Positions 1 through 64,000 of a stretch of 64,000 nt of DNA are shown here, piece by piece. This DNA comes from a virus. The position numbers and the translations under genes were made by a program. The stretch lies in IMG/VR virus record IMGVR_UViG_3300011113_000784, positions 1-64,000 of that record; one strand, written 5' to 3'. Below the pieces are notes generated by a model. That model was not told the DNA's origin, did not search any database, and saw nothing but the letters and a program-made list of their open reading frames with translations. Within the stretch, counting starts at the first letter, position 1; every line of letters starts with the position of its first letter.

Positions 1-2
1 TT

Positions 3-539
3 TCTGGAAAGTATGTTAAGACTGCAAACAGACCTAACATCTCAATCGATGATAGCGCCGAAATTAACTTCTTGAACGGAAAGACTTGGCTACCCGGCAA
101 AGCAACATTTGAAACACTTGAGTTCACTTACTATGATGTTGCTGTTCAGGGCGACCCAACTGTTACCAATCTCTTGAGATGGGTTAACAGAGTCTACAAC
201 TTCACATCTCCTGCCGGTGGCGTTGCTAATTCTACTGAAATTGCCGCTACCCAAAGAAGCTATGCAGTTGATCCAACTGGCGGTGGTAATGGATATGCTG
301 GAACCGGCAAACTCCTTCTCCTCGACGGTTGCGGTTATGTTCTAGAAACTTGGACATTAGTGAACTGCTGGCCCCAAACTATCAACTTTGGTGACCTTGC
401 ATATGATTCATCTGATGTCTGCGAAATATCATTGACACTCAGATATTCATACGCTAACTACATCAACAACTGTACTCCCGGCGTTCAAGAACTCTGTGGA
501 GTACCAGTTTGCGGTGCAGCTGCTGGCGCAAATCTATAA
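3..539 (+). CDS. Tail tube protein, T4 gp19-like (5' truncated by window edge)
   Basis: Frame open from nt 3 (SGKYVKTANRPNISID..INFLNGKTWLPGK); W-L-NCWPQTINFGDLAYDS..ISLTLRY pattern of gp19-family tube proteins. Confidence 0.85.
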   Translation, partial: SGKYVKTANRPNISIDDSAEINFLNGKTWLPGKATFETLEFTYYDVAVQGDPTVTNLLRWVNRVYNFTSPAGGVANSTEIAATQRSYAVDPTGGGNGYAGTGKLLLLDGCGYVLETWTLVNCWPQTINFGDLAYDSSDVCEISLTLRYSYANYINNCTPGVQELCGVPVCGAAAGANL

Positions 540-543
540 TGAT

Positions 544-566
544 TTATCAAGTGAGGACACGCTTCT
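544..566 (-). repeat. Solitary degenerate CRISPR repeat handle AGAAGCGTGTCCTCACTTGATAA
   Basis: 17/23 identity to the 3' 23 nt of the array repeat; 3' stem arm weakened. Confidence 0.55.
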
Positions 567-592
567 ATTACAATTAGAGTGGCGTGTCCTCA
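552..592. promoter_or_regulatory. Intergenic inverted repeat (TGAGGACACGC / GCGTGTCCTCA) overlapping a CRISPR-repeat-like 23-mer
   Basis: 11-bp perfect arms at 552-562 and 582-592 between the two tube genes. Confidence 0.7.
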
Positions 593-648
593 TAATAGAT
601 TAAGGTTAGCTATATTAGAAATCTTATTGAGGATTATAAAATTTAATT

Positions 649-1230
649 ATGGTTAACATGGGTGTTGGTTTTGCCTCTTACGCAGTATTTAAGAGGCAAA
701 ACCGTTTTATCATGAACATACCCGATGTAACTCATGTTGGGAAAGGTTCATCTAGAATTTACAACAAAGTTTTAGTGGAGGAAAGGTCTGCAAGACCAAG
801 TATATCTTTTGAAGAAGTAAAAGTGCCACATTTAATAGAAACTGTAACTTATGCAGGAAGACCAGTTTGGAATGATTTAAAAGTTACACTATATGATATA
901 GCAAGAACAAATCCTATATGGCAATGGATTGGCGCTAATTATTATGTTAAGAAAAATGACGGTGCAGGAAAACCGGGAATAAATTATTTTGGTAGCGTTA
1001 ACAATAACTTTAAAAGAGATATAAAAATATTTATGCTAGATGGTTGTGGTTATGCTTTAGAAGCATGGACATACATGAATGCATTTCCAAAAGAAGTTGA
1101 CTATGGCGATACAGACATGGAAAGACAAGAAGCCATGAGAGTGAATGTCACTTTTAAATATGACAGAGCATATTGGGAAGCCTGTGATGCCAATATGGTC
1201 AACTTAGCTGCCCAATATATGATAAGATAA
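649..1230 (+). CDS. Second tail tube-like protein (gp19 paralogue)
   Basis: KRQNRF..ARPSISFEE..AGRPVWNDLKVTLYD..MLDGCG..WTYMNAFPKEVDYGD..VTFKYD; shares LDGCGY-LE-W with the upstream ORF. Confidence 0.8.
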   Translation: MVNMGVGFASYAVFKRQNRFIMNIPDVTHVGKGSSRIYNKVLVEERSARPSISFEEVKVPHLIETVTYAGRPVWNDLKVTLYDIARTNPIWQWIGANYYVKKNDGAGKPGINYFGSVNNNFKRDIKIFMLDGCGYALEAWTYMNAFPKEVDYGDTDMERQEAMRVNVTFKYDRAYWEACDANMVNLAAQYMIR

Positions 1231-1231
1231 T

Positions 1232-1501
1232 TTATTCTTCGTCTTGTAACTCTGCGTATTCACCAGCATCTAAAAACTGAGCTACTTCAAGTATTTTGCG
1301 ACATTCCTCAAGGAATGTTTCTAATTCCTTGTTTTTCATGTTGAGAATGCGACAAGCACCAGACTTATTAAGTCTGCCCTTTTTGGTGTAAACTAGATTT
1401 TCATTTGAAAGTAATAAATTAATTTTTTCTTTTAGATAACTGTTTTCGAGCATGTAGAGCAATTCGCCATTTTCTATATCTTCCAGAAACTTGTTCTTCA
1501 T
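1232..1501 (-). CDS. Hypothetical protein with probable C-terminal HTH
   Basis: ATG at 1501 with SD AGGAG; GRLNKSGACRILNM helix-turn-helix-like segment. Confidence 0.65.
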   Translation of the reverse strand: MKNKFLEDIENGELLYMLENSYLKEKINLLLSNENLVYTKKGRLNKSGACRILNMKNKELETFLEECRKILEVAQFLDAGEYAELQDEE

Positions 1502-1514
1502 GAAAATCTCCTGT

Positions 1515-1536
1515 GTGTCATATGGGACACGCTTCT
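1515..1536 (-). repeat. Solitary CRISPR repeat handle AGAAGCGTGTCCCATATGACAC in a 5' UTR
   Basis: 19 of 22 nt match an array repeat with one gap; intact GTGTC/GACAC stem; 2 nt before the SD. Confidence 0.75.
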
Positions 1537-1595
1537 GGCGTGATGCGAACAAGAATAAATTAGTTATACTAATAAAACATAAATTTCAATTTAGA

Positions 1596-2084
1596 TCAAA
1601 TTCTTTTTATGGGAATTTCTTTGCTAACTTTAGTAAAATAAAATTCCTGATATCGCTTTTTTAATTCTTCGAAGTTTTTATTTGATCTGTAAATTTGTCG
1701 TAAATGGTGAATTAGACAAGTGGTTAGGAAATTAAAAGCTTTGCTTCCACGATGAGGATCAAATCGTTCTATCTTAGCAAAACAGATAAAAACGCCTTCT
1801 TGAACGGCATCATCATAATCAATTTTTTGGAAATTTCTAAAACGAACAATATTTTCCGCAAGTGTAAAAAATTCTTTAGCCAAATTATCCTGACTTTGTT
1901 TTAGCTTTTTTTCGTTTTCTATTATTTTATTTTCATCAATTTGCAATGTTGGTTTATCGACATATTGACGATGAATTTCATAATCTTCTTTTAAAAGTTC
2001 ATATTTTCTTTTATTCTTTTTAGCTTGTTGGAAATCAATAATATTTTTTTCTAGATACTTATTATCAAGATAATGGTTACTCAT
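1596..2084 (-). CDS. Sigma factor, T4 gp55-like late transcription sigma
   Basis: N-terminal HYLDNK; region 2 DDAVQEG..C..KIERFDP-RGSKAFNFLT; start reassigned to MSNHY at 2084. Confidence 0.75.
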   Translation of the reverse strand: MSNHYLDNKYLEKNIIDFQQAKKNKRKYELLKEDYEIHRQYVDKPTLQIDENKIIENEKKLKQSQDNLAKEFFTLAENIVRFRNFQKIDYDDAVQEGVFICFAKIERFDPHRGSKAFNFLTTCLIHHLRQIYRSNKNFEELKKRYQEFYFTKVSKEIPIKRI

Positions 2085-2106
2085 ATTAAAAATATAGTGT
2101 GAGTTC

Positions 2107-2871
2107 ATGAAAATAAATTGTGCAATAATAGTAGATTCTATCGAAGAAAAAGAAAGTTGTTTAACTAAATTTAAAAATTTGGAAAATAAAACATTTTTTA
2201 CTTTCAATAATGCTATCAATAAAATTAATAAACTAAAAAGCAAAAAAAACTTTTTTGTAGAGTTAGAATCATTTTACAAAAAAGAAATATTTTATATAAT
2301 TCATCCAGATGAAGAGTTAGTATTTTTTGATGAAGATGAAGCATTAAAATCACATTTTAATTTGATTGTTGATGATTGGGTAATAAAGACAAGAAGAAGT
2401 AGCGCAAAAGAAATAGCTGTGTCAAAAATATTCATTAAAAGCAGTTTTAAAAATATTAAAAAATTTGACAATGAGTGGTGTGATATTTACCAAAATAATA
2501 AAAACTTTGCTTCTAAATTAAAAGAATATATTTACATATACGATTTAGAACCAAATGAAATATTTGTAATATACCAATATGTTTTAGAACAATTAAAATT
2601 AAAACAATATAATAAGGAATTATTTTATTTAATAAAATCATTTTTGGAAAAACATCCTACATTTTTAGAATTAATTAATCTTTGGGGAGACTATCTTTAT
2701 GAAATAAATTTATTTTTTGATGCAAAAAAATGTTATGAAAGTGCTTTAAAAATCGCCGGTGATAGAAATTTATATGATTTTCTACCAATGATTCCAAGCA
2801 TGCACAAAACGCATCCTGAAAAAATGATTTCAAATATAGAAAAAATAATTTCTAAATACGATGCTATTTAG
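2107..2871 (+). CDS. Hypothetical protein with C-terminal TPR-like repeat
   Basis: LWGDYLYEINLFFDAKKCYESALKI TPR-like helix pair. Confidence 0.5.
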   Translation: MKINCAIIVDSIEEKESCLTKFKNLENKTFFTFNNAINKINKLKSKKNFFVELESFYKKEIFYIIHPDEELVFFDEDEALKSHFNLIVDDWVIKTRRSSAKEIAVSKIFIKSSFKNIKKFDNEWCDIYQNNKNFASKLKEYIYIYDLEPNEIFVIYQYVLEQLKLKQYNKELFYLIKSFLEKHPTFLELINLWGDYLYEINLFFDAKKCYESALKIAGDRNLYDFLPMIPSMHKTHPEKMISNIEKIISKYDAI

Positions 2872-2873
2872 TA

Positions 2874-3278
2874 TCAAAATATACTATCTAGTTCATTGAT
2901 AATTACGGTTACTTGGTCTTCATACCTTGCCATTGCAATTTGTTTGCGTCCTGCTGGAAGCTTTTTCATTTCCTTTTCAAGATCGCCAATTGAGCAGCTT
3001 ATAACTCGCCAGTTGTTTTTAGCCAATCTTTCAATTTCTTCTTCTTGAGAAAGGACTTCTTTACCGGGAAAAAAAGCAAGAACTTGATCTTTAGCCTCTT
3101 TGATAATTTTCTTGTAAAGAGGGACATTACAAGAACAACTAGGATTATTGATGAATTTCTGAACTTCTGGAGCTAAAGATTCTGGCAATGTAGAACGAAA
3201 CTTTTCGTCTTTCATTGCAGCCTTGATATCCATCAAGGAGACATAACTTTTAGATTTTTGGTTGTTCTGGTCGCTCAT
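2874..3278 (-). CDS. Hypothetical protein
   Basis: 134-aa ORF in a tightly packed minus-strand operon. Confidence 0.7.
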   Translation of the reverse strand: MSDQNNQKSKSYVSLMDIKAAMKDEKFRSTLPESLAPEVQKFINNPSCSCNVPLYKKIIKEAKDQVLAFFPGKEVLSQEEEIERLAKNNWRVISCSIGDLEKEMKKLPAGRKQIAMARYEDQVTVIINELDSIF

Positions 3279-3513
3279 ATGTTCTCACCCTTAATGCATG
3301 TCCACATGATCTACATCTATACAGAGTTACTTGTTTTTTAATTTTTTCTTTATCAGAATCTTTTTTGATTGTATTTTGAATATCAGATCTTTTTGCCTGA
3401 TAAAGATTCTCTAAATCTTTATCCAAGTATTTTTTGCCACAGTTAGCACAGATAATTTGTGTTTCAGTCCGATATGACACTATTAGCTTCCAAATAAGTT
3501 TGAAGAAATGCAA
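3250..3513 (-). CDS. Small zinc-ribbon protein (true start probably internal)
   Basis: CANCG and CRSCG pairs. Confidence 0.6.
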   Translation of the reverse strand: MHFFKLIWKLIVSYRTETQIICANCGKKYLDKDLENLYQAKRSDIQNTIKKDSDKEKIKKQVTLYRCRSCGHALRVRTYERPEQPKI

Positions 3514-3778
3514 AGAAAGTTGCTAGGAAACTAGTTGCACACCCACCTAGAAAAATTAAATGGAGCTTATCTGTGCCCCAGCCATTAAAGATATGCAATA
3601 GTGTTGTTGTGAACACTCCAGACCAAAAGCCAGAACATTGATAACAATTTAATGCCTTCATGAAAAATTCTGGCAAATATGGCTTGATCTTATCTTTAAC
3701 TGCCTTGGCAATATCAGACTCAACAATGATGTTGGTCATGCCGATAGATCCAAGTAGCCAAACAACAATTTCAAACAT
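3464..3778 (-). CDS. Membrane protein, DUF1360-like
   Basis: Hydrophobic helices and LNCYQCSGFW motif. Confidence 0.6.
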   Translation of the reverse strand: MFEIVVWLLGSIGMTNIIVESDIAKAVKDKIKPYLPEFFMKALNCYQCSGFWSGVFTTTLLHIFNGWGTDKLHLIFLGGCATSFLATFFAFLQTYLEANSVISD

Positions 3779-3780
3779 GT

Positions 3781-4149
3781 TTACCTCGTTGATATAAGGA
3801 CAGAGACTTTGTCTTTATTCCTATAAACACACAAATCGTTCACATTAATATTAAGAGGTAGTTGTAATTCAAAATCATCAACATAACCAGAAATATTTTT
3901 GTAAGAATTAATTTCTATTTTCATTATTTCGATGGGAGACTTGAATATTTTAGATATTTCTTCTATTTCATTTGCATTAATTGAATTAAGAAAATCTATT
4001 ACAGATCTGATTCCAAGACTTCGCATTTGAGGAATTTTTTGTGCTAATTCCCAAGAATCAAAAAGATGCTTAAATCTTGGCATTGAATTTTTGATTAATT
4101 GGTTCTGAAAAAGCAATTCAGCTGCATTGTGAAAACCAATTTGTATCAT
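3781..4149 (-). CDS. Hypothetical protein
   Basis: ORF with SD AGGAG. Confidence 0.7.
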   Translation of the reverse strand: MIQIGFHNAAELLFQNQLIKNSMPRFKHLFDSWELAQKIPQMRSLGIRSVIDFLNSINANEIEEISKIFKSPIEIMKIEINSYKNISGYVDDFELQLPLNINVNDLCVYRNKDKVSVLISTR

Positions 4150-4228
4150 AAAAATTCTCCTGTAATAATATAGTTTTAAATAAATTACACTAAATTAAAA
4201 TTAAGTTTTGATGTAAAAAGGGGAAATT

Positions 4229-5317
4229 ATGTCTGATGAAATCTACAGACCACAAAAATCTGTGAATGCTAACATTAACAATATGCAAAATATTCCAAGA
4301 GAACAACCAATTGAACTTCCAGAAAATCATCCTTTAAGAAATCAGCAATATCAAAACCCTCATATGCAACCACAAATGGAATTAGGTGGATTGCCTCCCA
4401 ATGTTATTACAGGCAACATTCCCCCACAATTTAAAGCTCAAATTACTGGTGATACGAGTTCTGTCCCACCACAAAACAGAACGCCTGTAGATGTCCCCAC
4501 TGCAATGGTGATGATGAATGCCAATCCAGAATTGAATGCGATTCTTAATGCTTTAAAGCAACATAGCACACAGTATGAAGAGGTGTTACTCCCAAGCAAG
4601 GGAAGGTTTTATGACGGAACAGATGGACCAGTAAATGGAATTGTTAATATTCGCCCCATGACCGGCGAGGAAGAGCAAATTTTGGCAACTCCAAGATTTG
4701 TTAAAAAGGGTACTGCCTTAAACATGATTTTTAGCAAATGTATTCGTGAAAATATCAAGCCTGAAAATCTTTTGTCACAAGACAGAACTTTTCTTTTGAT
4801 TTATTTGCGTGGTATTAGTTATGGAACGGACTATGAAGTTCAAGTTCGTTGCCCAGATACTGATAGGCAATTTTCTACAACAGTTGATCTTGATAGCTTG
4901 ATTGTTACAAGATGCCCTGATGATTATGGTCCAAATTCTCTTCAAGGGGTTTTGCCCAAGAGCGAATTGCCATTTACCTATAGACTTGCTAAAGGGAAAG
5001 ATGAGAGCGATTTGCAACAATATAGAGAAACAAGGATGAAGTCATTTAGCGATAACAGCCTAGATGACACATTGATATTCAGAATTGCTCAACTGGTTAA
5101 CAGCGTTAGGAATATCACTGATAAAGAAGAACTTAAAGTTTTGATAAGAAATTTACCTATTCAGGATGTTAACTATATAAGGAACCTGATCAACGAACCA
5201 CCTTTTGGGATGCAGACAAAGGTTAGCATTTTGTCGCCTTATTCCAATGAAGAGTTTGAAATTGATCTGCCTTTGGACAGCGGTTTTTTCTTCCCCCGGA
5301 ACAAGAAGGCGAACTAA
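4229..5317 (+). CDS. Baseplate hub / tail assembly chaperone, T4 gp26-like
   Basis: LPSKG-FY, IRPMTGEEEQIL, DRTFLLIYLRGISYG..Y..CP, C-terminal LPLDSGFF. Confidence 0.75.
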   Translation: MSDEIYRPQKSVNANINNMQNIPREQPIELPENHPLRNQQYQNPHMQPQMELGGLPPNVITGNIPPQFKAQITGDTSSVPPQNRTPVDVPTAMVMMNANPELNAILNALKQHSTQYEEVLLPSKGRFYDGTDGPVNGIVNIRPMTGEEEQILATPRFVKKGTALNMIFSKCIRENIKPENLLSQDRTFLLIYLRGISYGTDYEVQVRCPDTDRQFSTTVDLDSLIVTRCPDDYGPNSLQGVLPKSELPFTYRLAKGKDESDLQQYRETRMKSFSDNSLDDTLIFRIAQLVNSVRNITDKEELKVLIRNLPIQDVNYIRNLINEPPFGMQTKVSILSPYSNEEFEIDLPLDSGFFFPRNKKAN

Positions 5318-5514
5318 GTCCAAGCCTGAAGTTATGGCAAGCATTGATGGATGAGTTTTTCTTTTTCCTCTATCATCTGCATGTCAAAAAACAAGACTTC
5401 ATGCAACTGACAATTGCCGAAAGGAAATATTTAATAGAAAAATTCATTGAGCAAAAGAAAAAAGAAAGTGAAGAACAAGAAAAGGCATTTAGAAACGCAA
5501 GATCTAGGAGATAA
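5284..5514 (+). CDS. -1 frame extension (GT-like / gp51-like) of the chaperone; not in the ORF track
   Basis: Slippery T TTT TTC at 5284-5290; -1 frame open to TAA 5512-5514 (..LWQALMDEFFFFLYHLHVKKQDFMQLTIAERKYLIEKFIEQKKKESEEQEK..). Confidence 0.75.
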   Translation, partial: FFLPPEQEGELSPSLKLWQALMDEFFFFLYHLHVKKQDFMQLTIAERKYLIEKFIEQKKKESEEQEKAFRNARSRR

Positions 5515-5516
5515 GT

Positions 5517-6254
5517 ATGGCGACTAAAGAAAGATATCAAAATCCAGTTCCTAATGACACAGTTGTTTTAAGATTATTTGTTTATAATCAAAACACTTTT
5601 TCTAATGTACAATCAATTCAAAAAGTAGAAATTTACAAGATTCCTGATAACGCTTCAATTAATGATCTCTCCCAAGGAACACTTGTTCAAACAATTGGTT
5701 CTGAAAATGTCAAACAAGACTCAACGGGAAAGTATTATGTTGATCTTGTTGCGGAATATCCTTTATTTACTGTCGGCAAGTATGTTGATGTTTGGTATAT
5801 AACTTTTACAACTGATGAGGGTACAAGCGAAATAATCAATACTTTCAATTTGTACCCAGATCTTTGGTACACGACACCAATTCCTGTTGTTTACGATTTC
5901 AGCTTCGTATTCCGTCCAAATCGTTTCAGGAAGGGATCGAAACAATATATCATTTGCCAAATCACGCCAAATGTTCCCAGAGGCACAGATTTGGGTCGTT
6001 ATTATGAAAACCTAATTATCAATTCCAATGTCATGATAAGCTTGGAAATGAACTGTGGCGATTGTGTTCCAGCTGAACAAGATCTAAGGCTTGTTCTTGA
6101 TCAAGTGCCTACTGACTACAGAGAAAAGAATTACGCCTATTACTTGCTAGATACAACCGATTTGGAACCGGGCATTTACAATGTTTGGTTCACAATGGAA
6201 ATGGGTGAAAACACATTCATCTCAGACCGTATGAACCTTCAAATCTTTACTTAA
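5517..6254 (+). CDS. Hypothetical protein, probably virion beta-rich
   Basis: Two G-Y-x-x-W beta-sandwich-like segments; follows the tail chaperone. Confidence 0.55.
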   Translation: MATKERYQNPVPNDTVVLRLFVYNQNTFSNVQSIQKVEIYKIPDNASINDLSQGTLVQTIGSENVKQDSTGKYYVDLVAEYPLFTVGKYVDVWYITFTTDEGTSEIINTFNLYPDLWYTTPIPVVYDFSFVFRPNRFRKGSKQYIICQITPNVPRGTDLGRYYENLIINSNVMISLEMNCGDCVPAEQDLRLVLDQVPTDYREKNYAYYLLDTTDLEPGIYNVWFTMEMGENTFISDRMNLQIFT

Positions 6255-6289
6255 CAGATTATTAAAAAAAATAAATAATTTGTTTTTGG

Positions 6290-6339
6290 TTGCGTTGTCA
6301 GATAACGCCCTTGACTACGCAATAAAATTTATTTATTGT
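6290..6339 (+). promoter_or_regulatory. Sigma70-like promoter overlapped by an inverted repeat
   Basis: TTGACT(6311)-17 nt-TATTGT(6334); arms TTGCGTTGTCA (6290-6300) / TGACTACGCAA (6312-6322). Confidence 0.55.
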
Positions 6340-6365
6340 GTACTCGGACAAGCAAGGAGGTTGCT

Positions 6366-7769
6366 ATGAATCTTGTCGAAAGATTGAAGAAACATTTTGA
6401 ATGTGAAATGAATGTTCTTCTTGTAGGAGAACACGGGGTTGGAAAAACTTCCATTATCAAACAAGTGTTTGAAGATGAAGGTTTAATTCTAAATGAATCG
6501 TGGTTGTACTTTTCAGGTTCTACACTCGATCCTTGGGTCGATTTTATCGGCATACCCAAAGAAGTCGAATACAATGGTAAAAAGTGCATAGAAATTGTAC
6601 CACCAAAGGCTTTTGCTGATGAAGGTAAGATTCAAGCCATTTTCATCGATGAGTTTAACCGATCACCTAGCAAGATTAGAAACGCTCTACTTGAATTATG
6701 CCAATTTAAATCAATCAATGGCAGAAAATTCCCTAACCTTAAAGTTGTTTGGGCAGCTATCAATCCAGAAGACGAGAACAATACATATGATGTGGAAAGA
6801 CTCGATCCAGCCCACAAGGATCGATTCCATGCTAATCAAATTGTTGTCCCATATGCTTGTGACATGGAATATTTTAAGGGCAAATACGGGGAAGATGTCG
6901 CATCTGCTAGCATTTCTTGGTGGAATGCTCTTCCCGAATTGATTAAAAAGCAAATATCTCCCAGAAGATTAGATTATGCTCTTCATTTCATGAGCAAAGG
7001 CATTCCTTTGGAAGATATTTTGCCAAAAGATAGCAATATCTCAAAGCTAAGACAAGATATCAGCAATGGACCAGTGGATAAGAAATTATCAAAGCTTTTT
7101 GAAACCAAAAACTTCAAAGAAGCAAAATTGTTTCTAAATGTTGAAAATAACTACTTGTCTGCTATCAAAATAATTGATGGTAACAAGAAATATATGGAAT
7201 TCTTTATTCCATTGCTCAAAAAAGAAAAAATATGTTTATTGATATCTGATGATAATATGGCATCATCGGATTTCATTTTGTCGAACAAAGATAACAATAC
7301 TGAATTCAAGTCTGCAATAGAAAGCATATTGACAGCTAGTGCGAATCCAAAAGCTTTGATGAAAATAAGGTCTTATTTCGCTAACACAAGTGCTAGCGAA
7401 GTGGTAAAAAACAAAGATATATCTGTTGATTCTGTTCTAGCACCATTGTCTAATGAAATCTACTTAGAAAGAATTAACAAAGCTGATAAAAAAGATCAAA
7501 TAAAAATTGTTTTAAGCAATTTTCCTGATAATCCCACTAGCGTTGTCAGCGAAAAGACAATGAGTATCATTGCAAATTTCATTATTGAAAAATGGGAAGC
7601 AACTATTAAACAACAAAACTTAGAATTAATCATAAAGATTTGGAATACTTGTTACAAGCAAGCTGATAAAATGTTTGTTGCCAAGAATTTCAGCAACAAA
7701 GAATTATGTCGCAAATGTTTTAATCTTGGGATCATAACGCAAATGGAAGGTATGGCAAATGGATATTAA
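6366..7769 (+). CDS. MoxR-like AAA+ ATPase
   Basis: Walker A GEHGVGKT, Walker B IFIDEFNR, AAINP, LDPAHKDRF; SD AAGGAGG before ATG 6366. Confidence 0.9.
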   Translation: MNLVERLKKHFECEMNVLLVGEHGVGKTSIIKQVFEDEGLILNESWLYFSGSTLDPWVDFIGIPKEVEYNGKKCIEIVPPKAFADEGKIQAIFIDEFNRSPSKIRNALLELCQFKSINGRKFPNLKVVWAAINPEDENNTYDVERLDPAHKDRFHANQIVVPYACDMEYFKGKYGEDVASASISWWNALPELIKKQISPRRLDYALHFMSKGIPLEDILPKDSNISKLRQDISNGPVDKKLSKLFETKNFKEAKLFLNVENNYLSAIKIIDGNKKYMEFFIPLLKKEKICLLISDDNMASSDFILSNKDNNTEFKSAIESILTASANPKALMKIRSYFANTSASEVVKNKDISVDSVLAPLSNEIYLERINKADKKDQIKIVLSNFPDNPTSVVSEKTMSIIANFIIEKWEATIKQQNLELIIKIWNTCYKQADKMFVAKNFSNKELCRKCFNLGIITQMEGMANGY

Positions 7770-9042
7770 TTCTGATTGGGAGTCATTGAAGACTCAATTG
7801 GCTTGCCATTATGGGATATTCTACAAAATCATTGAGATGGGTAGACCATGCCTAACTAATGCTGTCCCAACAGCAGCAGTTCAATTCAATGCTGAGGGGA
7901 AGTTCATTAACTTTCTTTTCAATGAAAAATTCTGGAAAGAATGTGACGAATACAAAAAGATGTTTGTAATTTGTCATGAAGCACTTCATATTGTGCTTCA
8001 ACATGGAAGTAGATTTTTGAAAAATGTTGATAACAATAATGCTAATATTGCTATGGATATTGTTGTAAATCATTCTCTTGTTAGAGATTTTGGTTTTATA
8101 AGAGAACATGTAGATGCAAAAAATGAATACTGTTGGGTAGACACTGTATTCAAGGATAAAAAGTATTTGGGTTCTTGTTACCCAGATGATGAATCAACGG
8201 AATTTTATTACAACGAGCTTGATAAAAAGCAAAATAGTGGAAGTGGAGGCGGGAATGGATCTAAAGGTAGTTCCGATTCGGAAAACAATGAATCAAATGG
8301 TAGTGGCAATAAGCTTGTAGATGATCATGCCGGAATCAAAGGAAAAGAATTAGAAGAAGCTATAAACAAGGTCATCGAAGAATTGGATGACAAAGAAAAG
8401 CAACAACTTAAAGATGCTATTTCCAACATTAAAAATGCTGGAACAGAATCTGGACATTGGTTCAATATCGGTAAAGTCAAACAACTGAAGAAGCGTAAAT
8501 GGGAAACCATCATTAAAGATTGGTCTACTAAGGTGCTTCGTTTTTCTGAAGCAGAAAAAGAACAGTGGATTAGAAAATCTAGAAGGATGGGAACATTCAA
8601 CAATGGTTTGATTCTACCATCAAATGTAGAAGTTGAATGTTTTAATTATAGCAAAGGCAAGATAAATGTATTTTTCTTTTTGGATACATCTGGAAGCTGT
8701 ATTAATTTGGCAGAAAGATTTTTTACAGCTGCTAACAGTTTACCAAAAGAAAAGTTTGATATAAGACTTTTTTGCTTCGACACGAATGTCCAAGAAACCC
8801 AGTTAACTGATCAAAAAGTGTATGGTGGTGGAGGAACAAACTTCAGCATAATAGAAAGCCATATTCAAAGCGAAAAATCAAAAACAAATAAATATCCTGA
8901 TGCTGTCTTTATTATAACTGATGGCATGGGAACAAAAGTTGATCCAGAACACCCAAATAAATGGCATTGGTTTTTAACCAGTGATTATAAAAAATTTATA
9001 CCAAAAAATTCTCGTACTTATATGTTATCTGATTTTGAATGA
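7759..9042 (+). CDS. Metallopeptidase-like (HExxH) + VWA protein, DUF2201 type
   Basis: HEALH, NIAMDIVVN; VWA motifs LDTSGS, GGGT, ITDG. Confidence 0.85.
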   Translation: MDINSDWESLKTQLACHYGIFYKIIEMGRPCLTNAVPTAAVQFNAEGKFINFLFNEKFWKECDEYKKMFVICHEALHIVLQHGSRFLKNVDNNNANIAMDIVVNHSLVRDFGFIREHVDAKNEYCWVDTVFKDKKYLGSCYPDDESTEFYYNELDKKQNSGSGGGNGSKGSSDSENNESNGSGNKLVDDHAGIKGKELEEAINKVIEELDDKEKQQLKDAISNIKNAGTESGHWFNIGKVKQLKKRKWETIIKDWSTKVLRFSEAEKEQWIRKSRRMGTFNNGLILPSNVEVECFNYSKGKINVFFFLDTSGSCINLAERFFTAANSLPKEKFDIRLFCFDTNVQETQLTDQKVYGGGGTNFSIIESHIQSEKSKTNKYPDAVFIITDGMGTKVDPEHPNKWHWFLTSDYKKFIPKNSRTYMLSDFE

Positions 9043-9575
9043 TCATCATAAAAGAAATCATTGTCAAGTTTGAGTAGCGTTTCTAATGCTACTCCAGTCC
9101 ATTCTTTGTATTTAATTGAATATTCAAACTCATAACCAATTAAATCTTTGGTTAAAAGAAAAGCTAACCAAGGTTTACGATTTCTTTTCCAACACACCAT
9201 TGGCTTTCTACCACATCTTTTGCTATCATCAGTTACTTGTTCCATGAAACTGTCTAGTTCTGAATTTCCCTTAATGAATATGGAATTAATATCAATTCCG
9301 TCATAGCCACCTTTGCTCTCTAAAACAAATTTAAAACCTTTAGGGACAACTAAGTCGCCACTAAAAACTTGAGTGGCTTGTTCTGTCATCTTTTCAACTT
9401 GACCCCAACGATTGCCGCTGCCAATAGAACGGGTAAAAGGCATATTAAATCTATTAGACAATATCTTAGTCAACTCCAATTCAGTTCTATTTCCCTTTTT
9501 CTTTCCATTTACTTTTTTAGGTTTTCTTGGTTGTATATCTTCTATATCAAGACCTGAAAAATCATTAGTACTCAA
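9018..9575 (-). CDS. Holliday junction resolvase, PD-(D/E)XK family
   Basis: KKKGNRTELEL, SGD..ESK. Confidence 0.7.
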   Translation of the reverse strand: MSTNDFSGLDIEDIQPRKPKKVNGKKKGNRTELELTKILSNRFNMPFTRSIGSGNRWGQVEKMTEQATQVFSGDLVVPKGFKFVLESKGGYDGIDINSIFIKGNSELDSFMEQVTDDSKRCGRKPMVCWKRNRKPWLAFLLTKDLIGYEFEYSIKYKEWTGVALETLLKLDNDFFYDDHSKSDNI

Positions 9576-10356
9576 GAATCACCTCTTTATACATTTTAAT
9601 TGAGTGAAACTTTCTTGATATAGATTCATTATCATATGTGAATTCACACAACCTGTATGGATTCACTTTATAAAACATGCACTGATCTGTGATTGAATCA
9701 TAATTTTTATAATAAGATAAAGCATGTAAAAATATTTCCAGAGTAGAACAAAAGAAAATTTGACCAGTAACTTTTGTTAAATCAAAGAAAAATAACGGTC
9801 TGGCGTGATTTCTATACAAGTATAATTTTATATTGTTATCATCTAGTTCGCACATTGATATGGCAAATTGACTCTTTGGAATCAAACCAGTTAATTTACT
9901 AAATGACTTAATGGTTGTTTCAGGATTATTTTCAATAAATCTAAGAATTACTTCTGAATCACAAGTAGACTCTGTTGGAAACATTTCTATCAGGGATTCA
10001 TATTCTGCCCTATCGATTATTCCATTGTGTATTAATATTTTTTTATTATCTTTGCTAATAAAAGGATGGTTATTGAGATTGTTCTCTGGCTCTCCACAAT
10101 TGGCAGTAGCTTGCCTTGCATGAAGCAAACAAACTTTTAAATTAATATTTTTAAGGTTTTGGAAAAAATCAGTTTTAACAAAATCAGAAGATGGAATAGG
10201 TTCTTTTTTGAAATAAGTTTTATTGTTTTCATCAACGCCATACATGCCGGATGCGTGTACACCACGGTACTCAAGAAGCCTAAATATTCTTTTCGACAAA
10301 TTAAATGTGAATTTATTATTATTAGACTTGCCTATAAAACCAGCAATACCACAAAT
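9565..10356 (-). CDS. Class II glutamine amidotransferase (Ntn) protein, ATT start
   Basis: ATT-TGT-GGT-ATT-GCT-GGT (xCGIAG), RGVHASG, HARQAT, NNHPF, HNGII, CDSEV. Confidence 0.85.
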   Translation of the reverse strand: MCGIAGFIGKSNNNKFTFNLSKRIFRLLEYRGVHASGMYGVDENNKTYFKKEPIPSSDFVKTDFFQNLKNINLKVCLLHARQATANCGEPENNLNNHPFISKDNKKILIHNGIIDRAEYESLIEMFPTESTCDSEVILRFIENNPETTIKSFSKLTGLIPKSQFAISMCELDDNNIKLYLYRNHARPLFFFDLTKVTGQIFFCSTLEIFLHALSYYKNYDSITDQCMFYKVNPYRLCEFTYDNESISRKFHSIKMYKEVILEY

Positions 10357-10370
10357 AATGCACCTTCCTT

Positions 10371-11000
10371 TTATAACATTTTATAACGATTGTTTTGAAT
10401 TTTATTATTTGGTTTTTTTCTTTCTTCAATCAATTTGTTTTTTATTGATTTAGTAGATGACACATCTGATAAATTATAAGTAAATTCTCTTACATTAAGA
10501 AATGTATTAATGTCATTGAACATTTTTATCGGACTTGATATTAATTTATCATTTTCAACAATCATAAAGTTTTCGACTTTGTCTTTAAGTTTCATTGCAC
10601 TAGTGTAACATGCATCATATGATTTTGATTTTTCATCATAAGATGAATTTCTAAATTTTGGATTCACATATGAATTGTGTGCTGACCAACTCTTTATTAT
10701 GCTTTCTTTGCTTTTAAGGCAATAAACATAATAAGCTTTTGGCATATTTTCAATTAGCCAATCTGTGTGATTGTTTTCAACCCAAGGTCTTTTCAATATG
10801 ACTCTTTTTTCTTTTTGAGTTAAGGTAGCTATTTTTTCTGCATTGGCATTTAATAAAAAATCATTTTCTAAAATGAAACCCATTGATCCGTTATTGAATA
10901 AAATGAAATCAGGATGTTGTCTCAAAATATGCGCCACAATAGTGGTGCCAGAATGAGCCATTCCGCATATGATAATTAATTTATTGTTTCCTTCTATCAT
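10371..11000 (-). CDS. Sulfotransferase-family (P-loop) protein
   Basis: IICGMAHSGTT..LRQHP PAPS-binding loop. Confidence 0.7.
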   Translation of the reverse strand: MIEGNNKLIIICGMAHSGTTIVAHILRQHPDFILFNNGSMGFILENDFLLNANAEKIATLTQKEKRVILKRPWVENNHTDWLIENMPKAYYVYCLKSKESIIKSWSAHNSYVNPKFRNSSYDEKSKSYDACYTSAMKLKDKVENFMIVENDKLISSPIKMFNDINTFLNVREFTYNLSDVSSTKSIKNKLIEERKKPNNKIQNNRYKML

Positions 11001-11479
11001 TTTTGTGGATACTGACTTATTGGAGCAGCCTGAGACATGTCAAATCCACTTGCTTGAGGTGTCTCTGGAGCAAGATCTTGTGTTGCCACATCTTTTGGTT
11101 TTTCTGTCTCAGGTGGCTTTTCTGTTATCTGGAAAGCGTTGACAGGAACACCCATTTTAGTAATAACTTTTTGCAAAGTATCAATTGTGCTTTTTAAAAC
11201 TTCTTCAATATTATCATTCTCATCAATTGACTTGGCTAATGCCACAGCACACTTTTGCAATGATTTTAAAAACTTTCTATTTTCATTGCCCCAGTGTCCT
11301 TGAAGAATACCTCTGGCTTTGTTGACAATGATTTGTCCGTATCGAACCAAATTTCTTGTTCCAATCTTATTCACTTCATCAGCTAGTTCTTGTGATGAAT
11401 TAAGAATGTCACCAATTTCTTTGGCTAAATAAACTTTGTTTTCGTTCAAAACATATGTTCTAAAATTGAAATCTGTCAT
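10997..11479 (-). CDS. Hypothetical protein, possible internal head protein
   Basis: N-terminus MTDFNFRTYVLNE. Confidence 0.6.
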   Translation of the reverse strand: MTDFNFRTYVLNENKVYLAKEIGDILNSSQELADEVNKIGTRNLVRYGQIIVNKARGILQGHWGNENRKFLKSLQKCAVALAKSIDENDNIEEVLKSTIDTLQKVITKMGVPVNAFQITEKPPETEKPKDVATQDLAPETPQASGFDMSQAAPISQYPQK

Positions 11480-11518
11480 ATTTCTATTTATTAACAAAGT
11501 ATCAAATGTTGTTTTTTA

Positions 11519-12379
11519 TTAGATCATTTTTATTGGCAAATTTGCATAATGTTCTTCCAATCCCGGTATTATTTTCCTCATAAAATAATTATTCTTCAAA
11601 ATATCTTTAAAATATTTGGAATTATAAACAGCCGATGGTATTCCTTCTGGTGAAGCTGACATTAAATGTATGTTATTGAATCGTTTAGCTAAACCATCTT
11701 GTTGAAGAATTAGCAAGCCAGAAGTGCCATTGTTACGAACCGTAATGTTATAAAAGATGTCCATAAATCTTGCTTTATCTCTTCTTCTGAAATTTCTTAA
11801 CATGGTTTCTTCTTGAATGCTGCACCTTTGATCACAATGTGGATAAACATTTTTAATATAATTTATTTTATCGTATTTACCATTCATTATGTCATTGTAT
11901 TCATCATCAATAAATTGTGTATATTTTTCAGTCGCATCTTTGGTTGAATCAAAATAAATTATGCCACCATTGACACCTAATCCATCAGCATTCAAAATAC
12001 CAACTTTGTCCCAATTAAAATTTGAAAATTTATTAAGTAGAAATACATCTGCATCTAAATATATTCCTTTATCTTTGTTTTGTTTGGCATGAAGATAACA
12101 ATTAATATGTCTTGAAAACATTTTCCAATTCATATTTGGTTGATTGCATTTTTCATAAATTGGTTTTTGTGAAACAATTTCAAAGTTTAATTGTTTAGAA
12201 GATTCATAAACCAAAGCGGGAGCATCATCATTTTCATATGTGATGACAACTATTCTATTGTTTGGATAAAAATGACGCAACACTATGATGGAAGTTAAAA
12301 AGCAACCCCAAAATTTATGAAAACCTTTAGACGGAGAATTTGTGTAAATTGCATAATAAAACACTATTTCTTCTTGCAT
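11519..12379 (-). CDS. GT-A fold glycosyltransferase-like protein
   Basis: IYLDADVF (DxD), VNGGIIYF. Confidence 0.65.
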   Translation of the reverse strand: MQEEIVFYYAIYTNSPSKGFHKFWGCFLTSIIVLRHFYPNNRIVVITYENDDAPALVYESSKQLNFEIVSQKPIYEKCNQPNMNWKMFSRHINCYLHAKQNKDKGIYLDADVFLLNKFSNFNWDKVGILNADGLGVNGGIIYFDSTKDATEKYTQFIDDEYNDIMNGKYDKINYIKNVYPHCDQRCSIQEETMLRNFRRRDKARFMDIFYNITVRNNGTSGLLILQQDGLAKRFNNIHLMSASPEGIPSAVYNSKYFKDILKNNYFMRKIIPGLEEHYANLPIKMI

Positions 12380-12428
12380 GGATTAATTTAGTATTTTTAT
12401 ACTATTTTGATTTAGTAGCAGGGTCATC

Positions 12429-12608
12429 GTGTCATCTGGGGACACATTTCTGAGTCATTGCTAGATTGCGGCTGCTTTTTCTGGCGACTCCAACATGATC
12501 GTGTCAACTGGGGACACATTTCTGAGTCATTGCTAGACTAATCTGTCCAGACTCACGACCAACATACGACTGTGTCAGCTGGGGACACAATTCTGAGTCA
12601 TTGCTAGA
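12429..12608 (-). CRISPR. CRISPR mini-array: 3 x 37-nt repeats, 2 spacers, type V-I (Cas12i)-like; no cas genes adjacent
   Basis: Repeats at 12429-12465, 12501-12537, 12572-12608 = TCTAGCAATGACTCAGAA(A/T)TGTGTCCCCAG(A/T/C)TGACAC on minus; unique spacers of 35 and 34 nt; 3' GTGTC/GACAC stem. Confidence 0.92.
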
Positions 12609-12636
12609 AGACCGATAAGGACATACAAAGTCAAAA

Positions 12637-15087
12637 TTATCCACATTTGCTCCATCCACAAGATTTACACAAAACACAACCATCATTACGCTCAACCTGA
12701 TTGCCTTGACATGAAGGACATTCTTCACCATGCACCTTCGTTCCATCCTTGATGTACTTCTTCAAGGTTCGTGCCAACACCTTACTAAGACTAACAAGGT
12801 CACCCTTAGTTTTTTCTAGTTGGTGAACAACAAAACTAATGTCAGCGCCATGTCGTAAAGATGTGCTGACCATGCGACACAAGGCATCGCCATTTTCATG
12901 ATTATGAATGTTAGAAAGATTAAATTCTTCTTCCGCAACTCTGAAAACATATTTGCCACGATTAAGCTTTTTAAGAGTTCCCTTGTGTTCTTTTGACTTA
13001 ATTAACGGTTCGCCATTTTCTAAATTCAAGCCAGCAAATACTTCGTATGGATCGCCGCCAAGCAAGCCAACAACAACATAATATGGCTCACCCTTGACTA
13101 CAGAGAAATGAACCTCTGCATTAATGTCAGCAGGACGCTTGGGCGAGTCGTTCTTGATAATCTTAGCATCCTTCTTTTCTTCCTTCTTGGGCTTTTCAAC
13201 CAACACACCAGTACGACAGTTCTTGCGATATACGGTCATACCTTTGCAACCATACTTCCACGCTGCTTCATAAATCTTAGCGACTTGCTCTTCAGTAACA
13301 TCTTCTGGAAGGTTTACAGTCTTGGAAATAGCATGGTCAATATACTTTTGAGCTTCTGCTTGCAGTTCTACAGCAGCAACCCAGTCGATATCTTCTGCAC
13401 AACAACCAAACCAAGGTGATTTTTTGAGATCTTTTTCACCTGTAACATCCATCCACATTTTGACTTTGGGATGGTAGACTTCAAATTCCTGCCAATGATC
13501 ACCATTTTGATCAACGAAGTCTGTACGGGCATTCTTATCAGTTGGATTAATCTTTTTTCTGCGAGTGTACGGAAAAAGCATGAAAAGTGGTTCAACACCT
13601 GATGTAGTCTGAGTCATGATAGACACAGAGCCAGTAGGAGCAATGGTAAGATTGGCAATATTGCGTCTTCCATGCTTCATGATATCGTCATACAACTGAG
13701 GATCAATTTCTTTGAGCATCAAAAGGAATTCAGAATCTTTTTCCTTTTCCCTATCCCAAACAGGGAATGCACCAAGAACCTTTGCCATCTCAACACTAGA
13801 GCGGAATGAGCCAAGACACAAAGCTTTGCAAATCTTACCTGTCAACTTAACGCTTTCTTTGCTGCCATAAGCTAAACCAAGAGCAGCAATAGTATCACCA
13901 AGAGCAGTCAAACCAGTACCAGTTCTTCTGCCATTTTCGCATTTCTTGTGTACTTTTTCCCACAATTCCAATTCGTTTGCCTTAATAGTTTTAGATTCTG
14001 GATCTGATTTTATTTTCTTGATAATGGCTTCAACTTTTTCAAGCTCAAGATCAATCATGTCGTCCATTAGACGCTGACAAATCTTGGCATGTTGTTCAAA
14101 CAACGGAAAATCAAAGTGTGCATTCTTCTTGAAAGGATTGACAACATATGAAAATAGATTCAAAACCATTAAGCGGCAGGAGTCATAGCTGCATAATGGC
14201 AATTCGCTGCAAGGATTTGTTGATATGGTTTTATATCCTTCATCAGCATAACAATCAACAGCGTTGTACTTGGTAATACGATCCCAGAAAAGGAGTCCGG
14301 GTTCAGCACGAAGCCATGCATTATGAATAATCTTCTTCCACAATTCTCTTGCATCAACATAGACATCGTTATCGCTTGGTGGGGCATCGACAGGAAAACG
14401 CAAACGGAATTGCTCACCCTTTTCAACGGCTTGTAAAAATTCATCACTCAACAAAACAGATACATTTGCTCCAGTAACTTTTGTATCATCGTTCTTGATG
14501 GTGATAAACTTTTCAATATCTTTGTGAGCAACATGGATAGAAAGCATGAGTGCGCCACGACGACCAGCCTGACCAACTTCACGAATGGTGTTGCTATAGC
14601 GTTCCATCCAAGATGGAATGCCTGTGCTAGTACGAGCAGCGTTCTTTACGGATGCTCCAGATGGACGAAGGGTGGAAATATCAACGCCAATGCCACCTCG
14701 TCTCTTTGAAATTTGAGCAAGCTCTTCATCGGCTTTGAGAATACCACCATAGCTATCGGCTGGACTTTCAACGACATAGCAATTAGACAAAGAGATAACT
14801 TGATGGTTATTACCGATGCCAAACATCGGACTTCCTTGGGGCACAATATATTTAAACTTATGCAATAATGCATAAATTTGATCTTCAGTTAAAGGATCTC
14901 TATGATTAATTTTTTCAATTCTTGCAAATTCCCTTGCAATTCTACGATGCATTTGATCAGGAGTTTCTTCAAGAAGATTGCCATTGTTATCTTTTAAGGC
15001 ATACTTATCAAGAAAAACTTTGGCAGCAAGCTCATCTCCTTCAAAATAAGAAACACACTTTTCAAAAGCATCGCTGTACTGGTACAT
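12637..15087 (-). CDS. nrdJ: Class II (B12-dependent) ribonucleotide reductase
   Basis: SLSNCYV, TNPCSELPL, IAPTGSVS, KGMTVYR, C-terminal TSCPD-like domain and CPSC..CKSCGWSKC; no beta subunit nearby. Confidence 0.93.
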   Translation of the reverse strand: MYQYSDAFEKCVSYFEGDELAAKVFLDKYALKDNNGNLLEETPDQMHRRIAREFARIEKINHRDPLTEDQIYALLHKFKYIVPQGSPMFGIGNNHQVISLSNCYVVESPADSYGGILKADEELAQISKRRGGIGVDISTLRPSGASVKNAARTSTGIPSWMERYSNTIREVGQAGRRGALMLSIHVAHKDIEKFITIKNDDTKVTGANVSVLLSDEFLQAVEKGEQFRLRFPVDAPPSDNDVYVDARELWKKIIHNAWLRAEPGLLFWDRITKYNAVDCYADEGYKTISTNPCSELPLCSYDSCRLMVLNLFSYVVNPFKKNAHFDFPLFEQHAKICQRLMDDMIDLELEKVEAIIKKIKSDPESKTIKANELELWEKVHKKCENGRRTGTGLTALGDTIAALGLAYGSKESVKLTGKICKALCLGSFRSSVEMAKVLGAFPVWDREKEKDSEFLLMLKEIDPQLYDDIMKHGRRNIANLTIAPTGSVSIMTQTTSGVEPLFMLFPYTRRKKINPTDKNARTDFVDQNGDHWQEFEVYHPKVKMWMDVTGEKDLKKSPWFGCCAEDIDWVAAVELQAEAQKYIDHAISKTVNLPEDVTEEQVAKIYEAAWKYGCKGMTVYRKNCRTGVLVEKPKKEEKKDAKIIKNDSPKRPADINAEVHFSVVKGEPYYVVVGLLGGDPYEVFAGLNLENGEPLIKSKEHKGTLKKLNRGKYVFRVAEEEFNLSNIHNHENGDALCRMVSTSLRHGADISFVVHQLEKTKGDLVSLSKVLARTLKKYIKDGTKVHGEECPSCQGNQVERNDGCVLCKSCGWSKCG

Positions 15088-15129
15088 AAAAACCCCATAA
15101 ATTTAAAAAGCCTGATAAGATTTATAATA

Positions 15130-15200
15130 ATAATGGTGAATTACAAAGCAAGAAAAAATAGATGTTTTTCTTGCTTATTCTAAAAGTTTACCATTATAAA
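15130..15200. promoter_or_regulatory. Long imperfect hairpin between sbcC-like gene and nrdJ
   Basis: Inner AAGCAAGAAAAA/TTTTTCTTGCTT, outer ATAATGGT/ACCATTAT. Confidence 0.55.
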
Positions 15201-15210
15201 TTTGAAAATT

Positions 15211-17214
15211 TTACCCATTATGTATGCACGAAATCCCATTTTCCATCTTTAATTTTAAACGACTTGAATTAGATAAAAGTTGTAATAATTCTTGGTCATG
15301 CGTAGTAACAAAAACTTGCTTATTTTTAGCTATATTTTTGATAAGTTCGTAAATTGCATTGTTTCCTTGTGAGTCCATATTAATGGAAATTTCATCCAAG
15401 AAAACAATGTTTGGAGTTGATCCACTGTTCAATTCTCGCACATGGGCAAACGCTTGCGATACGGCTAAATTAATTCTTCTTTTTTGTCCATTAGAAAGCA
15501 AATCGTAGATTATTGGACTGGAATCGGTTATCTTCTGAATCTCTTCGTTAAACTCATTGTCGAATTTAAGAGTTAAATTACCATCAACCAATATTGAAAG
15601 CATGCTCTTTATAGAATTGTTAAGCAAAGGCAATATTTGATCTATTACGAATTTGCGTACTCCCTTATCACCAAAAGCATCAACCCAGAAGTTAAGATAA
15701 GGCAATTTGGCGACAAGGGTATCAAGTTTGACTTGACTTGTCTTTTTGTTTTCTTTTGCTTCACCAATCTTAGTTTGAGCAGTTTCAATGATCTCGCAAA
15801 ATGGTGATTTGCCAATAATTGAGTTTTCTTTCTCCATGATGGTTACTGCGTTAACCGACATCTTGGTTTCTAGTTTGTCGATCAAATTCAATGTTTCAGG
15901 TTTTTGAATTTTATTTAGATTTTTATTTTCTTCCTGAAGAGTATGAATTTTATTTTTGTTATCAGTCAAAGATGTGACAATTTTATTTTTCAATTCTATA
16001 ATTTTTGCCAAATCTACTTTGACATTGGCAATTTTATCAAATAATTCTTTTTGTCTTTTTTCTTTTTCAATTTTGTTGTTTTCTAATTCCTGTTGTTTAC
16101 TCTTACATTCACCTTCGATGTGAAAATAACTATTTTTGTCTATTGTGGAGAGGCAATGATCACACGCAACGCCATCCTCAAGCTTAAAAATTTTATCAAT
16201 TTTTTTCTTATTTTCATTTATTTTGCTATCTATTGATAGTATTTCATTCTTAATTTCATTAAGATTTCCAGCGTGTTCCAGTAATACATTTTTGCCTTCT
16301 TCTATTTTACCATCAATTTGATCTTTATTTAAATCAAGTTTGGCAACTTTATTGTTTAGATCTTCTATTTGAGAGTTGTTTTTTTCTATTTTTGCCTGTG
16401 CGTTATTATACTTTTCAACTTGGGGGTCAAAAGCTTTCAAGTCTTCAATTTGTTTTTTCAATATGTTTTGTTCATTTTGTAAATTTGCAATTTCCTGCTC
16501 TATTCCTTTTTTCCAAGCATTTTTCTTTTCTACAATTTGGTTAAATTGTAATGTCAAGCTATCAATAGTAGATTGGTTGTGATTATTATCTTTTTCTGTC
16601 AAAGATATTTCAGTCTTTGTTTCTTTTAATATTTCCTTTGTCTTATCATTATAGATTCTATACTTCTCTAAACCCAATAGGTTCTCTACAATAATTCTTC
16701 TTTCAGAAGCATTGGCTTCCAAATAACTATCTGTATTTGAATCCGTGAATACGCAAATAGACTTGAATGTCTCATAATTAAAGCCAAGAATTGACTCAAT
16801 CATATCTTGAGTCTGTTTGATTTCTCCTCTTGTTAATTCAGTCGTTTCATCAAACACGCCTTCTTTTGAACGCCAAAGTTTTAATCCATCGGGTTTTCTA
16901 GAACGCAATATCTTAACATCATCAAAATATATTTCAATTGACATCTTTTTGTTTGTTTTGTTATTAATGACATCCTTTACACCAATTTTTTTAGGATTTT
17001 TAAGTGTTTTGCCAAAAAGACCATAAAGAATAGCATCCATAATGCTACTCTTTCCGCTACCATTGCTTGAATTTAGATCTCCATCTTTAACATCTAAATT
17101 TTTGCCTGTTACAACAACAATTGAATCGTAATTGAGAAAATCAATCTCAATTCCTTGCTCTCCAAAGCACAAAAAATTTTGTGCTTTTATTTTCTTGAAT
17201 TCAATCTTACGCAT
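15211..17214 (-). CDS. SbcC/Rad50-like recombination ATPase (T4 gp46-like)
   Basis: NGSGKSS, coiled coils, CDHC zinc hook, LSNGQ signature, FLDE, TTH. Confidence 0.93.
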   Translation of the reverse strand: MRKIEFKKIKAQNFLCFGEQGIEIDFLNYDSIVVVTGKNLDVKDGDLNSSNGSGKSSIMDAILYGLFGKTLKNPKKIGVKDVINNKTNKKMSIEIYFDDVKILRSRKPDGLKLWRSKEGVFDETTELTRGEIKQTQDMIESILGFNYETFKSICVFTDSNTDSYLEANASERRIIVENLLGLEKYRIYNDKTKEILKETKTEISLTEKDNNHNQSTIDSLTLQFNQIVEKKNAWKKGIEQEIANLQNEQNILKKQIEDLKAFDPQVEKYNNAQAKIEKNNSQIEDLNNKVAKLDLNKDQIDGKIEEGKNVLLEHAGNLNEIKNEILSIDSKINENKKKIDKIFKLEDGVACDHCLSTIDKNSYFHIEGECKSKQQELENNKIEKEKRQKELFDKIANVKVDLAKIIELKNKIVTSLTDNKNKIHTLQEENKNLNKIQKPETLNLIDKLETKMSVNAVTIMEKENSIIGKSPFCEIIETAQTKIGEAKENKKTSQVKLDTLVAKLPYLNFWVDAFGDKGVRKFVIDQILPLLNNSIKSMLSILVDGNLTLKFDNEFNEEIQKITDSSPIIYDLLSNGQKRRINLAVSQAFAHVRELNSGSTPNIVFLDEISINMDSQGNNAIYELIKNIAKNKQVFVTTHDQELLQLLSNSSRLKLKMENGISCIHNG

Positions 17215-17218
17215 TGAA

Positions 17219-18298
17219 TCATTCCTGTGATTTGTTAATGATGTCTAAACCACACTCAACAAGCAAATTCTTGTCTAAATCTGTTATAGACATTTCTACA
17301 AACTTTCTAACCATAATGTCAGATTGGCTCAGAATATCTTTTGCTATCTCCATTTGTGCCAATTCATTTTCTTGATTCTTTTCTGAAACATTTTTCTTAA
17401 TTTTTATTGTTCTGACACCTTTTTCTTCTAATAATTTTATGTTTTTTGAAATTCCATCTTTTTCTTCTTCGTCAACAAGAATTGAGACAAAAGATTTCTT
17501 TAAAATTTCTGGGTCAAGGCTCATCAAATTATCAATCGTGCCCTCAAAATGTTGAGGACTAAAAGTATTTGTTACATAGTTTGTGATATAATCATCTTCC
17601 ATCACTTCCAAAATAATAATATTTTTTGTGTCTTCAAGCTCTCCAAATGATAATTGTAATGGACTTCCAATGTATTCTGCATTGCTTGATATCATTTGTG
17701 CGTTATGGTAGTGCCCAAGAAACACATGTTTATAATTTTTGAATATGTTTGAACTAACTTTTGTCATTTCACCATCATGTTCAATTTCAACATCTGCTGT
17801 TGATCCTTTAGAATTCAGTTTCGCCCCATCAACAGCTAAATGACCAAGTAGAAAAGAATTCTGCGGATTGTGTTTTTCTAAATTATTTATATCATCAATT
17901 GGGTCGTGTGTGAATGGAACGAAGTGCCAGCTAACATTATCGATAATAATTTGTTCTGGTTTATCAATAATGTGAACATTTGGAAAAGCAGCCAAAGCAC
18001 TTGCTGAACTAATAGATGTCTTTTCAAAATACCAGAGATCATGGTTACCTAGAAGAACATAAAAATTGACAGAGCCATCAAGATATTTTTTTAAGATAGC
18101 AAATGTTTCATGCAATACAAGTGATTCAATTTTACTGCGGTCATGAAAAAAGTCACCACCAAATAATATGTTCTTGATGTTGTTCTTTTTGGCTGTTTCA
18201 AAAACCCATACTAGACAATCTAAACAATCACGCAATCGCTCCTCACTTTTCTTATGAGAATGCAGATGTATATCTGTGAACAATAGAAATTTAGGCAT
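17219..18298 (-). CDS. SbcD/Mre11-like nuclease (T4 gp47-like)
   Basis: TDIH, GGDFFH, GNHD, LGHYH, YIGSPLQLSFGE. Confidence 0.93.
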   Translation of the reverse strand: MPKFLLFTDIHLHSHKKSEERLRDCLDCLVWVFETAKKNNIKNILFGGDFFHDRSKIESLVLHETFAILKKYLDGSVNFYVLLGNHDLWYFEKTSISSASALAAFPNVHIIDKPEQIIIDNVSWHFVPFTHDPIDDINNLEKHNPQNSFLLGHLAVDGAKLNSKGSTADVEIEHDGEMTKVSSNIFKNYKHVFLGHYHNAQMISSNAEYIGSPLQLSFGELEDTKNIIILEVMEDDYITNYVTNTFSPQHFEGTIDNLMSLDPEILKKSFVSILVDEEEKDGISKNIKLLEEKGVRTIKIKKNVSEKNQENELAQMEIAKDILSQSDIMVRKFVEMSITDLDKNLLVECGLDIINKSQE

Positions 18299-18334
18299 GT
18301 GGTTCCCGATTAGTGTCGGGGGATTATACCGAAA

Positions 18335-18703
18335 TTACAAATAAGCTTCAAGCGGATCTTCTGGCTTAACCTTATCGCTAAAATATTTTTCTAATAAATC
18401 CCAAGCATTCAACTTTTTGATATCAGTAATTGGAGTTTGAGCAGCACCAGTAGCGGTTGCTCCTATTCCACCACCAAGACCACTAAGATCGCCACCGGGA
18501 GCGGATAGAGGAGGAGTTGCGCCTCCCAGTGATCCGCCCAAACCACCCAAGTCTGCTGGAGGTGTAGTGCCAGCGCCTGCGCCTGCTGGTGGAGTTGCTC
18601 CTAAACCAGCAGCATCACCACCAGCAGGCGGTGCGCCACCAGCAGCAGGAGCATCCTGTTCAGTTAAAAAATATTTTTCTTTAAATTGATGAATTGTGAT
18701 CAT
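18335..18703 (-). CDS. Gly/Ala/Pro-rich protein, possible internal head protein
   Basis: Start MITIHQFKEKYFLTE at 18703; low-complexity core. Confidence 0.6.
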   Translation of the reverse strand: MITIHQFKEKYFLTEQDAPAAGGAPPAGGDAAGLGATPPAGAGAGTTPPADLGGLGGSLGGATPPLSAPGGDLSGLGGGIGATATGAAQTPITDIKKLNAWDLLEKYFSDKVKPEDPLEAYL

Positions 18704-18718
18704 ACAAAATATATATGT

Positions 18719-19222
18719 ATGATGAAAACATTTTGGGAATATTTGCACAACGAACAAATAAGTGAACCTCAAGTGTCTGAGCGTCCAACTTCTGAAGTTC
18801 CTGCTACGGAAACACCTGTGGCAGCAACAAGAAATATTGCCACGCCAGCAGTTGGACAACCTGTTGCTCAACCCGCTGCACTTCCTCAGCCAGCAACCCA
18901 AAGTTTTAAACCTAGAATTAAACCTTGGAAAGCTAAAAAAAGCGAAATATTATCTTTTTGGAAAGCATTGGCACCAGATATTCCATTGCAATTACAGCCA
19001 ATTGATTCAGCTCACAAAGGTAGTACTTTACAACAAGACACAATTAGAGTTACTGGTACAAAAGAATTTATTACAACTATTTTGTCAAGATTAAAAGATT
19101 TTGTTGTTTATGAAAATCCTGATACAAAGTTAGTATTAGATTATAGACAAAATCAAAAAAGTTTAAAACCCGGAGAAAAAAATAGCTATTTATTTTATCT
19201 TAATGTCAGAAAGAGGAAGTAA
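18719..19222 (+). CDS. Hypothetical protein with capsid-targeting-like N-terminus
   Basis: MMKTFWEYLHNE, Pro/Thr-rich linker. Confidence 0.7.
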   Translation: MMKTFWEYLHNEQISEPQVSERPTSEVPATETPVAATRNIATPAVGQPVAQPAALPQPATQSFKPRIKPWKAKKSEILSFWKALAPDIPLQLQPIDSAHKGSTLQQDTIRVTGTKEFITTILSRLKDFVVYENPDTKLVLDYRQNQKSLKPGEKNSYLFYLNVRKRK

Positions 19223-19387
19223 TTTTTTTCTAACTTTTGTTTTAGCGTGTTCTAGTTGTTCCATCTTTTCATCTAATTTCTTTTGTCTTTCGGCAACTTC
19301 TTGAAGTTTTTCATCGAGACTCTTTACAACAAACAATGTTTCATCAATAATATTGTCTATCATAATGAAATCTCCAAAAAACGACAT
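19190..19387 (-). CDS. Small coiled-coil hypothetical protein
   Basis: Heptad-like sequence; GGAG before the internal ATG. Confidence 0.5.
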   Translation of the reverse strand: MSFFGDFIMIDNIIDETLFVVKSLDEKLQEVAERQKKLDEKMEQLEHAKTKVRKKLLPLSDIKIK

Positions 19388-19459
19388 TGGTATCTATGTT
19401 TAATCTTGACAAATTATTGAAAAAAGAATAATTTATTATGATACTCATGAGAGGAAATC

Positions 19460-20878
19460 ATGGCTACTTTAATAACAGTTAATAATGATTTTTGCCAACT
19501 TCAAACTGATAATCAAGAAATTTTAAATTACCTTATTGCAAACTTAAAATTTAGGCAAAAGGGTTATCAATTTACACCACTTTATAAATCAAAAAAATGG
19601 GATGGATTTGTTAATTTTTTCTCTGCAAAAACAGGAAAATTTTTAACAGGCATACTTCCAGAAATTTGCATGATTTTGAAAAAATTTCAAGAAACATATG
19701 AATTTGACGATCACAGAACACCAATCAAGTTTAAGTTTGACAAAATTGATGAACACTTTTTGCAGTATTACAACGAAGACATGAACACAAAGATCGAACT
19801 AACTGATTATCAAGTGGATCTCGTCAACCAAGCTATTAAACATAAGCGTGGAATCATTGTTGCTCCTACAGCTTCAGGCAAAACTTTTCTTATGTCGGCT
19901 TTGTTAAAAGCTTTAGGTGAACATGAATCAACACTTGTTTTGCAAAATCGCAAATCTCTTGCAGAACAAAATTACGATGAAATATCCAGATGGGGATTTA
20001 AAAAAATCGGTTCTTGTTGGGGTGGAAACCATAACCCTAACAAGATCACTGTAGCAACAGCCCAATCAATTCATCATATGGAAGATCAACTGGATAAGAT
20101 TAGAGTGCTTATCGTTGATGAAGTTCATGATATGGTTTCTGATACAGCAAAAGACATATATAAAAAGCTTAAAAATGCTGTAATTAGAATAGGGTTATCT
20201 GCTACACCATTCAAGCATGGTGAAAGTGACAAGGTTCACAAATACATGGTCAAAGGTTTTTTTGGACCAGTAATTAAAACAAACACAACCTCCACAGGGC
20301 GTGTTACAACTTCTGATTTGCAGCAAAAAGGAAGACTCTCTCAATCAAAGTGCATTTTTCATAAAATAACAGAACCAGATATTCAACTATCAATCTATAG
20401 CGAAGCTGTAGATTTAGGTATTGTTAACAATGTGACGCTTCACAATAAGGTTATTGAAATTACCAACACGCTTTCTGGAAGAACTTTAATTTTGGTTGAT
20501 AGGATTGCACATGGAGATCAATTGAAGAAACTAATTCCAACTGCTTATTGGATCACTGGAAAAGATGACAGTGAATCCAGAAAAGAAGTTATTAATATGC
20601 TTCAAAGCTCAAAAACAAGTTGTATAGCAATTGCTACGCAACAGATATTTAATACTGGTATCAATGTAAAGATACATAATTTAATTAATGCTGCTGGTGG
20701 ACAGGCTGATCACCTGATCATTCAGAGAATGGGTCGTGGTTTAAGAACAGCCGACGATAAAAAAGAAGTTTTATATATTGATTTTATGTTTGAAAACAAT
20801 CCATATCTTAAAAAGCACTCGGCAAAAAGGGCTAAGATTTTGGAGAAGGAGGGACACTCTCTTCAGTTTCTCGACTGA
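19460..20878 (+). CDS. SF2 DNA helicase, UvsW-like
   Basis: YQ, PTASGKT, DEVH, SAT, QRMGRGLR; N-terminal WDG motif. Confidence 0.9.
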   Translation: MATLITVNNDFCQLQTDNQEILNYLIANLKFRQKGYQFTPLYKSKKWDGFVNFFSAKTGKFLTGILPEICMILKKFQETYEFDDHRTPIKFKFDKIDEHFLQYYNEDMNTKIELTDYQVDLVNQAIKHKRGIIVAPTASGKTFLMSALLKALGEHESTLVLQNRKSLAEQNYDEISRWGFKKIGSCWGGNHNPNKITVATAQSIHHMEDQLDKIRVLIVDEVHDMVSDTAKDIYKKLKNAVIRIGLSATPFKHGESDKVHKYMVKGFFGPVIKTNTTSTGRVTTSDLQQKGRLSQSKCIFHKITEPDIQLSIYSEAVDLGIVNNVTLHNKVIEITNTLSGRTLILVDRIAHGDQLKKLIPTAYWITGKDDSESRKEVINMLQSSKTSCIAIATQQIFNTGINVKIHNLINAAGGQADHLIIQRMGRGLRTADDKKEVLYIDFMFENNPYLKKHSAKRAKILEKEGHSLQFLD

Positions 20879-21143
20879 CTTTTTGATAGAAAGCGTTGTA
20901 CAGATCAATAATTTTAGATGATTTATTTCCAAGTATTTCTTTAACGCCTTTTTTATCAGCGTCATTCATTTTAGTATAGCGATTCCAAGTTTTCATTCTT
21001 TCTGTAATTTTTTTCGGATCGAAAACATTTATATTGGCATACCAACCTTTTTTGTCATCTATGTTAAGTTGGAAATGATTTATAAATGCTTCCTTTTGAG
21101 CATCATCTTGTGCGCTTTCCAAAAATTGAATGAAAGTAATCAT
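20832..21143 (-). CDS. Hypothetical protein with capsid-targeting-like N-terminus
   Basis: MITFIQFLE. Confidence 0.65.
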   Translation of the reverse strand: MITFIQFLESAQDDAQKEAFINHFQLNIDDKKGWYANINVFDPKKITERMKTWNRYTKMNDADKKGVKEILGNKSSKIIDLYNAFYQKVSRETEESVPPSPKS

Positions 21144-21172
21144 ACGACTATATAGTTATAAGGAGATTATTT

Positions 21173-21982
21173 ATGAGATTTGTTGAATGGGCTGGCAAAT
21201 CACCTGATGTCGTTTTTGGTTTTGATAAAAGTATTCCATTGAAAAAAGAACTTCGTTACAGCGAAGAACCAATGGAGCCTTTACAGATTGAAACAACTTT
21301 GGATGAAATTGTTAATCTCGGAAAAATTGGAACAAAAGATCCAGTGAAAGATTTTGGTTCAATGGTAACTTATGGAGATCCAAATCAAGTCGGATCTATT
21401 CAAATCAAGTTTAGTCCATTTGGTTCTTGCCGTGCAACAATCATGCGAAGAATTAGTGACCTTGAAGGAGAGCCAACATGGATCACAAGATATTCTGTTC
21501 CAGTTATTAATGATTATCAACATGCATCTGAGGAAGATATCGCAGTTGAAAAAATGCTTGCTGTTAGAGTTCATGAAATAGCAGACTATCTTGACAAAAC
21601 AACATTAGAATCTCCTAATGCCAAATATGAAAGATTACAAGAACTAGTTGTAATGATTGCCGCTAACATGAAACTTAAACATCCAAAAGTCATGAATTTC
21701 CAAGGTGTAATGAAACAAGACGAAAATACATATATCATTTATTTTTCATATAACGGTTATGGAATTGAAGCTCCCGGTCAAAGGAAGGTAAATCAATTCA
21801 ATGTTTATGTTGAATTTGTAAAACAGAAGGGATTAATAAGATCATGGGGAGCAGAATATTCTGCACCTCATTTGCTGTATAACTACGAGCCTCAATCGCC
21901 TGAATGGGATGAGTATTTCTCTCCTGATCAAAACAAGAATGAGATCGTAACAGTTCTTGAAAACATTTTCAAGACTTATTGA
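21173..21982 (+). CDS. Hypothetical protein
   Basis: SD AAGGAG, N-terminus MRFVEW, 269 aa. Confidence 0.75.
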   Translation: MRFVEWAGKSPDVVFGFDKSIPLKKELRYSEEPMEPLQIETTLDEIVNLGKIGTKDPVKDFGSMVTYGDPNQVGSIQIKFSPFGSCRATIMRRISDLEGEPTWITRYSVPVINDYQHASEEDIAVEKMLAVRVHEIADYLDKTTLESPNAKYERLQELVVMIAANMKLKHPKVMNFQGVMKQDENTYIIYFSYNGYGIEAPGQRKVNQFNVYVEFVKQKGLIRSWGAEYSAPHLLYNYEPQSPEWDEYFSPDQNKNEIVTVLENIFKTY

Positions 21983-21983
21983 T

Positions 21984-22006
21984 GTGTCAGCTGGGGACAC
22001 ATTTAC
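21984..22006 (-). repeat. Solitary CRISPR repeat handle between convergent genes
   Basis: GTAAATGTGTCCCCAGCTGACAC, 21/23 to the array consensus. Confidence 0.88.
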
Positions 22007-22332
22007 TGATCAAGTTCTAGCAACTTGATATAACATTCTCCAAAGACTTCAATTTCTCCCATAAGGGCTTGAAATTCTTTTTGGGTATCGTTGATGAAAT
22101 CAAGTTCTCCCATCACACGCTTGGTTTCACTTTTAGAAAACTTGATAGCAGCTTTCAATCCATCATTCTTCAGGACTTTCATAACTTCAGCATAAGGTTT
22201 GTCCTTAGCAGCAAAGTGATAATATGAAAGTATAGCATCACCTTCTTTTGCCTTAGCTTTGGCAGCGATGTCGGCTGCGCCTTTACGGCGGTTGATAAGA
22301 AATTCCAAGGGATCGTCTGATTGTGGTTTCAT
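22003..22332 (-). CDS. Hypothetical protein
   Basis: 109-aa ORF whose stop overlaps the solitary repeat. Confidence 0.7.
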   Translation of the reverse strand: MKPQSDDPLEFLINRRKGAADIAAKAKAKEGDAILSYYHFAAKDKPYAEVMKVLKNDGLKAAIKFSKSETKRVMGELDFINDTQKEFQALMGEIEVFGECYIKLLELDQ

Positions 22333-22370
22333 AATTTTATATATTGCTGATAAATATTTTAGAGGTGAAA

Positions 22371-22742
22371 ATGAAATCTTTTTTAGAATTTATTTTTGAA
22401 AATAATTTTTATGAAACTTATCCAAAAGAATTATCTTCTGAAGATATAATTAAATATATTTCTAAACATCATAAAGAAAATTTACATCAAGATTATATTG
22501 ATTATTTGAATACATTTAAAAAGTTTGTTTTAAAAGATATTGATTTAGATAAAATTGAAACAAATTTACCAGCTTTGGATAAATCAAAAGTTGAAGAATA
22601 TAAAAAAATGAACTTCAATCAAGCTCCGCCAATTGTAGTAGCAGAAAAATATATTTTAGATGGATACCACAGAACAAATGTAGCAAAATTTTTAGGATTG
22701 AAAACCATAAAAGGATATGTTGGCATTAATAACATTGATTAA
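22371..22742 (+). CDS. ParB/Srx-like domain protein with capsid-targeting-like N-terminus
   Basis: MKSFLEFIFE; PPIVV..ILDGYHR. Confidence 0.7.
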   Translation: MKSFLEFIFENNFYETYPKELSSEDIIKYISKHHKENLHQDYIDYLNTFKKFVLKDIDLDKIETNLPALDKSKVEEYKKMNFNQAPPIVVAEKYILDGYHRTNVAKFLGLKTIKGYVGINNID

Positions 22743-22747
22743 TAATT

Positions 22748-23476
22748 TTAATTAATGTTAAATTTATTAAATCTTTCATTATAAATTTTTTTTATATCAT
22801 CTACATTGTAATCTTTATACTTTTCACATTCTGTCAAACTTATTATTTCTTTCTTTAAATCTTCTGGCAATTTTTGAATCCATTCGCTGCAAAAGCACCA
22901 AATTGGATCAATTTGTTTTGCTCTTATTTGCAGCATAATTCTTCTTATATTTTTATAAAAATTATCATATGTGAAATTATCTCCAAGAGTATCTTTAAGT
23001 GATTCTATTGTTTTGTCTAAAGCAGATGATATAATTTTATCATCAAGCTTTCTTGTAATAGTTTTTGTGACCATTTTGGTTTCTGCCATCTTTTTTCGCC
23101 AGACAAAATAGCGTTTTTCTGCTTTTTCTCCGATCAAAATGCTTGGACCAATGATCGGATTTACAGATTCCAAAAGTTTAATAATTTCCATTTGCGCTTT
23201 TATAAAAATGAAATACTCTGCTGGTGAAGTAAAAACACTTCTTTTGTCTTTGACATATTTTAATAAAAATTTATATGCAGATTGATTTTTTACAGGTTTT
23301 AAATCATTGAATTTTGTGTGAACATAATCTGGGAAATAATGATATTCACAATTGAGATAATATATCAGCAAATGATATGCAAATATCATATCTTCATCGC
23401 CAGAAAGTTTGAGAAGTTGGTCGGTTGAAACTTTATAAACCTCACGCATTTTTACCCTAGTATTAATCGAGGTCAT
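22748..23476 (-). CDS. Hypothetical protein
   Basis: 242-aa ORF diverging from the putative origin. Confidence 0.7.
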   Translation of the reverse strand: MTSINTRVKMREVYKVSTDQLLKLSGDEDMIFAYHLLIYYLNCEYHYFPDYVHTKFNDLKPVKNQSAYKFLLKYVKDKRSVFTSPAEYFIFIKAQMEIIKLLESVNPIIGPSILIGEKAEKRYFVWRKKMAETKMVTKTITRKLDDKIISSALDKTIESLKDTLGDNFTYDNFYKNIRRIMLQIRAKQIDPIWCFCSEWIQKLPEDLKKEIISLTECEKYKDYNVDDIKKIYNERFNKFNIN

Positions 23477-23619
23477 GGTTCGGTTGCCACATGCCGTTTA
23501 CTTTCGAATAAACGGGTCTGTTTCTAATTATTTAAACCAATTTGGGTCTGAAGTCAAATTGTAATTTTAAGTGCCTTAAAAGCAAAATTTGAAAGACAAA
23601 AAAATCTCAATTTTTCTTT

Positions 23620-23850
23620 CTGATTGGCACGGCGTTTGCGAATTAATAATACTAAGTATTTATATTAATACTTAAGAGAAAATAATTTCAATTAAGAAAA
23701 CCTATTTTTATTAAGTGGTACTAAATTACTCTGAGCGAAGCGAAGAGTAATTTATGTACCACTTAACTTAAAGAAGACCTAAGTACGAAGTACTTAGGTC
23801 TTAAATAAGAATAAATAATTTAATACGCACGAAGCAAAAACCGTGCCAAA
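23620..23850. other. Multi-hairpin non-coding element, putative replication origin
   Basis: Closing arms 23624-23632 / 23841-23849; internal hairpins 23653-23674, 23711-23766, 23774-23802. Confidence 0.6.
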
Positions 23851-23902
23851 ATTCAAAAAAATAATTTTTGACTTGATTTGGAAAAATGGTTAAGTTTTTT
23901 TT

Positions 23903-25213
23903 GTGACCATTGAAAAAAATATTTTTGAAAGCATCTACGACACTTTTCGTGTCGAGCCATTCGTTTATTTGCAAATTTTAAATGAACCGGATTTGACAGA
24001 CAAAAAAAGTCTTTTATTACACATAAAGTTAATTGGACCAAAGGGTTCTAATTTTGAAATAAAATTACATCAAAATAACACATGCACATTTGTACATTAC
24101 ATTGCCAGTTGTTTGGAGCAATATAATCGCCCAATAATTTGCTTAAATTCCAAGCTTTTTCATTCATTTTGCTTAAGACAAAATTGTTCAAAATTAGTTG
24201 ATTTTAAATTTTTTTTTGATTTGAGTTGGTACTGTGATTATAACGAATCAAATTGTTCTTTTGATAAACTAAGTGATATCGTTTCTATATTTCTCCAGTT
24301 TATTAAATCAGATAATACTAAAATTTATAAAAATGTATTTCAAGAACTTATTTGCAAGACAGTTCCACATATGGAAAATCAAGGTATAATTTTAGATGAT
24401 GAAGCTACATTTACTTATCCTCATTATTCATCCAGATTTCAAGATAATGGAAGATTGAACTCTAAAGTTATTTCTAATAGAAATTTTAATCCACACACTT
24501 TGACTCATGAAGTTAAGACAAACTTTGTTTTAGCTGAAGATGAATTATTCATATCGTTTGACTTTAAAGCACTTGAGTTATATGTGTTGGCATTTTTGAG
24601 TAATGATGCTAACTTAAACACACTGTTATATAATACATGCCATCCATATGAACAAATTGCACAATATGTTCTTGATTTAAATAATTTTAAGAATGAGAAC
24701 TATAAAGATTTAGGTAAGAAATTATTCTTACCAGTTGTTTATGGCATTTCAGCATCAAAGTTATCTGAGTCTTTAGGTTGTTCTATTTTTGAGGCTAATT
24801 CTTATCTAAGAAAAACAAAGACTTTATTTAGCAAAGCATTTGATTATGTAGATCAACAAATGGCTCAAGCAGTCAACTTTGGTCATTGTTTCGATTACTT
24901 CAAAAGAAAAAAAAGTTTTGCCTCAGATGAGTGCTACAAAGCAATGAATTTTTCTGTTCATTCACCTGCTGCTGTCTTTTGTTTTATGAAGATGAACGAA
25001 ATTAATTCTTTGGTTAATAAAGATTTCCGCCTATTGTTCTCAGTGCATGACTGCTTTGTTTTTGCAACAAAGAAAGACAAACTAAATTCATCAGTGGTAC
25101 AAATTAGAGATATTTTACAAAAAGAATTTTCTGAATATAGACCATTGAGACTTATGGTCGATGTAAAATTTGGTGAAAATTTAGGATTTTTAAAAAATTA
25201 CTCTGAAATTTGA
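23903..25213 (+). CDS. Divergent family A DNA polymerase-like protein
   Basis: NGRL, motif A SFDFKALEL, motif B KDLGKKLFLPVVYG, motif C SVHDC. Confidence 0.75.
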   Translation: MTIEKNIFESIYDTFRVEPFVYLQILNEPDLTDKKSLLLHIKLIGPKGSNFEIKLHQNNTCTFVHYIASCLEQYNRPIICLNSKLFHSFCLRQNCSKLVDFKFFFDLSWYCDYNESNCSFDKLSDIVSIFLQFIKSDNTKIYKNVFQELICKTVPHMENQGIILDDEATFTYPHYSSRFQDNGRLNSKVISNRNFNPHTLTHEVKTNFVLAEDELFISFDFKALELYVLAFLSNDANLNTLLYNTCHPYEQIAQYVLDLNNFKNENYKDLGKKLFLPVVYGISASKLSESLGCSIFEANSYLRKTKTLFSKAFDYVDQQMAQAVNFGHCFDYFKRKKSFASDECYKAMNFSVHSPAAVFCFMKMNEINSLVNKDFRLLFSVHDCFVFATKKDKLNSSVVQIRDILQKEFSEYRPLRLMVDVKFGENLGFLKNYSEI

Positions 25214-25266
25214 CTCTTTTAAATTTAAGGCTAATATTATGCCTATTGCTCAAGGAGGTAAATGAA

Positions 25267-25821
25267 ATGAAGATATTTCAGATGTTTAAGATTAACTCAG
25301 ATGAATTCAGGGAACTTGAAGATAAATTTGGTCAACTTTGTTTATATGCCAGTTGGCAATTAATGTCCAACAATTCTCGCAATAATCACCAGTTAGATGT
25401 TGATGATATTAAGCAAGAGTTACTTATGGCAGTTATTAGAGCCGGAAGTTATTATAAGAGACAAACTTACATCGAGGCATCATTTGAGACTTTGGAGAAA
25501 CATGTTCCGACTGATGGGATTTTCAGAGAAGTATTTGACTCGTTGAAGAATTTATGGAAAAATAAGACCCATCATGGTGCCTATCGACGCAAATTTGGCG
25601 ATCCTCAAGAAGAGATTCTTGAGAAGTTGGTTAAGAAATTTGTTCCGCCCTCGCACCGCCCCGATATAAACTTAAAACTTAACATCAACACGAAATTTGT
25701 TATTTACACGAAGCAGATTATCTGGAATGCTGCTCGTCATGTCGGGAAGAAGATTACCAAAGAGAAGAGCATTCGGGTTGGTCAGGTCTCTCTTTCCGAA
25801 CATGAACACCTCTACATCTGA
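25267..25821 (+). CDS. Hypothetical protein, weakly sigma-region-2-like
   Basis: SD AAGGAGG; DVDDIKQELLMAV..KFVIY. Confidence 0.5.
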   Translation: MKIFQMFKINSDEFRELEDKFGQLCLYASWQLMSNNSRNNHQLDVDDIKQELLMAVIRAGSYYKRQTYIEASFETLEKHVPTDGIFREVFDSLKNLWKNKTHHGAYRRKFGDPQEEILEKLVKKFVPPSHRPDINLKLNINTKFVIYTKQIIWNAARHVGKKITKEKSIRVGQVSLSEHEHLYI

Positions 25822-25829
25822 GGTCTAGG

Positions 25830-27359
25830 ATGACTCAACTCACGGAAGATCAGCAAAAGCTGCTGGAAAATATGCTCCAGCAGCAAAACACTCAAGCTAA
25901 ATTTCGTTGGGATGAAAATTTCCAACGGAGAATTCTTGGCATTCTTTTAACAGATCGCAATTTTCTCCTACAAGGCAAAGCTCTTATTTTGCCTGAATAC
26001 TTTGCTAATGAAGTTCATGTAGAAACTTGCAAAATTTTATTCAAACTTTTTGAAGAACATCCTTACGGAATTCCAGACAAGATGATCATGGAAAATGATC
26101 TTCTTGAAAAAGTAAAGGATAAGCCCGATTCTGTAAAAATGTATTACAAATCGGAACTGCAATCTTTATATGAATTTTTTATTCCCAACCAAGCATCAAG
26201 AGATATACTTTATAATAAACTTGTTAATTTTTCTAAGATTCAAAGCCTTCGCATTGCAATGGAAGAGAGCCAAAGAGATCTCAAGAAAAATCCTGATTCA
26301 GAAGAAATATGGTCTAAAGTTTATGAGAGATTTCGCAATTGTATGCTTATTTCTAAGAATTTTGATGCAGGCTTCCAATACTTCACGCAGATTGATCAGT
26401 TCTTCAACGAGATCGTAAAAGATGAAGAAAGAGTTGATAAATTTACATCAGGATTTTTGTCTATAGATTTTGAAATATCTGGCGGCGGTCCTCGCCGTGG
26501 TGAGATTTATGCTTTCATAGCACTTCCCGGTGTTGGTAAAAGTTTGGCTTTAGTAAAAGCAGCCGTTGAAAATGTTAACAAAGGATTCAAGGTAGCTTTT
26601 GTATCCGTTGAAATGGATTGGGTTTCCATTTCTAAAAGATTCACTTCAGCTTATGCAGGAATGCCATACGCCAAACTTGTTAGTCAAAAAGAAGAAATTA
26701 AAAATATTCTTGAATACAAGACGCTTGAATACGAAGATAAGAATAGATTGGTTGTTAAACAATTTCCTGCTGGAAGTATTGATGTCAATGATATTAGGGC
26801 ATATCTAAATCAGCTTGAACTTTATGGATTTGTGCCGGATGTTTTAATCGTTGACTATCCCGGCGAAATGAAAGATACTCCCGGTGTTGCTGTATGGGAA
26901 TCAAAGTATCGCATCATCAGAGATTTGAGAGGTTTAGCTTGTGAAAAGAAAATGCTTGTTTTCACGGCGATGCAACCTAACAAGTCTGCTTCAGAACTTT
27001 CAGCTTCAGAGTTTATTGAGGAGGGTAACATCGGTGCGTCATTTGACATGTTTAAGCCTCTTGATGGGTTATGGTCTATTAACAGAACTACCGATGAGGC
27101 TAACGCTCAAGTTGGCAGAATATTCGTTATCAAAAGTAGAAATGGTAAATCAAGATACCATTTCCCAATAGAATATAATCAAGATATGCTTACAATATCT
27201 GAAATTGATTTCGAAAAGTATAAAACAAAAATGCACAATAAAGCTCAACAGGATGCAAACACTTATAGTGTTGCTACAGACACAGCTAATATCTCAAGTA
27301 ATGAACCACCTAAGAAGGGTAAGAAAAAGGTTCAAGACCCTTCAAATCCGATTGACTGA
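25830..27359 (+). CDS. Replicative DnaB/gp41-like helicase
   Basis: ALPGVGKS, VSVEM, VKQFP, IVDY, TAMQ-N, KSRNG. Confidence 0.92.
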   Translation: MTQLTEDQQKLLENMLQQQNTQAKFRWDENFQRRILGILLTDRNFLLQGKALILPEYFANEVHVETCKILFKLFEEHPYGIPDKMIMENDLLEKVKDKPDSVKMYYKSELQSLYEFFIPNQASRDILYNKLVNFSKIQSLRIAMEESQRDLKKNPDSEEIWSKVYERFRNCMLISKNFDAGFQYFTQIDQFFNEIVKDEERVDKFTSGFLSIDFEISGGGPRRGEIYAFIALPGVGKSLALVKAAVENVNKGFKVAFVSVEMDWVSISKRFTSAYAGMPYAKLVSQKEEIKNILEYKTLEYEDKNRLVVKQFPAGSIDVNDIRAYLNQLELYGFVPDVLIVDYPGEMKDTPGVAVWESKYRIIRDLRGLACEKKMLVFTAMQPNKSASELSASEFIEEGNIGASFDMFKPLDGLWSINRTTDEANAQVGRIFVIKSRNGKSRYHFPIEYNQDMLTISEIDFEKYKTKMHNKAQQDANTYSVATDTANISSNEPPKKGKKKVQDPSNPID

Positions 27360-27397
27360 GGTTTGCTTTTTGGTAATAGTTTTTCAGGAGGTGTGGC

Positions 27398-27823
27398 ATG
27401 GTTGAGAAGATTAACTTAGGTGATCAGATTTGGACAATAGATTCTAAAGATCTTAGTTTTACAGATGCTACACTTAATACATTTTTTGAAAAAGTTGGCA
27501 GTATTATTGATTATGTCGGAGCAGGTCATGCTTTGGCGATGAAATTACACGCTATCGCAGAACTTGAATATAAAAAGAAATATATTGAAAAATTCAAAGA
27601 TCAAAAAGATCAGGGTAAATCTGATAAAACAGCAGAGCTTTCTGCTGAAGGTGATCAAGAATCAGTTGATCTAAAAATGCAAACAATTGAAGCAAAGTAT
27701 TGCAAAGATAGACTTTACGCTCACCTGTCTGCATTGAATGCGGCACGGGAAGATGGACACAATCGTGGACATTTTTTGCGTAAGGAGATGGACAAGCTCA
27801 ACATGGATATTGAAAGGGCTTAA
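27398..27823 (+). CDS. UvsY-like recombination mediator (helical)
   Basis: Size, helical content and position among helicase, gp32 and recA genes. Confidence 0.45.
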   Translation: MVEKINLGDQIWTIDSKDLSFTDATLNTFFEKVGSIIDYVGAGHALAMKLHAIAELEYKKKYIEKFKDQKDQGKSDKTAELSAEGDQESVDLKMQTIEAKYCKDRLYAHLSALNAAREDGHNRGHFLRKEMDKLNMDIERA

Positions 27824-27824
27824 A

Positions 27825-28409
27825 TTGTTTAACATTGAGTTTGTCCGCAAATACATGATCACCGCCAAGTTGTTTGGTGATCTAAAAAATCCATGTTATT
27901 CAAGAAAAATTGGTGTTGTTATTGTGAATAATTTGTTAACAAAAGTTGTCAGCATGGGATATAATGGACCACCAAGAGGTGCGCCTCATTGCGATTCACC
28001 TGAACATTTAAAAAATATTTTTCTCCCATTATTGACCGTGGAAGACAAAAATAAAATTGATCCTGATTTTGATGATGAGAAATTTGTCAAAGATTATGCT
28101 TATGAAAAACAATGTCCAAGGAAAATTCTTGGATGTAAGTCTGGTGAGCGTTTAGAGTTATGCTCATGCGCTCATGCTGAAGCAAATGCTATCGTTAATG
28201 CATCTGATGATTTAAATGGAGCGCATATGTTTGCATGGTGTACTTTACCATGCATAGAATGTACAAAATTAATTATAAATTCTGGTATTAAAAAATTGTT
28301 CTGCTTGACAAATAAGGATAAGGACTATTCTGTCGGCAGTAGATTTCTTTTTGATAAATGTGGTGTCGATGTAGTAGAACTTGATGAAAAAACCATTCTA
28401 GAACACTAG
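27825..28409 (+). CDS. dCMP deaminase
   Basis: RKIGVVIV..GYNGPP, HAEANAI, PCIEC..IINSGI; start set at TTG 27825. Confidence 0.9.
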   Translation: MFNIEFVRKYMITAKLFGDLKNPCYSRKIGVVIVNNLLTKVVSMGYNGPPRGAPHCDSPEHLKNIFLPLLTVEDKNKIDPDFDDEKFVKDYAYEKQCPRKILGCKSGERLELCSCAHAEANAIVNASDDLNGAHMFAWCTLPCIECTKLIINSGIKKLFCLTNKDKDYSVGSRFLFDKCGVDVVELDEKTILEH

Positions 28410-28417
28410 GTTAACAT

Positions 28418-29152
28418 ATGTTTGAAGTAGAATTTAAATATTATAAACAAAAAGAAGATCTCGATTATAACAAAGATGAGCCACTTGTTTTTAGAAACAA
28501 GTTTGGCAAAATCGATGAAGATTATCCAAAAGAAAAATTGGCTAAATATATTTTAACCCAATTAGCTCGGCGTGATATTTTTATCTACGATGTTGATGTT
28601 TATGAATTTACAAAAAAGAAAGTGAATTTTAAACTTGGTAAAAATGGTTTTTCAATTGCTGGAAGTAAATTTAACAATTCTGATTTAGCTGAAGATTGCA
28701 ATCTTGAAAATGATGTTCCAGCAGAGCCACAAGAAATTCCTCATGCGCCCGGTCCTCATTCACCAAAACCACCGATTCAGCAACCTCAACAAAACAAATT
28801 TGTTAATTTGGCAAATAGGATAAACGACACAAAGACAAGAAAGATTATGCGAAAAGTGGCGTTTGTTCCGCCCTTAAGGATGGATAAAACTAAGTTTCCT
28901 TATAAGTTTACATTAAATAAAGTATATCCAGTATATTCTGAAAGATATGTTACAAATGGTGTTGGCATGTATATTACAACTGTTGATGATAATGATAATG
29001 TGTTAGAAGTTATTGATGAATATTTTGTTCCCGCCAATGCTGCGTTAGAATTTGAGAATGAGATGGATGCTGGTAAGCGTGGAAACAATGATTTGTTAAA
29101 CTGGCAAGGTGATAGATCAACAGGACCGATGATTAATTTAAGGGGAAAATAA
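28418..29152 (+). CDS. Hypothetical protein
   Basis: 244-aa ORF in operon. Confidence 0.7.
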   Translation: MFEVEFKYYKQKEDLDYNKDEPLVFRNKFGKIDEDYPKEKLAKYILTQLARRDIFIYDVDVYEFTKKKVNFKLGKNGFSIAGSKFNNSDLAEDCNLENDVPAEPQEIPHAPGPHSPKPPIQQPQQNKFVNLANRINDTKTRKIMRKVAFVPPLRMDKTKFPYKFTLNKVYPVYSERYVTNGVGMYITTVDDNDNVLEVIDEYFVPANAALEFENEMDAGKRGNNDLLNWQGDRSTGPMINLRGK

Positions 29153-29156
29153 AAAA

Positions 29157-29444
29157 ATGAATCAGCGAGAACGAGATCAGAAGAAGAAGGCTCGTAAAAT
29201 CCAAGCAAAAAAAAGAGTTCTTGCTCGTAGAGAAGAACTTAGGAAAACACGAAAAGAAGAAGCAAGATTAGAGAAGGAATTTGAGGCTAGAGAGTCTAAA
29301 TACTTAAGCAGAGAAGAGATTACGCAACGATTGGAGCATAATCTCAAAATTCTTGAGCAGTATGAAAAGTTGTTAGCAGAGCAAGATGAATCACTTGACA
29401 AATCTTCCCCTTCTGACAACAATAGCAGTACACCTGTGGTGTGA
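29157..29444 (+). CDS. Basic coiled-coil hypothetical protein
   Basis: K/R/E-rich; SD AAGGGG. Confidence 0.6.
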   Translation: MNQRERDQKKKARKIQAKKRVLARREELRKTRKEEARLEKEFEARESKYLSREEITQRLEHNLKILEQYEKLLAEQDESLDKSSPSDNNSSTPVV

Positions 29445-29506
29445 ACCTTTGGGACAGGTTAAGTCCTAGCAGTGCGGTGTGAAATATCACCCAGAAAGGC
29501 AGTAAA

Positions 29507-30448
29507 ATGGCAGACTTTGAATTTGATACTTTAGATATTAATGATATTCGTAAGGAAGCCAGCAAGCTTACTAAGGAACAAGGTGGTGCGAACGATGATT
29601 ATGTTCGCATGCCCGAAAAGGATGGATTCGTTCTTCTTCGTCTTCTCCCCAAGCTTAAGAACAAGCCATTTTTCCATGCAGTCAGGATTCACCGTCTTGG
29701 TGAATATCCGAACGCAAAGACTATATTTTGCTTGAAGAAACAAGTTCAAACCCCAAAGGGTGAGCAATGGCGAACAATTAGTCCTGAAACTGATTGTCCT
29801 ATTTGCAAGCGTTATAACGCTATGTGGGAAAAGTCCAAGAAGATGCCTCCCGCAGCAGCAAAGGATCTTCAGGACGCAGCAAGATCTATTAAGCCAATCG
29901 AACGATATTATTACAATTGCATCGTTCGTTCTCAGATGAATCCTAAGACCAACCAGATTGAAAATAATGTTGGTCCTAAGATTCTGAGTGTCGGCAAGAC
30001 CATTCACAATATTATTTGGGTTTCAATGTCTGGCAATGAGACAACCGGCAAGAAAGGTCTTGGCGATGTTTCGCATTACCAGAATGGGCGGGACTTCAAG
30101 ATCGTAAAAATGGTTAGGGGTGTCAACGGATATCCCAATTATGATCAATCATTTTTTGAAGATCCTTCACCGTTGGGTACAAACGAACAGATCAAGGGTT
30201 GGTTAACCAAATACCATGATCTTGAAGCTATTCCGACATATCTCAATGTTGAGCAAATCGAGGAGGCATTGACCAGCTTTCTTGATGGGGGCGAGTCAAA
30301 CGCACAAGCTCCAGCAGCGGCATCAAAGGCGGCATCACCGAAGGCAGCTGCGCCAAAAGCTCAAGAAAGCATTTTAGATGATGTCGAAGGCTTGATCGAT
30401 GAAGATATCGAAGCACAACTTGGCAACATTGGATTTGGCAAAAAGTAA
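29507..30448 (+). CDS. Single-stranded DNA-binding protein, gp32-like
   Basis: LRLLP, CPIC, GPKILSVGK, GRDFKI, GYPNYDQS, acidic tail. Confidence 0.85.
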   Translation: MADFEFDTLDINDIRKEASKLTKEQGGANDDYVRMPEKDGFVLLRLLPKLKNKPFFHAVRIHRLGEYPNAKTIFCLKKQVQTPKGEQWRTISPETDCPICKRYNAMWEKSKKMPPAAAKDLQDAARSIKPIERYYYNCIVRSQMNPKTNQIENNVGPKILSVGKTIHNIIWVSMSGNETTGKKGLGDVSHYQNGRDFKIVKMVRGVNGYPNYDQSFFEDPSPLGTNEQIKGWLTKYHDLEAIPTYLNVEQIEEALTSFLDGGESNAQAPAAASKAASPKAAAPKAQESILDDVEGLIDEDIEAQLGNIGFGKK

Positions 30449-30471
30449 AATTTGCTGAATCATAAAAAATT

Positions 30472-30503
30472 AAACAGGGGGTTTTTTAGCCTCCTGTTTT
30501 TTT
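30472..30503 (+). terminator. Rho-independent terminator
   Basis: AAACAGGGGG / CCTCCTGTTT stem followed by T run. Confidence 0.75.
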
Positions 30504-30558
30504 ATTTGCTTACTCTATTAATTTGAAAAGCATCGTCGTCTGCAAGGAGTAAGCAAAT
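30504..30558 (+). promoter_or_regulatory. RBS-sequestering inverted repeat before recA
   Basis: ATTTGCTTACTC (30504-30515) / GAGTAAGCAAAT (30547-30558) covers SD and start. Confidence 0.7.
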
Positions 30559-31756
30559 GGCTAAGGCAAAGAAAGACGCTACATCTGATTTGTTCGCTGA
30601 TATCGCCAAGGAAACTGGCGCAGAACTTGTTTCTGAATTAGATCAGGCAAGATATTTTGTTGATACAGGCAATTTTGCGATCAATTATTGTTGTTCTGGA
30701 AAATTCTATGGTGGCGGTATTCCCGGTGGCAGATTAACCGAAATCTATGGTCCATCCGCTTCTAGCAAGAGTTTAATTGGCAGCAACATTCTTGCTGGCG
30801 TTCAGCGTATGGGCGGAATTGGTGTTATTCTCGATACCGAAAATGCTATTAACGGCGAATTTATTCAACAAGCTACAAAGTGTGATATTTCTAAGATTCT
30901 TAGATACACTCCTGAGACTTTAGAAGATTGTTTTGGCACAATGTATCGTGTCATTAACTACATTCGCAAAACTAAAAAAATAGAAGTTCCTGTTTGCATT
31001 GTTTACGACTCAATTTCTGTTTCTCCATCTGCAAGAGAATTTAGGGAAACAAAACTTCCTGAAGGATATTCAAAGGCTGATTTCAAGCGCATTGTTGGTG
31101 CAAATGAGCAGCCGGGCGAAAGAGCTAAGATTTGTTCAAAGGAATTAAGGAAACTCAACACTGAAATGGAGCAGAACGATGTCACAGTTGTGGTCCTCAA
31201 TCAAATTCGTGATAAGATTGGGGTTCTTTACGGTAATCCTGAAACTACTGCTGGCGGTGGACAAGGACTCCCATTTTACGCTTCGCTAAGAATGCGTAGC
31301 CAAACGCAGAAGAAAATTGAGCAAAGCGTTCCCGGTTCAGCTAAGAAGAAGATTCTTGGAATCAACATTAAGATTCAGAACAAGAAGAATAGGTCATATA
31401 GACCATTTGTCGAAGTGGACAATATTCCTCTTTATTTTGATCGAGGAATGAATCCACTGGGTGGTGTGCTTGGTGCTTTATTGGATTCTGGCAGAGTGAT
31501 TGCTGGCGGCGCTGGTAATTTCACAGTGCATCCAGATTACACAGGTGGCAAGGAAGTAAAGTTTAAGTCTTCAATTGAGAGGAATGACATCCCAATGGAT
31601 ATTGCTGAACAATATCCGCAGATTTTGGATGCCAATGAAGAGCAAATGAGGGAATATTTGCAGTTATATGCAGATGTGATAAATTACAAAGTTACGGGAG
31701 AGACTGTAGACGCAGATGAAGAATCTGATGTCGAGGTTGACGATCTTCTTGGCTGA
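30557..31756 (+). CDS. recA: RecA/UvsX recombinase
   Basis: GGIPGGRLTEIYGPSASSKS, DTE, YDS, NQIRDKIGVLYGNPETTAGG-GL-FYAS. Confidence 0.92.
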   Translation: MAKAKKDATSDLFADIAKETGAELVSELDQARYFVDTGNFAINYCCSGKFYGGGIPGGRLTEIYGPSASSKSLIGSNILAGVQRMGGIGVILDTENAINGEFIQQATKCDISKILRYTPETLEDCFGTMYRVINYIRKTKKIEVPVCIVYDSISVSPSAREFRETKLPEGYSKADFKRIVGANEQPGERAKICSKELRKLNTEMEQNDVTVVVLNQIRDKIGVLYGNPETTAGGGQGLPFYASLRMRSQTQKKIEQSVPGSAKKKILGINIKIQNKKNRSYRPFVEVDNIPLYFDRGMNPLGGVLGALLDSGRVIAGGAGNFTVHPDYTGGKEVKFKSSIERNDIPMDIAEQYPQILDANEEQMREYLQLYADVINYKVTGETVDADEESDVEVDDLLG

Positions 31757-31769
31757 TTGAGGATACAAC

Positions 31770-32237
31770 ATGACACCGTCTTATGTCATGCTTAAATGCC
31801 CGGATGGCAAAAAAATAGTGACAAGTTACAACAACTTGTTGTCATTATCTGAGTTTATTGACTGTTTCAACATTAAGGTTGAAAGTTGCAAGACTGACGA
31901 CGCAGACAATGCAGTCAGTCTTGAGGAGATCGCAAATATATTTTGCGACTCCAATTATGTGAAAAATTCTACTATGATTACTGAGGAGACGACAGAATCT
32001 CCTGATAAAAATATGACAAAAGATAAATCTTCTCGTTATATTCGTAACAAAATCAAAGAAACTATTCTTGAGAAGAAGGAAATTTCTTTTTCTCAAATTT
32101 GCAAGATGTTTTCTAGTTTTAATTATTCTATTCCGGGTTTAAACAATAATTTTAAATTGGCAAGACAAGAGCTTGAATCAGATGGCTATAACTGCGTTCG
32201 TTTAAAAAGAGGTGTCTATAGATTGGAAGGCAGATAA
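31770..32237 (+). CDS. Hypothetical protein, possible C-terminal winged helix
   Basis: Ends ..VRLKRGVYRL. Confidence 0.55.
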   Translation: MTPSYVMLKCPDGKKIVTSYNNLLSLSEFIDCFNIKVESCKTDDADNAVSLEEIANIFCDSNYVKNSTMITEETTESPDKNMTKDKSSRYIRNKIKETILEKKEISFSQICKMFSSFNYSIPGLNNNFKLARQELESDGYNCVRLKRGVYRLEGR

Positions 32238-32726
32238 ATGAATGAGCAAATAATCGTCAACCGTGTAAACGGCTTAAAAGAAGCTGTCAAATATGGAAGG
32301 TTGATGGGATATGTGCTACAAGATTATTCAAATTTAAAAGGAAATCCCGATCTAGAGTTGGCAACAAAAGAATTTAAAACATGGTTGTTTAACATCGACG
32401 GATACGATGTTCAATTTTATTTCAATAGTGTTAAAACTGATTATTTTGAAGAAGAAATCAATATAATTGAAACATTACAAATATGGTCTGAAGATTTATT
32501 TTTTTTACCTATTTCTGTTGCAATAAAAGTTGCTATTGCTTTTTTCGGTTCTAATAATATAATTTTAACTCAAATACTCACGCCTAATAAATTTATATAT
32601 TGTTGGAATAAAATGTATTCAGAAAATGGAGAAAGTTTAACTCCTAACAATCGAACTTGTATAATAAAGAATTTTTCAAAGTATAGTTATTATTTGATAA
32701 AAGATGTTCCATCATTTATAGAATAA
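32238..32726 (+). CDS. Hypothetical protein
   Basis: Abuts the previous gene. Confidence 0.65.
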   Translation: MNEQIIVNRVNGLKEAVKYGRLMGYVLQDYSNLKGNPDLELATKEFKTWLFNIDGYDVQFYFNSVKTDYFEEEINIIETLQIWSEDLFFLPISVAIKVAIAFFGSNNIILTQILTPNKFIYCWNKMYSENGESLTPNNRTCIIKNFSKYSYYLIKDVPSFIE

Positions 32727-32784
32727 GTGGCTATTTAATAAATATTTATATTCCTCTGGAGCAGCAATAACATGCTGAAACATT

Positions 32785-33099
32785 ATGACAAATCAAAAGC
32801 CATCAACCAGCAGGATTCAGGCATCTCTTATAAAACATTTGGAAAAATACGGGTCAATTCAATTACAATTGCCCGATAATTTTGTTGTAGAGATAGGAAT
32901 TACTAATGAAGATGATGCAGGGAATATTAAAAAATCTGAAAATTATTGCTATGTAATTGTTAAAAATGATCTTAGAGCAACAGTGATTGATAAATATAAT
33001 ATTGGTATCCGTTGTGAAGACAATGATAAAGCAGTTATTCTAGATGATAAATTTGTTGACAATGATGGTAATAAAGTTCGTTCTATAAATGTTGTTTAA
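32785..33099 (+). CDS. Hypothetical protein
   Basis: 104-aa ORF. Confidence 0.65.
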   Translation: MTNQKPSTSRIQASLIKHLEKYGSIQLQLPDNFVVEIGITNEDDAGNIKKSENYCYVIVKNDLRATVIDKYNIGIRCEDNDKAVILDDKFVDNDGNKVRSINVV

Positions 33100-33122
33100 T
33101 AACTAATTTAATTAGGGTATCA

Positions 33123-33404
33123 ATGTTATTTGAGGATTTGATTGTGAAAAAGATTCCTTCTTTTTTTGTTAAGATGAGTGATTATGATTTAACATACCTT
33201 TATACAAGGTTGTTACATCGTTATCAAGATGATTTGGTTCAAGCTTTTGATTTGATTGGAAAGAAATTTTTAGAAATTAATGAGTATTTAACAAATGTAG
33301 ATTGCTCATCTGATTTCCATTCTAACTTGGAAGATTTTACTGTGTTAGTTTTTAATGAGGTCAAACGCCGAAAAATAGCAGACCCTGTTCTAAACCCGTC
33401 TTAA
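33123..33404 (+). CDS. Hypothetical protein
   Basis: 93-aa ORF followed by a terminator. Confidence 0.65.
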   Translation: MLFEDLIVKKIPSFFVKMSDYDLTYLYTRLLHRYQDDLVQAFDLIGKKFLEINEYLTNVDCSSDFHSNLEDFTVLVFNEVKRRKIADPVLNPS

Positions 33405-33429
33405 GGGGGTGATTTCAAGGGTTGGAACT

Positions 33430-33461
33430 GTAACCCACCAGAAATGGTGGGTTACTTTTTT
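33430..33461 (+). terminator. Rho-independent terminator
   Basis: GTAACCCACCA-GAAA-TGGTGGGTTAC followed by T run. Confidence 0.9.
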
Positions 33462-33501
33462 ATTTTATACAAATATATAAAATTCAAACATAATTATAAT
33501 T

Positions 33502-34362
33502 ATGACAATTGATGAGATTGAAAAATTATTTGTTATTTATTTGTGGAGAAAACCTCATAAAGGCGATATAGAATATCATATTCATAAAAATCCAAATGAT
33601 TTTAGAAAAGAAATAGAAAATTGCTCTGAAAGAAAACAACTTGTATCTGGACCTAGAATAATAAACAAAAACAATTATCCTGATAATAAACCAATTGATG
33701 AAAATGAAGTTAAAATAATAATTGGAAGTAATGAAAATTTTTATAAAAAAACAATTCCAGTGATAGTGCCATCTTTATTGATGGCTGGAATAAAAAGAAG
33801 CAACATAATAGTTTTCATAGCAGGCAGTCATGTGAAATATCAAGAAATTATTGGTGATATTAATTTCAGATTTCTTAATCATAATTCTTTTGAAAATTCT
33901 GCTTTAATTGATATTGTAGAATCTGATCTAACAAGTAAATTTTGGTTTTTTATTCATGATACATGTAAAGTTGGAAAAAATTTTAAAAATATTATGCTTG
34001 ATATTCCTACCCATATTGAAAAAGTAGCTTTACGAAGTTTTCCATCTATGTCAATAGGTTTATACTCACATGAATATTTGTTAAAACATAAAGATGAGAT
34101 AATGAAAACAAAAAACACAATTTATGATTACGATGTTTTGGTTGAAAGGAAATTGTGGGGAATACCTAATGAAGATTTATTTTTGTGGCTAATTGAACCA
34201 GAAAAAACATATTGTTATAATTTCGGCAATTGTCGCATTATAGATAACAATAATTGGTATGGAGAAAAAACAAAAAGATTCACAGAATATTATCCAGATC
34301 TTGATTTATACAAGAATAAATCAAATTGGCATTCTTACTTTGGCAAAAACTTGGAATTATAA
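33502..34362 (+). CDS. Hypothetical protein, possibly GT-A-like
   Basis: WFFIHDT motif; very AT-rich. Confidence 0.45.
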   Translation: MTIDEIEKLFVIYLWRKPHKGDIEYHIHKNPNDFRKEIENCSERKQLVSGPRIINKNNYPDNKPIDENEVKIIIGSNENFYKKTIPVIVPSLLMAGIKRSNIIVFIAGSHVKYQEIIGDINFRFLNHNSFENSALIDIVESDLTSKFWFFIHDTCKVGKNFKNIMLDIPTHIEKVALRSFPSMSIGLYSHEYLLKHKDEIMKTKNTIYDYDVLVERKLWGIPNEDLFLWLIEPEKTYCYNFGNCRIIDNNNWYGEKTKRFTEYYPDLDLYKNKSNWHSYFGKNLEL

Positions 34363-34413
34363 AATTCAACAAGTTAGTTCAAATTTGACAGGCAATTTAT
34401 AATACATATAATA

Positions 34414-36201
34414 ATGGACATGATAACTTTGACTGAAGAAACCGAAGAAAAGGATTCTTCTTTATTTTCATATTACAAATATCCCTTTGAAAAATTCAAT
34501 GTTGTTCAAAGCACTGTCTTAGAACATTATCAAACTCCTAATAATTTTATTATCGCTTCTGCCACCAACAGTGGAAAAACTGTCATGGCAGAGTTTTTCT
34601 TGTTCGACGCTTTAACTGCAAAGAATAAAAAAGCCATTTATTTGTGTCCTCTTAAGTCTCTTGCAGCTGAAAAGCATACTGCTTGGTCAGATGAGTCTCA
34701 TCCATTCCACAAAAGCAAAATCAGACTTATGGCAGGAGATGAAGAAAAGACACATACCGGCAATCTTATTGTCGCAACTATTGAAAGTTTTTGTCACAAG
34801 GTCAGAACAGAACCAAATTGCTTTGATGATGTGGAAGTCATCATTGTAGATGAAGCCCACATGCTTGGCACTGATGATCGTGGTGCTACACTTGAGTTTG
34901 CTCTAACAGAATTTGCTAGAAAGAATAGTGCCAAGATTGTGTTCTTAAGCGGCACATTGCCAAATGCTAATCAAATAGCAGAATGGCTATCTGTCCTCAA
35001 TAAAAGAAAAACAATGGTTCTTAATTCCACATATAGGGCTGTTCCTCTCAATATTCATTATCGAAGATATGACACTTCCTTGAATCAAGGAACTAATCCT
35101 ATTGATATGTTTGATTCGATAATCAAAATTTGTGATAAGAACAGTTCAGACAAAATACTTGTTTTTGTTCATTCTAAAAATTTGGGGAAAAGGTTGGTTA
35201 AATACATTGGCGAAAGAGGCTTAGAAGCAAAGTTTCATTCCGCCGATCTTGTTGCTTCTAAAAGAAAGGCGCTTGAGAAGGAATTCAAAGAAGGCTCTCT
35301 CCGATTACTTGTTGCAACAAGCACTCTTGCTGCGGGCGTGAATCTTCCTGCCAGAAGGGTAATTATTGCTGGTGTTGTGAGAGGAAATCAATTAGTAGAA
35401 AAGTCTGAAATATTTCAGATGATTGGTCGTAGTGGCAGAAAAGGAATTGATGAACAGGGCGATGCTTATATCTTTTTTCCTGACAACAAAATCACTTTGG
35501 TAAATGAATACAAAAAGGTTGATAATGTTGTTTCAAAGTTATTTATAACAAATGATGATCTTGAATATCATAAGCTTGCTGGTCACATTCTTTCTTTAAT
35601 CTATTTAGAGAAAAAACTTAGCTTTAATAAGATATGGAATGTTTTAAACAATACATTTGGTGCTTGCTCTGGCAAGATGAAATCTGATTACTTGCAGAAC
35701 ACATTAGATCGATTAGTATCAATGAAATTCATTGAACTTATAAATGATGATTACAAGATAAGAAAGCTAGGAATTCCAAGCGTATTGTTTTTCATTGACC
35801 CCTATGACATGAATGTTTGGGTTAAAAGTTTTTCTCGTTATTTTGCTGGATCTTTGAGAAAAGACTCTTTAGTCACTTATTATCTTTCGTTGATACCATC
35901 TAATACAAAATCATTTATTACAGAAGAAGAGAAATTGTTCTGTCGTCAATATTCTGACAGGCTTCGTGAGTTGCTTGGAAACAATTTTATTGAAACTTCT
36001 GCAATAAAATATGGTTATCTTTATTATTGCCTATTAAACAATAGATCTACAGCAATGTTGTCTCCTTTGATTCCTGCTGCGGCTAAGGATTTTGGCAGGA
36101 TTTGTGCTTGTTTAAACATGCTTTCCAAGATTTGTCAATGGAAGTGCGAAAACAATTTCTTCACAGATCTTAAGGAAAGATTTCATCGCAAAAAAGTTTA
36201 A
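34414..36201 (+). CDS. Ski2/Hel308-like SF2 helicase
   Basis: FNVVQ, ATNSGKT, PLKSLA-EK, DEAH..DRGATLE, ATSTLAAGVNLPARRVII, QMIGRSGR. Confidence 0.9.
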   Translation: MDMITLTEETEEKDSSLFSYYKYPFEKFNVVQSTVLEHYQTPNNFIIASATNSGKTVMAEFFLFDALTAKNKKAIYLCPLKSLAAEKHTAWSDESHPFHKSKIRLMAGDEEKTHTGNLIVATIESFCHKVRTEPNCFDDVEVIIVDEAHMLGTDDRGATLEFALTEFARKNSAKIVFLSGTLPNANQIAEWLSVLNKRKTMVLNSTYRAVPLNIHYRRYDTSLNQGTNPIDMFDSIIKICDKNSSDKILVFVHSKNLGKRLVKYIGERGLEAKFHSADLVASKRKALEKEFKEGSLRLLVATSTLAAGVNLPARRVIIAGVVRGNQLVEKSEIFQMIGRSGRKGIDEQGDAYIFFPDNKITLVNEYKKVDNVVSKLFITNDDLEYHKLAGHILSLIYLEKKLSFNKIWNVLNNTFGACSGKMKSDYLQNTLDRLVSMKFIELINDDYKIRKLGIPSVLFFIDPYDMNVWVKSFSRYFAGSLRKDSLVTYYLSLIPSNTKSFITEEEKLFCRQYSDRLRELLGNNFIETSAIKYGYLYYCLLNNRSTAMLSPLIPAAAKDFGRICACLNMLSKICQWKCENNFFTDLKERFHRKKV

Positions 36202-36238
36202 TCATGCTCCTTTAGTTAAAGGCTTTTAGGAGCAATTT

Positions 36239-36862
36239 ATGTCAGCAGAAAAGTTTTACACAGGAAAATTGGTAAAGCCCAAGCTGATTAAGTTCACCCA
36301 TGAAAATTCAGAAAAAATTGCTTATAAAGTTTGTATAGAAGCAGATGAATATAATCTTTGTGTAGAAAGTGCCCGTAATATGTGGGCTAATAAGAAAAAA
36401 GGATCATATGGTAAAGGATTGGTTAATACCGAAGATGATCCCTATCGTACAGAAAGAACGGGAAAACTTGGAGAAATGGCTTTTTCTAAGATATTTCAAT
36501 TTCCTGTAGATCTCACCTATCGTGAAGGTGGAGATGACCAAGACTTTCTTTGTAATGGAAAGAAGATCAACATCAAAACCAGTACGAAGAAACCTTGGTA
36601 TGCCGCTGGCTTGGTCACTGCTGGACATTATCGAGGACAAGACTTTGTGCCTTTAGAAATCAAACATGATTATTATGTGTTTGGTTATATCGAAATGGAA
36701 GACAAAAAAGCCAACATCGCTTCAGTTGTGTTTGTTGGAGGTTGTGATAAAAACACATTAATCAATAGAGAAATTAAAAGAGCGATTAAAGGGCATCACA
36801 TGAACTATCAGATTTCTTATTCTGAATTAACAGACATTAATAAGATTTCTTTTAATCAGTAG
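36239..36862 (+). CDS. Putative PD-(D/E)XK nuclease-fold protein
   Basis: GKLGEMAF..GGDDQDF..INIKTS. Confidence 0.5.
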   Translation: MSAEKFYTGKLVKPKLIKFTHENSEKIAYKVCIEADEYNLCVESARNMWANKKKGSYGKGLVNTEDDPYRTERTGKLGEMAFSKIFQFPVDLTYREGGDDQDFLCNGKKINIKTSTKKPWYAAGLVTAGHYRGQDFVPLEIKHDYYVFGYIEMEDKKANIASVVFVGGCDKNTLINREIKRAIKGHHMNYQISYSELTDINKISFNQ

Positions 36863-37091
36863 GTTTTCCGAAAAAGTTTTCTGGATATTCCATTTTAACT
36901 ACTTTTTCGCCTTTGACTTCTTCTTCCCAAAAGCGTACCTGCTCCACAGGTACGCCTAGTTCAATATAATGACAATTGTCGTTTGCGTTAACTGGCATGT
37001 TAACATTTTTGCCTTCATATAATATGTTTACTTTGCAAGTTTTATTGTTTTTGTCGAAACAAAAACAATTTTTGCATTTTTTGTTATTCAT
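36852..37091 (-). CDS. Small Cys-rich protein
   Basis: CKNCFCF..CKV..NCH. Confidence 0.65.
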   Translation of the reverse strand: MNNKKCKNCFCFDKNNKTCKVNILYEGKNVNMPVNANDNCHYIELGVPVEQVRFWEEEVKGEKVVKMEYPENFFGKPTD

Positions 37092-37096
37092 GACTA

Positions 37097-37119
37097 GTGT
37101 AGTCTGAGTACACGCTTCT
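37097..37119 (-). repeat. Solitary CRISPR repeat handle AGAAGCGTGTACTCAGACTACAC in a 5' UTR
   Basis: 17/23 identity, same length, compensatory C-G to A-T stem pair; 5 nt before ATG 37091. Confidence 0.75.
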
Positions 37120-37167
37120 CATTTATTTATGATAGTGTGTCAAAGTAAAAAGTCAAAGGGTTTCAAC

Positions 37168-37815
37168 ATGAAGAACATCATTATTGGTTTGTTCGGACAA
37201 GCAGCTTGTGGCAAAGACACGATTGCTAACATTTTGACACCAAGGCTTTGGCAATATATTGATTATGAAAAGCCATTAGTTAGAAAAGTAGCTTTTGCAT
37301 ACAATGTCAAAAAAATATTTTGCGATTATTTCGATGTTGACATGGATTTTATTGAGCAATGGAAAAGGAATCCAGAACCACCTCCCGGTTTTTTGATGAA
37401 TGTTAGGCAATCACTTCAGATGATTGGTGATGGATTCAGAAAGATCAAAAGTTCTATATGGATTGATAAAGTGATCGACAAAGTAGCAAATGTTGTCATC
37501 ACAGATGGTCGCTATCTTAACGAAGCAAATACTATTAAACAAAAAGGTGGAATAAATATTTTAGTTAATCGCCCTTCACATAGAAATAATGACCAAAATG
37601 ATAGCGAAAAGATTATGGGAGAAGTATCGGAATATTTTACAACCAAGAATGTTTGCGGATATTTAGTTAGTGAAAAATATCCAATGTTTGATTACTGTTT
37701 GAACAATAATGGAGACATACAAGACCTTGAAAAAAAGGTTGTCAACAGCTTGATTCCTTTTATTATTAAAAAATTTGAATTAGAAGAGGTTTTACTTGTG
37801 GAAAAGGGCAAGTAA
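37168..37815 (+). CDS. Deoxynucleoside monophosphate kinase (T4 gp1-like)
   Basis: IIGLFGQAACGKDT, FA..K, RQSLQMIG, ITDGRYLNE. Confidence 0.85.
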   Translation: MKNIIIGLFGQAACGKDTIANILTPRLWQYIDYEKPLVRKVAFAYNVKKIFCDYFDVDMDFIEQWKRNPEPPPGFLMNVRQSLQMIGDGFRKIKSSIWIDKVIDKVANVVITDGRYLNEANTIKQKGGINILVNRPSHRNNDQNDSEKIMGEVSEYFTTKNVCGYLVSEKYPMFDYCLNNNGDIQDLEKKVVNSLIPFIIKKFELEEVLLVEKGK

Positions 37816-38439
37816 TTATTTTAACTTTTTCAAAGCGTTTTCAGTCATGACGATGAATTCCCAATTTCTTTTTTTGCAGTAGATATTTGCTGCTTTCCAT
37901 TTGGCAATGTTTTTATCCCATTTTGTTTGTGATTTAGGTTTTATTTCCCACAATTCTATTTTACCGTCAACATATTCTACTAATATATCAGGAATATAAT
38001 TGTGTGTTCCTCCATTGAAGGAATATTCTATTTGTAAGCTTTCAGCTTTGTATCTTTTTACTTTTTTGTTCTTTTCTAAATGTTTTATGAATTTAAGTTC
38101 TAAGCCGCTTCGAAAAAAGATATCGCAATGGTTTTTTTCTGAATAGAAATTTCCTTGCTTAAATTTAGTGATCTTTTTGCCAGTCTTTTTTCCTTTTTTT
38201 TTTATATCACGAATGATAAGCGCCCTTGTTTGGGTTCCGGGCGGGATGACTTCGCTTATGTGTTTGGAACGGTAATGAGCAATTAAATCTCTTGTGGGTA
38301 TTTCACAAGAAGGACAAATAACATAATCATCGCCTTCTTTATGTTCGGTGACAATATGTGCCCTGAGAAGATCTAATTGATCGTAACTTTGTTCACAAAC
38401 GAAACAACAATAGTTTCTATTTAGAATTTTTTTGTCCAT
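37816..38439 (-). CDS. Head-completion gp4/TnsA-like endonuclease with two N-terminal C2H2 zinc fingers
   Basis: CFVC..LRAHIVTEH, CPSC..HYRSKH; FRSGLE, YIPDILV, EIKP, KWKAA..WEFIVMTE. Confidence 0.8.
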   Translation of the reverse strand: MDKKILNRNYCCFVCEQSYDQLDLLRAHIVTEHKEGDDYVICPSCEIPTRDLIAHYRSKHISEVIPPGTQTRALIIRDIKKKGKKTGKKITKFKQGNFYSEKNHCDIFFRSGLELKFIKHLEKNKKVKRYKAESLQIEYSFNGGTHNYIPDILVEYVDGKIELWEIKPKSQTKWDKNIAKWKAANIYCKKRNWEFIVMTENALKKLK

Positions 38440-38457
38440 GTAATAATATATATTTCT

Positions 38458-38823
38458 GTGAAAACTTTTATCCAATATATTACCGAAGAAAGAAAGAATT
38501 CAGACTTTATGACAAGTTTGAATCTTTTGAACATTGATCCTAAAACAGCGGAAAAAGCTATTGAAAAAGTACCTTCTGTATTTTCACAAGCTATTTATGG
38601 TGATGATGAAATTGGCACTTCCGTTTTTGATGTGAAAAAAGTTGGTAAAAACTACATCATGAAAAACAGAAATGTTTTTGGTAATTTAACTTATAAAAAT
38701 CATGTTCCATCAAAATTGAAAATTAACACAATAGTAACGCCAACTTTTGTTGATTATTTGAAAAACCAAGGAATTGTTGGCGCTGAAAAATATAATGATT
38801 TTTTAAAAGGTAAGAAAGCATGA
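38458..38823 (+). CDS. Hypothetical protein with capsid-targeting-like N-terminus
   Basis: MKTFIQYITEE. Confidence 0.7.
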   Translation: MKTFIQYITEERKNSDFMTSLNLLNIDPKTAEKAIEKVPSVFSQAIYGDDEIGTSVFDVKKVGKNYIMKNRNVFGNLTYKNHVPSKLKINTIVTPTFVDYLKNQGIVGAEKYNDFLKGKKA

Positions 38824-39032
38824 CAGGGTTTAAAAAATGGTTACAGGTGGATGAAGTGGCTACTAGCACAGCAGATGTAGCTCATTTTGCTATGCCTATC
38901 GGTGCTGGCATGATAACCAGAAAATTCCCTCAGTTTTTTAGTGTTGGACAATATGGATTTGGCGGACCTCTTCAACAATTGACCGATACGGATTATGTCA
39001 AACCAAAGAAAAAGAAGAAAGGCAATTCATGA
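38820..39032 (+). CDS. Small protein with capsid-targeting-like N-terminus
   Basis: MTGFKKWLQVDE, basic C-terminus; ATGA overlaps. Confidence 0.65.
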   Translation: MTGFKKWLQVDEVATSTADVAHFAMPIGAGMITRKFPQFFSVGQYGFGGPLQQLTDTDYVKPKKKKKGNS

Positions 39033-39652
39033 GAAGTTTTATTGATTTTATAGAAGATAAAGACATTAATCAAATTTCTGAAGAAATTTTGCATCATTTG
39101 GCTTATCAGAGCAATTTTGTTAACATTTACAATGTTCTTGAAGAGATATTTGTCGCCCAATATGGCGAAAAGAACAAAATACATATTGTTGAAGCATTTG
39201 AAAATCAGCCATCTGCTGCTTCACAAATGGGTCGTGGTGCCCTTGGTTTAGGAAAAGCTGCTTTAGGCGGTCTTGGCGCTGGTATTGGCGGTTTTGCAGG
39301 CGGTATCGCAGGCGGCATAGGTGGTGCCCTTGGTGGCGCTTATAGAGGTATGTTTGGCGGTAAAAGCCAACCAGAATCAAAAGGAGGAGTAGCCGCAGGA
39401 GCCGCACCCGGTATGCGTATGGCAAAAGCTGGTATAGAACAAGCTAAAAAATCATGGCAAAAACTTGGTATGCAAGAAATGATTGGAAAGTATAGAATTG
39501 CTGCTAAAGCTTTGTCAGATTATCAAATGGCTTTGAAGAACATGCCAAATATAGAAGGATTGAGAAAGCAAATAATTGATTTAAAAAATCAACTTGTTTA
39601 TGTGACAAGCAATATTGAACAATCACTCAAAAAACAAGGTCTTTTAGATTAA
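39029..39652 (+). CDS. Glycine-zipper protein, possible internal/ejection protein
   Basis: MRSFIDFIE; GxxxG repeats. Confidence 0.7.
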   Translation: MRSFIDFIEDKDINQISEEILHHLAYQSNFVNIYNVLEEIFVAQYGEKNKIHIVEAFENQPSAASQMGRGALGLGKAALGGLGAGIGGFAGGIAGGIGGALGGAYRGMFGGKSQPESKGGVAAGAAPGMRMAKAGIEQAKKSWQKLGMQEMIGKYRIAAKALSDYQMALKNMPNIEGLRKQIIDLKNQLVYVTSNIEQSLKKQGLLD

Positions 39653-39765
39653 AATTATTTGAGTTGCTGCATACATAATTATGGAGGTTTCGATCTCCGT
39701 AATGTTAAAATCTTAATAAAAAATACTTAGAAAATTTTACAATTAGTCATATGACAGGTTTCTTG

Positions 39766-39798
39766 GCGGGGGTTCCTAAAAACCCCCGCTTTTTTTTT
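39766..39798 (+). terminator. Rho-independent terminator
   Basis: GCGGGGGTT / AACCCCCGC followed by T9. Confidence 0.9.
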
Positions 39799-39848
39799 GC
39801 ATTGTTTCTTTACTATGCTATAATGTCGAATCTACAGAGGATTATGTA

Positions 39849-40718
39849 ATGGATGCTTTTTCGCTTCTGCCCACCACCAAAATTGATTGTTTGGACAAAG
39901 GGTTTGTCCAAATTGTTGATGTGATGCCACGGGAGATCCCCGAAGGTCAAACCTGCGATTACGCAATCTGTCAAGCTGCAAGAGTTTCGTATGGAGATGG
40001 AACTAAAACTGTAAATGAAGATAAAGGATTAGATCGTTATTTGATGAGACACAGCCATACGACTCCAAATGAAATGATTGTTTTTAAATACAGAATTAAA
40101 GTTCCCATTTTTATTGCTAGACAAATGACACGGCACAGAATGATTTCGCTGAATGAGGTGTCAGGAAGATATTCCGTTATGAAAGATGATTTCTATATTC
40201 CAAGATCTGAAGAAATAAGGGCACAATCAAAAACAAATAAACAAGGATCTGATGGCGCACTAGAAAAAGATCAAGCAGAAATTTATGCTCAATCTATTGA
40301 AAAACATTGTCGTGATTCATATGATATTTATTTGAAAATGATTGAATCTGGCGTATCGAGAGAACAAGCAAGAATGGTTTTACCTTTAAATTTGTATACT
40401 GAATTTTACTGGAAGCAAGATTTACATAATTTATTGCATTTTTTATCGTTAAGAACAGATTCACATGCTCAATACGAGATTCAAGTTTACGCCAATGCTA
40501 TGTTAGATTTAATAAGACCTCTCGTTCCTTGGACAATTGAGGCATGGGATGATTATCATGTCATGCGTGGAGCTGTTAAATTAACACGATTGGAAAAGGA
40601 AGCTTTAATTGAATTTATGCAAAACAAAAATTGTCAGGCTCCAGATATAAAAACGGACAACAAAAGAGAACAGGCTGAATGGAAAGAGAAAGCAAAAAAA
40701 TTAGGATTCAGTGATTGA
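39849..40718 (+). CDS. thyX: Flavin-dependent thymidylate synthase
   Basis: AARVSYG, RHRMISLNEVSGRY, REQARMVLP, LRTDSHAQYEI. Confidence 0.95.
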   Translation: MDAFSLLPTTKIDCLDKGFVQIVDVMPREIPEGQTCDYAICQAARVSYGDGTKTVNEDKGLDRYLMRHSHTTPNEMIVFKYRIKVPIFIARQMTRHRMISLNEVSGRYSVMKDDFYIPRSEEIRAQSKTNKQGSDGALEKDQAEIYAQSIEKHCRDSYDIYLKMIESGVSREQARMVLPLNLYTEFYWKQDLHNLLHFLSLRTDSHAQYEIQVYANAMLDLIRPLVPWTIEAWDDYHVMRGAVKLTRLEKEALIEFMQNKNCQAPDIKTDNKREQAEWKEKAKKLGFSD

Positions 40719-40770
40719 TTTTTGCTATATACAATAATTCCCCTAACTAATTTAGTTAAGGGGAAAAATT

Positions 40771-41199
40771 ATGAGCTTTGATAATTTCTATCGATATGTT
40801 TCTCTTGGTTTAAGTTCATTGACGCTTTTTGGTGTTATGATCTTGGTAAGCGCCAAGATGCCAAATAATTCTGGTTCAAAAATTAGTGAAACAGAATTAC
40901 AATCTCAACTTGCAACAAAAACATTGTATCTTGACAATGTAAACTGGATTCTTTCTAAGAATCCAGAGATTACAATTGTTGACAATCAGGTGTCAGATGG
41001 AATCAATGTCATATTTCATGAAGTGAAAGACACAAAGAATATTAGACTTGCTGATCCTAAGTTTTCCATGAAAGAAGATGATAAGACCGATAATGTTTTG
41101 GTTAAGATGCGAGCTTTTTGTAAGTCTTTAGCTGAAAATGTAAAGGGAAGGATGATTGTCACTAAGACATCTGTTATTGATTCAAGAATTTCAGAATAA
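40771..41199 (+). CDS. Membrane-anchored hypothetical protein
   Basis: N-terminal hydrophobic helix; RBS in a hairpin at 40738-40765. Confidence 0.65.
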   Translation: MSFDNFYRYVSLGLSSLTLFGVMILVSAKMPNNSGSKISETELQSQLATKTLYLDNVNWILSKNPEITIVDNQVSDGINVIFHEVKDTKNIRLADPKFSMKEDDKTDNVLVKMRAFCKSLAENVKGRMIVTKTSVIDSRISE

Positions 41200-41228
41200 T
41201 TTTGCTGACCAGCAAAGGATTACTATGG

Positions 41229-41513
41229 TCATGTCGGGCACAATAGTTTGGATTTGTTTTTCTTAAAATAATATTTGGAGGAAGATGGACGATTTTGAAG
41301 AGGAAGAAAGTTTTGAGAATTATTTAATTGTGATGGTTCTGACTTTTCTTTTTTGGCTTCTTCTTCTTTACTCTTTGCATCAAGTGTTTTGATCAACTCT
41401 TTGATTTCAGCTTTTTCAATTTCCTCTTTGCTAGGAAATTTTACGACTGGTGGCTCTTGAGCTAAGCAAATGCTTGATGCAAAGAGACATGTAAGAATTA
41501 TTCTATTTATCAT
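41229..41513 (-). CDS. Small secreted protein
   Basis: Signal-peptide-like MINRIILTCLFASSICLA. Confidence 0.6.
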   Translation of the reverse strand: MINRIILTCLFASSICLAQEPPVVKFPSKEEIEKAEIKELIKTLDAKSKEEEAKKEKSEPSQLNNSQNFLPLQNRPSSSKYYFKKNKSKLLCPT

Positions 41514-42793
41514 TCCTCGATGCCTTCAACGGCATTTGTCACAGTTTTTACTATCGCATCAAGAATGTCTTGACCATACAATTCAACTATTTTTGGCAGG
41601 ATGTTTTTAACTACCAGCTTTAGAAGCACGGTAGAAATTCCACCCATCTTTTGGTCTTTGAGCATTTCTTGCACTTGTTCTTTGCTAAGGGCACTAGCAC
41701 CCAAAGTTTTTTCGGTTTGATAATTAGCTTGCATTTTGATTTCAGACAACATGCTGAGTAAGAAATCAAGCACATTTGGACCAAATTTCTTAATCATTTC
41801 CATGATGAAGGATACAGAAAAATTACTTCTTAATCCTTCAGCAATAGTTGAAAGAACTTCTGGACCATATTTGCCCACTAAATCGGTCACATCGCTTGCT
41901 GCCATGCCTTTGCTGATGGCATCGTTCTTAAGGTCTTCTACTTCATTTTCTGGATAAAAGTACTTCGTAGTTGACATGTCTGACTCCATAGAGGTTTTAA
42001 CTACTGGAACATCATCTGCTTTGTTTGGATCGTTTGGATCATCCAAAACTCCTTGGAATGCAAAACAATCTAGCTCTCTACCACCAAAAGCTTCTTTTCT
42101 TAGATAGCAATAGCCTTTGATACCAAAATTAGAACCCCAGCTATTTTGGACTTTTACTAACCAGCCATACTTGGGGTGGTTTTTTAAACCACAAGCAAGC
42201 ATTGAGTGTCCACCAAGAACACCTCTAGCAAGAGGAGCAATGCCTTCTGAATCTACGCTAGTAAAATTATCGCCAACATTGATTCCTATGTTGACGACAA
42301 AGCCAAGATTCAAGGCTTGACAAATTTGATTAAATGATGTGCATTTATAGGCTTGATCTAGTTTAAATCTTGCTGCATTATCATATGCTGCCTTGGTCAA
42401 GCTTTTCTTGTAATAAACTTTATCACTTGGGAATGCATCGGTCTCACAAATGCCATATTTCATAGATGCGCTCATGGCATCAGAAATATAAGCACCATCA
42501 TCTGCTCCACCATTAATCAATGCATACATGAAAAATGGGTTGAAATTCTTTTCAACATTTTGACGCTGCTTATAAAGTATTTCCATGCCTGTAGCTGTGG
42601 CATGAGCTACGCAACTACTTGTATTTCTTTGATTTAAAATTCGGTGGCTTTCCCAAGACAGATCAATATCTCTAAGGGGCAAGGGATCTGCACCCATGAA
42701 AGTTGTGCCGAATAGAGGCAAATCATTTTCTGGGCTAGGCTTATAAGAAAGTACACGATAATATCCATCAAAAAATATTGCTGGAAAACTCAT
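41510..42793 (-). CDS. Papain-like (C1) cysteine peptidase with helical C-terminal domain
   Basis: Q..SSCVAHA, GGHSML, VQNSWG..G..GY. Confidence 0.88.
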   Translation of the reverse strand: MSFPAIFFDGYYRVLSYKPSPENDLPLFGTTFMGADPLPLRDIDLSWESHRILNQRNTSSCVAHATATGMEILYKQRQNVEKNFNPFFMYALINGGADDGAYISDAMSASMKYGICETDAFPSDKVYYKKSLTKAAYDNAARFKLDQAYKCTSFNQICQALNLGFVVNIGINVGDNFTSVDSEGIAPLARGVLGGHSMLACGLKNHPKYGWLVKVQNSWGSNFGIKGYCYLRKEAFGGRELDCFAFQGVLDDPNDPNKADDVPVVKTSMESDMSTTKYFYPENEVEDLKNDAISKGMAASDVTDLVGKYGPEVLSTIAEGLRSNFSVSFIMEMIKKFGPNVLDFLLSMLSEIKMQANYQTEKTLGASALSKEQVQEMLKDQKMGGISTVLLKLVVKNILPKIVELYGQDILDAIVKTVTNAVEGIEE

Positions 42794-42794
42794 T

Positions 42795-43556
42795 TTATTC
42801 TCCCTTTGTGATCTTGTTTAGGACTTTGATTACATCTGCATCAGTCTTTGGGATTGCGCTGTAATACAATACTGTTCCGTCACTTTTCTGAACAACAAAC
42901 AAAGTGTTGCCAGTCTTTTTCAAAAGCGTGTCCATATTTTTTTCTTTTACAATTTTGCTATTAATGTCATAGACTTTATAAAAACTTTTAGTGTTATTGA
43001 TAATATCTCTTATTTCTTTGCTGTTTAACACAGATGCTATTTCAGGAGAAGATTGGTTGTAATCCGTTAGGAAGGTTACATGTATGCCTTCTGTTACTTT
43101 TTCAGGAGTTACTTCTGGATCAACTGGTACTGGCTTAACAGGATCAGGCTTAATAGGATCGGGTTTTACAGGGTCTGTTCCTTTAATAGTAATGTCTGTT
43201 CGTGCAAATTCAGTTAATTTGCCATCAGCTAAAGCAATTGCAAAAACATTAACAACGCCAGATGGTGGTACGGAAACAATTAGACTGTTGGTAACATCAT
43301 TTGCAACAAATTTTACTTTGCTATTTCCGATTACAAACCATTTTACTTGACCCTTTGATTTCGCTTGAATAAGCATAAATCCTTCATTTGGATCAACTGT
43401 AACTGGCTCAGGCAGTTCTAATCCTTCAACTTTATTGGGTACGGAGTAAATTGGTGATTTGGGTACGGCTGGAGGTTCTGATGGTGCAAGAACACCATCA
43501 GCGAAAATATTTGTAGCTAAAGTTAATAAACAAAAAATTCGAAGCAGAATATTCAT
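42795..43556 (-). CDS. Secreted protein with Pro-rich (KPDP) linker
   Basis: Signal peptide; DPVKPDPIKPDPVKPVP. Confidence 0.7.
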   Translation of the reverse strand: MNILLRIFCLLTLATNIFADGVLAPSEPPAVPKSPIYSVPNKVEGLELPEPVTVDPNEGFMLIQAKSKGQVKWFVIGNSKVKFVANDVTNSLIVSVPPSGVVNVFAIALADGKLTEFARTDITIKGTDPVKPDPIKPDPVKPVPVDPEVTPEKVTEGIHVTFLTDYNQSSPEIASVLNSKEIRDIINNTKSFYKVYDINSKIVKEKNMDTLLKKTGNTLFVVQKSDGTVLYYSAIPKTDADVIKVLNKITKGE

Positions 43557-43619
43557 AGCATCTCCAAATTATTGGATTATTCTTTCGATAACACAAAATA
43601 ATTGCGTTAATCTAATCGT

Positions 43620-43642
43620 AGTAATGTGTGCCTAGATCATAC
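43620..43642 (+). repeat. Solitary CRISPR repeat handle AGTAATGTGTGCCTAGATCATAC
   Basis: 18/23 to the repeat at 12429; compensatory C-G to G-C pair plus a G-U wobble keep the 5-bp stem. Confidence 0.65.
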
Positions 43643-43652
43643 TGCTGTTAAT

Positions 43653-45014
43653 TTAGTGTGTTTCTTTATTAAATAACCACTCAGAAAAATTAAAATTTTT
43701 ATTTTCTTTTAGTTTTTTCAGTAGTTTTTCTCCACCTTTTTTGCCTTCGGGGGCACATTTTTTAGGATTTCTTTCACAGAAGGTATCAAAATATCTCGAT
43801 ACCTGTCTCAATGCAGCAATTAATTTTTTCCATTCAGGATTTTTCCCCAAATCTCTTACCAAGCCAGTATAGTAACCTCCAATTTCATAAACTTCATTGA
43901 AGGTATCAATAATAGCTTTGTCATATTTTTCATTTCCAAAATTGCATCCATTTGTTTTTAAAATGCCCACAACATCGTTCATAATTTTTTTCCAGTTGTT
44001 TTTTCCTAAATGCTTTATATTTTCAGGATGTTCTTCATAGTAAGACATTTTACGAGGTAATGCTTTAAATTTGTATAATCTCTTTATAGTGTCTAAAACT
44101 GAGAACGGAAATTCTTTGTTGGAGACTTTATCTAATATTTGCACTGCCATGTTGTCAAAACTACTTATAAAGTTTTTACCAACTGTCCCGCTCATAATTT
44201 TTTCTTCTTCTGGTTCAGGTGCTGGTCCTTTACGGAACATTTCGCCAGCAATTGGTTCACCAGCAGCCAGAGCCCTTCTTCTTTCTTCTTCTTCAGCCAC
44301 TTCTCTTTCTTCTGCTTCTCTTCTTTTTTCTTCAGCTTTTTTAACCTGCTCTTTTCTCTTTGTTTCTGTTTCTGTTTCTTTCTCTATTTCATCTTCTGCT
44401 TTTGGCTTTTCTAATGCATAAGCATATGGAGATATTCTTTCTGGGAAACCAGCACCAGTTCTTATGTCTGGAGCGCCATAACCTTTCATTTCTGGTTTTG
44501 ATTCTGGTTTTGATTCCTTGGGTGTTTGCACATCTTTTTTAGTTGATGCAGTGCTACTACTAGCAGATCTTGTTGTTGTCTTTCTTGTGCTGGTTGGAAT
44601 TGTTTCAGATTGCTTTTCAACTTCTGCTGGTTTCAGACTTTTCTTTTGTATTGAATATGTGACAAAATTATCTGTATTGTTTCTCAAATTTTGCAGAACT
44701 GTCTGGGCTTGCAATTTGTCGCCAGTATATTTTTCCACACTGTTGGCAAATGTTCTATAAGCAAAATCTAATTGATTTCTTAATGTTTGTTCTGCTTGGT
44801 CGATATCAGCAGTTCCATAACCTGCTCTGAATCCATGATAAAGACCTTTTAACGCACCACCAATACCACTAAAAATATCTTCTGATAAAATTGCACCAGA
44901 ATTTATTTGTTGTGATAATTTCAATAAATGTGAAGGATGAATTTTTTTCTCCACCAAAAAATCAATAAATTTTTTGTCGAATACTTTTTTATCTAAAGCG
45001 TTAAGCATTTTCAT
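43653..45014 (-). CDS. Hypothetical protein, probable virion internal protein
   Basis: ILSE before a Gly-rich helix; charged low-complexity middle. Confidence 0.65.
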   Translation of the reverse strand: MKMLNALDKKVFDKKFIDFLVEKKIHPSHLLKLSQQINSGAILSEDIFSGIGGALKGLYHGFRAGYGTADIDQAEQTLRNQLDFAYRTFANSVEKYTGDKLQAQTVLQNLRNNTDNFVTYSIQKKSLKPAEVEKQSETIPTSTRKTTTRSASSSTASTKKDVQTPKESKPESKPEMKGYGAPDIRTGAGFPERISPYAYALEKPKAEDEIEKETETETKRKEQVKKAEEKRREAEEREVAEEEERRRALAAGEPIAGEMFRKGPAPEPEEEKIMSGTVGKNFISSFDNMAVQILDKVSNKEFPFSVLDTIKRLYKFKALPRKMSYYEEHPENIKHLGKNNWKKIMNDVVGILKTNGCNFGNEKYDKAIIDTFNEVYEIGGYYTGLVRDLGKNPEWKKLIAALRQVSRYFDTFCERNPKKCAPEGKKGGEKLLKKLKENKNFNFSEWLFNKETH

Positions 45015-45041
45015 ACCTCTGTCTATAACTCTATTTACTTT

Positions 45042-46424
45042 ATGGACAGATTTTTTTCTAATTTTTTTGATAAGCTTTATTCGTCAAATTTAACGATAAA
45101 TGTCATTGGCGATGTGTTAATTGATGAATATTATCAGGTAGAAGTTGATCGTATTAGTCCAGAGTTTCCAATCCCAATACATTCTTCCCAAACAGAGGAA
45201 GCCTCCAAAATTCTCTGTGGTGGTGCTGCAAATGTTGCCGCACAATTTAAAAATTTTGGCGTTAAAGTTAATCTTATATCATTGATTAATCCAAAAACTC
45301 AAGAAATATGTGAATTTAGTGGAATCAACACAAATAATTCAATTGTTGACCCATTAATTAAAAATCCTATTAAAAAGAGATTCTATAAAGATTTTCATCC
45401 TTTAATCAGATGGGATGTAGAACAAATCAATTTTGGTTTACCCAATGTTGGCGATTATCTTGAAAAAATTGATATTCCTGATGCGGATATTAATATTTTT
45501 TCTGATTATGACAAAGGTTTGTTTGCCACAAATTGGCATCAAAAGTTTTTCAAGAAAACAAAGTCTTTAGTTGATCCAAAGAAAAAATTTAATATATGGG
45601 AAAATTGTTATTTGTTCAAACCCAATGCTATTGAAGCTCAAAGTTTTGTATCAAAAAATAATGTGGAAGATCAATTAAAGTGGATAAAATCACTTCTTAA
45701 TTGCGAAAATGTTGTAATTACTGATTCTGGAAATGGTGTAAGCGCAATAGACGATAATGATAATTTGTATTATGTGACTCCACATAAAAAGGTTATAAAG
45801 CCAGAATCAGTTATTGGCGCTGGTGATTGCTTTATGGCTTTTCTTGCCATGTCAATTGGATTGAACATCGATTTGATGGATTGCTTAAGCATAGCATTTG
45901 AAGCTGGAACTAATTATGTGGCAAACAGATACAATAAGCCGCTAAATCCTTGTGATTTCTTTTTAGAAGATAAAGTCATCACTAATCCTGCCATTTTGAA
46001 AAACAGAGATTTTAATTTAGTGTGGAGTAATGGTTGCATGGATATCATGCACAGCGGACATATTCATTCTTTAAAATATGCAAAATCTTTAGGAGACAAG
46101 CTTTGTGTCGGAATTAATTCTGATGAAAGTATTAAACGATTGAAGGGCAATAATCGTCCTATTGTTTCTTTGCAAAACAGAATTGAAATGTTGAAGGCTC
46201 TTGATTGTGTTGATTTTATTGTTGTTTTAGAAGATGATTATCCACAAAAAATAATAGAACAAATAAATCCGAATGTTTTGGTAAAAGGAGAAGATTGGAA
46301 AGGTAAAGATGTAGCGGGTGCAAACATTGTTGATCGTGTTGAATATTTCCCCTTGGTTCAGGGGATGTCAACAACCAGCATAATTGAAAAAATTATTGAT
46401 GTTTATGGACAAGGTGATTCTTAA
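45042..46424 (+). CDS. hldE: Bifunctional ADP-heptose synthase (kinase + adenylyltransferase)
   Basis: VIGDVLIDEY..RISPE-P-P, GGAANVA, SDYDKG, GAGD; NGCMDIMHSGH, NSDESIKRLKG-NRP, VKG-D, STTSII. Confidence 0.93.
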   Translation: MDRFFSNFFDKLYSSNLTINVIGDVLIDEYYQVEVDRISPEFPIPIHSSQTEEASKILCGGAANVAAQFKNFGVKVNLISLINPKTQEICEFSGINTNNSIVDPLIKNPIKKRFYKDFHPLIRWDVEQINFGLPNVGDYLEKIDIPDADINIFSDYDKGLFATNWHQKFFKKTKSLVDPKKKFNIWENCYLFKPNAIEAQSFVSKNNVEDQLKWIKSLLNCENVVITDSGNGVSAIDDNDNLYYVTPHKKVIKPESVIGAGDCFMAFLAMSIGLNIDLMDCLSIAFEAGTNYVANRYNKPLNPCDFFLEDKVITNPAILKNRDFNLVWSNGCMDIMHSGHIHSLKYAKSLGDKLCVGINSDESIKRLKGNNRPIVSLQNRIEMLKALDCVDFIVVLEDDYPQKIIEQINPNVLVKGEDWKGKDVAGANIVDRVEYFPLVQGMSTTSIIEKIIDVYGQGDS

Positions 46425-46521
46425 TAAATGGGCAATAGTGACATTGTCCAATAATTGTGGCAGTAATGCCAGTGAAAAGACCAAGAATAAAGGCAACTAA
46501 CAAAGTAATAAGCGTTTTCAT
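46393..46521 (-). CDS. 42-aa membrane peptide (not in ORF track)
   Basis: SD GGAGGAG; MKTLITLLVAFILGLFTGITATIIGQCHYCP.. Confidence 0.55.
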   Translation of the reverse strand: MKTLITLLVAFILGLFTGITATIIGQCHYCPFIKNHLVHKHQ

Positions 46522-46549
46522 TTTTGTCTCCTCCATTCTAAATATAGAT

Positions 46550-46873
46550 ATGTTATCATTTAAACAGTTTTTAAATTATATTGAAGAACAGACAACTACT
46601 GTTCCTGTTGTTCCGACTAAACCTACTTCTACTGGAACAAAGCCAGCAACAACAGCACCTAAGATTCCTGATGCTACAAGAAAAAAATTAGATTCTGCTG
46701 CCGTCCGCAATACTGCTGCTATTAGGTTATATCAAACAGGCAAAACACAACAAGCAGTCGATGCATTGAGAAAAGACCCAAATTTTTTGCTGGCAATGCA
46801 AGATTTAACTAAGACAAGCGCCCCGGCTACCGCTTCTCAGTTGGTAAATGTTGCATTAGGTGGAAATCCATGA
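46550..46873 (+). CDS. Protein with capsid-targeting-like N-terminus
   Basis: MLSFKQFLNYIEE, Thr/Pro linker. Confidence 0.7.
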   Translation: MLSFKQFLNYIEEQTTTVPVVPTKPTSTGTKPATTAPKIPDATRKKLDSAAVRNTAAIRLYQTGKTQQAVDALRKDPNFLLAMQDLTKTSAPATASQLVNVALGGNP

Positions 46874-47016
46874 CTTTTAAAGAATTTTTAAAATTGGAAG
46901 AAGCTAATGGACATGGAGGAAAACGCCATAACTCTTTCACTGTTCTAAGGATGAATTATCGTAATCCTCAACCGACTTCTGCTAAAAAGCAAATGAAAAA
47001 ACTATTTAAGATTTAA
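46870..47016 (+). CDS. 48-aa basic peptide with capsid-targeting-like N-terminus (not in ORF track)
   Basis: MTFKEFLKLEEANGHGGKRH..; ATGA overlap. Confidence 0.6.
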   Translation: MTFKEFLKLEEANGHGGKRHNSFTVLRMNYRNPQPTSAKKQMKKLFKI

Positions 47017-47603
47017 TGCTTCTCTTTCCAAAACAAAATTATCAAAAGTTTAATTTGGGTATTATTGTACCTCCTCGTAAGCCCCACGATATTCTTTCGT
47101 TTCTTTGTTGGTTCTCATTTTTTAAGTTTTTGCCAAAAGTAAAACCAATTATTATTGTTGCAGGTAATCCACCTGTTGACTTTGCATCTTGGGCTAGAAA
47201 ACTTAATTTTCCTGTTTTTTATGCACACGAATGCTTTCATCCAAATCAAATAGTAGATCTCGATATATGGGATGAATCATATGCAATAGTTATTTCTAAT
47301 GTTTTTTGCATGAGGAAGTTCCAATTAAATAAAAATTTTGATAGTGATTTTATGGTTCTTAGATCAAAAACTCCAAATAATAAGGATTTTTTGATAGAAG
47401 ATATAAAAAATAACAATTATTGTCATGCTGTTTTCTGGGATATCAAAAATAATTTTGAAGAAGTTAGAGATAGTCTAATAAATAATATCGGCATATTCCC
47501 TAAAGATAAAAGTTTAAATCAAATTAAACTGGAATCTATATGGGAAGATGCGAAAAACATAAGAACTCTTTTAAATCAGGAGGTTCGCCATGAAGAGATT
47601 TGA
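47016..47603 (+). CDS. Hypothetical protein
   Basis: 195-aa ORF coupled to its neighbours. Confidence 0.6.
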   Translation: MLLFPKQNYQKFNLGIIVPPRKPHDILSFLCWFSFFKFLPKVKPIIIVAGNPPVDFASWARKLNFPVFYAHECFHPNQIVDLDIWDESYAIVISNVFCMRKFQLNKNFDSDFMVLRSKTPNNKDFLIEDIKNNNYCHAVFWDIKNNFEEVRDSLINNIGIFPKDKSLNQIKLESIWEDAKNIRTLLNQEVRHEEI

Positions 47604-47862
47604 GTTTACTTATGGCGATGGCGAGTTCGATGATGAGGACGAAGATCAAGAAGATCAAGAAGGAAACTTTATTGATTCTCAAATGCTTGCCATGCAGATG
47701 GAACAAAATGTTCTTATAGAACAAGAAATACAAGCAAAGCTTTTAGAAGAAGCTTATAAAATTTGTAAAGGATCTTGGATGTGGTCGTTTATGTCGATAC
47801 CTTCCAGAATGAAAAAAGTAAAAATTGTATACGAGGAAATAAAAAAAATTATTAACGAATAA
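47590..47862 (+). CDS. Acidic hypothetical protein
   Basis: SD AGGAGG. Confidence 0.7.
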   Translation: MKRFEFTYGDGEFDDEDEDQEDQEGNFIDSQMLAMQMEQNVLIEQEIQAKLLEEAYKICKGSWMWSFMSIPSRMKKVKIVYEEIKKIINE

Positions 47863-47908
47863 ATTTTTTAGACTATATTAATTTAATTATGGTCTAAGGG
47901 TTATAATC

Positions 47909-48235
47909 TTGCCTACATATAATTTCGAATGCAAGAACTGCAATAAAATCTATGAGACACTAGCATCATTCGACCAAACAGGCAAGTATGCTAGTGTCTC
48001 TTGTCCTCATTGCAATTCTAAGAAAAAGAAAAAATTGCTTAATGACGCTAATATCAAATTTGCTCAACCAAAAGATACGAGCAAGTTTGATAATTTCAAC
48101 TATCGTGCAGGCTATAACTTAGAACAAGCACAGAATCTTCGTAGGGATGCACAAGCTGCATCGCACATGGGCACAGATCCATATAGAGCGATTGATGATA
48201 TTAACAGTGGTGAAAATTTTGGCGAAGTGAAATAA
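47909..48235 (+). CDS. FmdB-family zinc ribbon protein
   Basis: MPTYNFECKNC..FE-like..CPHCNS..KLL. Confidence 0.85.
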   Translation: MPTYNFECKNCNKIYETLASFDQTGKYASVSCPHCNSKKKKKLLNDANIKFAQPKDTSKFDNFNYRAGYNLEQAQNLRRDAQAASHMGTDPYRAIDDINSGENFGEVK

Positions 48236-48304
48236 TTGACACTAATTTATGGTGCATTATATTAAGTTTAAGTATTCTTGAATTACACGGAGAGGTAAAT
48301 CGAC

Positions 48305-50380
48305 ATGGTTACTTTGAGCCAATTTGTAGATAAGAGCAAGTTAGAACAATTTAATAAATTAAATGAAGTGATTGGTTTTGAGGAGTACCTTAACAGGTGC
48401 TATGCTAATCCAAAACTTGTCAGAAATTCACATCAAAGAATTTATGACATGATTGTCTCGCAAGGCACATCTGAAATTGAAAAATATCGCAAGAAGGTGA
48501 CAGTTTATAACTTCTTTGAAAAGCATGAACAAATTAAAGTGTTCGGCATCGAAGAGCAACTTGAATCACTTGTTGCTCACTATAAGGGCGCTGCTGGTAG
48601 CTATGGACCAGAAAAGCGCATTCTTCTTCTCTGCGGTCCTGTAGGATCTGCAAAGTCTACAATCGTTCGTCTCATCAAGCGCAGCATGGAAGATTATTCT
48701 CAAACTGATGCTGGCACATGGTTTACCTATCGCTGGATTAATCTTCCTACTGGTGGCGATGGTATTTACACATCTGACACTTGTGAATGCCCAATGAATG
48801 AAGAGCCTTTAAAGCTTCTTCCATTTGATGTTCGCAAGAAGATTCTTGATGAACTTAATGCTATTCACAAAGAGCAAGCTGACGCATCCCAGCGCACAAC
48901 GCTCTACTCACTTGATGTTAAAGGCGAAATTAATCCTAAGTGCAAGTTCTTCTACGACAAGCTTCTTGAAAAGTATAACGGTGATTGGTCACAAGTTATT
49001 TCTAATCACATTGAAGTAGTTCGTAAAACTTACAATGAAGCCAAGCGTGTCGGTATTGCTTCTTTCCAACCAAAAGATGAGAAGAATCAAGATAGCACTG
49101 AATTGACTGGCGATATTAACTTTGCGTTGCTTCCAACATTTGGTAGCGATTCTGATCCAAGGTGTTTTAACTTTGATGGTGAGTTTGAAGTTGCCAATCG
49201 TGGCATCATTGAATTCATCGAAATGTTAAAGCTTGAAGTTGCATTCCTTTACGATCTCTTGGGTGCTTCACAAGAGCAATCTATTAAGCCCAAAAAGTAT
49301 TCTCAAATTTCAATCGATGAGTCGATCATCGGGCATACAAACATGCCTGAATATGAAAAGTTAAAGAATAACCAGTTCATGGAAGCTCTCAAGGACCGTA
49401 CTGTTCGTATTGAGATTCCTTATCTCCTTGAATGGAGCAAAGAACTCAAAGTTCTTGAGCAAGATTATAACTCCGATAAGATTAAGCAGCATATTGCTCC
49501 TCATACTCTTGAAATTGCTGCTTTGTTTGCTGTCCTTACCAGACTTGAGGACGATAAGGACAACAAGATCACTATTACGGAGAAGGCTGATCTTTATGAT
49601 GGCAAGATGCTTCCCGGTTGGACTGTAGATAGAGTTAAGGAACTACGAGACAAGAACCCAGCCGAAGGCATGGTCGGGCTTTCTGCTCGTTATGTTCAAG
49701 ACAAGGTTTCTTCTACTTTGTCTAGCCGACATGATTATATTAATCCATTCATGGTCCTTAATGCTCTTAAGAGCGGTCTTGATAACCACTCGTTGATTAC
49801 AAACAAGGATCTTGTTCGCAAGTATCAGAACTGCATTACTTTGGCTACAAAGAAGCTAGATGATATTCTCAAGAATGAGGTTCAAAAAGCCTTGGTTGGT
49901 GACGAAGAAGCTATCGTGAGGTTGTGTGCTAACTATATCGATAACCTCATGGCTTATATCAACAAGGCAAAGATCCTTAATAAGATTACTGGCAGGGAAG
50001 AAACTGCTGATGAAAAGTTGATGCGATCAATTGAATCTAAGATTGATGTGCCAGAATCAACCTGTGATGACTTCCGTAGAATGATTGCAGCTTTCATCGG
50101 TGACCTTGCGGTTAAGGGCAAGACTTTTCGATGGGATAGCAATCCCCTTCTTAAGAGAGCTTTGGAATCCAAGTTGTTTGAAGATACAAAGGATCATATT
50201 AAGCTAAGTGCTTTTTCTTCTGGCGCAAGTACAGTTGATCCTGATGTTCAGAAGAAAATTGATGCTGTAAAGCAGCGTTTGGTTGATAAATACGGTTATA
50301 ACGATCAGTCTGCCACAGATGTTCTAGATTATGTTTCTAGCATCTTTGCCAGAGGCGATCTTGCAGACGATAACGACTAA
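48305..50380 (+). CDS. prkA: PrkA/YeaG AAA+ serine kinase
   Basis: KRILLLCGPVGSAKST, PKDEKNQDSTELTGDI, SDSDPR-F-FDGE..ANRG..EF-EMLKL. Confidence 0.95.
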   Translation: MVTLSQFVDKSKLEQFNKLNEVIGFEEYLNRCYANPKLVRNSHQRIYDMIVSQGTSEIEKYRKKVTVYNFFEKHEQIKVFGIEEQLESLVAHYKGAAGSYGPEKRILLLCGPVGSAKSTIVRLIKRSMEDYSQTDAGTWFTYRWINLPTGGDGIYTSDTCECPMNEEPLKLLPFDVRKKILDELNAIHKEQADASQRTTLYSLDVKGEINPKCKFFYDKLLEKYNGDWSQVISNHIEVVRKTYNEAKRVGIASFQPKDEKNQDSTELTGDINFALLPTFGSDSDPRCFNFDGEFEVANRGIIEFIEMLKLEVAFLYDLLGASQEQSIKPKKYSQISIDESIIGHTNMPEYEKLKNNQFMEALKDRTVRIEIPYLLEWSKELKVLEQDYNSDKIKQHIAPHTLEIAALFAVLTRLEDDKDNKITITEKADLYDGKMLPGWTVDRVKELRDKNPAEGMVGLSARYVQDKVSSTLSSRHDYINPFMVLNALKSGLDNHSLITNKDLVRKYQNCITLATKKLDDILKNEVQKALVGDEEAIVRLCANYIDNLMAYINKAKILNKITGREETADEKLMRSIESKIDVPESTCDDFRRMIAAFIGDLAVKGKTFRWDSNPLLKRALESKLFEDTKDHIKLSAFSSGASTVDPDVQKKIDAVKQRLVDKYGYNDQSATDVLDYVSSIFARGDLADDND

Positions 50381-50395
50381 TATGAGGACTAACAA

Positions 50396-51589
50396 ATGCC
50401 TCGCCGTATTGATTCTGACCATAAAGACTTCAGAGATGTAGTCAGTGGCAGAATTAGAAAAAATCTAAAAAAGTTTATCAAGAGTGGCGAAATATTTCGC
50501 CACCGTGGTAAAAATGGCAAAGTATCAATAAAGATTCCTGCAATTGATATCCCTCACTTTCTTCACGGCAAGAACCCTAATGGGGTAGGTCGTGGAGAAG
50601 GACAAGAAGGAGATACTGTTGGCAAGGACAAGGGGCAAGGTCAAGGACAAGGAAACGGCGCTGGTCAGGATGAAAGCGAAGGCGTAATTGTTCAGCTAGA
50701 TATGGAGGACATCCTTCACTTCATGAAGGATGAATTGATGCTTCCTAATCTCAAACCTAAGCAACAAGCCAACCTTGAAGATGTAAAAATTAAGTATAAT
50801 AATATCTCTCTAGTTGGTCCAGAATCACTTAGGCATACTCGTCGCACAATGTTAACTGCGATGAAGCGCCTTTGCGGTACTGGCGAAATCAATAATTTAT
50901 ATGAAATTCCCGGCATTAAAGATAAAGTCAAAATGATCAATCCGATTAATTCGGATAAGAGATATCGTCAATATAAAGAGATTAGATTTCCTTCCAGCAA
51001 TGCTGTTGTTATTTTTGCTCGTGATGCCAGTGGATCAATGGATGATCGTAAAGTGGCAGTTGTTTCTGATATGGCTTATTGGATTGATGTTTATATTAGG
51101 AATTTCTATGAACGAGTTGAGAGGCTTTATGTTTGGCACGATGTAGCTGCCCATGAAGTTGATGCAAAAGATTTTTATCGAATCAGAAATGGTGGTGGCA
51201 CTACTTGTTCTACTGCTTTAGAATTAGTTGCCAAACAATTTGAAAACAGATTTCCTCCTAAAAATTGGAATATTTATTTCTTTTATTTCACTGATGGTGA
51301 AAATTACGATAATGACAACGATGTTTTTACGACTTTGTTAAAGAAAGAGTTTCCTCAAAATATTGTTAATCTTGTTTCTATAACTCAAATTGGTGCTTAT
51401 TCTTACAAAAACAGTGTTGCTGAGGTAGTTGAAAAAGAAATTGTTGAAGGTGGCTTAGATGATAATGTAATTGTTACAGAAATTCCATTTGATGCAATTA
51501 ACAATGAAGAAAAAAGAAATGAAGCTATATTAAAAGCAATAAAAGATATATTGGGCAACCCGTTTAAAAGCGCCAATGAGGTTTTCTAA
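50396..51589 (+). CDS. yeaH: YeaH/YhbH (DUF444) VWA-like protein
   Basis: LPNLKPK, SNAVVIFARDASGSM, GGT..S, NIYFFYFTDGEN. Confidence 0.9.
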   Translation: MPRRIDSDHKDFRDVVSGRIRKNLKKFIKSGEIFRHRGKNGKVSIKIPAIDIPHFLHGKNPNGVGRGEGQEGDTVGKDKGQGQGQGNGAGQDESEGVIVQLDMEDILHFMKDELMLPNLKPKQQANLEDVKIKYNNISLVGPESLRHTRRTMLTAMKRLCGTGEINNLYEIPGIKDKVKMINPINSDKRYRQYKEIRFPSSNAVVIFARDASGSMDDRKVAVVSDMAYWIDVYIRNFYERVERLYVWHDVAAHEVDAKDFYRIRNGGGTTCSTALELVAKQFENRFPPKNWNIYFFYFTDGENYDNDNDVFTTLLKKEFPQNIVNLVSITQIGAYSYKNSVAEVVEKEIVEGGLDDNVIVTEIPFDAINNEEKRNEAILKAIKDILGNPFKSANEVF

Positions 51590-53184
51590 TGTCAGACAAA
51601 TTCTTATTTGGTTCGCCTGTTCTTTTCGGATCTGCTACTACTCCCGGCGTACCTATTCCTGAAGAACTCAACAAACATATTCCAACTATTTTTCAAGCTT
51701 GTAAAGATTTTGGACTAGATTTTTATCCAACAATTGTCCAGATGCTTTCTCATGACGAAATGAGTGAAGTTGCAAGTTATGGTGGATTTGCATCGAGATA
51801 TCCACATTGGAAGTTTGGTGCTGAATATGAAGAGATGCAAAGAGGTTATCTTCACGGAAATCATAGAATATATGAAATGGTGGTAAATTGTAATCCGGCT
51901 TATCTATATTGCCTGAATTCGAATACATTGCTTGACAATATTACAGTAATTGCTCATGCGCTTGGTCATGTTCATTTCTTTAAGAATAATATTCATTTTT
52001 CTAGAACAAATACAAATGCACATAACGAACTGGCAAATAACGGTTCTAATGTAAGAAAGTATATGTCTCGTTATGGTAGAGAAACTGTAACAGAATTTAT
52101 GGATCATTTGTTCCGAATTGAAACTCTTGTTGATCCAATGAATATCTGGAAAGAAAGAAAAGCTAAAGAAGTTGTCATTAGGGACAAAAAAGACTATGTA
52201 TTTCCTAAAAGGATTAAGACAAATCAAGATTATATGGAAAACTGGATTAATACTCCAGAGTTTATAGAAGCTCAAAATAAGAAAATTGAAGAACAAGAGA
52301 TCATGAGAGATCTCAATGCATTCGCTTCTCCTGAATCAGATATATTTGGATATATCAAAGACAATGCGCCATTCAAACCTTGGCAGCGTGATATTGCTGA
52401 GATTTTGTACAATGAAGCTATTTATTTTAGTCCACAAGGCAAAACCAAGGTAACTAATGAAGGTTTTGCTAGTTATTGCGATTATCATCTTATCGCTAAA
52501 CAAGGATACGCTTCTTTAGGACAAGATAATGAGGATGGGGGTATTGTTGAGTACTCTATTCATAAAGCTGGTGTATTGGGCGGCAAATATAGCATGAATC
52601 CATACAAGCTTGGATTTATGTTATTAATGGATATCGAAGAAAGATGGAACAAGGGTAGATTTGGATCAGATTATGCCAATTGCACTAATCCAATTGAAAG
52701 GGAAAATTGGGATCTTAATCTTGGACTTGGTAAGGAAAAAGTTTTTGAGGTTTGCAAGAACTACGATGATTATCAATTCATAAATGAATTTTTTACCAAG
52801 GAGTTCTGTGAAAAGAATGAGTTCTTTGAGTACAAGCGTTATCCGACTGGTGAAATAAAGTTGGAAAGCAGAGATTACAAAAAGATCAAAAGAGAGTTGT
52901 TGCGTAAGCATATTAATCGTGGTTTGCCAAATATTAAGCTTGTTGAGCCTAGATTTAAAGGCAACATGTTTTTCATGGAGCATAAGTGGCAAGGTGTAGA
53001 ACTTTATAAACCTTATGCTTACGAAGTGATGAAGTCTATTTGTTATCTTGTGAGACAACCTGTTGTATTGCAAACCAAGAATCATAATGGGGATGAAGCA
53101 TTTTATTATTGCCAAGATTTGAACGGGGATTATGCTGCGGCTGATCCTAAATCTTTAACAAGAGATCAATTGAATAAACTATGA
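51589..53184 (+). CDS. spoVR: SpoVR/YcgB family protein
   Basis: RYPHWKFG, IYEMVVN-NP, AHALGHVHFFKNN, TKVTNEGFASY, NPYKLG. Confidence 0.93.
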   Translation: MSDKFLFGSPVLFGSATTPGVPIPEELNKHIPTIFQACKDFGLDFYPTIVQMLSHDEMSEVASYGGFASRYPHWKFGAEYEEMQRGYLHGNHRIYEMVVNCNPAYLYCLNSNTLLDNITVIAHALGHVHFFKNNIHFSRTNTNAHNELANNGSNVRKYMSRYGRETVTEFMDHLFRIETLVDPMNIWKERKAKEVVIRDKKDYVFPKRIKTNQDYMENWINTPEFIEAQNKKIEEQEIMRDLNAFASPESDIFGYIKDNAPFKPWQRDIAEILYNEAIYFSPQGKTKVTNEGFASYCDYHLIAKQGYASLGQDNEDGGIVEYSIHKAGVLGGKYSMNPYKLGFMLLMDIEERWNKGRFGSDYANCTNPIERENWDLNLGLGKEKVFEVCKNYDDYQFINEFFTKEFCEKNEFFEYKRYPTGEIKLESRDYKKIKRELLRKHINRGLPNIKLVEPRFKGNMFFMEHKWQGVELYKPYAYEVMKSICYLVRQPVVLQTKNHNGDEAFYYCQDLNGDYAAADPKSLTRDQLNKL

Positions 53185-53927
53185 ACCACCCCTCTTTTAG
53201 GTTTGTTTTTCAAAATGCTCCCGGTTTGCCATTTACTAAGTGGTACAAACAATTTGATGAAAGTTTAAGTGATAGAAATTCTAAAACATTTTTATTTGCT
53301 GACAGGTCAATTGCAAATTCTTGTTTTGTCAAAAGTATTCTTAGCCACAAAATATTTTTGAATATTTTTTGTTCAGAAAATATATTTGAAGAATTATCTT
53401 TAATACAAGAAAATATTAAGAAGCATTGCGAATCAATGCTTTTGAGAGGTATGTTTTCTGAATGTAAAATTGATTTCAATAGTGAAAAACATAAAGATTT
53501 TGTTTTAAGAGATTATAATCAAATTAATATAGGTGATATGTTTGGAGAAGAGTGGCAATTTTACTCTCAAAACAAAGCTAGATTGTTTTACAAACTAAGT
53601 GATTATTATTCAAATCTTTCTTTTGGATATATTTGGTCTTTCTTTTTTACAGAAAGTGATACAGAAGCACTTGTAGCAGACGAGTATGTAAAAAAGAATT
53701 TACATATTTTCAGTCGTCATATGAAATTAAACTATGAACCAGAAAACAATAAAAAATATAAAATAATTTATTTGGATACAATGGGTAAGAGAATAAATAT
53801 CAATACATTTATGGAAAAATTGGAGCAAAATGGTTTGTTGTTATTAAAAAACCTTGATGTTGAAGGACCAAACATGGTAGGATGGCGTGATCTGAAAAAT
53901 AAAATGATTGGACTGGTGAAGATTTAA
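53181..53927 (+). CDS. Hypothetical protein
   Basis: 248-aa AT-rich ORF. Confidence 0.6.
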   Translation: MNHPSFRFVFQNAPGLPFTKWYKQFDESLSDRNSKTFLFADRSIANSCFVKSILSHKIFLNIFCSENIFEELSLIQENIKKHCESMLLRGMFSECKIDFNSEKHKDFVLRDYNQINIGDMFGEEWQFYSQNKARLFYKLSDYYSNLSFGYIWSFFFTESDTEALVADEYVKKNLHIFSRHMKLNYEPENNKKYKIIYLDTMGKRININTFMEKLEQNGLLLLKNLDVEGPNMVGWRDLKNKMIGLVKI

Positions 53928-53928
53928 A

Positions 53929-54039
53929 ATGGCACAACTTATGTTAGAATATGTTTTATTTTTAATTTTAGTTTCTGCAATGTTAGGTTTTATTGCGTAT
54001 TTTTCCTATCAAGATAGAAGGAGAGATTTAGATGAATAA
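53929..54039 (+). CDS. 36-aa membrane peptide (not in ORF track)
   Basis: MAQLMLEYVLFLILVSAMLGFIAYFSYQDRRRDLDE. Confidence 0.5.
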   Translation: MAQLMLEYVLFLILVSAMLGFIAYFSYQDRRRDLDE

Positions 54040-54373
54040 TAAAAAAGAAATTAGTTATCAAGATCTCGATGAAATGGAAGAAATTATCGAAGCGTCTACG
54101 GATGGACCGTGGGAGATTTCTTCTCCAGAAGGAGAAGAATGGAGGCAACAAGCTAAAGATTTTGCTTTTATTGCAATGGCTAGAAATGAAATGCCTCGTT
54201 TAATCAAACAGTTGCGCTTGTATATGAAATGCAATGAAGAATTGCAATCATTAGATGGAATGCAACAGATGGCAATCGAAAGACTCAATAAGGAAGTTTC
54301 TCTTCTTCGTGAATCTTTGCGTGTACTTGAACAGCAACATAAATTGATGCTTGTGCAACAAGCAGGCTTGTAG
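54032..54373 (+). CDS. Ead/Ea22-like small phage protein
   Basis: ASTDGPW..DFAFIAMARNEMPRLI. Confidence 0.55.
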   Translation: MNNKKEISYQDLDEMEEIIEASTDGPWEISSPEGEEWRQQAKDFAFIAMARNEMPRLIKQLRLYMKCNEELQSLDGMQQMAIERLNKEVSLLRESLRVLEQQHKLMLVQQAGL

Positions 54374-54415
54374 TATAATTATCGAATACTAACCCTCTTT
54401 CTAACGGTGACGATC

Positions 54416-55800
54416 ATGGAAGAATTGAACAAGGAAGGAGGGCAGCACAAGCAGATGAAGATTGTTGGTTATGAACATCTTCATCTGCACTAGGTCAAAC
54501 AGAATACTCTGTCCTCGACGGTTTTGGTAGCGTTCAGGATTATATTGATAGGTGGTCACCGCATGGCGATTATCTCTGTGTAACAGATCATGGATTAATG
54601 GGTGCTATACCAAGCTTAATCACAAAAACAGAACAAGCAGAAAAGAAATTAAAAAGTTTGTACGGGTGCGAATTGTATGTGAACCCAATTCACAATGAAC
54701 CAACTGAGACTGAAGAAGCTAGAGACAAATTTATAAAAAACTTGTCACCACAAGAATTTGAAGATTTCAAAGTCTCTAGCCACATATTAGCAATTGCCGT
54801 AACCAATAAAGGTTATGAAAACCTAACAAAATTGTGTAGTCTTGGCTGGAGCCAAGGATTTTATCGTAAGCCTAGAGTCAATCACAAAGTTCTTCAACAA
54901 TATAAAGAAGGCATTGTTTTCACTTCTTGTTGTTGTGCTTCTGAAGCAGCAAGAGCTTTGCGTGTACATGGCAAAGAAGTTGCTGAAGCGACTATTCTTA
55001 AATACAAGCAAATGTTTGGAGATAACTTCTATCTTGAAATGATGCTTCTCGATTTTGAGTATCAACATGAGTATGATCAATTTTTAGTTGAGATGCACAT
55101 CAAACATCAAATTCCAATGATCATTACCAATGATGTTCATTACGCATATCAAGAGGATAGCAAGTATCAAACATTAATGATGTTGGTTAATACCAAAAGG
55201 ACATTGGCTGAGATTGAGAAGTTAAAAGCTGAGAATGCTGATGTGTTTGAATTGCAAGATAGAAATTTGTGGATGAAAACAGAGGAAGAATTGAATCAAA
55301 AGTGGGCTGAAAAGTATTCCGATGTAATTCCTTTAGAAATTTATGAACAAGCTAAAATGAATACTGTTAAGATATGCAGAATGGCATCTGGCTTAAAATT
55401 AGATAGAAGTGTAAAACTACCAAGGCTCAATGATGATGAAGGCGTTTTAAAAGATTTGGTTTTAAGAGGAATGACATATAGGGGAATATCAAAATCTAAT
55501 CGTATTTACACAAAGCGTATTGCAGAAGAATTAGATCTTATTTTTAGGAAACAGTTTGCTAGTTACTTTCTCATAGTTAAGAGTTTTACAGATGAAGCTA
55601 GAAGAAAGTGTCAAGAGATTACTGGGTTGGATGGCGTTTATGCGGTTGGACCCGGTAGAGGGTCTGGTGCTGGTTCTCTTGTGTTATATCTTCTTGGCGT
55701 TACTGATGTAGACCCAATAAAGCATGAACTTCTGTTCTCACGATTCTTATCGGAGAACAGAGGTTCACAAGCAGTATTAAAATTTAGTCAAGGTGACTGA
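54416..55800 (+). CDS. dnaE: DNA polymerase III alpha N-terminal part (PHP + partial palm), interrupted by 8 nt after HLHLH
   Basis: EHLHLH-TAG at 54491, then TEYSVLDG, VTDHG, GCELY, GFYRKPR, TNDVHY, GPGRGSGAGSLV-YLLGVTDVDPI..LLFSRFL in the frame of ORF 54598. Confidence 0.88.
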
Positions 55801-56077
55801 CTTCATAGTCATCAAAGTTACTTCCTTTAGAGAAGTCAACATTTGGTGTTCCAAGATCGCCAAAAGGTTTGTCAGTATTATAACCTTTTGCACGATATGC
55901 TTGGCTCTTTTTGCCTTGTAGTGGGAAGCTATAATGCTTTCCTTTAACGCCAGTATCTTCAGGGGCTTCTGGTTGGGGGAAAGCATAAGATTTCATGATA
56001 TCTTGAAGTTTTTTCTGAGAATCGCTAATTTCTAGATCTTTTTTATATTGCTCTAAAGTCTTAATTTTCTTTGCCAT
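55784..56077 (-). CDS. Hypothetical protein inserted between the dnaE halves
   Basis: SD GAGG; 97 aa. Confidence 0.65.
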   Translation of the reverse strand: MAKKIKTLEQYKKDLEISDSQKKLQDIMKSYAFPQPEAPEDTGVKGKHYSFPLQGKKSQAYRAKGYNTDKPFGDLGTPNVDFSKGSNFDDYEVSHLD

Positions 56078-56142
56078 GATTCACCTCTACTTTATTTAGA
56101 TTTTCACATTGATTTTTACCGCTAAATGCTTAAAATCATGGT

Positions 56143-58614
56143 ATGAATACCATATCTGTCGAAGATTTTAATAAAATTATCAACAATCAATTCAAGAAAT
56201 TTCCTTTTCATGATGATCCACGATATCAATTCAGGCTTAGATATGAGCTTTTAGAAATAGAAACACAAAATTGTTGTGATTATTTTATAGATTTGGTCAA
56301 ACAAAAGAAAAAATTTCTTAATGAAAACAATTTACTTGTCCCAGTGTTACTGGGAATTTGCAATGAATTCAATATTGATGAAATGCCCAAAACTAAAACA
56401 AATGAATTCCCCGATGTTGATATCGATTTCTTGGCAGATGTTCGTGATTATCTAAAAAACGAATATGCTCCCAATCAATATAAAGCTGAAAATACATGCT
56501 CTATTGGTACTTACGGCAGATATGCTTTAAAGAGCGCCATGATTGATATGGCAAGAATCTATGGATATGACCGACAAGAAGTTTTAAATATTACAACAAA
56601 TTTGAGAATGAAAGACGAAGATGGAGATGAATTGACATATGAAGAAGCTTTAGAAATGTATCCTGAGTTGAAATCTTATATGGACAAGTATCCAGAATTA
56701 GCATTAGCTGTTCAAAAGCTTATTCACAGAGTACGCAATACCGGCAAACATGCTGGCGGTGTAATTGTTGCCAAGGACGAGATTAATAAGTTTGTTCCAT
56801 TGATGAAAACCACAGGTGGTGACCAGCTTGTATCACAGTTTGTAGAAGGTTTGGCTACACAAGAATTAGGACCAATAGGTCTGGTAAAATTCGACTTGCT
56901 TGTTGTGTCTGCGTTAGAGCAGACGGGTCACGCAGTAAAAATGATAAAGGATAGGCATAATATCAAATTAATTTCAGGTGACAATCACGATTGGGACAAC
57001 ACAGATTATTTGAATGACCCCAAGGCTATTGCGAATGCCAACGAAGCAGATTTGATTGGCATATTCCAATATGATAGCAATGGGATTAGAGAAGTTGTAA
57101 AAGCTTCTGGTATTGATAGTTTTGATGACTTGGTTGCGATTGTCAGTTTGTATCGTCCCGGTCCATTGAATGCAGAAATGGATCAAGTGTTCATCAGAAG
57201 AAAAACAGGACAAGAAGAATATACAATCAATCCCGTGCTTGAACCTGTTCTTAAATCAACTTATGGAATTATTATCTACCAAGAACAAGTAATGAGGATT
57301 CTGAATGTTGTTGGCAAAATCCCTCTGAAAGATTGCGAAACAATCAGAAAGGCTATTTCTAAAAAGAAGATATCAAGTTTCATCAAGTATAAAGAACAAT
57401 TCATTGAAAACGGTGTTAATGTTCTTGGAATTTCCAGAGAAGAAGTCGCTGATATATTTCAGAATATTGAATTCTTCTCAGCTTATGGTTTTAACTTAAG
57501 TCATGCCACCGCTTATACTTACATCAGCAGCCGACAATTATATTTGAAAACTTATTATCCATTAGAATTCTTTACTGCTTTGTTGATGTTGGAAGGTAGT
57601 GAAGAGAAGAAGCGCATTTATATTACAGATGCTCAAAATCATGGAATTGAAGTTCGGGCAGTTGACCTAAACACAAGCAAAGCCAATTTCTCGATACAAG
57701 ATAATGCCATTTACATTGGTTTTGGCAATATTAAAGGTATCGGAATGGATACTGCCAATAAGATTGTAGCCTTGCAACCGTTTAAAGACATAGATGATTT
57801 TCTTCGTCGGTTTGGCACAGACTCTAGTGTTTTGAAAGCACTGATTCCGTTGAAGGTCTTTGGAGAAGACACAAAGAGAGCTTACAACTATTGGCAAGCT
57901 TTTATGGCTAAGAACAAAAAGGTTGTTGACAAAAATAAGAGATCTAATAAGTCTTATCTCGATCTGAAGAAGACAGTGTTATATCTGTTGCCTGAAAAGT
58001 ATAGGAATTTGGAATTGTCTGAAGAATTGTTTTCAATTCTTAAATCAATTAATGATTCTGCTGATGTGAACAAGCTGCATAAGAAATGGGTGAGGATGAA
58101 TTCTAAAGAAGAAGCAAAGATTGAAATTTCTTATGAAGACTTTGATGATGATGACATTGTCATCGAAGATAAAGAGTTGCTGCTTGAATTAAATGATATT
58201 TGTGTGGCTGAGAGAAAGTATTATGGGTTTCAGTTTACTTGCAGACTAAGAATGCTAAAGATGTACAGTGAGAACTGTACATTTGACCGTGTTATTAATT
58301 CTCATGCCTTGGGTGCGACTAAGCACATGGTTCAAATTGAAATATTGGATGTCAATAAAAGATATTCAAAATCTGGTAAGCCCTATTGCCAGTTAGTTGC
58401 TATGGATAGTAATTTCAGAATTGAGAGGATTAATGTGTGGGAAGATGATTACGCTATATTCAAACATTTGCTTGAGGTTAACAAATGTTTGTCAATGCAG
58501 GTCAAACCACCTTCTAATGGATTTTCTACTTATAGCCTAAATTCTCCTCCTAAAAACAGGAGATATTTACTTCCATCATCAGAGATGGATTTCAGAATTG
58601 TTTTAATGGACTAG
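56143..58614 (+). CDS. dnaE: DNA polymerase III alpha catalytic part
   Basis: PDVDIDF, GKHAGGV, GLVKFDLL, GIFQ, LYRPGP, TYGIIIYQEQVM, YGFNLSHATAY, IKGIG, OB-like end. Confidence 0.93.
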   Translation: MNTISVEDFNKIINNQFKKFPFHDDPRYQFRLRYELLEIETQNCCDYFIDLVKQKKKFLNENNLLVPVLLGICNEFNIDEMPKTKTNEFPDVDIDFLADVRDYLKNEYAPNQYKAENTCSIGTYGRYALKSAMIDMARIYGYDRQEVLNITTNLRMKDEDGDELTYEEALEMYPELKSYMDKYPELALAVQKLIHRVRNTGKHAGGVIVAKDEINKFVPLMKTTGGDQLVSQFVEGLATQELGPIGLVKFDLLVVSALEQTGHAVKMIKDRHNIKLISGDNHDWDNTDYLNDPKAIANANEADLIGIFQYDSNGIREVVKASGIDSFDDLVAIVSLYRPGPLNAEMDQVFIRRKTGQEEYTINPVLEPVLKSTYGIIIYQEQVMRILNVVGKIPLKDCETIRKAISKKKISSFIKYKEQFIENGVNVLGISREEVADIFQNIEFFSAYGFNLSHATAYTYISSRQLYLKTYYPLEFFTALLMLEGSEEKKRIYITDAQNHGIEVRAVDLNTSKANFSIQDNAIYIGFGNIKGIGMDTANKIVALQPFKDIDDFLRRFGTDSSVLKALIPLKVFGEDTKRAYNYWQAFMAKNKKVVDKNKRSNKSYLDLKKTVLYLLPEKYRNLELSEELFSILKSINDSADVNKLHKKWVRMNSKEEAKIEISYEDFDDDDIVIEDKELLLELNDICVAERKYYGFQFTCRLRMLKMYSENCTFDRVINSHALGATKHMVQIEILDVNKRYSKSGKPYCQLVAMDSNFRIERINVWEDDYAIFKHLLEVNKCLSMQVKPPSNGFSTYSLNSPPKNRRYLLPSSEMDFRIVLMD

Positions 58615-58622
58615 TTTAATTC

Positions 58623-59060
58623 ATGGAAGATGACATTATAATTGATGATAGCAATTTTCATAAGTATTTTCGTAATACCAGAAATAGCAAAAAGCAAAAA
58701 AATGACATCGTTGTTATGTTCTATACTTCAGCTGTTTTTGCAACTGGGAAATTAAAGGAAGAAATTGTTGATTTGTTGGCAACAGAATTTAGCAGTGTGA
58801 ACAAATGCTTAGGCAAGTTGTTTAAATTTGCTTATGCGCCACATGTAGAAGGCATGAAAATTTGTAAAAGTATAATAAAAGATTATATCGATGGCATGTC
58901 TAAGGATGATATAATAAATAAAGAATATCCTTTTGTATTGCAGATGTTTTTTTACACGAAGGAGAAATATATTCCTAGGAATGATAGGCGTTGGTTGGTG
59001 GTTCCAGATGAATTCAGAAAAAATAATACGAATTTTGCTGCCCTACAAAGAAAAGACTAA
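58623..59060 (+). CDS. Hypothetical protein
   Basis: 145-aa ORF. Confidence 0.65.
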   Translation: MEDDIIIDDSNFHKYFRNTRNSKKQKNDIVVMFYTSAVFATGKLKEEIVDLLATEFSSVNKCLGKLFKFAYAPHVEGMKICKSIIKDYIDGMSKDDIINKEYPFVLQMFFYTKEKYIPRNDRRWLVVPDEFRKNNTNFAALQRKD

Positions 59061-59550
59061 TGCTTTCAGCGTAGCGCTTTCTAAAAGAAATGATTTTTTT
59101 GTTGTAGAGCAATTCTACAATTGTAGGGAAATATTTCATGAAGACTTTCCTACAACTAAAAATTTGCTTATTTGTGTGCCATCTTATAAAAAAAATAGAA
59201 TTATAAAATTGTTTGAATATTTAGAAAACAAATTAAATGTTTTGAAAAAATCAAAAGTATTCATTACACAAAGAAAGAACATATTCTTTGTAAAACTAAG
59301 TGTTTTTTGGCAATCAAGAATGAAGTTCAGTTTATTAACACTTTTGATAAGGGCAGGATTAAGGATTTCTGATGGCTTGTCATTGGATAAAATTATGAAC
59401 AAGTCATCTTATTTAAAGAAAACTTCCAATGCTTTTTATGTTTTCTTTTCAGGAAATACTAAATATTCTGGAAAAAAAAATTCTTGGTTTAAAGAATTTA
59501 GAAATAAAAGCATGGAAGAATGTGAAAAATTGTTAAAAAAGAGGCGATAA
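59008..59550 (+). CDS. Hypothetical protein
   Basis: ORF, start set at MNSEK. Confidence 0.6.
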   Translation: MNSEKIIRILLPYKEKTNAFSVALSKRNDFFVVEQFYNCREIFHEDFPTTKNLLICVPSYKKNRIIKLFEYLENKLNVLKKSKVFITQRKNIFFVKLSVFWQSRMKFSLLTLLIRAGLRISDGLSLDKIMNKSSYLKKTSNAFYVFFSGNTKYSGKKNSWFKEFRNKSMEECEKLLKKRR

Positions 59551-59565
59551 ATAATATATAAATGG

Positions 59566-60309
59566 ATGGAGGGCGATATGTCTGAAATTACTGAATGGGA
59601 AAAGCAAAAGAATTTCATCAAAGATCTTTGTGACACTTGGGAAAAGTCTAAGCAAGAGAAAACCGTTGATACAGATAAAATCGTTGAAAACAAAGCATAT
59701 TGCACACTCAAAGAATCATTTGATTACACCAGTGCAAATTACATGAGTGATTGGGACAGGATTTTCAATCATCAGTCAAAATTTATTTCAGAAGATGGCG
59801 ATGGCAGCATTCTTAATGAAGCAACCAAGAAATCCGCTAAAAAAAAAGTAAGTAAAAAGAAAGCTCCTTCAGCTAAGAAAGCTATCATGAAGGAGAATAA
59901 GCCAAATAAGAAACCTTATGATTTACTAAATCCAGATGCTTTCAAGTATGTGGATTTGAAATCAAGCATCGAAGAACCTTATTCCGATGACACTGCTCTT
60001 ACCCCCAAGGTTAAGAAGTTGGCTAATCTTCCTAACAAGGTTGATTCTTACACTTATGGCAGAGATGGTTCTGACAAGAGTGGCAAGACCAAAGTTGCTG
60101 CTGGTTGGACCGAAGATCCTAATATGCGTAAGTTAGAAGATCTCAAAAAGAAGCTTTATGATCTTGAGTGCAAGATGAGTAAACCAGATGGTCTTGATGA
60201 AGTAAAAGCAAAAAAAATGCAAAAGCAGTTTACTAAGTTAAATAATGACATCGCTGATTTAAGCGATAAGTTTGCTGGTGATTATAAGACCAATCATTAT
60301 TATGGATGA
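59566..60309 (+). CDS. Hypothetical protein with Lys/Ala-rich segment and coiled coil
   Basis: KKSAKKKVSKKKAPSAKK; preceded by TATATAAAT. Confidence 0.7.
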   Translation: MEGDMSEITEWEKQKNFIKDLCDTWEKSKQEKTVDTDKIVENKAYCTLKESFDYTSANYMSDWDRIFNHQSKFISEDGDGSILNEATKKSAKKKVSKKKAPSAKKAIMKENKPNKKPYDLLNPDAFKYVDLKSSIEEPYSDDTALTPKVKKLANLPNKVDSYTYGRDGSDKSGKTKVAAGWTEDPNMRKLEDLKKKLYDLECKMSKPDGLDEVKAKKMQKQFTKLNNDIADLSDKFAGDYKTNHYYG

Positions 60310-60502
60310 TTTAGAAAAAAAATTCATGATTCGTTGTTTGAAATGCCGGTGGGCTGAAACCTCCACCGGCATTTCTGCTGATTTGACTCATTTAACAGAG
60401 ATACCTCGTACATGCATGAATTGCGGTACTCCTCGTCAATTTAAATGTCCCAAATGCGGTCGTCCTGCCAAGATGATGCGGATCAAGAAAAGTGCCCCTT
60501 AA
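60302..60502 (+). CDS. Small triple-CxxC zinc-finger protein
   Basis: CLKC, CMNC, CPKC. Confidence 0.7.
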   Translation: MDDLEKKFMIRCLKCRWAETSTGISADLTHLTEIPRTCMNCGTPRQFKCPKCGRPAKMMRIKKSAP

Positions 60503-61631
60503 ATTCATTAAAAAAGAAACAAATAGAAAAATATTATTTAACGAGTTATCGTTTAATAAACATATTTTCAATGAGGAAAAAGATTTCCAAAAAAAGCTAT
60601 TTTATCTTTCATTTGGTGAATTCGGTTGTGAAACATTATTGCCATCATTTTTGATTCCAAGAGTTAATAATAATTTCCCTGAATACAGAAAGATAATTGT
60701 CGGATGGAGCAATAGGGAGTATTTTTATCGTGAGTTGTGTGATGAATATTGGGAATTAGACTCTAAGTACATGTCTTTGAAAGATTATTCATATGCTTTT
60801 GAAAGCACTGCTGTTGAAATTTTAAGTATTTATAAAAGACTTAGTCCTCTTGGCGTTGTAATCGATGGCACAAAGATTGGTAAATTGTGTGTTAGGGCTA
60901 AATGTAAAAAATGTGCTTTTGAATTTGAAGTTGATCGTGGAGATATTTATTGTCCAAAATGTTATTCAGATAATATTGAAAAGTCTTTGTTTCAAGGATC
61001 AAAAATTTATAGAAAGTACGCTGTTCCTTTACCACATATTAGCAAAAAATATGAAGATTTTGCCAATAATTATGTTCCAGAAAATACTGTTGCATTGTTT
61101 GCTAGAAATAGAAAAACATATAAAAGGAATTTGACTGTTAATCATTATGAAAAACTGATAAACATGATAACATCTTTAGGTTATAATATTGTTTTGCTTG
61201 GGGAAAATGTTTCTTCTTATAATTTGAAAAATGATAAAATAATTAATTTTATGGATCATCAATTAGCTGGCAATTTGGAAGCTGCTTTTGCAATTGTTAA
61301 TCGTTGTGTTTTTTCTTTGCAATTTTTTACAGCTTCAAGTCGAATTAGTAGTATGTTAGGAAAACCTTTTATTTTATTCGAATCAATTGATCAAATATAT
61401 GGAAGAGGTCAAGAGGGAATGAGATTATCTTTGATGACAAAAAACTATAATAATAAGAAGATAGTATTAGCTAATTTTTTAGATGTTTTTGAAAATACAG
61501 ACGAATCAATTGAATTAGCTAGAAAGGCTATACATGAATTGATCGTAGAGAACAATGCTAATGATTTGTTTTTGCGACCAAGTGCGTATGCCTCTTCAAT
61601 ACAAGAAAGCAGCATGAAAAGATTATGGTAA
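60492..61631 (+). CDS. GT-B / GT9 (heptosyltransferase)-like protein with inserted zinc ribbon
   Basis: GEFG, RNL..YEKLI..LGYNIVLLG, ISSMLGKP; CKKC..CPKC insert. Confidence 0.55.
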   Translation: MPLKFIKKETNRKILFNELSFNKHIFNEEKDFQKKLFYLSFGEFGCETLLPSFLIPRVNNNFPEYRKIIVGWSNREYFYRELCDEYWELDSKYMSLKDYSYAFESTAVEILSIYKRLSPLGVVIDGTKIGKLCVRAKCKKCAFEFEVDRGDIYCPKCYSDNIEKSLFQGSKIYRKYAVPLPHISKKYEDFANNYVPENTVALFARNRKTYKRNLTVNHYEKLINMITSLGYNIVLLGENVSSYNLKNDKIINFMDHQLAGNLEAAFAIVNRCVFSLQFFTASSRISSMLGKPFILFESIDQIYGRGQEGMRLSLMTKNYNNKKIVLANFLDVFENTDESIELARKAIHELIVENNANDLFLRPSAYASSIQESSMKRLW

Positions 61632-62770
61632 CACAAATTGATATCAAAGAAATTATTGAATCTGCCGCAGTTAGAGGTGATTTCAATAGAGAAAAGTTTG
61701 ATTCTAAAAACATACCTGACAATATGCAAAAAATTATTGTTATGCCAATATTTGGTGACATTAATCATGTGATTGTATTTGCCAATTTTATTTTTCCAAC
61801 TATTAGGAATGACATTAATCTAAAAGATAAATACATTATCATTGTTACTTGGAAGGGATTCTCAAAGTTCTTTGCTGATGCTGATGAAGTATGGTCTATT
61901 AAAAGCAATGAAAACATTGACAGGTTCTATGAGAAAAGCGAAGGATTTTTTAATAAATCTGAAATGTTAAATGTGGTATACAGAAGTCTCAACGAATTTT
62001 TTAGAAATGTAATTGATCCAGCAAAATTCTCCAATCAATTTCATTTTGGATTCAAAAAAGATAACATTAAGAATAAAAATGTTGAAATAATTAAAAATAA
62101 ACTGCCAAATCTTAATTATTTGAATCAAGCAATTCTCAATCAAATCAATAGTCTCGGTGATAAAAAAGTTTTTATAACTCCATTTAAATTCTTACGACAA
62201 TGGAACTTAGGAAAAGTTAATAATTATAAATTGTCTTCAACATTTTATATTAATGTAATTGATTCTTTAATAAAAAGAGATTATAAGTGTGTAGTAATTA
62301 AGAATTATTTAACTTTTGATGTATCAAATAATTATTTGAATAATCCTAATGTTGTTTTTGTGCAAGAAGATGATTGGTTCATGGTGATGGCATACATGCT
62401 TGCAACTAAAATGTATGTTGATTTGTTTTGTGGTTTGAATTCTCTAGCTATTTATTGTGGTTGTCCCAGTGTAACAGTGACTGAGAGGAATATGTATATT
62501 TCATCTAATCATAAAGAGATAGAAATGTGCATGAGTAATAAAATATTTGATCATAAAGTCTTTTCATTTTTTGAGTTAAATTACAATTTACTTGATAAAA
62601 AATTGTTTTTCATAGATAAATTAATTTGTCAAATTGAGGAAGCTAGTTCGAATAAGATTGATTTTGTTGAATCAAGATACAATATTGATCTTAATGCTGC
62701 TGTTGTTGAAAAAACAAAAAAGTTGCAGCCTAGATTTATTGGTTTGAATAAAAAGGTAATTGAGGATTAA
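61625..62770 (+). CDS. Second GT9-like protein
   Basis: IFGD, ADEVW, GLNSLAIYCGCPSV. Confidence 0.5.
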   Translation: MVTQIDIKEIIESAAVRGDFNREKFDSKNIPDNMQKIIVMPIFGDINHVIVFANFIFPTIRNDINLKDKYIIIVTWKGFSKFFADADEVWSIKSNENIDRFYEKSEGFFNKSEMLNVVYRSLNEFFRNVIDPAKFSNQFHFGFKKDNIKNKNVEIIKNKLPNLNYLNQAILNQINSLGDKKVFITPFKFLRQWNLGKVNNYKLSSTFYINVIDSLIKRDYKCVVIKNYLTFDVSNNYLNNPNVVFVQEDDWFMVMAYMLATKMYVDLFCGLNSLAIYCGCPSVTVTERNMYISSNHKEIEMCMSNKIFDHKVFSFFELNYNLLDKKLFFIDKLICQIEEASSNKIDFVESRYNIDLNAAVVEKTKKLQPRFIGLNKKVIED

Positions 62771-62773
62771 AAT

Positions 62774-63049
62774 ATGTCACGCAAGGCTAATGTTAGGGTT
62801 GTTTCAAAAGATAACGGTTATGATGATAACAGAGAGAAATCATTTAAATCTCTTCTTAGTGCATTTCGTCAAGCTGTAAACAAGGCTGGCATTTTGAGAG
62901 AGTATAGGCTTCGTGAATCTTATGAAAGTCCTGCTCAAAGAAGAAGGCGTAAGGAAAGAGAAAAAGAAGCTACTATTCTTAAAAATCAAATGCGTGAGAG
63001 TTTTCCTGTTAAAAAGAAAGAAAAGCCATGTCCGAAAAACAAAAAGTAA
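62774..63049 (+). CDS. rpsU: Ribosomal protein bS21 homologue
   Basis: SFKSLLSAFRQAVNKAGILREYRLRESYESPAQRRRRK matches the bS21 pattern. Confidence 0.85.
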   Translation: MSRKANVRVVSKDNGYDDNREKSFKSLLSAFRQAVNKAGILREYRLRESYESPAQRRRRKEREKEATILKNQMRESFPVKKKEKPCPKNKK

Positions 63050-63339
63050 TTACTTTTGGCGTACCTGAATCCTTTTACCAAAAGGTAAATGATGCAGCCC
63101 TTTCAAGGGGTCAAAAAATTTCTGACTACATGAAGAAATTTGTTAATGATTATTTCAATGACGACATGACAGTTTCAAGAATTGTTTTGGATGTTCCTAG
63201 GGACAAGCGTGGTGACAAAGCTTATTTGAAAGCTTGGTTCAAACAAAAATCTGATTATTTAGTTGAGCATTTTTATCAACAATATCAAAACGAACAAAGT
63301 CCAAATAATACTCCAACGGCACATGAGGATGTGGGCTAA
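63028..63339 (+). CDS. Ribbon-helix-helix DNA-binding protein
   Basis: VITFGVPESFYQKVNDAALSRGQKISDYMK. Confidence 0.65.
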   Translation: MSEKQKVITFGVPESFYQKVNDAALSRGQKISDYMKKFVNDYFNDDMTVSRIVLDVPRDKRGDKAYLKAWFKQKSDYLVEHFYQQYQNEQSPNNTPTAHEDVG

Positions 63340-63593
63340 TGCCTCTTAGTTTAGCTCAAGTTTATGATATTTGTTTGGCAACAGATCCAGATGGCAAATG
63401 TTGTCGTTATCTGTCTCAAGATGGTCAAGGTTCTGATTATCATTGTTTAAAAAAATCAAAATTTAAAAAAGAAATAGATGAAGAGACAAGTAGCGGTGTT
63501 TTTAAAGGATTGAAAATTCCACAAGGTGATAATTGCGAAGGTTATCCTATTTTTTCTCATTTAGTTGTAGGATATGACATAAAAAATCCTTGA
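63339..63593 (+). CDS. Small Cys-containing hypothetical protein
   Basis: C..CCRYL..YHCLK..GDNCEGY. Confidence 0.65.
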   Translation: MPLSLAQVYDICLATDPDGKCCRYLSQDGQGSDYHCLKKSKFKKEIDEETSSGVFKGLKIPQGDNCEGYPIFSHLVVGYDIKNP

Positions 63594-63657
63594 CTTCGAA
63601 AATTTTCTTGTTAAACTTCGGCAGTTATGAAGCGAATGGATTTGCGAGGGCTTTAGC

Positions 63658-64000
63658 ATGATGCACAGTCTCAAAAATGTGATGGTTATTGATTGCCAAG
63701 ATGATGTGGAATTCTATGCCGAAGGCAATTATTTAGAAGAAATGTTTGACAAAGTTTTTTTAAATTTAAACGATAGCGATGGAATTCCATTAAAAGGAAG
63801 AGCAAAATATAAAAATAATTTCAATGATATTCTTGAAAAGTGTAATATAGAAAATTCTATAGATTTGGTTTACAAACTTTTAAACAAACATGTTTCCAAG
63901 CAAGATGATGGATATTATGTGGATAATGATGAATCGGTTCCTTCTCCTGATGTATTAAAAGTTCTTGAATTTTTAAGTCATTTGCATGACAAGAAGATTC
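63658..64000 (+). CDS. Hypothetical protein (3' truncated)
   Basis: MMHSLKNV.. open to the window end; TTGACT-16-TAAACT upstream. Confidence 0.55.
   Translation, partial: MMHSLKNVMVIDCQDDVEFYAEGNYLEEMFDKVFLNLNDSDGIPLKGRAKYKNNFNDILEKCNIENSIDLVYKLLNKHVSKQDDGYYVDNDESVPSPDVLKVLEFLSHLHDKKI

Follow-up and report, generated by a model that had tools for sequence, protein, structure and literature searches.

The handle of Cas12i1 is a 23-nt repeat region whose unpaired stretch runs from A(-23) to U(-18) and whose stem has G(-17):C(-1) as its closing pair, and the guide measures 20 nt (PMC8190297); structures are likewise available for Cas12i2 (PMC7567891), and huge phages with phage-encoded type V-I systems exist (PMC7162821). 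Solitary repeat units (SRUs/Racr; Faure et al., 2019, cited by Camara-Wilpert et al., 2023, Nature, PMC10651486) are described as single repeat-like units in viral intergenic DNA, not beside cas genes and in some cases right after a promoter-like box, and the action proposed for Racr RNAs is repeat mimicry that occupies Cas proteins. Cracrs or crlRNAs, phage RNAs whose handle likewise derives from the repeat, load host Cas effectors, among them the single-protein Cas12a, compete with host guides and bear a short guide that matches the promoter of a cas or toxin gene (Liu et al., bioRxiv 10.1101/2024.10.29.618823). Apart from these, virus-borne mini-arrays without cas genes have been considered in terms of interviral conflict and game theory (PMC7099407); these are short, mostly archaeal, with type I repeats and with spacers against related viruses that vary among close strains.

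The window analysed here (the whole 64-kb stretch of DNA) forms the first part of a 111-kb huge-phage fragment and harbours a minus-strand mini-array (12429-12607) made up of three 36-nt repeats, at 12572-12607, 12501-12536 and 12429-12464(-), and two spacers of 35 and 36 nt at 12537-12571 and 12465-12500(-). The array is situated inside the 3' UTR of an nrdJ-like reductase gene (12637-15087, same strand), the stop codon of which falls about 29 nt ahead of the array start, and has no leader of its own. The corresponding locus of sister contig G001 has an array of 11 repeats with 10 spacers, of which one is common to both arrays, and a terminator hairpin occupies the locus in array-less relatives. 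Spacer GC is 46-50% in this array and 41-62% over both arrays vs 33% for the phage. The array resembles the described viral mini-arrays in being short and cas-less and in spacers varying among close strains, but differs from them in being accompanied by dispersed single handles and in that no target was found for its spacers (PMC7099407). A search with the repeat in IMG/VR, JGI metagenomes and GTDB genomes returned no host or other array except that of the sister contig.

The last 23 nt of the array repeat read AGAAAT + GTGTC-N7-GACAC and, as judged from sequence, their layout is that of the mature Cas12i guide handle. The repeat presumably also resembles those of Cas12i1 and Cas12i2 in sequence. 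The likeness to type V-I crRNA covers the 36-nt repeat, the 23-nt mature region, six unpaired 5' nucleotides, a 7-nt loop on a simple 5-bp stem that closes at the final repeat base, and a form that needs no tracrRNA (PMC8190297, PMC7567891). In contrast to phage-borne type V-I systems (PMC7162821), the fragment lacks a Cas12i gene, and the assignment comes from repeat architecture alone. A Cas12i-type effector had been anticipated in the initial annotation; the search of the 111-kb fragment for a Cas12/Cas12i-like gene yielded none, and its large ORFs are tail-fibre or virion proteins.

Five single copies of the handle had been reported in the window, all without the 5' part of the repeat, and all five are present, none with the repeat's 5' 13 nt. 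The best of them is S3 (21984-22006(-), GTAAAT GTGTC CCCAGCT GACAC), which agrees with the array handle at 20/22 specified positions; an apparent 5' repeat similarity at this site is actually conserved C-terminal coding sequence of the neighbour gene. S2 (1515-1536(-), AGAAGC GTGTC CCATAT GACAC) has a 6-nt loop, one base shorter. The two compensatory stem changes put forward earlier are borne out: in S4 (37097-37119(-), AGAAGC GTGTA CTCAGAC TACAC, 16/22 matches) the inner pair changes from C-G to A-U, and in S5 (43620-43642(+), AGTAAT GTGTG CCTAGAT CATAC, 17/22) a C-G pair becomes G-C, alongside one G-U pair. A covariance model built from the array repeats alone (R1) and scanned over the full contig recovered four of these five sites, namely S2 (E 8e-3), S3 (E 6.5e-6), S4 (E 0.07; R2, 30 bits) and S5 (E 2.4e-3), and added two beyond the window, S6 (contig 67655-67677(+), E 2e-4) and S7 (contig 79912-79934(+), E 7e-3). 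The fifth, S1 (544-566(-), AGAAGC GTGTC CTCACTT GATAA, 16/22), scored at chance level (E 9). Its terminal pair is broken, and its handle fold competes with a 10-bp hairpin at 553-591(-), in which GAGGACACGC pairs with GCGTGTCCTC around a 19-nt loop, since the GTGTC arm of that hairpin is also the 5' stem arm of S1. The hairpin segment is conserved in G001, and S1 itself is identical there; moreover, S1 has an exact 12-mer (AGAAGCGTGTCC) in common with S2 and an exact 10-mer (AGAAGCGTGT, 3 exact copies counted) in common with S4. S1 is a marginal copy, probably decayed or rearranged.

The abundance of such matches exceeds that in 300 dinucleotide shuffles used as control. Sites with at least 16/22 matches number 8 vs 0.62 expected, and those which additionally have the full 5-bp stem number 5 vs 0.053 expected (shuffle maximum 1), an excess of the kind the initial annotation had predicted. 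A full stem is found in 5/8 of the sequence-only matches vs 8.6% in shuffles. Across the stem alignment 98.5% of cells are paired and 3 cells are compensated on both sides, a level reached by 1-2 of 500 shuffles, with the caveat that the searches reward the stem and that covariation counts are therefore partly ascertainment. The unpaired AGAA is at least 90% conserved across copies, which counts for a handle, these nucleotides being dispensable in an ordinary hairpin or terminator. The two matches below threshold (56652 and contig 101397) are each within an ORF, and neither has an intact stem. The variant stems could have originated from variant source repeats instead of compensation in place. 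The handle observation itself is confirmed, and derivation of the copies from the CRISPR repeat is supported by these sequence comparisons.

With a probability of roughly 0.5, each dispersed element is a lone copy, limited to the handle, of the type V-I-like repeat that the phage itself carries; as RNA, these copies would dock a Cas12i-type effector and most likely serve as Racr-like decoys. Each unit corresponds to the 23 nt left on a mature Cas12i guide (six unpaired nucleotides, i.e. AGAA + 2, a 5-bp stem and a 7-nt loop), and the units entered as short insertions between genes, where they are harmless, only in the lineage which acquired the array. Handles would become RNA either as part of phage mRNAs or, at some sites, by initiation at a promoter-like box that starts RNA at the handle, and would offer a docking site to a cognate effector, the gene for which may lie in the 77% of the phage genome outside the fragment or in the host. 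Once docked, this effector would be loaded with a non-targeting 'guide'; most likely, this would amount to competition with real guides or decoying of them, as with Racr RNAs. At handles with a start codon 5-24 nt downstream, the protein bound there would also cover the ribosome-binding site, either as a side effect or as an added function. Against the decoy reading, a phage-encoded effector would make the elements decoys of the phage's own enzyme, which is hard to justify.

The present elements share with SRUs (PMC10651486) their nature as single repeat-like units, their location in viral intergenic DNA, their distance from cas genes, for some a position right after a promoter-like box, and the proposed mode of action, repeat mimicry that would occupy Cas proteins. 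Unlike SRUs, they comprise only the 23-nt processed handle (64% of the repeat), occur as 7 copies per 111 kb instead of one, are diverged (16-20/22 matches), belong to subtype V-I and coexist, within one phage, with a real array of that repeat complete with spacers. Owing to this divergence, most of them would escape a filter of the SRUFinder type, which demands at least 90% identity. The locus had been offered as a new system; the crRNA-like decoys named as one alternative are the SRU/Racr idea already described (PMC10651486), so that it does not qualify as one.

The initial annotation proposed a cis-regulatory network. As elaborated here, a probably phage-encoded Cas12i-type protein would bind handles in phage mRNAs, cut just 5' of AGAA and stay on the downstream RNA, thereby hiding the SD or start codon (S2, S4, S6, S7 and G009:6503) or yielding antisense RNAs to gene 3' ends (S1, S3, S5 and G009:9170). 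We consider this reading rather unlikely. The positional claims behind it are accurate. Every one of the 7 sites either falls in non-coding DNA, ~8% of the total, or overlaps a stop codon. Two are in sense 5' UTRs: S2, in the leader of an 89-aa gene (1232-1501(-)), ends 2 nt before an AGGAG SD (+3 to +7, with ATG at +14), and S4 is 5 nt ahead of the ATG of a conserved 79-aa Cys-rich gene (36852-37091(-)). S1, S3 and S5 lie 4, 1 and 10 nt past a stop codon, antisense into that gene: S1 beyond the opposite-strand gene 72-539(+), S3 beside the TGA of 21173-21982(+) while overlapping the TAA of 22003-22332(-), and S5 between two minus-strand genes next to the stop of 43653-45014. In total, 4 sites have this antisense arrangement 1-10 nt beyond a stop, and 5/9 distinct sites have the next start codon at +6 to +25 after the handle, which puts that codon, or the ribosome-binding site belonging to it, within the 20-nt guide position or immediately beyond. 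Further, an array inside the nrdJ 3' UTR, devoid of its own leader, requires an effector that already acts on mRNA, and two strains retain S2 in one and the same leader although its sequence has changed. Nevertheless, with the genome 92% coding and intergenic gaps of 13-100 nt, a start or stop codon is close by wherever an insertion is tolerated; the tagged genes, mostly unknown small proteins, have no function in common; the two orientations are about equally frequent; the tagged genes vary among sister strains (S4 is absent from G009, and G009:6503 and G009:9170 are absent from this phage); and the 111-kb fragment yielded no effector.

Comparison with relatives points to insertion as the origin of the copies. 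S1 to S6 are insertions that array-less relatives lack, and both G009 sites are insertions as well; S7, the remaining one of the 7 sites, had no counterpart for comparison. S1 lies within a ~94-nt insertion absent from G005 and G007, and S5 within a ~64-nt insertion absent from G002, G003 and G006. At S2, ~21 nt are missing in the array-less G005, G002 and G007, and the same place in G001 reads AGAATT GTGTC TATAGCT GACAC between near-identical flanks, the AGAA and stem being kept and the loop and positions 5-6 differing. S3 is a 27-nt insertion (the handle plus a 4-nt ATCA duplication) when read against the sequences of L012 and L013, in which the two convergent genes flanking the position overlap; a handle search in L014-L017 likewise gave no match. 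S4 lies within a ~61-nt insertion with divergent start codons on either side, where L018 and L019 have 15 nt. Both array-bearing sister contigs carry copies of their own, some lying elsewhere, the S2 place being shared with G001, and the array-less G002 to G008 (~430 kb) contain no array and no handle better than E 0.03. G000, G001 and G009 (143 kb together) contain 11 solitary copies, and restriction of the handles to the lineage with the array is supported. As copies differ among sister strains of 89-94% identity, they are gained and lost quickly.

Such turnover, with every tested copy a lineage-specific insertion, would suit inert by-products, that is, repeat fragments inserted by array-linked recombination, repair or an integration accident, which persist where harmless and have no function as RNA. 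The apparent decay of S1 and the upstream DNA, which is unrelated from site to site and hence no common functional cassette, agree with this. It is nonetheless an unlikely account: diverged copies retain 5/5 pairs through compensated changes together with the unpaired AGAA, the inserted unit is the functional 23-nt handle and not a random piece of the 36-nt repeat, and two copies are precisely spaced from strong promoter-like boxes.

The latter two are S4 and G009:9170, each with a TTGACT-16-TAxxAT box spaced to start RNA at the handle. The box of S4, TTGACT-16-TATCAT at 37129-37156(-), is a consensus match only (10/12 positions) and stops 9 nt short of the first A in S4, which would place the transcript start 1-3 nt ahead of the handle. 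S1 and S5 are antisense to both neighbour genes, and the promoter-like box scan revealed none at S5 and no good promoter for either site. T4-type phages reportedly possess mobile regulatory cassettes termed PeSL (promoter-early plus stem-loop), said to have been described by Arbiol and co-workers in 2010. The present elements are like PeSL in being short promoter-plus-hairpin units at gene boundaries that vary among related large phages, and unlike them in having a CRISPR handle as the hairpin, upstream parts that bear no relation to one another from site to site, and no observed link to gene shuffling. The promoter-plus-handle layout also fits crRNA-like regulatory guides, whereby the 15-30 nt that follow the handle would serve as a guide, short or partly matching, that sends the effector to repress a host or phage promoter, e.g. 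that of a cas or defence gene; viral crRNA-like RNAs which reprogramme Cas12a and type I effectors provide the precedent (bioRxiv 10.1101/2024.10.29.618823). This seems quite improbable, since the post-handle sequences have no above-chance match elsewhere in the 111-kb contig and, unlike the guides of Cracrs, represent at most sites the start or end of the neighbouring gene, as set by the insertion point.

Ordinary non-CRISPR hairpins, either weak intrinsic terminators on the opposite strand (a hairpin followed by NNTTCT) or stem-loop punctuation, are very improbable: the reverse complements of S6 and S7 were flagged as terminator-like, and S1, S3 and S5 lie just past opposite-strand stop codons, but the terminator orientation is antisense to the flanking genes at S2, S4, S6 and S7, a hairpin of 5 bp and a 7-nt loop lacks the strength needed for termination, identity to the array handle reaches the loop and AGAA, and the elements are present only where the array is.

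Overall, the interpretation given in the initial annotation is partly supported, and the dispersed handles, read as Racr-like decoys, would constitute an unusual, many-copy form of the known viral "solitary repeats". For this phage lineage, the strain-to-strain differences in copies agree less well with a fixed regulon than with neutral spread or with a role of the dose or arms-race type.

The 23-nt handle that forms the 3' part of the CRISPR repeat of this phage (six unpaired nt, a 5-bp stem and a 7-nt loop) recurs as solitary copies elsewhere in the contig, a genuine observation with solid statistical support. The five copies listed in the initial annotation all lie at the positions it gave. 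They were scored with a covariance model (R1) which is unbiased towards solitary copies because it was built from array repeats only: S3 (21984, minus strand; E 6.5e-6), S5 (43620, plus; E 2.4e-3), S2 (1515, minus; E 8e-3), S4 (37097, minus; E 0.07) and S1 (544, minus; E 9). The covariance scan, which that annotation had called for, yielded six units at R1 E values of 6.5e-6 to 0.07, two of them beyond the window, namely S6 (contig 67655-67677, or L025:3755-3777, plus; E 2e-4) and S7 (contig 79912-79934, or L025:16012-16034, plus; E 7e-3). S1 is the weak copy: its terminal pair is broken and its 5' stem arm belongs also to a 10-bp hairpin (553-591), but a 12-mer identical to one in S2 links it to the others.

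Enrichment over shuffled sequence, the control proposed for these copies, was likewise found: with the array masked and 300 dinucleotide shuffles as control, eight places matched at least 16 of 22 positions (0.62 in the shuffles), and all five stem pairs were present at five places (0.053 in the shuffles). Two hits fall within ORFs, at 56652 and at contig 101397; their stems are broken, and they resemble the chance background. An iterated model (R2) brought in no new members, the members scoring at least 27 bits and everything else at most 16 bits. Rfam yielded no family at gathering score. In line with the gene-boundary placement noted for the first five, all seven sites lie in the ~8% non-coding DNA of the contig or overlap a stop codon, and they stand 9-68 kb away from the array. 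Such single, intergenic, repeat-like units, remote from arrays and cas genes and resembling the repeat in sequence as well as in fold (here over only 23 of its 36 nt), correspond to the solitary repeat units (SRUs) of viruses, and the identification of the dispersed elements as handle-only SRUs is well supported.

The array itself (12429-12607, minus) comprises three 36-nt repeats with spacers of 35 and 36 nt and lies ~29 nt past the stop codon of an nrdJ-like ribonucleotide reductase gene (12637-15087, minus). The same locus of a sister contig, G001 (22.9 kb; 94% identical over window 1-12.6 kb and 91% past the array to 16.8 kb), carries 11 repeats and 10 spacers (L008 17778-18491, minus), with one spacer common to both arrays. 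Direct repeats of ~36 nt and unique spacers of ~30-37 nt that vary by strain are as expected of a type V-I array. In G001, one repeat is internally truncated (11 internal nt are gone, CTAGCAAT being joined straight to GTGTCC), one spacer measures just 20 nt, and AGAAGT replaces AGAAAT in three repeats on the reductase side. The spacers (window 12465-12571 and those of G001) have a G+C content of 41-62%, against 33% in the phage, and therefore stem from a donor much richer in G+C, perhaps the host or some other element. Type V-I protospacers are expected beside a 5'-TTN PAM; for these spacers, searches of the contig, its relatives, and phage and plasmid collections gave no target. Distant relatives are without the array, and where their reductase is 84-85% identical a terminator hairpin occupies the site. 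Since the spacers differ between strains and the relatives are array-less, this is a genuine strain-variable CRISPR array, gained by one lineage. Compared with the relative G003, the array and a 286-aa gene are interposed between nrdJ and the nearest gene that the two have in common (window 11498-12636). The product of that gene (11519-12379, minus) has a DxD-like motif (LDADVF) and no family, PHROG or PDB match; it was rejected as an array-associated protein, for in another relative (L041) its homologue directly follows the reductase with no array between.

The array consensus of the last 23 nt (unpaired AGAAAT, stem GTGTC/GACAC, loop CCCAGNT), with the stem closing at the final base, fits the Cas12i1 crRNA, whose mature guide retains a 23-nt repeat region in which A(-23) to U(-18) lie unpaired within the processing pocket and G(-17):C(-1) closes the stem (PMC8190297). 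On this repeat architecture, the array would be assigned to type V-I. Across 13 distinct handles, 98.5% of the stem cells pair. Both compensated stem changes noted initially, C-G to A-U in S4 and C-G to G-C in S5, are present, and the outer pair of S6 (AGAAAC, stem ATGTC/GACAT, loop CTCAGAT) adds a third both-side change, G-C to A-U, while three more cells are G-U. S7 (AGAAGT, stem GTGTC/GATAC, loop TACAATT) can also form an alternative, longer hairpin with a second GACAC. The pairing and compensation values were matched by only 1-2 of 500 column shuffles; this covariation is partly ascertainment, because the searches reward pairing, but in a sequence-only scan, which lacks that bias, the full stem was present in 5 of 8 hits as against 8.6% of shuffled hits. 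Further, conservation of the unpaired AGAA is 90% or more, in contrast to the variable loop and positions 5-6. Such conservation would be superfluous in a plain hairpin, and in Cas12i1 the bases equivalent to AGAA sit in the processing pocket (PMC8190297).

The immediate surroundings of the copies agree with the initial description of two sense copies before start codons, here S2 (SD at +3, ATG at +14) and S4 (ATG at +6), and of three just past a stop codon and antisense into that gene, here S1, S3 and S5. To the former can be added S6 (TTG at +22), S7 (ATG at +23) and a copy in a second sister contig, G009:6503 (ATG at +11), giving a distance of 5-24 nt for all five; to the latter, G009:9170. 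S3 also has a sense neighbour, whose 3' end it adjoins. S4 and G009:9170 have, by sequence match, good sigma-70-like boxes spaced for an RNA start at the handle, a scan for a promoter-like box at S5 found none, and the remaining handles are inside operons. The genes beside the handles mostly encode small proteins without known function. The one after S4 (36852-37091, minus; 79 aa) is Cys-rich with CxxC motifs, belongs to no known family and is conserved in relatives, where its start lies 15 nt from that of its divergent neighbour with a small palindrome between. This plus-strand neighbour is listed from 37129, but the alignment with relatives begins at residue 14; its true start is therefore probably ATG 37168, in which case no part of the S4 insertion would fall inside either divergent gene. 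Past S3, positions 14-29 (21955-21970; 16 nt) form an AT-rich palindrome with an exact copy (12110-12125; E 4e-4 within the contig) inside the 286-aa gene beside the array, a recurrence that may be due to chance. An apparent 5' repeat part at S3 (CTAG..TCAG) was discarded as conserved coding sequence, present in handle-less relatives too.

Every comparable site (S1-S6; S7 is without counterpart) is an insertion relative to the array-less relatives. S3 is a 27-nt insertion composed of the handle and a 4-nt duplication, placed in the overlap of two convergent genes (~7 nt in relatives; window 21975-22010 against L012 2230-2250); ATCA is duplicated by the insertion, and both reading frames are therefore kept intact. 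The insertion is ~21 nt at S2, ~94 nt at S1, ~64 nt at S5, ~61 nt at S4 (between divergent genes whose start codons are separated by 15 nt in relatives) and ~84-96 nt at S6, where the gene end has been rebuilt. In the array-less relatives G002-G008 (~430 kb), no handle scored better than E 0.03. The sister contigs differ in turn: G001 has S1 unchanged and S2 in place, with the loop and positions 5-6 altered and the flanks otherwise near-identical, while G009 (9.5 kb; 89% identical to window 28.8-38.3 kb) is without S4 but has two strong, near-perfect copies missing from this phage. One (L042 6503-6525, minus) amounts to a net gain of 23 nt and lies 10 nt ahead of a start codon; the other (L042 9170-9192, plus) is in a ~63-nt insertion, 5 nt past a TTGACT-16-TAAAAT box. 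They occupy gene boundaries orthologous to window ~31757-31769 and ~29141-29157, and presence/absence differences between G009 and this phage thus number three in 9.5 kb. Since array-less relatives are handle-less and the copies of sister strains differ, handles are confined to genomes with the array and are gained and lost rapidly. In the longer insertions, the additional DNA differs from site to site without any relationship, and the copies are thus not one mobile cassette; a promoter-plus-handle cassette was rejected because the upstream parts are unlike one another. A MITE/REP-like element, with common termini and target-site duplications, was also set aside, the upstream parts being unrelated and a 4-nt duplication being present at S3 only.

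The parent contig (110,967 bases in IMG/VR, of which the window is bases 1-64000; G+C ~33%) is ~23% complete by CheckV and is therefore a fragment of a huge phage, a kind of virus in which type V-I systems have been described (PMC7162821). Within the phage collection, the nearest entry is an uncultured phage of 595 kb, with a helicase 34% identical. Genes recognised besides the reductase encode SbcC/SbcD-like proteins, a DnaB-like helicase, DnaE, PrkA, a gp55-like late sigma factor and large tail-fibre or virion proteins. The sigma factor gene (phrog_234; window 1596-2243, minus) is directly upstream of the S2-tagged gene, and the PrkA-type kinase/AAA protein is full-length (window 48305-50380, plus). 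The ~1050-aa RuvC effector which the initial annotation expected in phage or host did not appear on the phage side, as the 111-kb fragment (~23% of the genome) holds no cas gene and no ORF of Cas12i size (~1000-1100 aa). In Pfam, PHROGs and PDB searches, the large ORFs proved to be the reductase, SbcC, DnaE, PrkA and tail fibres, and the large ORFs taken as effector candidates were rejected as tail-fibre or virion proteins. In IMG/VR, there were no arrays with this repeat outside the sister contigs, and two extra matches, both in coding sequence, were chance ones. Exact patterns gave two chance matches only in JGI metagenomes (in an iron-sulfur protein gene) and, in the 185,579 species genomes of GTDB, no matches and then five singletons, as chance predicts, with no array. 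A host with a matching CRISPR-Cas subtype, as described for SRUs, was not found in these searches, which used exact patterns only and would miss diverged host repeats.

As to function, we infer, with a probability of roughly 0.5, that a Cas12i-type effector docks on the handle RNAs, which would act as decoys or competitors. This reading is favoured because the protein-binding part is the unit kept, the copy number is high, the sites turn over between strains, and two copies are fused to promoter-like boxes, as described SRUs are to promoters. SRUs of viruses are known, some of them proven RNA anti-CRISPRs (Racrs; PMC10651486), and viral crRNA-like RNAs that reprogramme Cas12a have been reported (bioRxiv 10.1101/2024.10.29.618823). 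The elements are a many-copy, handle-only, type V-I variant of the SRU/Racr class and not the categorically new system for which they had been put forward as a candidate. They differ from that class in being cut down to the processed handle, in occurring in many copies per genome that turn over between strains, and in sharing the genome with an array that has the same repeat and looks functional.

The cis-regulatory network proposed in the initial annotation, in which handles at gene boundaries would control the adjoining genes, appears unlikely: its main positional argument is weak because the genome is 92% coding, and the tagged gene set is not stable between sister strains. A related and rather improbable reading is that the phage has converted a Cas12i-type effector, whose gene would probably lie in the part of its genome not yet sequenced, into a regulator that binds its own messages. 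As a portable tag, the handle of 23 nt would then be spread by precise insertion, whose boundaries match the RNA-level processing site and hint at an RNA-templated origin; from a position within a leader or beyond a stop codon, it would attract the protein, whereupon the mRNA might be cut at AGAA, the ribosome-binding site covered or an antisense RNA started. That the copies are inert by-products of insertion is similarly doubtful. Trans-acting guides, for which the sequences following the handles would have to specify targets (in Cracr/crlRNAs, a cas or defence promoter to which the guide is partly complementary), are very improbable; no trans target above chance was found for these sequences within the contig. 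Unrelated hairpins are scarcely credible. Intrinsic terminators (a stable G+C-rich stem and a U-tract with a same-strand gene upstream) were rejected, the stem having only 5 bp and the terminator-like calls at S6 and S7 falling on the other strand from the flanking genes.

Whichever function applies, the precise 23-nt insertions pose a separate question, that of how pieces of a repeat get copied around a genome. If the regulatory reading were true, a natural class 2 CRISPR effector would be in use on a virus's own mRNAs. If, instead, the handle RNAs act as decoys, RNA anti-CRISPR mimicry would extend to type V-I, and would do so through a dosage strategy in which many weak copies, carried in ordinary transcripts, are missed by current SRU finders.

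Follow-up and report, generated by a model that had tools for sequence, protein, structure and literature searches.

A solitary Cas12i-type repeat handle precedes the ribosome-binding site of a putative sigma-region-4-like gene in a huge phage and may act in cis

CRISPR repeat hairpins have been engineered into mRNAs, as Csy4/Cas6f sites in 5' UTRs or as Cas12a arrays carried on mRNAs, where binding or cleavage by the effector alters expression. Those designs are synthetic; the hairpin described here would be a natural counterpart. Solitary viral repeats, and their use as RNA anti-CRISPRs, are already known. They form a recognized class (Faure et al. 2019, as referred to in PMC10651486). Many are found a short way past a promoter and work as RNA anti-CRISPRs (Racrs); Cas12a is inhibited by V-A examples, and RacrIC1 is transcribed together with a protein gene (Camara-Wilpert et al. 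2023, PMC10651486). Other degenerate stand-alone repeats, those of tracr-L, CreR/CreA, and the crlRNAs, serve regulation by the effector rather than immunity (PMC10120712, bioRxiv 10.1101/2023.03.10.532045, 10.1101/2024.12.27.630466).

Phage-borne type V-I systems have been described as well (PMC7162821). The handle of the Cas12i2 crRNA has 23 nt, comprising a 6-nt 5' tail, a 5-bp stem, and a 7-nt loop, and is cut before A(-23). Residue A(-23) is essential for processing, and G(-22) and A(-21) are important. Guide nucleotides 1–19 lie inside a protein channel, several of them ordered even without target (PMC7567891).

The window, the 64-kb stretch of DNA analysed here, is the first part of an IMG/VR virus record of 110,967 bp (GC 34%). 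CheckV estimates the record to be 23% complete, and the record is therefore a fragment of a huge phage. Its sole close relative in IMG/VR is G001 (22.9 kb, 94% nucleotide identity). Two related huge phages with Cas12i-type handles, G009 and G010, are used for comparison. The features discussed below are collected in Table 1.

Table 1 Features of the leader locus, the array, and other repeat-like copies in the window.
Feature	Position	Strand	Basis or context
Gene for an 89-aa conserved helical protein, putatively sigma-region-4-like	1232..1501	−	28 related loci; AlphaFold and VIA-align
gp55-like late sigma factor gene, region 2 only	1596..2108	−	Pfam Sigma70_r2, E 1.4e-5; PHROG 234 'late sigma transcription factor' (phrog_234), E 4e-8
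Shine-Dalgarno (SD) sequence AGGAG	1508..1512	−	2 nt 3' of the handle; AGGAG/GGAG conserved in relatives, likewise ahead of this start codon
Solitary degenerate Cas12i-type repeat handle	1515..1536	−	Sequence and array-only covariance model; ortholog in G001
TATA-like box AGTATAACTAATTTA, possible promoter -10 region	1556..1570	−	Relatives have a TATA-type box similarly far from the ATG; putative
Three-repeat type V-I-like CRISPR mini-array	12426..12608	−	Starts 28 nt after an nrdJ-like ribonucleotide reductase gene; source family of the handle
Doubtful copy sharing AGAAGCGTGTCC	544..566	−	Part of a larger 11-bp inverted repeat, flanked by two tail-tube genes of the opposite strand; model did not find it
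Near-perfect solitary repeat, tail GTAAAT	21984..22006	−	Between convergent genes; model 30.7 bits, E 9.5e-7
Handle-like copy AGAAGC-GTGTA-CTCAGAC-TACAC	37097..37119	−	ATAAATA directly upstream, ATG of a 79-aa Cys-rich gene 5 nt downstream; pairing descriptor, not array-only model
Weak handle-like copy AGTAAT-GTGTG-CCTAGAT-CATAC	43620..43642	+	Antisense to both flanking genes; model E 0.024

The original prediction placed a CRISPR handle, an SD sequence, and a start codon in succession at 1499–1570, and its coordinates and letters are correct on the minus strand. On that strand, the TATA-like box (1570–1556) is followed by a stretch ending in CACGCC. The handle comes next and consists of AGAAGC (1536–1531), GTGTC (1530–1526), CCATAT (1525–1520), and GACAC (1519–1515). 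It is followed by AC (1514–1513), AGGAG (1512–1508), ATTTTC, and ATG (1501–1499). The whole element sits in the 94-nt spacer between the stop of the sigma gene (1596) and ATG 1501. When the nucleotides after the hairpin are numbered as guide positions, the SD occupies +3 to +7 and the AUG +14 to +16; the 19–20 nt in the spacer position thus hold both, as had been claimed.

The handle in the window has 22 nt (6+5+6+5, with a 6-nt loop), compared with 23 nt and a 7-nt loop in the repeat. It differs from the repeat consensus by three substitutions and one deletion, and its tail is altered to GC at -19/-18. The array repeats and the leader copy in G001 match the 6+5+7+5 geometry exactly, and the AGA that corresponds to A(-23), G(-22), and A(-21), a requirement known only for Cas12i2, is present in both leader copies. 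No other copy lies within 900 bp of the site. The fold energy of the hairpin is unexceptional (z -1.3). By itself the hairpin is weak and does not sequester the SD; control, if there is any, therefore requires a factor acting in trans. No U-tract follows the hairpin on its 3' side, and a terminator is therefore rejected. No Rfam family matched the element. A second hairpin, CACGC-CAGAA-GCGTG at 1531–1545 (minus strand), overlaps the handle and could compete with its stem. This hairpin owes its existence to three window-specific substitutions, and since it is missing in G001 we reject it as a conserved switch.

The array from whose family the handle derives has the repeat TCTAGCAATGACTCAGAAATGTGTCCCCAGNTGACAC. 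At the same place G001 carries an array of at least 12 repeats with different spacers and a leader of ~190 nt, and it is the only other viral contig in which the array was found. One spacer of the window array is common with G001 (two mismatches) and one is its own. The spacers have ~50% GC, against 34% for the phage, and match neither GenBank phages nor the 111-kb record. Set beside the array of this close relative (L005 5780–6070), the leaderless window array (12426–12640) looks like a deletion derivative. In array-less relatives, a plain terminator hairpin follows nrdJ where the array would stand.

The tie to Cas12i comes from G009. A scan for repeats of the CCGTC/GACGG type finds arrays in huge-phage contigs, and the 1080-aa protein beside the G009 array matches Cas12i2 (6LTP) at 1e-101. 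The window repeat and the G009 repeat have 23 of 36 bases in common, including the AGAAAT tail. Their stems differ by two compensatory pair changes, and the proximal leaders of the arrays in this lineage and in G009 are ~65% identical. From these alignments, the array repeat is homologous to the repeats adjoining the verified Cas12i of G009. In addition, G009 encodes a homolog of the 89-aa protein (E 2e-27), which places it in the same broad group. To call the window repeat a Cas12i2 repeat would be wrong; the Cas12i2-type stem is CCGTC/GACGG, as in G009.

A search that detected the positive control, G009, found the effector gene neither on the 111-kb record nor in G001 and 14 related fragments. 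The record holds no cas gene, and the leader site lies 11 kb from the array. The 816-aa ORF beside the array is rejected as a Cas gene, being a class II ribonucleotide reductase, and the other large ORFs on the record are rejected as Cas12. A single-protein search of viral contigs for Cas12i returned identical copies only. In a scan of genome contigs, the array repeat is absent from 185,579 prokaryotic species representatives. When metagenomes were scanned for the repeat core, only 30 isolated chance matches and no arrays turned up, and a search for a second array type with the tail AGAAGC gave only single chance matches.

To separate the leader handle from an ordinary small hairpin, we rely on a covariance model built from 13 array repeats only and searched against 232 kb of strand. 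The model scores the leader site of the window at 18.9 bits (E 0.0032) and the orthologous leader site of G001 at 22.5 bits (E 2.7e-4). Elsewhere in the record it finds 67655(+) at E 1.4e-4 and 79912(+) at E 0.027, and in 166 kb of array-less relatives it has no match at E ≤ 1. A looser pattern gives ~7 solo matches in the 111-kb record, compared with 1 in 234 kb of three array-less relatives and 0–1 for reversed-pattern controls. In a scan with a pairing descriptor, 7 matches are observed against 0.5 ± 0.65 expected from dinucleotide shuffles. A chance resemblance to the repeat would be in keeping with the short 5-bp stem and with the four departures from the consensus. Against it stand the E-values of the two orthologous copies, the empty controls, and the shuffles, together with the G001 leader copy, which, three loop bases aside, is identical to R1, a real repeat variant in the window array. 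We regard coincidence as extremely improbable. The predicted CRISPR handle is thus upheld as a derivative of the phage's own Cas12i-type repeat handle. It represents one real, though degenerate, copy of the 3' handle that belongs to the type V-I repeat of this lineage.

In array-less relatives, the leader of the orthologous gene has unrelated sequence, in some cases with other small hairpins. Since these relatives lack the array as well, the leader handle arose in the array-bearing lineage, and its presence in the common ancestor of the two array-bearing phages is the best explanation. In G001, the leader reads AGAATT-GTGTC-TATAGCT-GACAC, with AGGAG following at once. In a 162-column alignment of the window and G001, 11 of the 34 columns around the handle differ, compared with 4 of the 127 in the flanks. 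Yet the AGA and all 10 stem bases (perfect GTGTC/GACAC) are unchanged. At least 7 changes fall within 23 positions and none in the 10 stem positions (hypergeometric p ~0.007, a value that depends on the structural alignment).

This pattern bears on a reading in which no Cas protein takes part. A repeat copy may have landed in the leader by recombination and now be either an ordinary 5' stem-loop that affects the stability or processing of the mRNA, or a neutral, slowly decaying remnant. The small hairpins of other origin at the same leader position in distant relatives suit such a history. So do the divergence of the segment, which is the highest of the region, the loop base lost from the window copy, the failure to find an effector gene, and the reduced look of the window array, with three repeats and its leader deleted. 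On the other side, the AGA and the stem are kept whole while the other 13 positions have at least 7 changes, and a 5-bp stem is by itself a weak stabiliser. Pairing is also kept among the solo copies (55 of 55 stem cells, with three double changes), a count that is biased because some copies were picked by pairing. Overall, we consider a Cas-independent hairpin or relic somewhat unlikely. The window copy shares AGAAGCGTGT with sites 544 and 37097, which, with the likeness of the G001 copy to R1, suggests exchange among the copies.

The gene behind the handle is conserved, with 46–100% identity among its related loci. In nine relatives, the protein starts with MKNKF or MKNRF behind the same SD. 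In G001, an in-frame TAG stands within the hairpin loop, which precludes an N-terminal extension through the hairpin. By these comparisons ATG 1501 is the true start codon. The 89-aa protein finds nothing in Pfam or PHROGs. An AlphaFold model of it (pLDDT 75.5) has no significant match in Foldseek, and with VIA-align ~20 of the best 30 rows are sigma region 4 domains (Z 3.7–5.0). The earlier description of the product as an HTH protein therefore stands in a tentative form, carried by the structural matches to sigma region 4 (Z 4–5) and not by the family databases.

The placement of the gene downstream of a gp55-like sigma gene holds, as the late sigma gene is directly upstream (Table 1), and in most relatives with a readable upstream flank the small gene likewise comes after the end of the sigma gene. 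That late sigma comprises region 2 only. The model matches, weak but consistent, suggest that the 89-aa protein is its sigma-region-4-like HTH partner, and the two minus-strand genes at 1596–2108 and 1232–1501 may represent a split late sigma factor.

The leader contains a single TATA-like box, 20–35 nt upstream of the handle. ATAAATA and TATA-type 7-mers are enriched upstream of genes in this phage, and a scan with the sigma-70 consensus finds no site at the leader box. The sequence ACTAATTTA had been proposed as late-promoter-like. It matches neither the upstream-enriched ATAAATA nor the TATA-type motifs, and with the sigma-70 scan empty here, that part of the original prediction is not borne out. 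As the handle lies within the mRNA leader, it is not an independent small RNA gene.

The placement of a lone handle before a gene recurs in related Cas12i phages. G009 and G010 together have nine distinct lone cognate handles, and eight of the nine lie 0–30 nt before the start of a same-strand ORF, most of them just after a -10-like box. The handle in the window differs in that it stands ~26 nt past its TATA-like box and not at +1. In G009, the ortholog of the 89-aa gene is not preceded by a handle. At L229 (G009:48869–49723, minus strand), two lone Cas12i handles stand in tandem, 32 nt start to start and 30 nt before a 120-aa gene; the 'spacer' of ~9 nt between them is far too short for a guide.

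Within the record of the window, four of six copies have a same-strand start 5–52 nt downstream. The copies at 21984 and 43620 do not, and leader placement is therefore not universal in this genome. Several of these sites have features of their own. The doubtful copy at 544–566 is identical in G001. At 544–600 (minus strand), an 11-bp inverted repeat (TGAGGACACGC ... GCGTGTCCTCA), with AGAAGCGTGTCCTCA as its 3' arm, lies between two paralogous tail-tube genes of the opposite strand; the site may be a terminator that derives from a handle copy or imitates one. At 37092–37128, the 37 nt between two divergent genes consist mostly of the handle-like copy, the ATAAATA overlaps the start of the opposite gene, and the 79-aa gene has no SD. 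At 21960–22006 (minus strand), the 24 nt that follow the near-perfect solitary repeat match 12101–12124 (plus strand), within the 286-aa gene that adjoins the array; 20 of 24 positions agree, the PAM position there has ACA and not TTN, and the match is borderline chance. Two near-identical words, AGAAG[CA]GTTTCCTAATGAGCCAC, occur beyond the window, on the plus strand of the record at 101541–101563 and 101778–101800, 237 nt apart and antisense within a 2157-aa ORF. They are an internal coding repeat and not handles.

The several solo copies, two of them outside leaders, and the habits of the viral solitary repeat units described above would suit a Racr-like decoy. In that case the lone handle would be transcribed mainly to load or sequester a Cas12i, be it of the host, of a competitor, or of the phage itself, and its position in a leader would be a mere convenience of expression. 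However, the phage and G001 both retain an array of this repeat type that is apparently functional and changing, with different spacer sets, intact repeats and, in G001, a leader. Inhibition of the effector of such an array would work against the phage itself. Moreover, the search of species representatives yielded no matching host system. Only the 3' 23 nt of the repeat are kept, and in related Cas12i phages the copies hug start codons, which would be needless for a pure decoy. We therefore judge a decoy function unlikely, more so than the relic.

The reading best supported by the analysis, and still a tentative one, is that the leader handle is a cis-acting Cas12i site. The handle would serve as a docking and processing site in cis for a Cas12i that is probably encoded by the phage, on the unsampled part of its genome. 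Having recognised the AGA together with the 5-bp hairpin, the enzyme would cleave on the 5' side of the first A. It would then remain on the RNA, its guide channel occupied by the following ~19 nt, which include the SD and the AUG. Because guide nucleotides 1–19 of Cas12i2 are held in the protein, a loaded Cas12i would cover both the SD and the AUG here. Binding would lower translation of the mRNA of the 89-aa gene or otherwise alter its fate. As cas12i was found neither on the record nor in G001 and the 14 related fragments, we infer effector binding, processing by cleavage, and occlusion of the start site; transcription through the site and the existence of the effector have the same standing.

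A Cas12i bound at the leader could also use what follows as a guide. The leader would then be a crRNA whose guide holds the RBS and start codon, and it would direct cleavage of related phages that have a TTN PAM in place of the handle, providing superinfection exclusion. Cas12i needs only 5' processing, and the phage's own locus has CAC at the PAM position, like the array repeats, which would protect its own copy. The seed in the form found in G001, AGGAGATT, matches the relatives L012–L017 with TTT just upstream; the seed covers nucleotides 1–8, and single mismatches at 9–20 are tolerated (PMC7567891). Several observations count against such a guide. The AC insertion in the window makes seed positions 1–2 mismatch those relatives, and in others the PAM position is AAT or GTA. 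Over 26 nt, four mismatches occur, and a seed made of an SD sequence would be very unspecific. We consider an mRNA-derived guide very improbable.

The cis-acting Cas12i site admits a broader and more doubtful extension, in which a phage Cas12i acts as a post-transcriptional regulator. The leader handles would then make up a Cas12i regulon in huge freshwater phages. At the present locus, the regulator would gate the sigma-region-4-like half of a split gp55-type late sigma and so tie late transcription to the load of the CRISPR effector. If the handle is functional, it would point to a general second job for phage CRISPR enzymes and provide a natural part for control at the RNA level. If it is a relic or a decoy, it gives a clean example of the dispersal and decay of repeat copies in phage genomes.

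To our knowledge, and within the literature covered by the analysis, no natural repeat handle in an mRNA leader that recruits a Cas12 enzyme for control of translation or mRNA fate in cis has been described. What is new here is the bare handle by the RBS in an mRNA leader, in a phage with an array of the same repeat type, and with a layout that recurs in related Cas12i phages. Compared with the crRNA handle of type V-I (Cas12i2, PDB 6LTP/6LTU, PMC7567891), the leader copy has the same order of parts, with a 6-nt tail starting with AGA, a 5-bp stem, a loop, and a second arm. However, it lies outside the array, its loop has 6 nt and not 7, and it is followed by an RBS and coding sequence instead of a spacer bounded by a repeat.

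With the solitary repeat units and Racrs (PMC10651486) it shares a single repeat-like unit in an intergenic position of a phage, away from cas genes and with a promoter-like box upstream; RacrIC1 is on a transcript with a protein gene. In contrast to these, the leader handle keeps only the 3' 23-nt handle, and the gene whose SD follows after 2 nt is a conserved core gene and not an acr gene. The phage itself bears an array with this repeat type, and a matching host system is not known. An anti-CRISPR effect would seem counter-productive here.

The tracr-L, CreR, and crlRNAs work in trans: a guide of partial complementarity takes them to DNA promoters, and they are situated within or beside cas loci. 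The leader handle is instead proposed to act in cis on RNA. A search of the 111 kb for TTN-flanked seed matches to the guide of any solo handle found none, so that a trans-acting, DNA-targeting role of that kind has no target there. Those RNAs redirect CRISPR effectors for autoregulation at the DNA level, and Racrs inhibit the effectors; the leader handle is a possible counterpart at the RNA level.

Follow-up and report, generated by a model that had tools for sequence, protein, structure and literature searches.

Three 37-nt repeats found directly behind a ribonucleotide reductase gene of a huge freshwater phage constitute a genuine type V-I (Cas12i) CRISPR array, whose guide-RNA handle is shared with the engineered editing enzyme xCas12i. 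We favour, with a probability of roughly 55%, the reading that this is a truncated and still usable guide array, which would be transcribed by read-through and supply guides to an xCas12i-like nuclease with its gene in the three quarters of the genome that the sequence does not cover.

The array lies in a stretch of 64,000 nucleotides (the window), which covers the initial 64 kb of an IMG/VR record of 110,967 bases (G000) rated 23% complete. Taken together, this length and completeness suggest a genome of several hundred kb, and the source is a fragment of a huge freshwater phage from a clade of widespread freshwater phages with genomes of ~450 kb. The 111-kb record has a GC content of 0.34 and codes for a DnaE-type polymerase, PrkA, a UvsX-like recombinase, helicases and long tail-fibre-like proteins; the DnaE-type polymerase (window 54416-58614) occupies at least two ORFs, 54598-55800 and 56143-58614. 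Twenty public runs, belonging to 12 studies and with no RNA run listed among them, contain the stretch; most are metagenomes of rivers, fresh water, reservoirs, sediment and drinking water, and the others come from soil and a few further sources. A 1,563-nt contig from a freshwater run of 2024 spans positions 11800-12971 without gaps and with 13 differences, none of which falls in the array. Since the array is unchanged and ungapped in this contig, its form with three repeats represents a stable allele rather than an accident of assembly. Three further runs yielded no contig across the array, which speaks neither for nor against this.

Among IMG/VR contigs, one other carries the repeat: IMGVR_UViG_3300016667_001074, a sister phage (G001, with loci L007 and L028). 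The features of the region, read 5′ to 3′ along the minus strand and compared where indicated with this sister phage or with xCas12i, are as follows.

12637..15087, minus strand: nrdJ-like class II (B12-type) ribonucleotide reductase, 816 aa, upstream of the array and on the same strand (Pfam)
12639-12637, minus strand: nrdJ stop codon
12609..12636, minus strand: 28-nt junction from the nrdJ stop to the first repeat (alignment with L007)
12634-12629, minus strand: TTGACT kept in the junction, equivalent to the -35 box in the promoter of the sister array; neither -10 box nor leader remains
12572..12608, minus strand: repeat 1, nrdJ-proximal and most divergent, with AGAATT for AGAAAT and C in the loop
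12538..12571, minus strand: spacer A, 34 nt, GC 0.47, corresponding to the last spacer of the sister array with 2 mismatches
12501..12537, minus strand: repeat 2, with T in the loop; its 3′ 23 nt are identical to the xCas12i crRNA scaffold
12466..12500, minus strand: spacer B, 35 nt, GC 0.51, present in this phage only
12429..12465, minus strand: repeat 3, terminal, with A in the loop; matching the terminal repeat of the sister array at 37/37 positions
12380..12428, minus strand: trailer from the terminal repeat to the next gene, identical in the sister phage
11519..12379, minus strand: 286-aa ORF downstream of the array, resembling a GT-A fold glycosyltransferase and starting 49 nt past the last repeat

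All neighbouring genes lie on the minus strand, and the 816-aa ORF matches the Pfam families Ribonuc_red_lgC (E 8.7e-87), Ribonuc_red_lgN and TSCPD. A first-pass annotation, made from the letters of the window, had placed three 37-nt repeats 28 nt past the nrdJ stop on the same strand, and these coordinates were confirmed: the repeats start 72 and 71 nt apart, and a 30-nt repeat core gave three matches at ≤3 mismatches, compared with none in 100 shuffles. The two spacers read exactly as that annotation had written them. They are, as it had stated, GC-richer than their surroundings (0.47 and 0.51 versus 0.34 for the phage), and its failure to see another copy of either in the window extends to the whole 111-kb record, where spacers A and B have no second copy. 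On the minus strand each repeat ends at its 3′ side in AGAAAT (or its variant), a 5-bp stem, GTGTC/GACAC, and a 7-nt loop. Because this hairpin stands at the 3′ end of the repeat, the crRNA sense falls on the minus strand, which also carries nrdJ. The differences between the repeats are also those first described, namely one loop position (A, T or C), which directly precedes TGACAC, and one position in AGAAAT, which reads AGAATT in repeat 1. Folding of single repeats was no better than that of shuffled sequences, a 5-bp stem being too small for a single-repeat thermodynamic shuffle test, and the handle hairpin was the minimum-energy fold in repeat 3 only. An Rfam search matched no family, and no promoter-like or terminator-like site was found in the window between nrdJ and the array. 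Behind repeat 3, the first 30-36 nt of the trailer would give a self-derived pseudo-guide.

The assignment to type V-I rests first on the handle. The first-pass annotation had noted a close likeness to the direct repeats of characterised Cas12i nucleases, and comparison of the sequences bears this out. The crRNA scaffold of xCas12i is AGAAATGTGTCCCCAGTTGACAC (PMC10305737, supplementary Table 1), and the reverse complement of positions 12501-12523 is likewise AGAAATGTGTCCCCAGTTGACAC, an identity of 23/23; repeats 1 and 3 differ from the scaffold at two and one positions, respectively, with the stem kept. The handle architecture, the regular repeat-spacer period and the unique spacers are all those of a type V-I array, and comparison with the sister phage adds a further property of such arrays, spacers that vary between related genomes while the repeats stay constant. 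Two other type V-I properties, a cas12i gene in the locus and a leader with a promoter, are absent. The verified cas12i genes of two related phages (G002 and G005, see below) adjoin arrays with the same handle architecture. The Cas12i family needs no tracrRNA-type partner. Its members are described as proteins of 1,033-1,093 aa that use a 5′-TTN PAM and process their own pre-crRNA (PMC10305737, citing Yan et al. 2019). The exact repeat pattern had no match in JGI metagenome contigs and, in a strict search, none in 185,579 species-representative prokaryote genomes; a full-text search of the literature for the handle sequence returned unrelated primers only, and the supplement of PMC12390750 contained nothing of the kind.

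It could be argued that these are tandem repeats of another sort, arisen by chance or serving regulation between genes, given that there are three copies only, that single repeats fold no better than shuffles and that Rfam holds no matching family. Against the 0/100 shuffles, the 23/23 identity to a working scaffold and the existence of an 11-repeat version with variable spacers, we regard this as barely credible, and a non-CRISPR tandem repeat was in effect ruled out on these three grounds.

The sister phage also allows the history of the array to be reconstructed. Its gene order is that of the window (nrdJ, array, 286-aa ORF), its flanking DNA is 91-93% identical, and its array, at the same site, comprises 11 repeats and 10 different spacers. 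One spacer only is shared: the last spacer of the sister array is spacer A with 2/34 mismatches, a divergence close to the neutral rate of the flanks, and spacer B is absent there. Upstream of its array the sister has a strong promoter-like site (TTGACT-16-TATAAT, with TG before the -10 box; 11/12 matches), and a leader of ~190 nt precedes the first repeat. The window follows the sister through TTGACT and a few further bases, continues with 11 unmatched bases, which may be the tail of a lost spacer, and then enters the repeat. Most simply, we infer, the window array would be a deletion remnant that has lost the -10 box together with the leader and the units next to it.

The position of the array immediately behind nrdJ therefore looks like the outcome of this putative deletion and not like a designed arrangement. 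The first-pass annotation had described an orphan array joined to the 3′ end of nrdJ; its orphan status holds within the 111 kb, whereas the junction, set beside the leader of the sister, looks like the result of a deletion. Its remark that the array has neither leader nor cas gene is upheld, in that no cas12i or cas1 was found in the 111 kb and only the -35 hexamer of the sister promoter remains. As the leader is lost and nothing resembling a terminator follows nrdJ, the one apparent route to transcription is read-through from that gene.

In the sister array (L007 5372-5402 and 5286-5305) one repeat is without ~10 nt, including AGAAAT, and two spacers measure 19 and 24 nt, which shows apparent internal decay of the larger array as well. 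Spacers of 19-28 nt also occur in the arrays of G002 and of the viral contig L009.

Loss of the promoter, two changes in repeat 1, and a broken repeat and short spacers in the sister are compatible with decay as well as with function. The array could thus be an inert relic, a formerly working type V-I array that has lost its leader, its promoter and most of its units, has no cognate Cas12i and is decaying. The deletion of the leader and -10 box relative to L007, the lack of cas12i in the 111 kb, the two changes in repeat 1, the sister repeat without its AGAAAT part, the sister spacers of 19 and 24 nt, and the drift of the shared spacer at about the rate of the flanks are all as such a relic would have them. 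We nevertheless consider it an unlikely reading, since the 5-bp stem and the length of the loop are intact in each of the three handles despite 7-9% divergence of the flanks, and since seven handle copies stand outside the array where ~0.3 would be expected; the three-repeat allele, unchanged in the independent 2024 sample while its flanks carry 13 differences, points weakly in the same direction.

To place the arrival of the array, we examined relatives of nrdJ at 50-98% identity, which are present on 10 IMG/VR contigs. Apart from the sister, none of these shows either the repeat handle or the 286-aa ORF behind nrdJ, the latter being absent from that position in L029-L037; in L029 (nrdJ 90% identical, the closest relative without the array) and in L031, nrdJ is followed within ~100 nt by a homologue of the ORF at 10997-11497. 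As the more distant relatives have neither the array nor the 286-aa ORF, both were inserted in an ancestor that the window phage shares with its sister. The product of this ORF matched no Pfam or PHROG family. Its Atlas model matches GT8/Nucleotid_trans clusters with TM scores of 0.63-0.68, and the protein has a DxD-like LDAD stretch. A hidden Cas protein was rejected for this ORF on account of the glycosyltransferase-like GT-A fold, and the model predicts an ordinary accessory enzyme. A cluster of accessory enzymes adjoins the array (9565-12379, minus strand), comprising the glycosyltransferase-like gene at 11519-12379, a sulfotransferase-like gene at 10371-11000 and a glutamine amidotransferase-like gene at 9565-10299. 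The first two of these are absent from the close relative L029, and the cluster may be a variable modification island.

We then turned to the effector. Neither the 111-kb record nor the sister contig yielded a cas12i gene with two Cas12i queries, in a search that hit the related phages G002 and G003 at E 1e-145 as a positive control; as the record is ~23% complete, this absence applies to the 111 kb and not to the whole genome. The genome-wide search for cas12i that the first-pass annotation had proposed thus came back empty for ~23% of the genome. The 111 kb likewise contained no ORF of Cas12i size and no cas1. Four ORFs, of 882, 818, 2063 and 2154 aa, were rejected as effectors because none matched either Cas12i query; the first of these codes for a lectin-type protein and the second for a tail-fibre protein.

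A generic two-copy Cas12i-handle pattern was used to find the arrays of related phages. Cas12i is carried by the phage records IMGVR_UViG_3300028569_002417, IMGVR_UViG_3300028571_002266 and IMGVR_UViG_3300032241_003323, two of which are nearly the same. In G002 (IMGVR_UViG_3300028569_002417, 225 kb) and G003 (168 kb), a 1080-aa Cas12i, which matches the PDB entries of Cas12i2 (E 1e-101) and Cas12i1 (E 1e-65) over its full length, is followed by a 13-repeat array whose repeat has the same architecture with a CCGTC/GACGG stem. G002 is collinear with the 111-kb record (69/161 ORFs matched in order), and its cas12i-array island (191.8-196.1 kb) sits between homologues of 51589-53184 and 54598-55800; the window has no such island between these two ORFs. 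G005 (IMGVR_UViG_3300032241_003323), whose PrkA is 62% identical, encodes a 1069-aa Cas12i with a 16-repeat array, the repeat having the GTGTC stem and a different loop (CTTCGTT). This island, at ~42.9-47.4 kb and upstream of PrkA, occupies another site than that of G002. Both sites where relatives keep cas12i are empty in the phage studied here. In the islands of the relatives the array directly follows cas12i, and the window array stands alone at a third genomic site. Cas12i islands thus appear to be common and mobile, and exchangeable within the clade.

The Cas12i proteins of these relatives are 26-34% identical to the xCas12i-like protein, which was reached by a HMMER search of 1.84 billion representatives. 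This search gave ~45 Cas12i family clusters, of which the one with the most xCas12i-like N-terminus was followed, leading to P0062 and P0065. The proteins of this cluster are 1080 aa long and 92-99.9% identical to one another; P0062 and P0065 have the N-terminal motifs obtained by translating the published coding sequence of xCas12i and match Cas12i2 over the full length (E 7e-95). The cluster comes from Logan, JGI and ENA contigs of up to 26 kb, and searches of IMG/VR, JGI metagenome contigs, species genomes, GenBank phages and plasmids recovered neither P0062 nor P0065. No close relative of xCas12i was found in species-representative prokaryote genomes. The absence of the repeat from these same genomes, together with the amino-acid make-up of P0062 and P0065, which fits an AT-rich genome, would weakly favour a phage over a cellular origin of the xCas12i-like enzyme.

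On the favoured reading, the remnant left by the deletion would be transcribed by read-through from nrdJ, and an xCas12i-like nuclease of ~1080 aa, most likely encoded in the remaining ~77% of the genome, would bind each 3′ hairpin and cut the precursor upstream of AGAAAU. The two spacers would then be used against DNA with a 5′-TTN motif in other mobile elements or the host. Because the window array does not directly follow cas12i as the arrays of the relatives do, a cognate effector in this phage is an assumption of this reading. The targets are placed in other mobile elements or the host because a GC content of ~50%, compared with 34% for the phage, points away from the phage itself; on composition, the spacers probably came from DNA unlike the phage's own, and the ~50% GC says only that. 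The anatomy of the locus is likewise compatible with the mechanism put forward in the first-pass annotation, in which guides would arise by read-through and direct an effector encoded elsewhere against competing elements or host genes.

Protospacers, which the first-pass annotation had suggested looking for, did not emerge from GenBank phages, PLSDB plasmids, IMG/VR (exact 22-mers) or related phages. Spacers A and B gave chance matches only against GenBank phages (E ≥ 1); the 5′ 22 nt of each spacer, searched exactly in IMG/VR, returned the sister array only; and the whole sister array matched no phage or plasmid in GenBank and PLSDB. Nothing beyond chance was obtained when the 12 spacers of the window and sister were compared with G000, G002 and 31 nrdJ-relative loci, or when these 12 and a further 40 from related Cas12i phages were compared with G000, G002 and 35 loci. 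The best ungapped spacer matches covered 21-23 of 34-36 positions, the same as in shuffled controls.

L009 (IMGVR_UViG_3300034096_001644) is a 6.9-kb viral contig that carries a 29-repeat array of the Cas12i2-like repeat type at 4868-6899 and no Cas12i-sized ORF. Its spacer number 12 agrees at 20/38 nt with a motif that recurs within the tail-fibre region of G002 (110.8-114.8 kb), and this match was treated as a repeat motif and not as a target.

An array that is orphan in its surroundings might also provide guides for a Cas12i belonging to the host or to a co-infecting Cas12i phage, with exclusion of competitors as the result. There are precedents by analogy: viral mini-arrays with one or two spacers use host Cas proteins against related viruses (PMC6858448), and Al-Shayeb et al. 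suggested that phages without effectors may use those of their host (PMC7162821). The relatives described above, moreover, bring three different Cas12i types into the same habitats. We judge such borrowing to be quite unlikely, as the repeat and any close xCas12i relative are absent from species-representative prokaryote genomes, no spacer matches G000, G002 or the nrdJ-relative loci, and the record is 23% of a genome that may encode an effector of its own in the rest.

Comparison with known systems places the locus closest to that of xCas12i/hfCas12Max (PMC10305737), with which it shares the 3′ 23 nt of the repeat as scaffold, a 37-nt repeat with the hairpin at its 3′ end, spacers of 34-35 nt and the existence of natural 1080-aa xCas12i-like proteins in metagenomes; it differs from that system in having no leader and no adjoining cas12i (none in 111 kb). 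Type V-I systems have been reported from huge phages, where most have no Cas1/2/4 and the arrays are compact, and phage arrays without recognisable effector genes were also noted (Al-Shayeb et al. 2020, PMC7162821). The huge-phage type V-I loci found here belong to the same clade as the window array and have in common with it compact arrays, the lack of adaptation genes and a handle of AGAAAT or AAAAAT, a 5-bp stem and a 7-nt loop; unlike it, they have cas12i directly upstream and other repeat sequences. In the mini-arrays of archaeal viruses, the repeats match type I arrays of the host and the spacers match related viruses (Medvedeva et al. 2019, PMC6858448), and a role in conflicts between viruses has been proposed for them. 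Our array resembles these in having one or two spacers and no cas genes nearby; unlike in their case, the repeat was not detected in any cellular genome and its spacers match none of the related phages compared.

Phage-borne type V-I arrays, orphan viral mini-arrays and solitary repeats are thus already known, and the locus is a new example and not a new system; the finding extends known biology and overturns none of it. What is particular here is the exact identity of the handle to that of an engineered editing enzyme, its standing apart from cas12i, and a history that can be reconstructed as an insertion and a later truncation. The guide-RNA handle of xCas12i/hfCas12Max is thereby tied to a natural setting, a clade of huge freshwater phages, and the locus illustrates how phage arrays change, through insertion at a new site, separation from the nuclease gene and a putative promoter-removing deletion. 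Should the complete genome prove to be without cas12i, the locus would represent, in a phage of bacteria, what the mini-arrays are in archaeal viruses, and would lend itself to testing whether guides or decoys act in trans among phages that carry Cas12i.

A decoy in the sense of an RNA anti-CRISPR would work differently, its repeat transcripts soaking up the Cas12i of the host or of a rival phage, with the spacers irrelevant. The model for this is provided by Racrs, viral mimics of CRISPR repeats that are active against type V-A and consist of one repeat each, in many cases just downstream of a predicted promoter (Camara-Wilpert et al. 2023, PMC10651486). Common to Racrs and the phage studied here are the viral mimicry of CRISPR repeats without cas genes and the presence of solitary handle copies elsewhere in the genome, for example at 21984-22006. 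Unlike the solitary repeats of Racrs, the locus is a repeat-spacer-repeat array of three full 37-nt repeats with foreign spacers of normal length and no promoter, and its sister counterpart is a regular 10-spacer array with a leader; a full repeat plus spacer would, by analogy, load Cas12i with a working guide and not form an aberrant complex. A decoy function consequently seems improbable to us.

Equally doubtful is a more elaborate proposal, in which the array was deliberately detached from cas12i to act in trans in conflicts between giant phages, where it would arm, redirect or saturate the nuclease of a rival. It builds on the clade carrying at least three mutually incompatible Cas12i/repeat types and counts the solitary handles as part of the scheme.

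As to these solitary handles themselves, copies of the 23-nt handle outside the array at ≤6 mismatches numbered seven, compared with ~0.3 expected in shuffles, and these scattered copies suggest that the handle still matters to this phage. The best, at 21984-22006 of the window (minus strand), has 3 mismatches and an intact stem. Three weaker copies lie in the window, at 544-566 (minus strand), 43620-43642 (plus strand) and 56652-56674 (plus strand), and three more lie beyond it in G000, at 67655-67677, 79912-79934 and 101397-101419. These six have 5-6 mismatches each, and some of them keep the stem by compensatory or G-U changes, as in ATGTC...GACAT at 67655.

What the first reader, a model, noticed from the sequence alone, without database searches (positions are those of the whole stretch)
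21984..22006. Near-perfect solitary repeat filling the gap between convergent genes
Seen: AAATGTGTCCCCAGCTGACAC fills the 20-nt gap, overlapping the stop of the minus gene and ending 1 nt from the stop of the plus gene, 9.4 kb from the array. The spacer position (ATCAATAAGTCTTGAAAATG..) is antisense to the plus gene mRNA. Known: phage solitary repeat units can act as RNA anti-CRISPRs. Alternatively Cas processing may define the mRNA 3' end in place of a terminator.
Basis: partly seen in the sequence, partly recalled or inferred. Interest (0 to 1): 0.78.

Follow-up and report, generated by a model that had tools for sequence, protein, structure and literature searches.

The report
Lone Cas12i-type handle between convergent genes
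A giant-phage fragment carries, wedged between two tail-to-tail genes, one recently inserted copy of the RNA hairpin that a Cas12i-type CRISPR enzyme grips; it matches the phage's own small CRISPR array and is one of several scattered copies, so it probably docks that enzyme on a phage transcript, but no test of this exists yet.

Summary
21984-22004(-) matches the 3' part of the repeats of a 3-repeat CRISPR array at 12426-12608(-) at 21 of 21 bases (0 expected by chance). It fills the 20-nt gap between two convergent stop codons.

The array repeat ends in a 23-nt handle of the same length, same 6-nt tail (AGAAAU) and same hairpin design as the published Cas12i2 handle. No cas gene lies on the 111-kb contig, which is about 23% of the genome.

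Four distinct relatives lack the unit. There the two genes overlap by 7 nt, so the window has a 27-nt insertion: a 20-nt hairpin plus a copy of those 7 nt. Independent river and soil assemblies also carry it.

It belongs to a family of at least 6 solitary handles in this phage. None was found in 453 kb of array-less relatives.

This copy lacks the two tail bases needed for Cas12i2 processing, so cutting to define the mRNA 3' end is unlikely.

Best reading (about 0.4): a Cas12i docking site in the 3' UTR that loads a pseudo-guide with no PAM at home, acting as a Racr-like competitor. In relatives the same sequence follows TTG with a perfect seed.

A neutral, array-derived scar remains a strong rival. 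The scan noted a similar lone-handle insertion in another phage.

The parts
21984..22006 (-). Solitary 23-nt Cas12i-type handle (GUAAAU tail, then 5-bp stem GUGUC/GACAC with 7-nt loop CCCAGCU). Positions 21984-22004 are 21/21 identical to the array repeat consensus.
   Evidence: Covariance-model hit of 31 bits, E 3.5e-5. Hairpin of -7.1 kcal/mol, z -3.1.
21983..22002 (.). 20-nt inserted core, which is exactly the intergenic gap. With the duplicated 7 nt it makes the 27-nt insertion that relatives lack. The placement is ambiguous by up to 7-8 nt.
   Evidence: Alignment A2 against L015, L016, L021 and L019; raw junctions.
21976..21982 (+). Left copy of the duplicated 7 nt (TTATTGA). It carries the stop codon of the 269-aa gene.
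   Evidence: In relatives a single TTATTGA holds both stop codons.
22003..22009 (+). Right copy of the duplicated 7 nt (TTACTGA; minus strand TCAGTAA). It carries the stop codon of the 109-aa gene and supplies the handle tail.
21952..21983 (-). Pseudo-spacer: the 32 nt that follow the handle, antisense to the 3' end of the 269-aa gene. It contains its own hairpin (CUUGAAAA..UUUUCAAG).
22003..22332 (-). 109-aa gene of unknown function. Its mRNA would carry the handle directly after the stop codon.
   Evidence: Homologues on 6 viral contigs at 55-91% identity. No Pfam or PHROG family.
21173..21982 (+). 269-aa convergent gene of unknown function.
   Evidence: Homologues on 6 viral contigs at 74-83% identity. 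No family.
12426..12608 (-). Orphan CRISPR mini-array: three 37-nt repeats and two spacers of about 34 nt, lying downstream of the ribonucleotide reductase gene. It is the source of the handle sequence.
   Evidence: A sister phage contig has 11 repeats at the same place and shares the oldest spacer.
1515..1536 (-). Other solitary handle (AGAAGC tail, intact stem), 13 nt before a start codon.
   Evidence: An orthologous copy is present in sister phage G001.
37097..37119 (-). Other solitary handle with a compensatory stem pair (A-U in place of C-G), 5 nt before a start codon.
43620..43642 (+). Other solitary handle with a compensatory stem pair (G-C in place of C-G). It is intergenic and antisense to the two flanking genes.
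544..566 (-). Weak handle-like copy (18.9 bits). It is one arm of a larger 10-bp hairpin inside an insertion of about 100 nt that only G000 and G001 share.

Best explanation
Shown: this is a copy of the 3' handle of the phage's own type V-I-like (Cas12i-type) CRISPR repeat. It was placed between two convergent genes by a lineage-specific 27-nt insertion. The insertion duplicated the 7 nt in which the two genes formerly overlapped, so both proteins keep their ends.

Inferred: the unit is transcribed on the minus strand as the 3' UTR and read-through of the 109-aa gene. The cognate Cas12i, encoded off this contig or by the host, binds the hairpin. It probably does not cut, because tail positions -23 and -22 are G and U instead of A and G. 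The bound enzyme takes the following phage sequence as a pseudo-guide. At home that sequence is preceded by the handle, not by a PAM, so the complex is harmless to the phage. The net effect would be that of a competitor or sponge, or of a regulator of Cas12i, like a Racr or a non-targeting crRNA. A side effect is that the same complex could recognise relatives that lack the insertion.
For: Identity with the array:
- 21/21 identity to the array repeat, with 0 expected by chance.

Cas12i-type handle:
- The array handle AGAAAUGUGUCCCCAGNUGACAC has the same 23-nt length and the same AGAAAU tail as the Cas12i2 handle AGAAAUCCGUCUUUCAUUGACGG (PMC7567891 supplement; text).
- 13 of 23 positions are identical, and the two differing stem pairs co-vary.
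- Type V-I systems, and arrays without cas genes, are known in huge phages (PMC7162821).

Recent insertion:
- A 27-nt gap in four distinct relatives.
- The insertion is present in independent assemblies, one of them about 2% diverged.

Family context:
- Degenerate handle matches number 1 at 4 mismatches and 4 at 5 mismatches, against 0.01 and 0.06 expected.
- A covariance model gives 6 solitary hits of 28-33 bits in 111 kb. It gives none above 15.8 bits in 453 kb of array-less relatives.
- The sister phage that has the array keeps two orthologous solitary copies.
- Three stem pairs changed on both sides in diverged copies.
- All other strong copies keep A-23 and G-22.
- Most lie in the sense orientation in UTRs.

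Self-safety:
- The only full match of the pseudo-guide in the contig is its own PAM-less site.

Precedent:
- Non-targeting crRNAs and solitary repeats inhibit by competing for Cas proteins, and a racr can share a transcript with a small protein gene (PMC10651486).
Against: - No cas12i or other cas gene was found on 111 kb or on the sister contig.
- The host is unknown. The repeat is absent from 185,579 prokaryote species genomes.
- This copy is perfect and young, so it carries no signal of selection of its own.
- Its tail differs at the two positions most important for Cas12i2 processing, and that paper reports that unprocessed guides work less well.
- The pseudo-guide folds on itself.
- There is no dedicated promoter. 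The nearest minus-strand promoter-like site is about 490 nt upstream, and promoter-like sites are not enriched in the region.
- The rows of the structure alignment were chosen for intact stems, so its 100% pairing is partly circular.
- A sponge for an enzyme that the phage's own array also needs would be costly.
Confidence: 0.4

Rival explanations
1. Neutral scar. A piece of the array repeat was copied into the gene junction by illegitimate or short-homology recombination, by template switching, or by repair of a staggered break. It persists only because the duplication kept both genes intact, and it has no present function.
For: - The copy is perfect and restricted to one shallow lineage; all four distinct relatives lack it.
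- The 15 nt upstream already resemble the 5' half of the repeat at 10 of 15 positions. Most of these matches are ancestral, since they are also present in L015. This fits homology-assisted copying.
- The tail lacks the processing bases.
- The 7-nt duplication equals the main overhang length that Cas12i2 leaves on DNA (PMC7567891), as expected for fill-in repair of such a cut.
Against: - Older family members keep the stem through compensatory changes and keep the AG of the tail.
- Such copies occur only in the lineage that has the array.
- The insertion has survived about 2% divergence across river and soil samples.
Confidence: 0.3
2. Stand-alone guide unit against relatives. The handle turns the adjacent conserved gene end into a guide without any spacer-acquisition machinery. 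Cas12i loaded with it cuts co-infecting relatives that have the uninserted allele, while the carrier is protected because the handle replaced the PAM.
For: - In every empty allele the homologous sequence is preceded by TTG, which fits the TTN PAM.
- The first 10 nt match perfectly in G002 (22 of 24 overall), L015 (21 of 24) and L016-18/G003 (20 of 24).
- Cas12i2 tolerates single mismatches at positions 9-20 but not at positions 1-8.
- Phage arrays that target rival phages are documented in huge phages.
Against: - TTN precedes 12.7% of all positions in this genome, so the PAM alone is weak evidence.
- The tail bases needed for 5' processing are missing.
- The guide has an internal hairpin.
- The other solitary handles do not show seed matches to their empty alleles.
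- No closely related rival with an empty site was found.
Confidence: 0.13
3. A hairpin that works without any Cas protein. It would be a bidirectional 3' stabiliser or a weak terminator that separates two convergent transcripts which used to overlap.
For: - It forms a 7-8-bp stem on both strands right after both stop codons.
- The ancestral junction had no intergenic space at all.
Against: - No T-run follows the stem on either strand, and the terminator scan does not call it.
- This reading does not explain the exact identity to the CRISPR handle, the strand-specific AGAA tail of the family, or the restriction to array-bearing phages.
Confidence: 0.1
4. Cas12i processing site that defines the 3' end of the 109-aa mRNA.
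For: Cas12i2 cuts pre-crRNA just 5' of a 23-nt handle without metal ions. The handle sits directly behind the stop codon.
Against: - A-23 is essential and G-22 is important for cutting by Cas12i2. Here they are G and U.
- The canonical cut would fall between the A and the G of the last sense codon CAG, giving an mRNA without a stop codon.
Confidence: 0.07

Closest known systems
Viral solitary repeat units (SRUs) and RNA anti-CRISPRs (Racrs), Camara-Wilpert et al. 2023 (PMC10651486)
   Same: A single CRISPR-repeat copy on a phage, lying in a gap between genes, not next to cas genes, and keeping the Cas-binding hairpin. Racrs work by sequestering Cas proteins, and a racr can be co-transcribed with a small protein gene.
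   Different: - It matches the phage's own array, not a known host array.
- It covers only the 3' 21-23 of 37 nt, which SRUFinder would class as a partial match.
- It has no promoter directly upstream.
- It is of type V-I.
- It is one of several dispersed copies.
- It is demonstrably a recent insertion.
Cas12i2 crRNA handle and pre-crRNA processing site (Huang et al. 2020, PMC7567891)
   Same: 23 nt long, with a 6-nt tail AGAAAU in the array copies, a 5-bp stem and a 7-nt loop ending ..U GAC... 13 of 23 positions are identical and two stem pairs co-vary.
   Different: The solitary copy has G and U at positions -23 and -22. The loop and two stem pairs differ. No cognate protein is known.
Phage crRNA-like anti-defence RNAs (Cracr/crlRNA), Liu et al., bioRxiv 10.1101/2024.10.29.618823
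   Same: A phage-borne repeat followed by a short guide-like stretch that loads a Cas12-type enzyme and redirects it.
   Different: Those guides pair partially with cas or toxin promoters. Here the pseudo-guide is the neighbouring phage gene, and no promoter target was found in the available DNA.
Huge-phage CRISPR systems, including type V-I, and arrays lacking cas genes (Al-Shayeb et al. 2020, PMC7162821)
   Same: A large phage with a compact array, no adaptation genes nearby, and spacers that differ between related phages.
   Different: That paper does not describe dispersed single handles. Here even the effector gene is missing from the 111 kb that is held.

Membership tests
Type V-I (Cas12i) CRISPR repeat | The repeat ends in a 23-nt handle: a 6-nt tail AGAAAU followed by a hairpin that abuts the spacer. 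| tested here: met
   The array repeats were compared with the Cas12i2 pre-crRNA. Length and tail are the same, 13 of 23 positions are identical, and two stem pairs co-vary.
Type V-I (Cas12i) CRISPR repeat | A-23 and G-22, which are needed for processing, are present in the solitary copy. | tested here: not met
   The solitary copy reads GUAAAU.
Type V-I (Cas12i) CRISPR repeat | A cas12i gene lies beside the array. | tested here: not met
   No cas family was found among the large ORFs of the 111-kb contig. The contig is about 23% of the genome, so a gene elsewhere is not excluded.
Type V-I (Cas12i) CRISPR repeat | A TTN PAM lies next to the protospacers of the array spacers. | tested here: inconclusive
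   No protospacer was found for the two spacers scanned in the viral collection.
Viral SRU / Racr | Solitary: no other full or partial repeat within 100 bp. | tested here: met
   The nearest other hit is 9.4 kb away.
Viral SRU / Racr | At least 90% coverage of the repeat (an SRUFinder full match). | tested here: not met
   21-23 of 37 nt match. With the upstream coding sequence the figure is 31 of 36 with one 1-nt indel.
Viral SRU / Racr | A promoter within 250 bp upstream. | tested here: not met
   The nearest minus-strand consensus site is at 22520-22492. Such sites are not enriched in the region. Co-transcription with the 109-aa gene is assumed.
Viral SRU / Racr | Matches the CRISPR-Cas subtype of the host and inhibits it. 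| not testable with these tools
   The host is unknown, and the repeat is absent from the species genomes.
Intrinsic terminator | A G+C-rich stem followed by a T-run. | tested here: not met
   The terminator scan does not call this site. The sequence after the stem is ATCAATAAG on the minus strand and ATTTACTGATC on the plus strand.
CRISPR mini-array | A second full or partial repeat closes the spacer. | tested here: not met
   There is no further model hit near 21900-21983, even at E up to 10.
crRNA-like regulatory RNA (CreA/Cracr type) | The guide pairs partially with a PAM-flanked promoter of a cas or toxin gene. | tested here: inconclusive
   Within the contig the best other matches are 17 of 24 and lack TTN. 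The cas locus is not available.

The most novel reading that the evidence does not exclude
Giant phages that carry a Cas12i system without spacer-acquisition genes make new guides by inserting a bare 23-nt handle next to conserved genes. The handle replaces the PAM, so the carrier is immune. Close relatives that lack the insertion keep TTG plus a matching seed and are cut. The 7-bp duplication, equal to the main Cas12i2 overhang, may be the repair scar of the very cut that created the unit. The dispersed handle family would then be an adaptation-free, allele-specific weapon, or a drive, among related phages.
Probability: 0.12. Interest if true: 0.85.

Novelty: new variant of a known kind. Interest (0 to 1): 0.6.

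Why it matters
Solitary repeats on phages are known as decoys against host CRISPR systems. This one mimics the phage's own array, is of the rarely studied Cas12i type, and is caught shortly after insertion with both the filled and the empty alleles at hand. It also belongs to a family whose older members keep the hairpin through compensatory changes.

That gives a clean test bed for three questions:
- how such units arise;
- whether Cas12-type enzymes are used on messenger RNAs or as allele-specific weapons between related phages;
- whether one handle plus its neighbouring sequence is enough to make a working guide.

Tried and rejected
Searches for a cas gene and for the repeat elsewhere:
- Pfam and PHROG scans of all large ORFs on the contig found no cas gene.
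- Two scans of the prokaryote species genomes for the repeat found nothing.
- A scan of metagenome contigs gave only two chance hits, inside an iron-sulphur protein gene.
- A looser handle pattern in viral contigs gave 12 single hits that look like chance, plus the sister array.
- An Rfam scan of the window at gathering scores gave no match.

Searches for targets and function:
- No protospacers were found for the array spacers.
- The related contigs G002, G003 and G004 have no CRISPR array; the repeat-like signals there were protein-coding repeats.
- The ESM Atlas gave nothing usable for the two flanking proteins.

Expression:
- No RNA holder is listed among the public runs, so expression and RNA ends could not be examined.
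- Parts of the X7 and X8 contigs do not cover the junction, and nothing was drawn from that.

Literature:
- The Cas12i discovery paper (PMC11258546) is not held.
- Cas12i3 papers print no repeat sequence in their main text.
- A literal search for handle strings found no paper.

Origin of the insertion:
- I tried to place a TTN PAM at the distance from the 7-nt duplication expected from the Cas12i2 cut sites (24/25 and 31/32). By hand, the nearest TTN sites are off by 3 or more nt, so the cut-scar idea stays a speculation.

Full report
**Setting**

The window is the first 64 kb of a 110,967-bp IMG/VR viral contig that CheckV rates as 23% complete. That makes it a fragment of a very large phage. 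G+C is about 34%. Genes near the finding include a ribonucleotide reductase, SbcC/SbcD-like proteins, helicases and a family A polymerase.

**The observation**

The minus strand of 21984-22004 reads AAATGTGTCCCCAGCTGACAC. A search allowing 3 mismatches finds just four sites in the window. Three are in a tandem array at 12426-12608 and the fourth is this one. None of 100 shuffles gave a match.

The plus gene ends with TGA at 21980-21982 and the minus gene ends with TAA at 22005-22003. Contigs from an independent river metagenome (no difference) and from a 2025 soil metagenome (18 substitutions in 909 nt, no gap) bridge the site. The unit is real DNA and has persisted through about 2% divergence.

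**The array and its type**

On the minus strand the array has three 37-nt repeats and two spacers of about 34 nt. A sister phage contig (G001) has 11 repeats at the same syntenic place. It shares the oldest spacer and carries different newer spacers on the reductase side. This is a living CRISPR array read on the minus strand. Spacer G+C is 43-61%, against 34% for the phage, and I found no targets.

The last 23 nt of the repeat are AGAAAUGUGUCCCCAGNUGACAC. The published Cas12i2 pre-crRNA is cut to leave the 23-nt handle AGAAAUCCGUCUUUCAUUGACGG. The comparison shows:
- the same length;
- an identical 6-nt tail;
- 13 of 23 identical positions;
- two differing stem pairs that co-vary.

This supports a type V-I assignment by the repeat alone. 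No cas gene is present on the 111 kb or on the sister contig. The repeat is absent from 185,579 prokaryote species genomes. Type V-I systems, and arrays lacking cas genes, have been reported in huge phages (PMC7162821).

**A recent insertion**

Both flanking genes have homologues on other viral contigs. In four distinct relatives (L015/L022, L016-18/L020, L021 and L019/G002) the two genes overlap by 7 nt, within ...ACTTATTGATCAAG.... The window carries 27 extra nucleotides (alignment A2).

The simplest description has three parts:
- TTATTGA at 21976-21982;
- a 20-nt core at 21983-22002;
- a second, slightly changed copy, TTACTGA, at 22003-22009.

Each gene thereby keeps its own stop codon and its exact C-terminus. 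The borders are ambiguous by 7-8 nt.

There is an alternative description. A 26-nt piece of the repeat plus one T was copied in, and the left 'duplicate' (TCAG-T-AA on the minus strand) is the repeat's own TCAGAA. In favour of copying assisted by homology, the 15 nt upstream match the 5' half of the repeat at 10 of 15 positions, and most of these matches are ancestral.

Cas12i2 leaves mainly 7-nt overhangs on DNA, which equals the length of the duplication. This is only a lead. I could not place a PAM at the matching distance.

**One of a family**

I tested this in four ways.

1. A Hamming scan of the whole contig with the 23-nt handle gave 1 hit at 4 mismatches, 4 at 5 and 2 at 6. Simulated genomes gave 0.01, 0.06 and 0.54, and the reversed pattern gave nothing.

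2. A covariance model built from the array repeats and the copies with intact stems scores six solitary sites at 28-33 bits: 1515-, 21984-, 37097- and 43620+ in the window, and 67655+ and 79912+ beyond it. Site 544- scores 18.9 bits.

3. The same model finds nothing above 15.8 bits (E about 1) in 453 kb of related contigs that have no array. It does find two orthologous solitary copies in the sister phage that has the array.

4. Diverged copies keep the 5-bp stem, with three cells changed on both sides. All except 21984 keep A-23 and G-22.

There is a caveat: I chose the rows for intact stems. Two intragenic hits (56652 and 101397) have broken stems and are probably unrelated.

Copies 1515, 37097 and 79912 lie 5-22 nt before start codons in the sense orientation. 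Copy 67655 lies between same-strand genes. Copy 43620 is antisense. Copies 1515, 37097 and 544 are also insertions relative to G002 and G003. Copy 21984 is the only one sitting in a 3' UTR.

**What this copy can and cannot do**

On the minus strand the transcript of the 109-aa gene would run straight into the handle. In context the hairpin is stable (7 bp, -7.1 kcal/mol, z -3.1). It is flanked by two further hairpins, one in each coding end. No T-run follows on either strand and the terminator scan does not call it, so a classical terminator is unlikely.

In Cas12i2, A-23 is essential and G-22 and A-21 are important for pre-crRNA cutting, while the upstream sequence is not. Here the tail is GUAAAU, because these bases double as the last sense codon and the stop codon. 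A canonical cut would fall inside that last sense codon and remove the stop codon. I therefore rate 'processing defines the 3' end' as unlikely, and binding without cutting as the more likely behaviour. This is inference by analogy to a different orthologue.

**The pseudo-guide**

After the handle come 32 nt that are antisense to the end of the 269-aa gene. In the contig their only good match is their own site, which is preceded by the handle and not by TTN. In every empty allele the homologous stretch is preceded by TTG. The first 10 nt are identical in G002 (22 of 24), L015 (21 of 24) and L016-18/G003 (20 of 24). L021 has a mismatch at position 3.

Cas12i2 tolerates single mismatches at positions 9-20 but not at 1-8. 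So an enzyme loaded with this RNA would be harmless at home and potentially active on relatives without the insertion.

Three cautions apply:
- TTN precedes 12.7% of positions in this genome.
- The guide has an internal hairpin.
- The other handles do not show matching seeds in their empty alleles.

The scan noted the same reading for a Cas12m handle in another phage (e1-6095080). That is an unchecked note and is not evidence.

**Verdict**

Identity and origin are settled: this is an array-derived Cas12i-type handle that was recently inserted. Function is not settled. My estimates are:
- 0.40 for a Cas12i docking site that yields an inert complex at home (a Racr-like competitor or regulator);
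- 0.30 for a neutral scar;
- 0.13 for a guide against relatives;
- 0.10 for a hairpin that works without Cas;
- 0.07 for a processing-defined 3' end.

The finding is a new variant of the known class of viral solitary repeat units (PMC10651486; related crRNA-like RNAs in bioRxiv 10.1101/2024.10.29.618823).

Noticed in passing
window 22340-22765: This 426-nt stretch, which holds the 132-aa plus-strand ORF 22344-22742, is replaced by about 29 unrelated nucleotides in contigs of a soil run (X4) and a drinking-water run (X8). It is therefore a strain-specific insertion or deletion just upstream of the 109-aa gene.
   Followed up: no
L008 5344-5437 (sister phage array): One repeat of the 11-repeat array has an internal 11-nt deletion between two AATG words, and one spacer is only about 18-20 nt long. 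Both are signs of decay or recombination inside the array.
   Followed up: no
window 1515-1536 versus L048 6860-6882: The orthologous solitary handles of the two array-bearing phages differ at about 7 of 23 positions (tail and loop) but keep the stem, while the flanks are about 94% identical. This means either fast turnover or overwriting from array repeats.
   Followed up: partly
window 540-600: The weak handle at 544-566 is one arm of a 10-bp inverted repeat (GAGGACACGC ... GCGTGTCCTC) inside an insertion of about 100 nt that only G000 and G001 share. It may be a different kind of hairpin element.
   Followed up: partly
G000 67655-67677 and 79912-79934 (beyond the window; L005 3655-3677 and 15912-15934): Two more solitary handles score 33 and 28 bits. 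The first has a compensatory A-U closing pair. Both lie in the sense orientation between or before small plus-strand genes.
   Followed up: partly
L019 / G002 56050-57529: In this relative about 1.5 kb of other DNA sits between the 269-aa gene and the 109-aa gene homologues, so the junction is a recurrent site of rearrangement.
   Followed up: no
window 48305-53184: This is a PrkA-like kinase, a 397-aa ORF and a SpoVR-like protein in a row. It resembles a bacterial stress and sporulation gene trio, which is unusual cargo for a phage.
   Followed up: no
window 12467-12571: The array spacers (and those of the sister phage) have 43-61% G+C, against 34% for the phage. They therefore come from foreign DNA of higher G+C, and no target was found.
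   Followed up: partly
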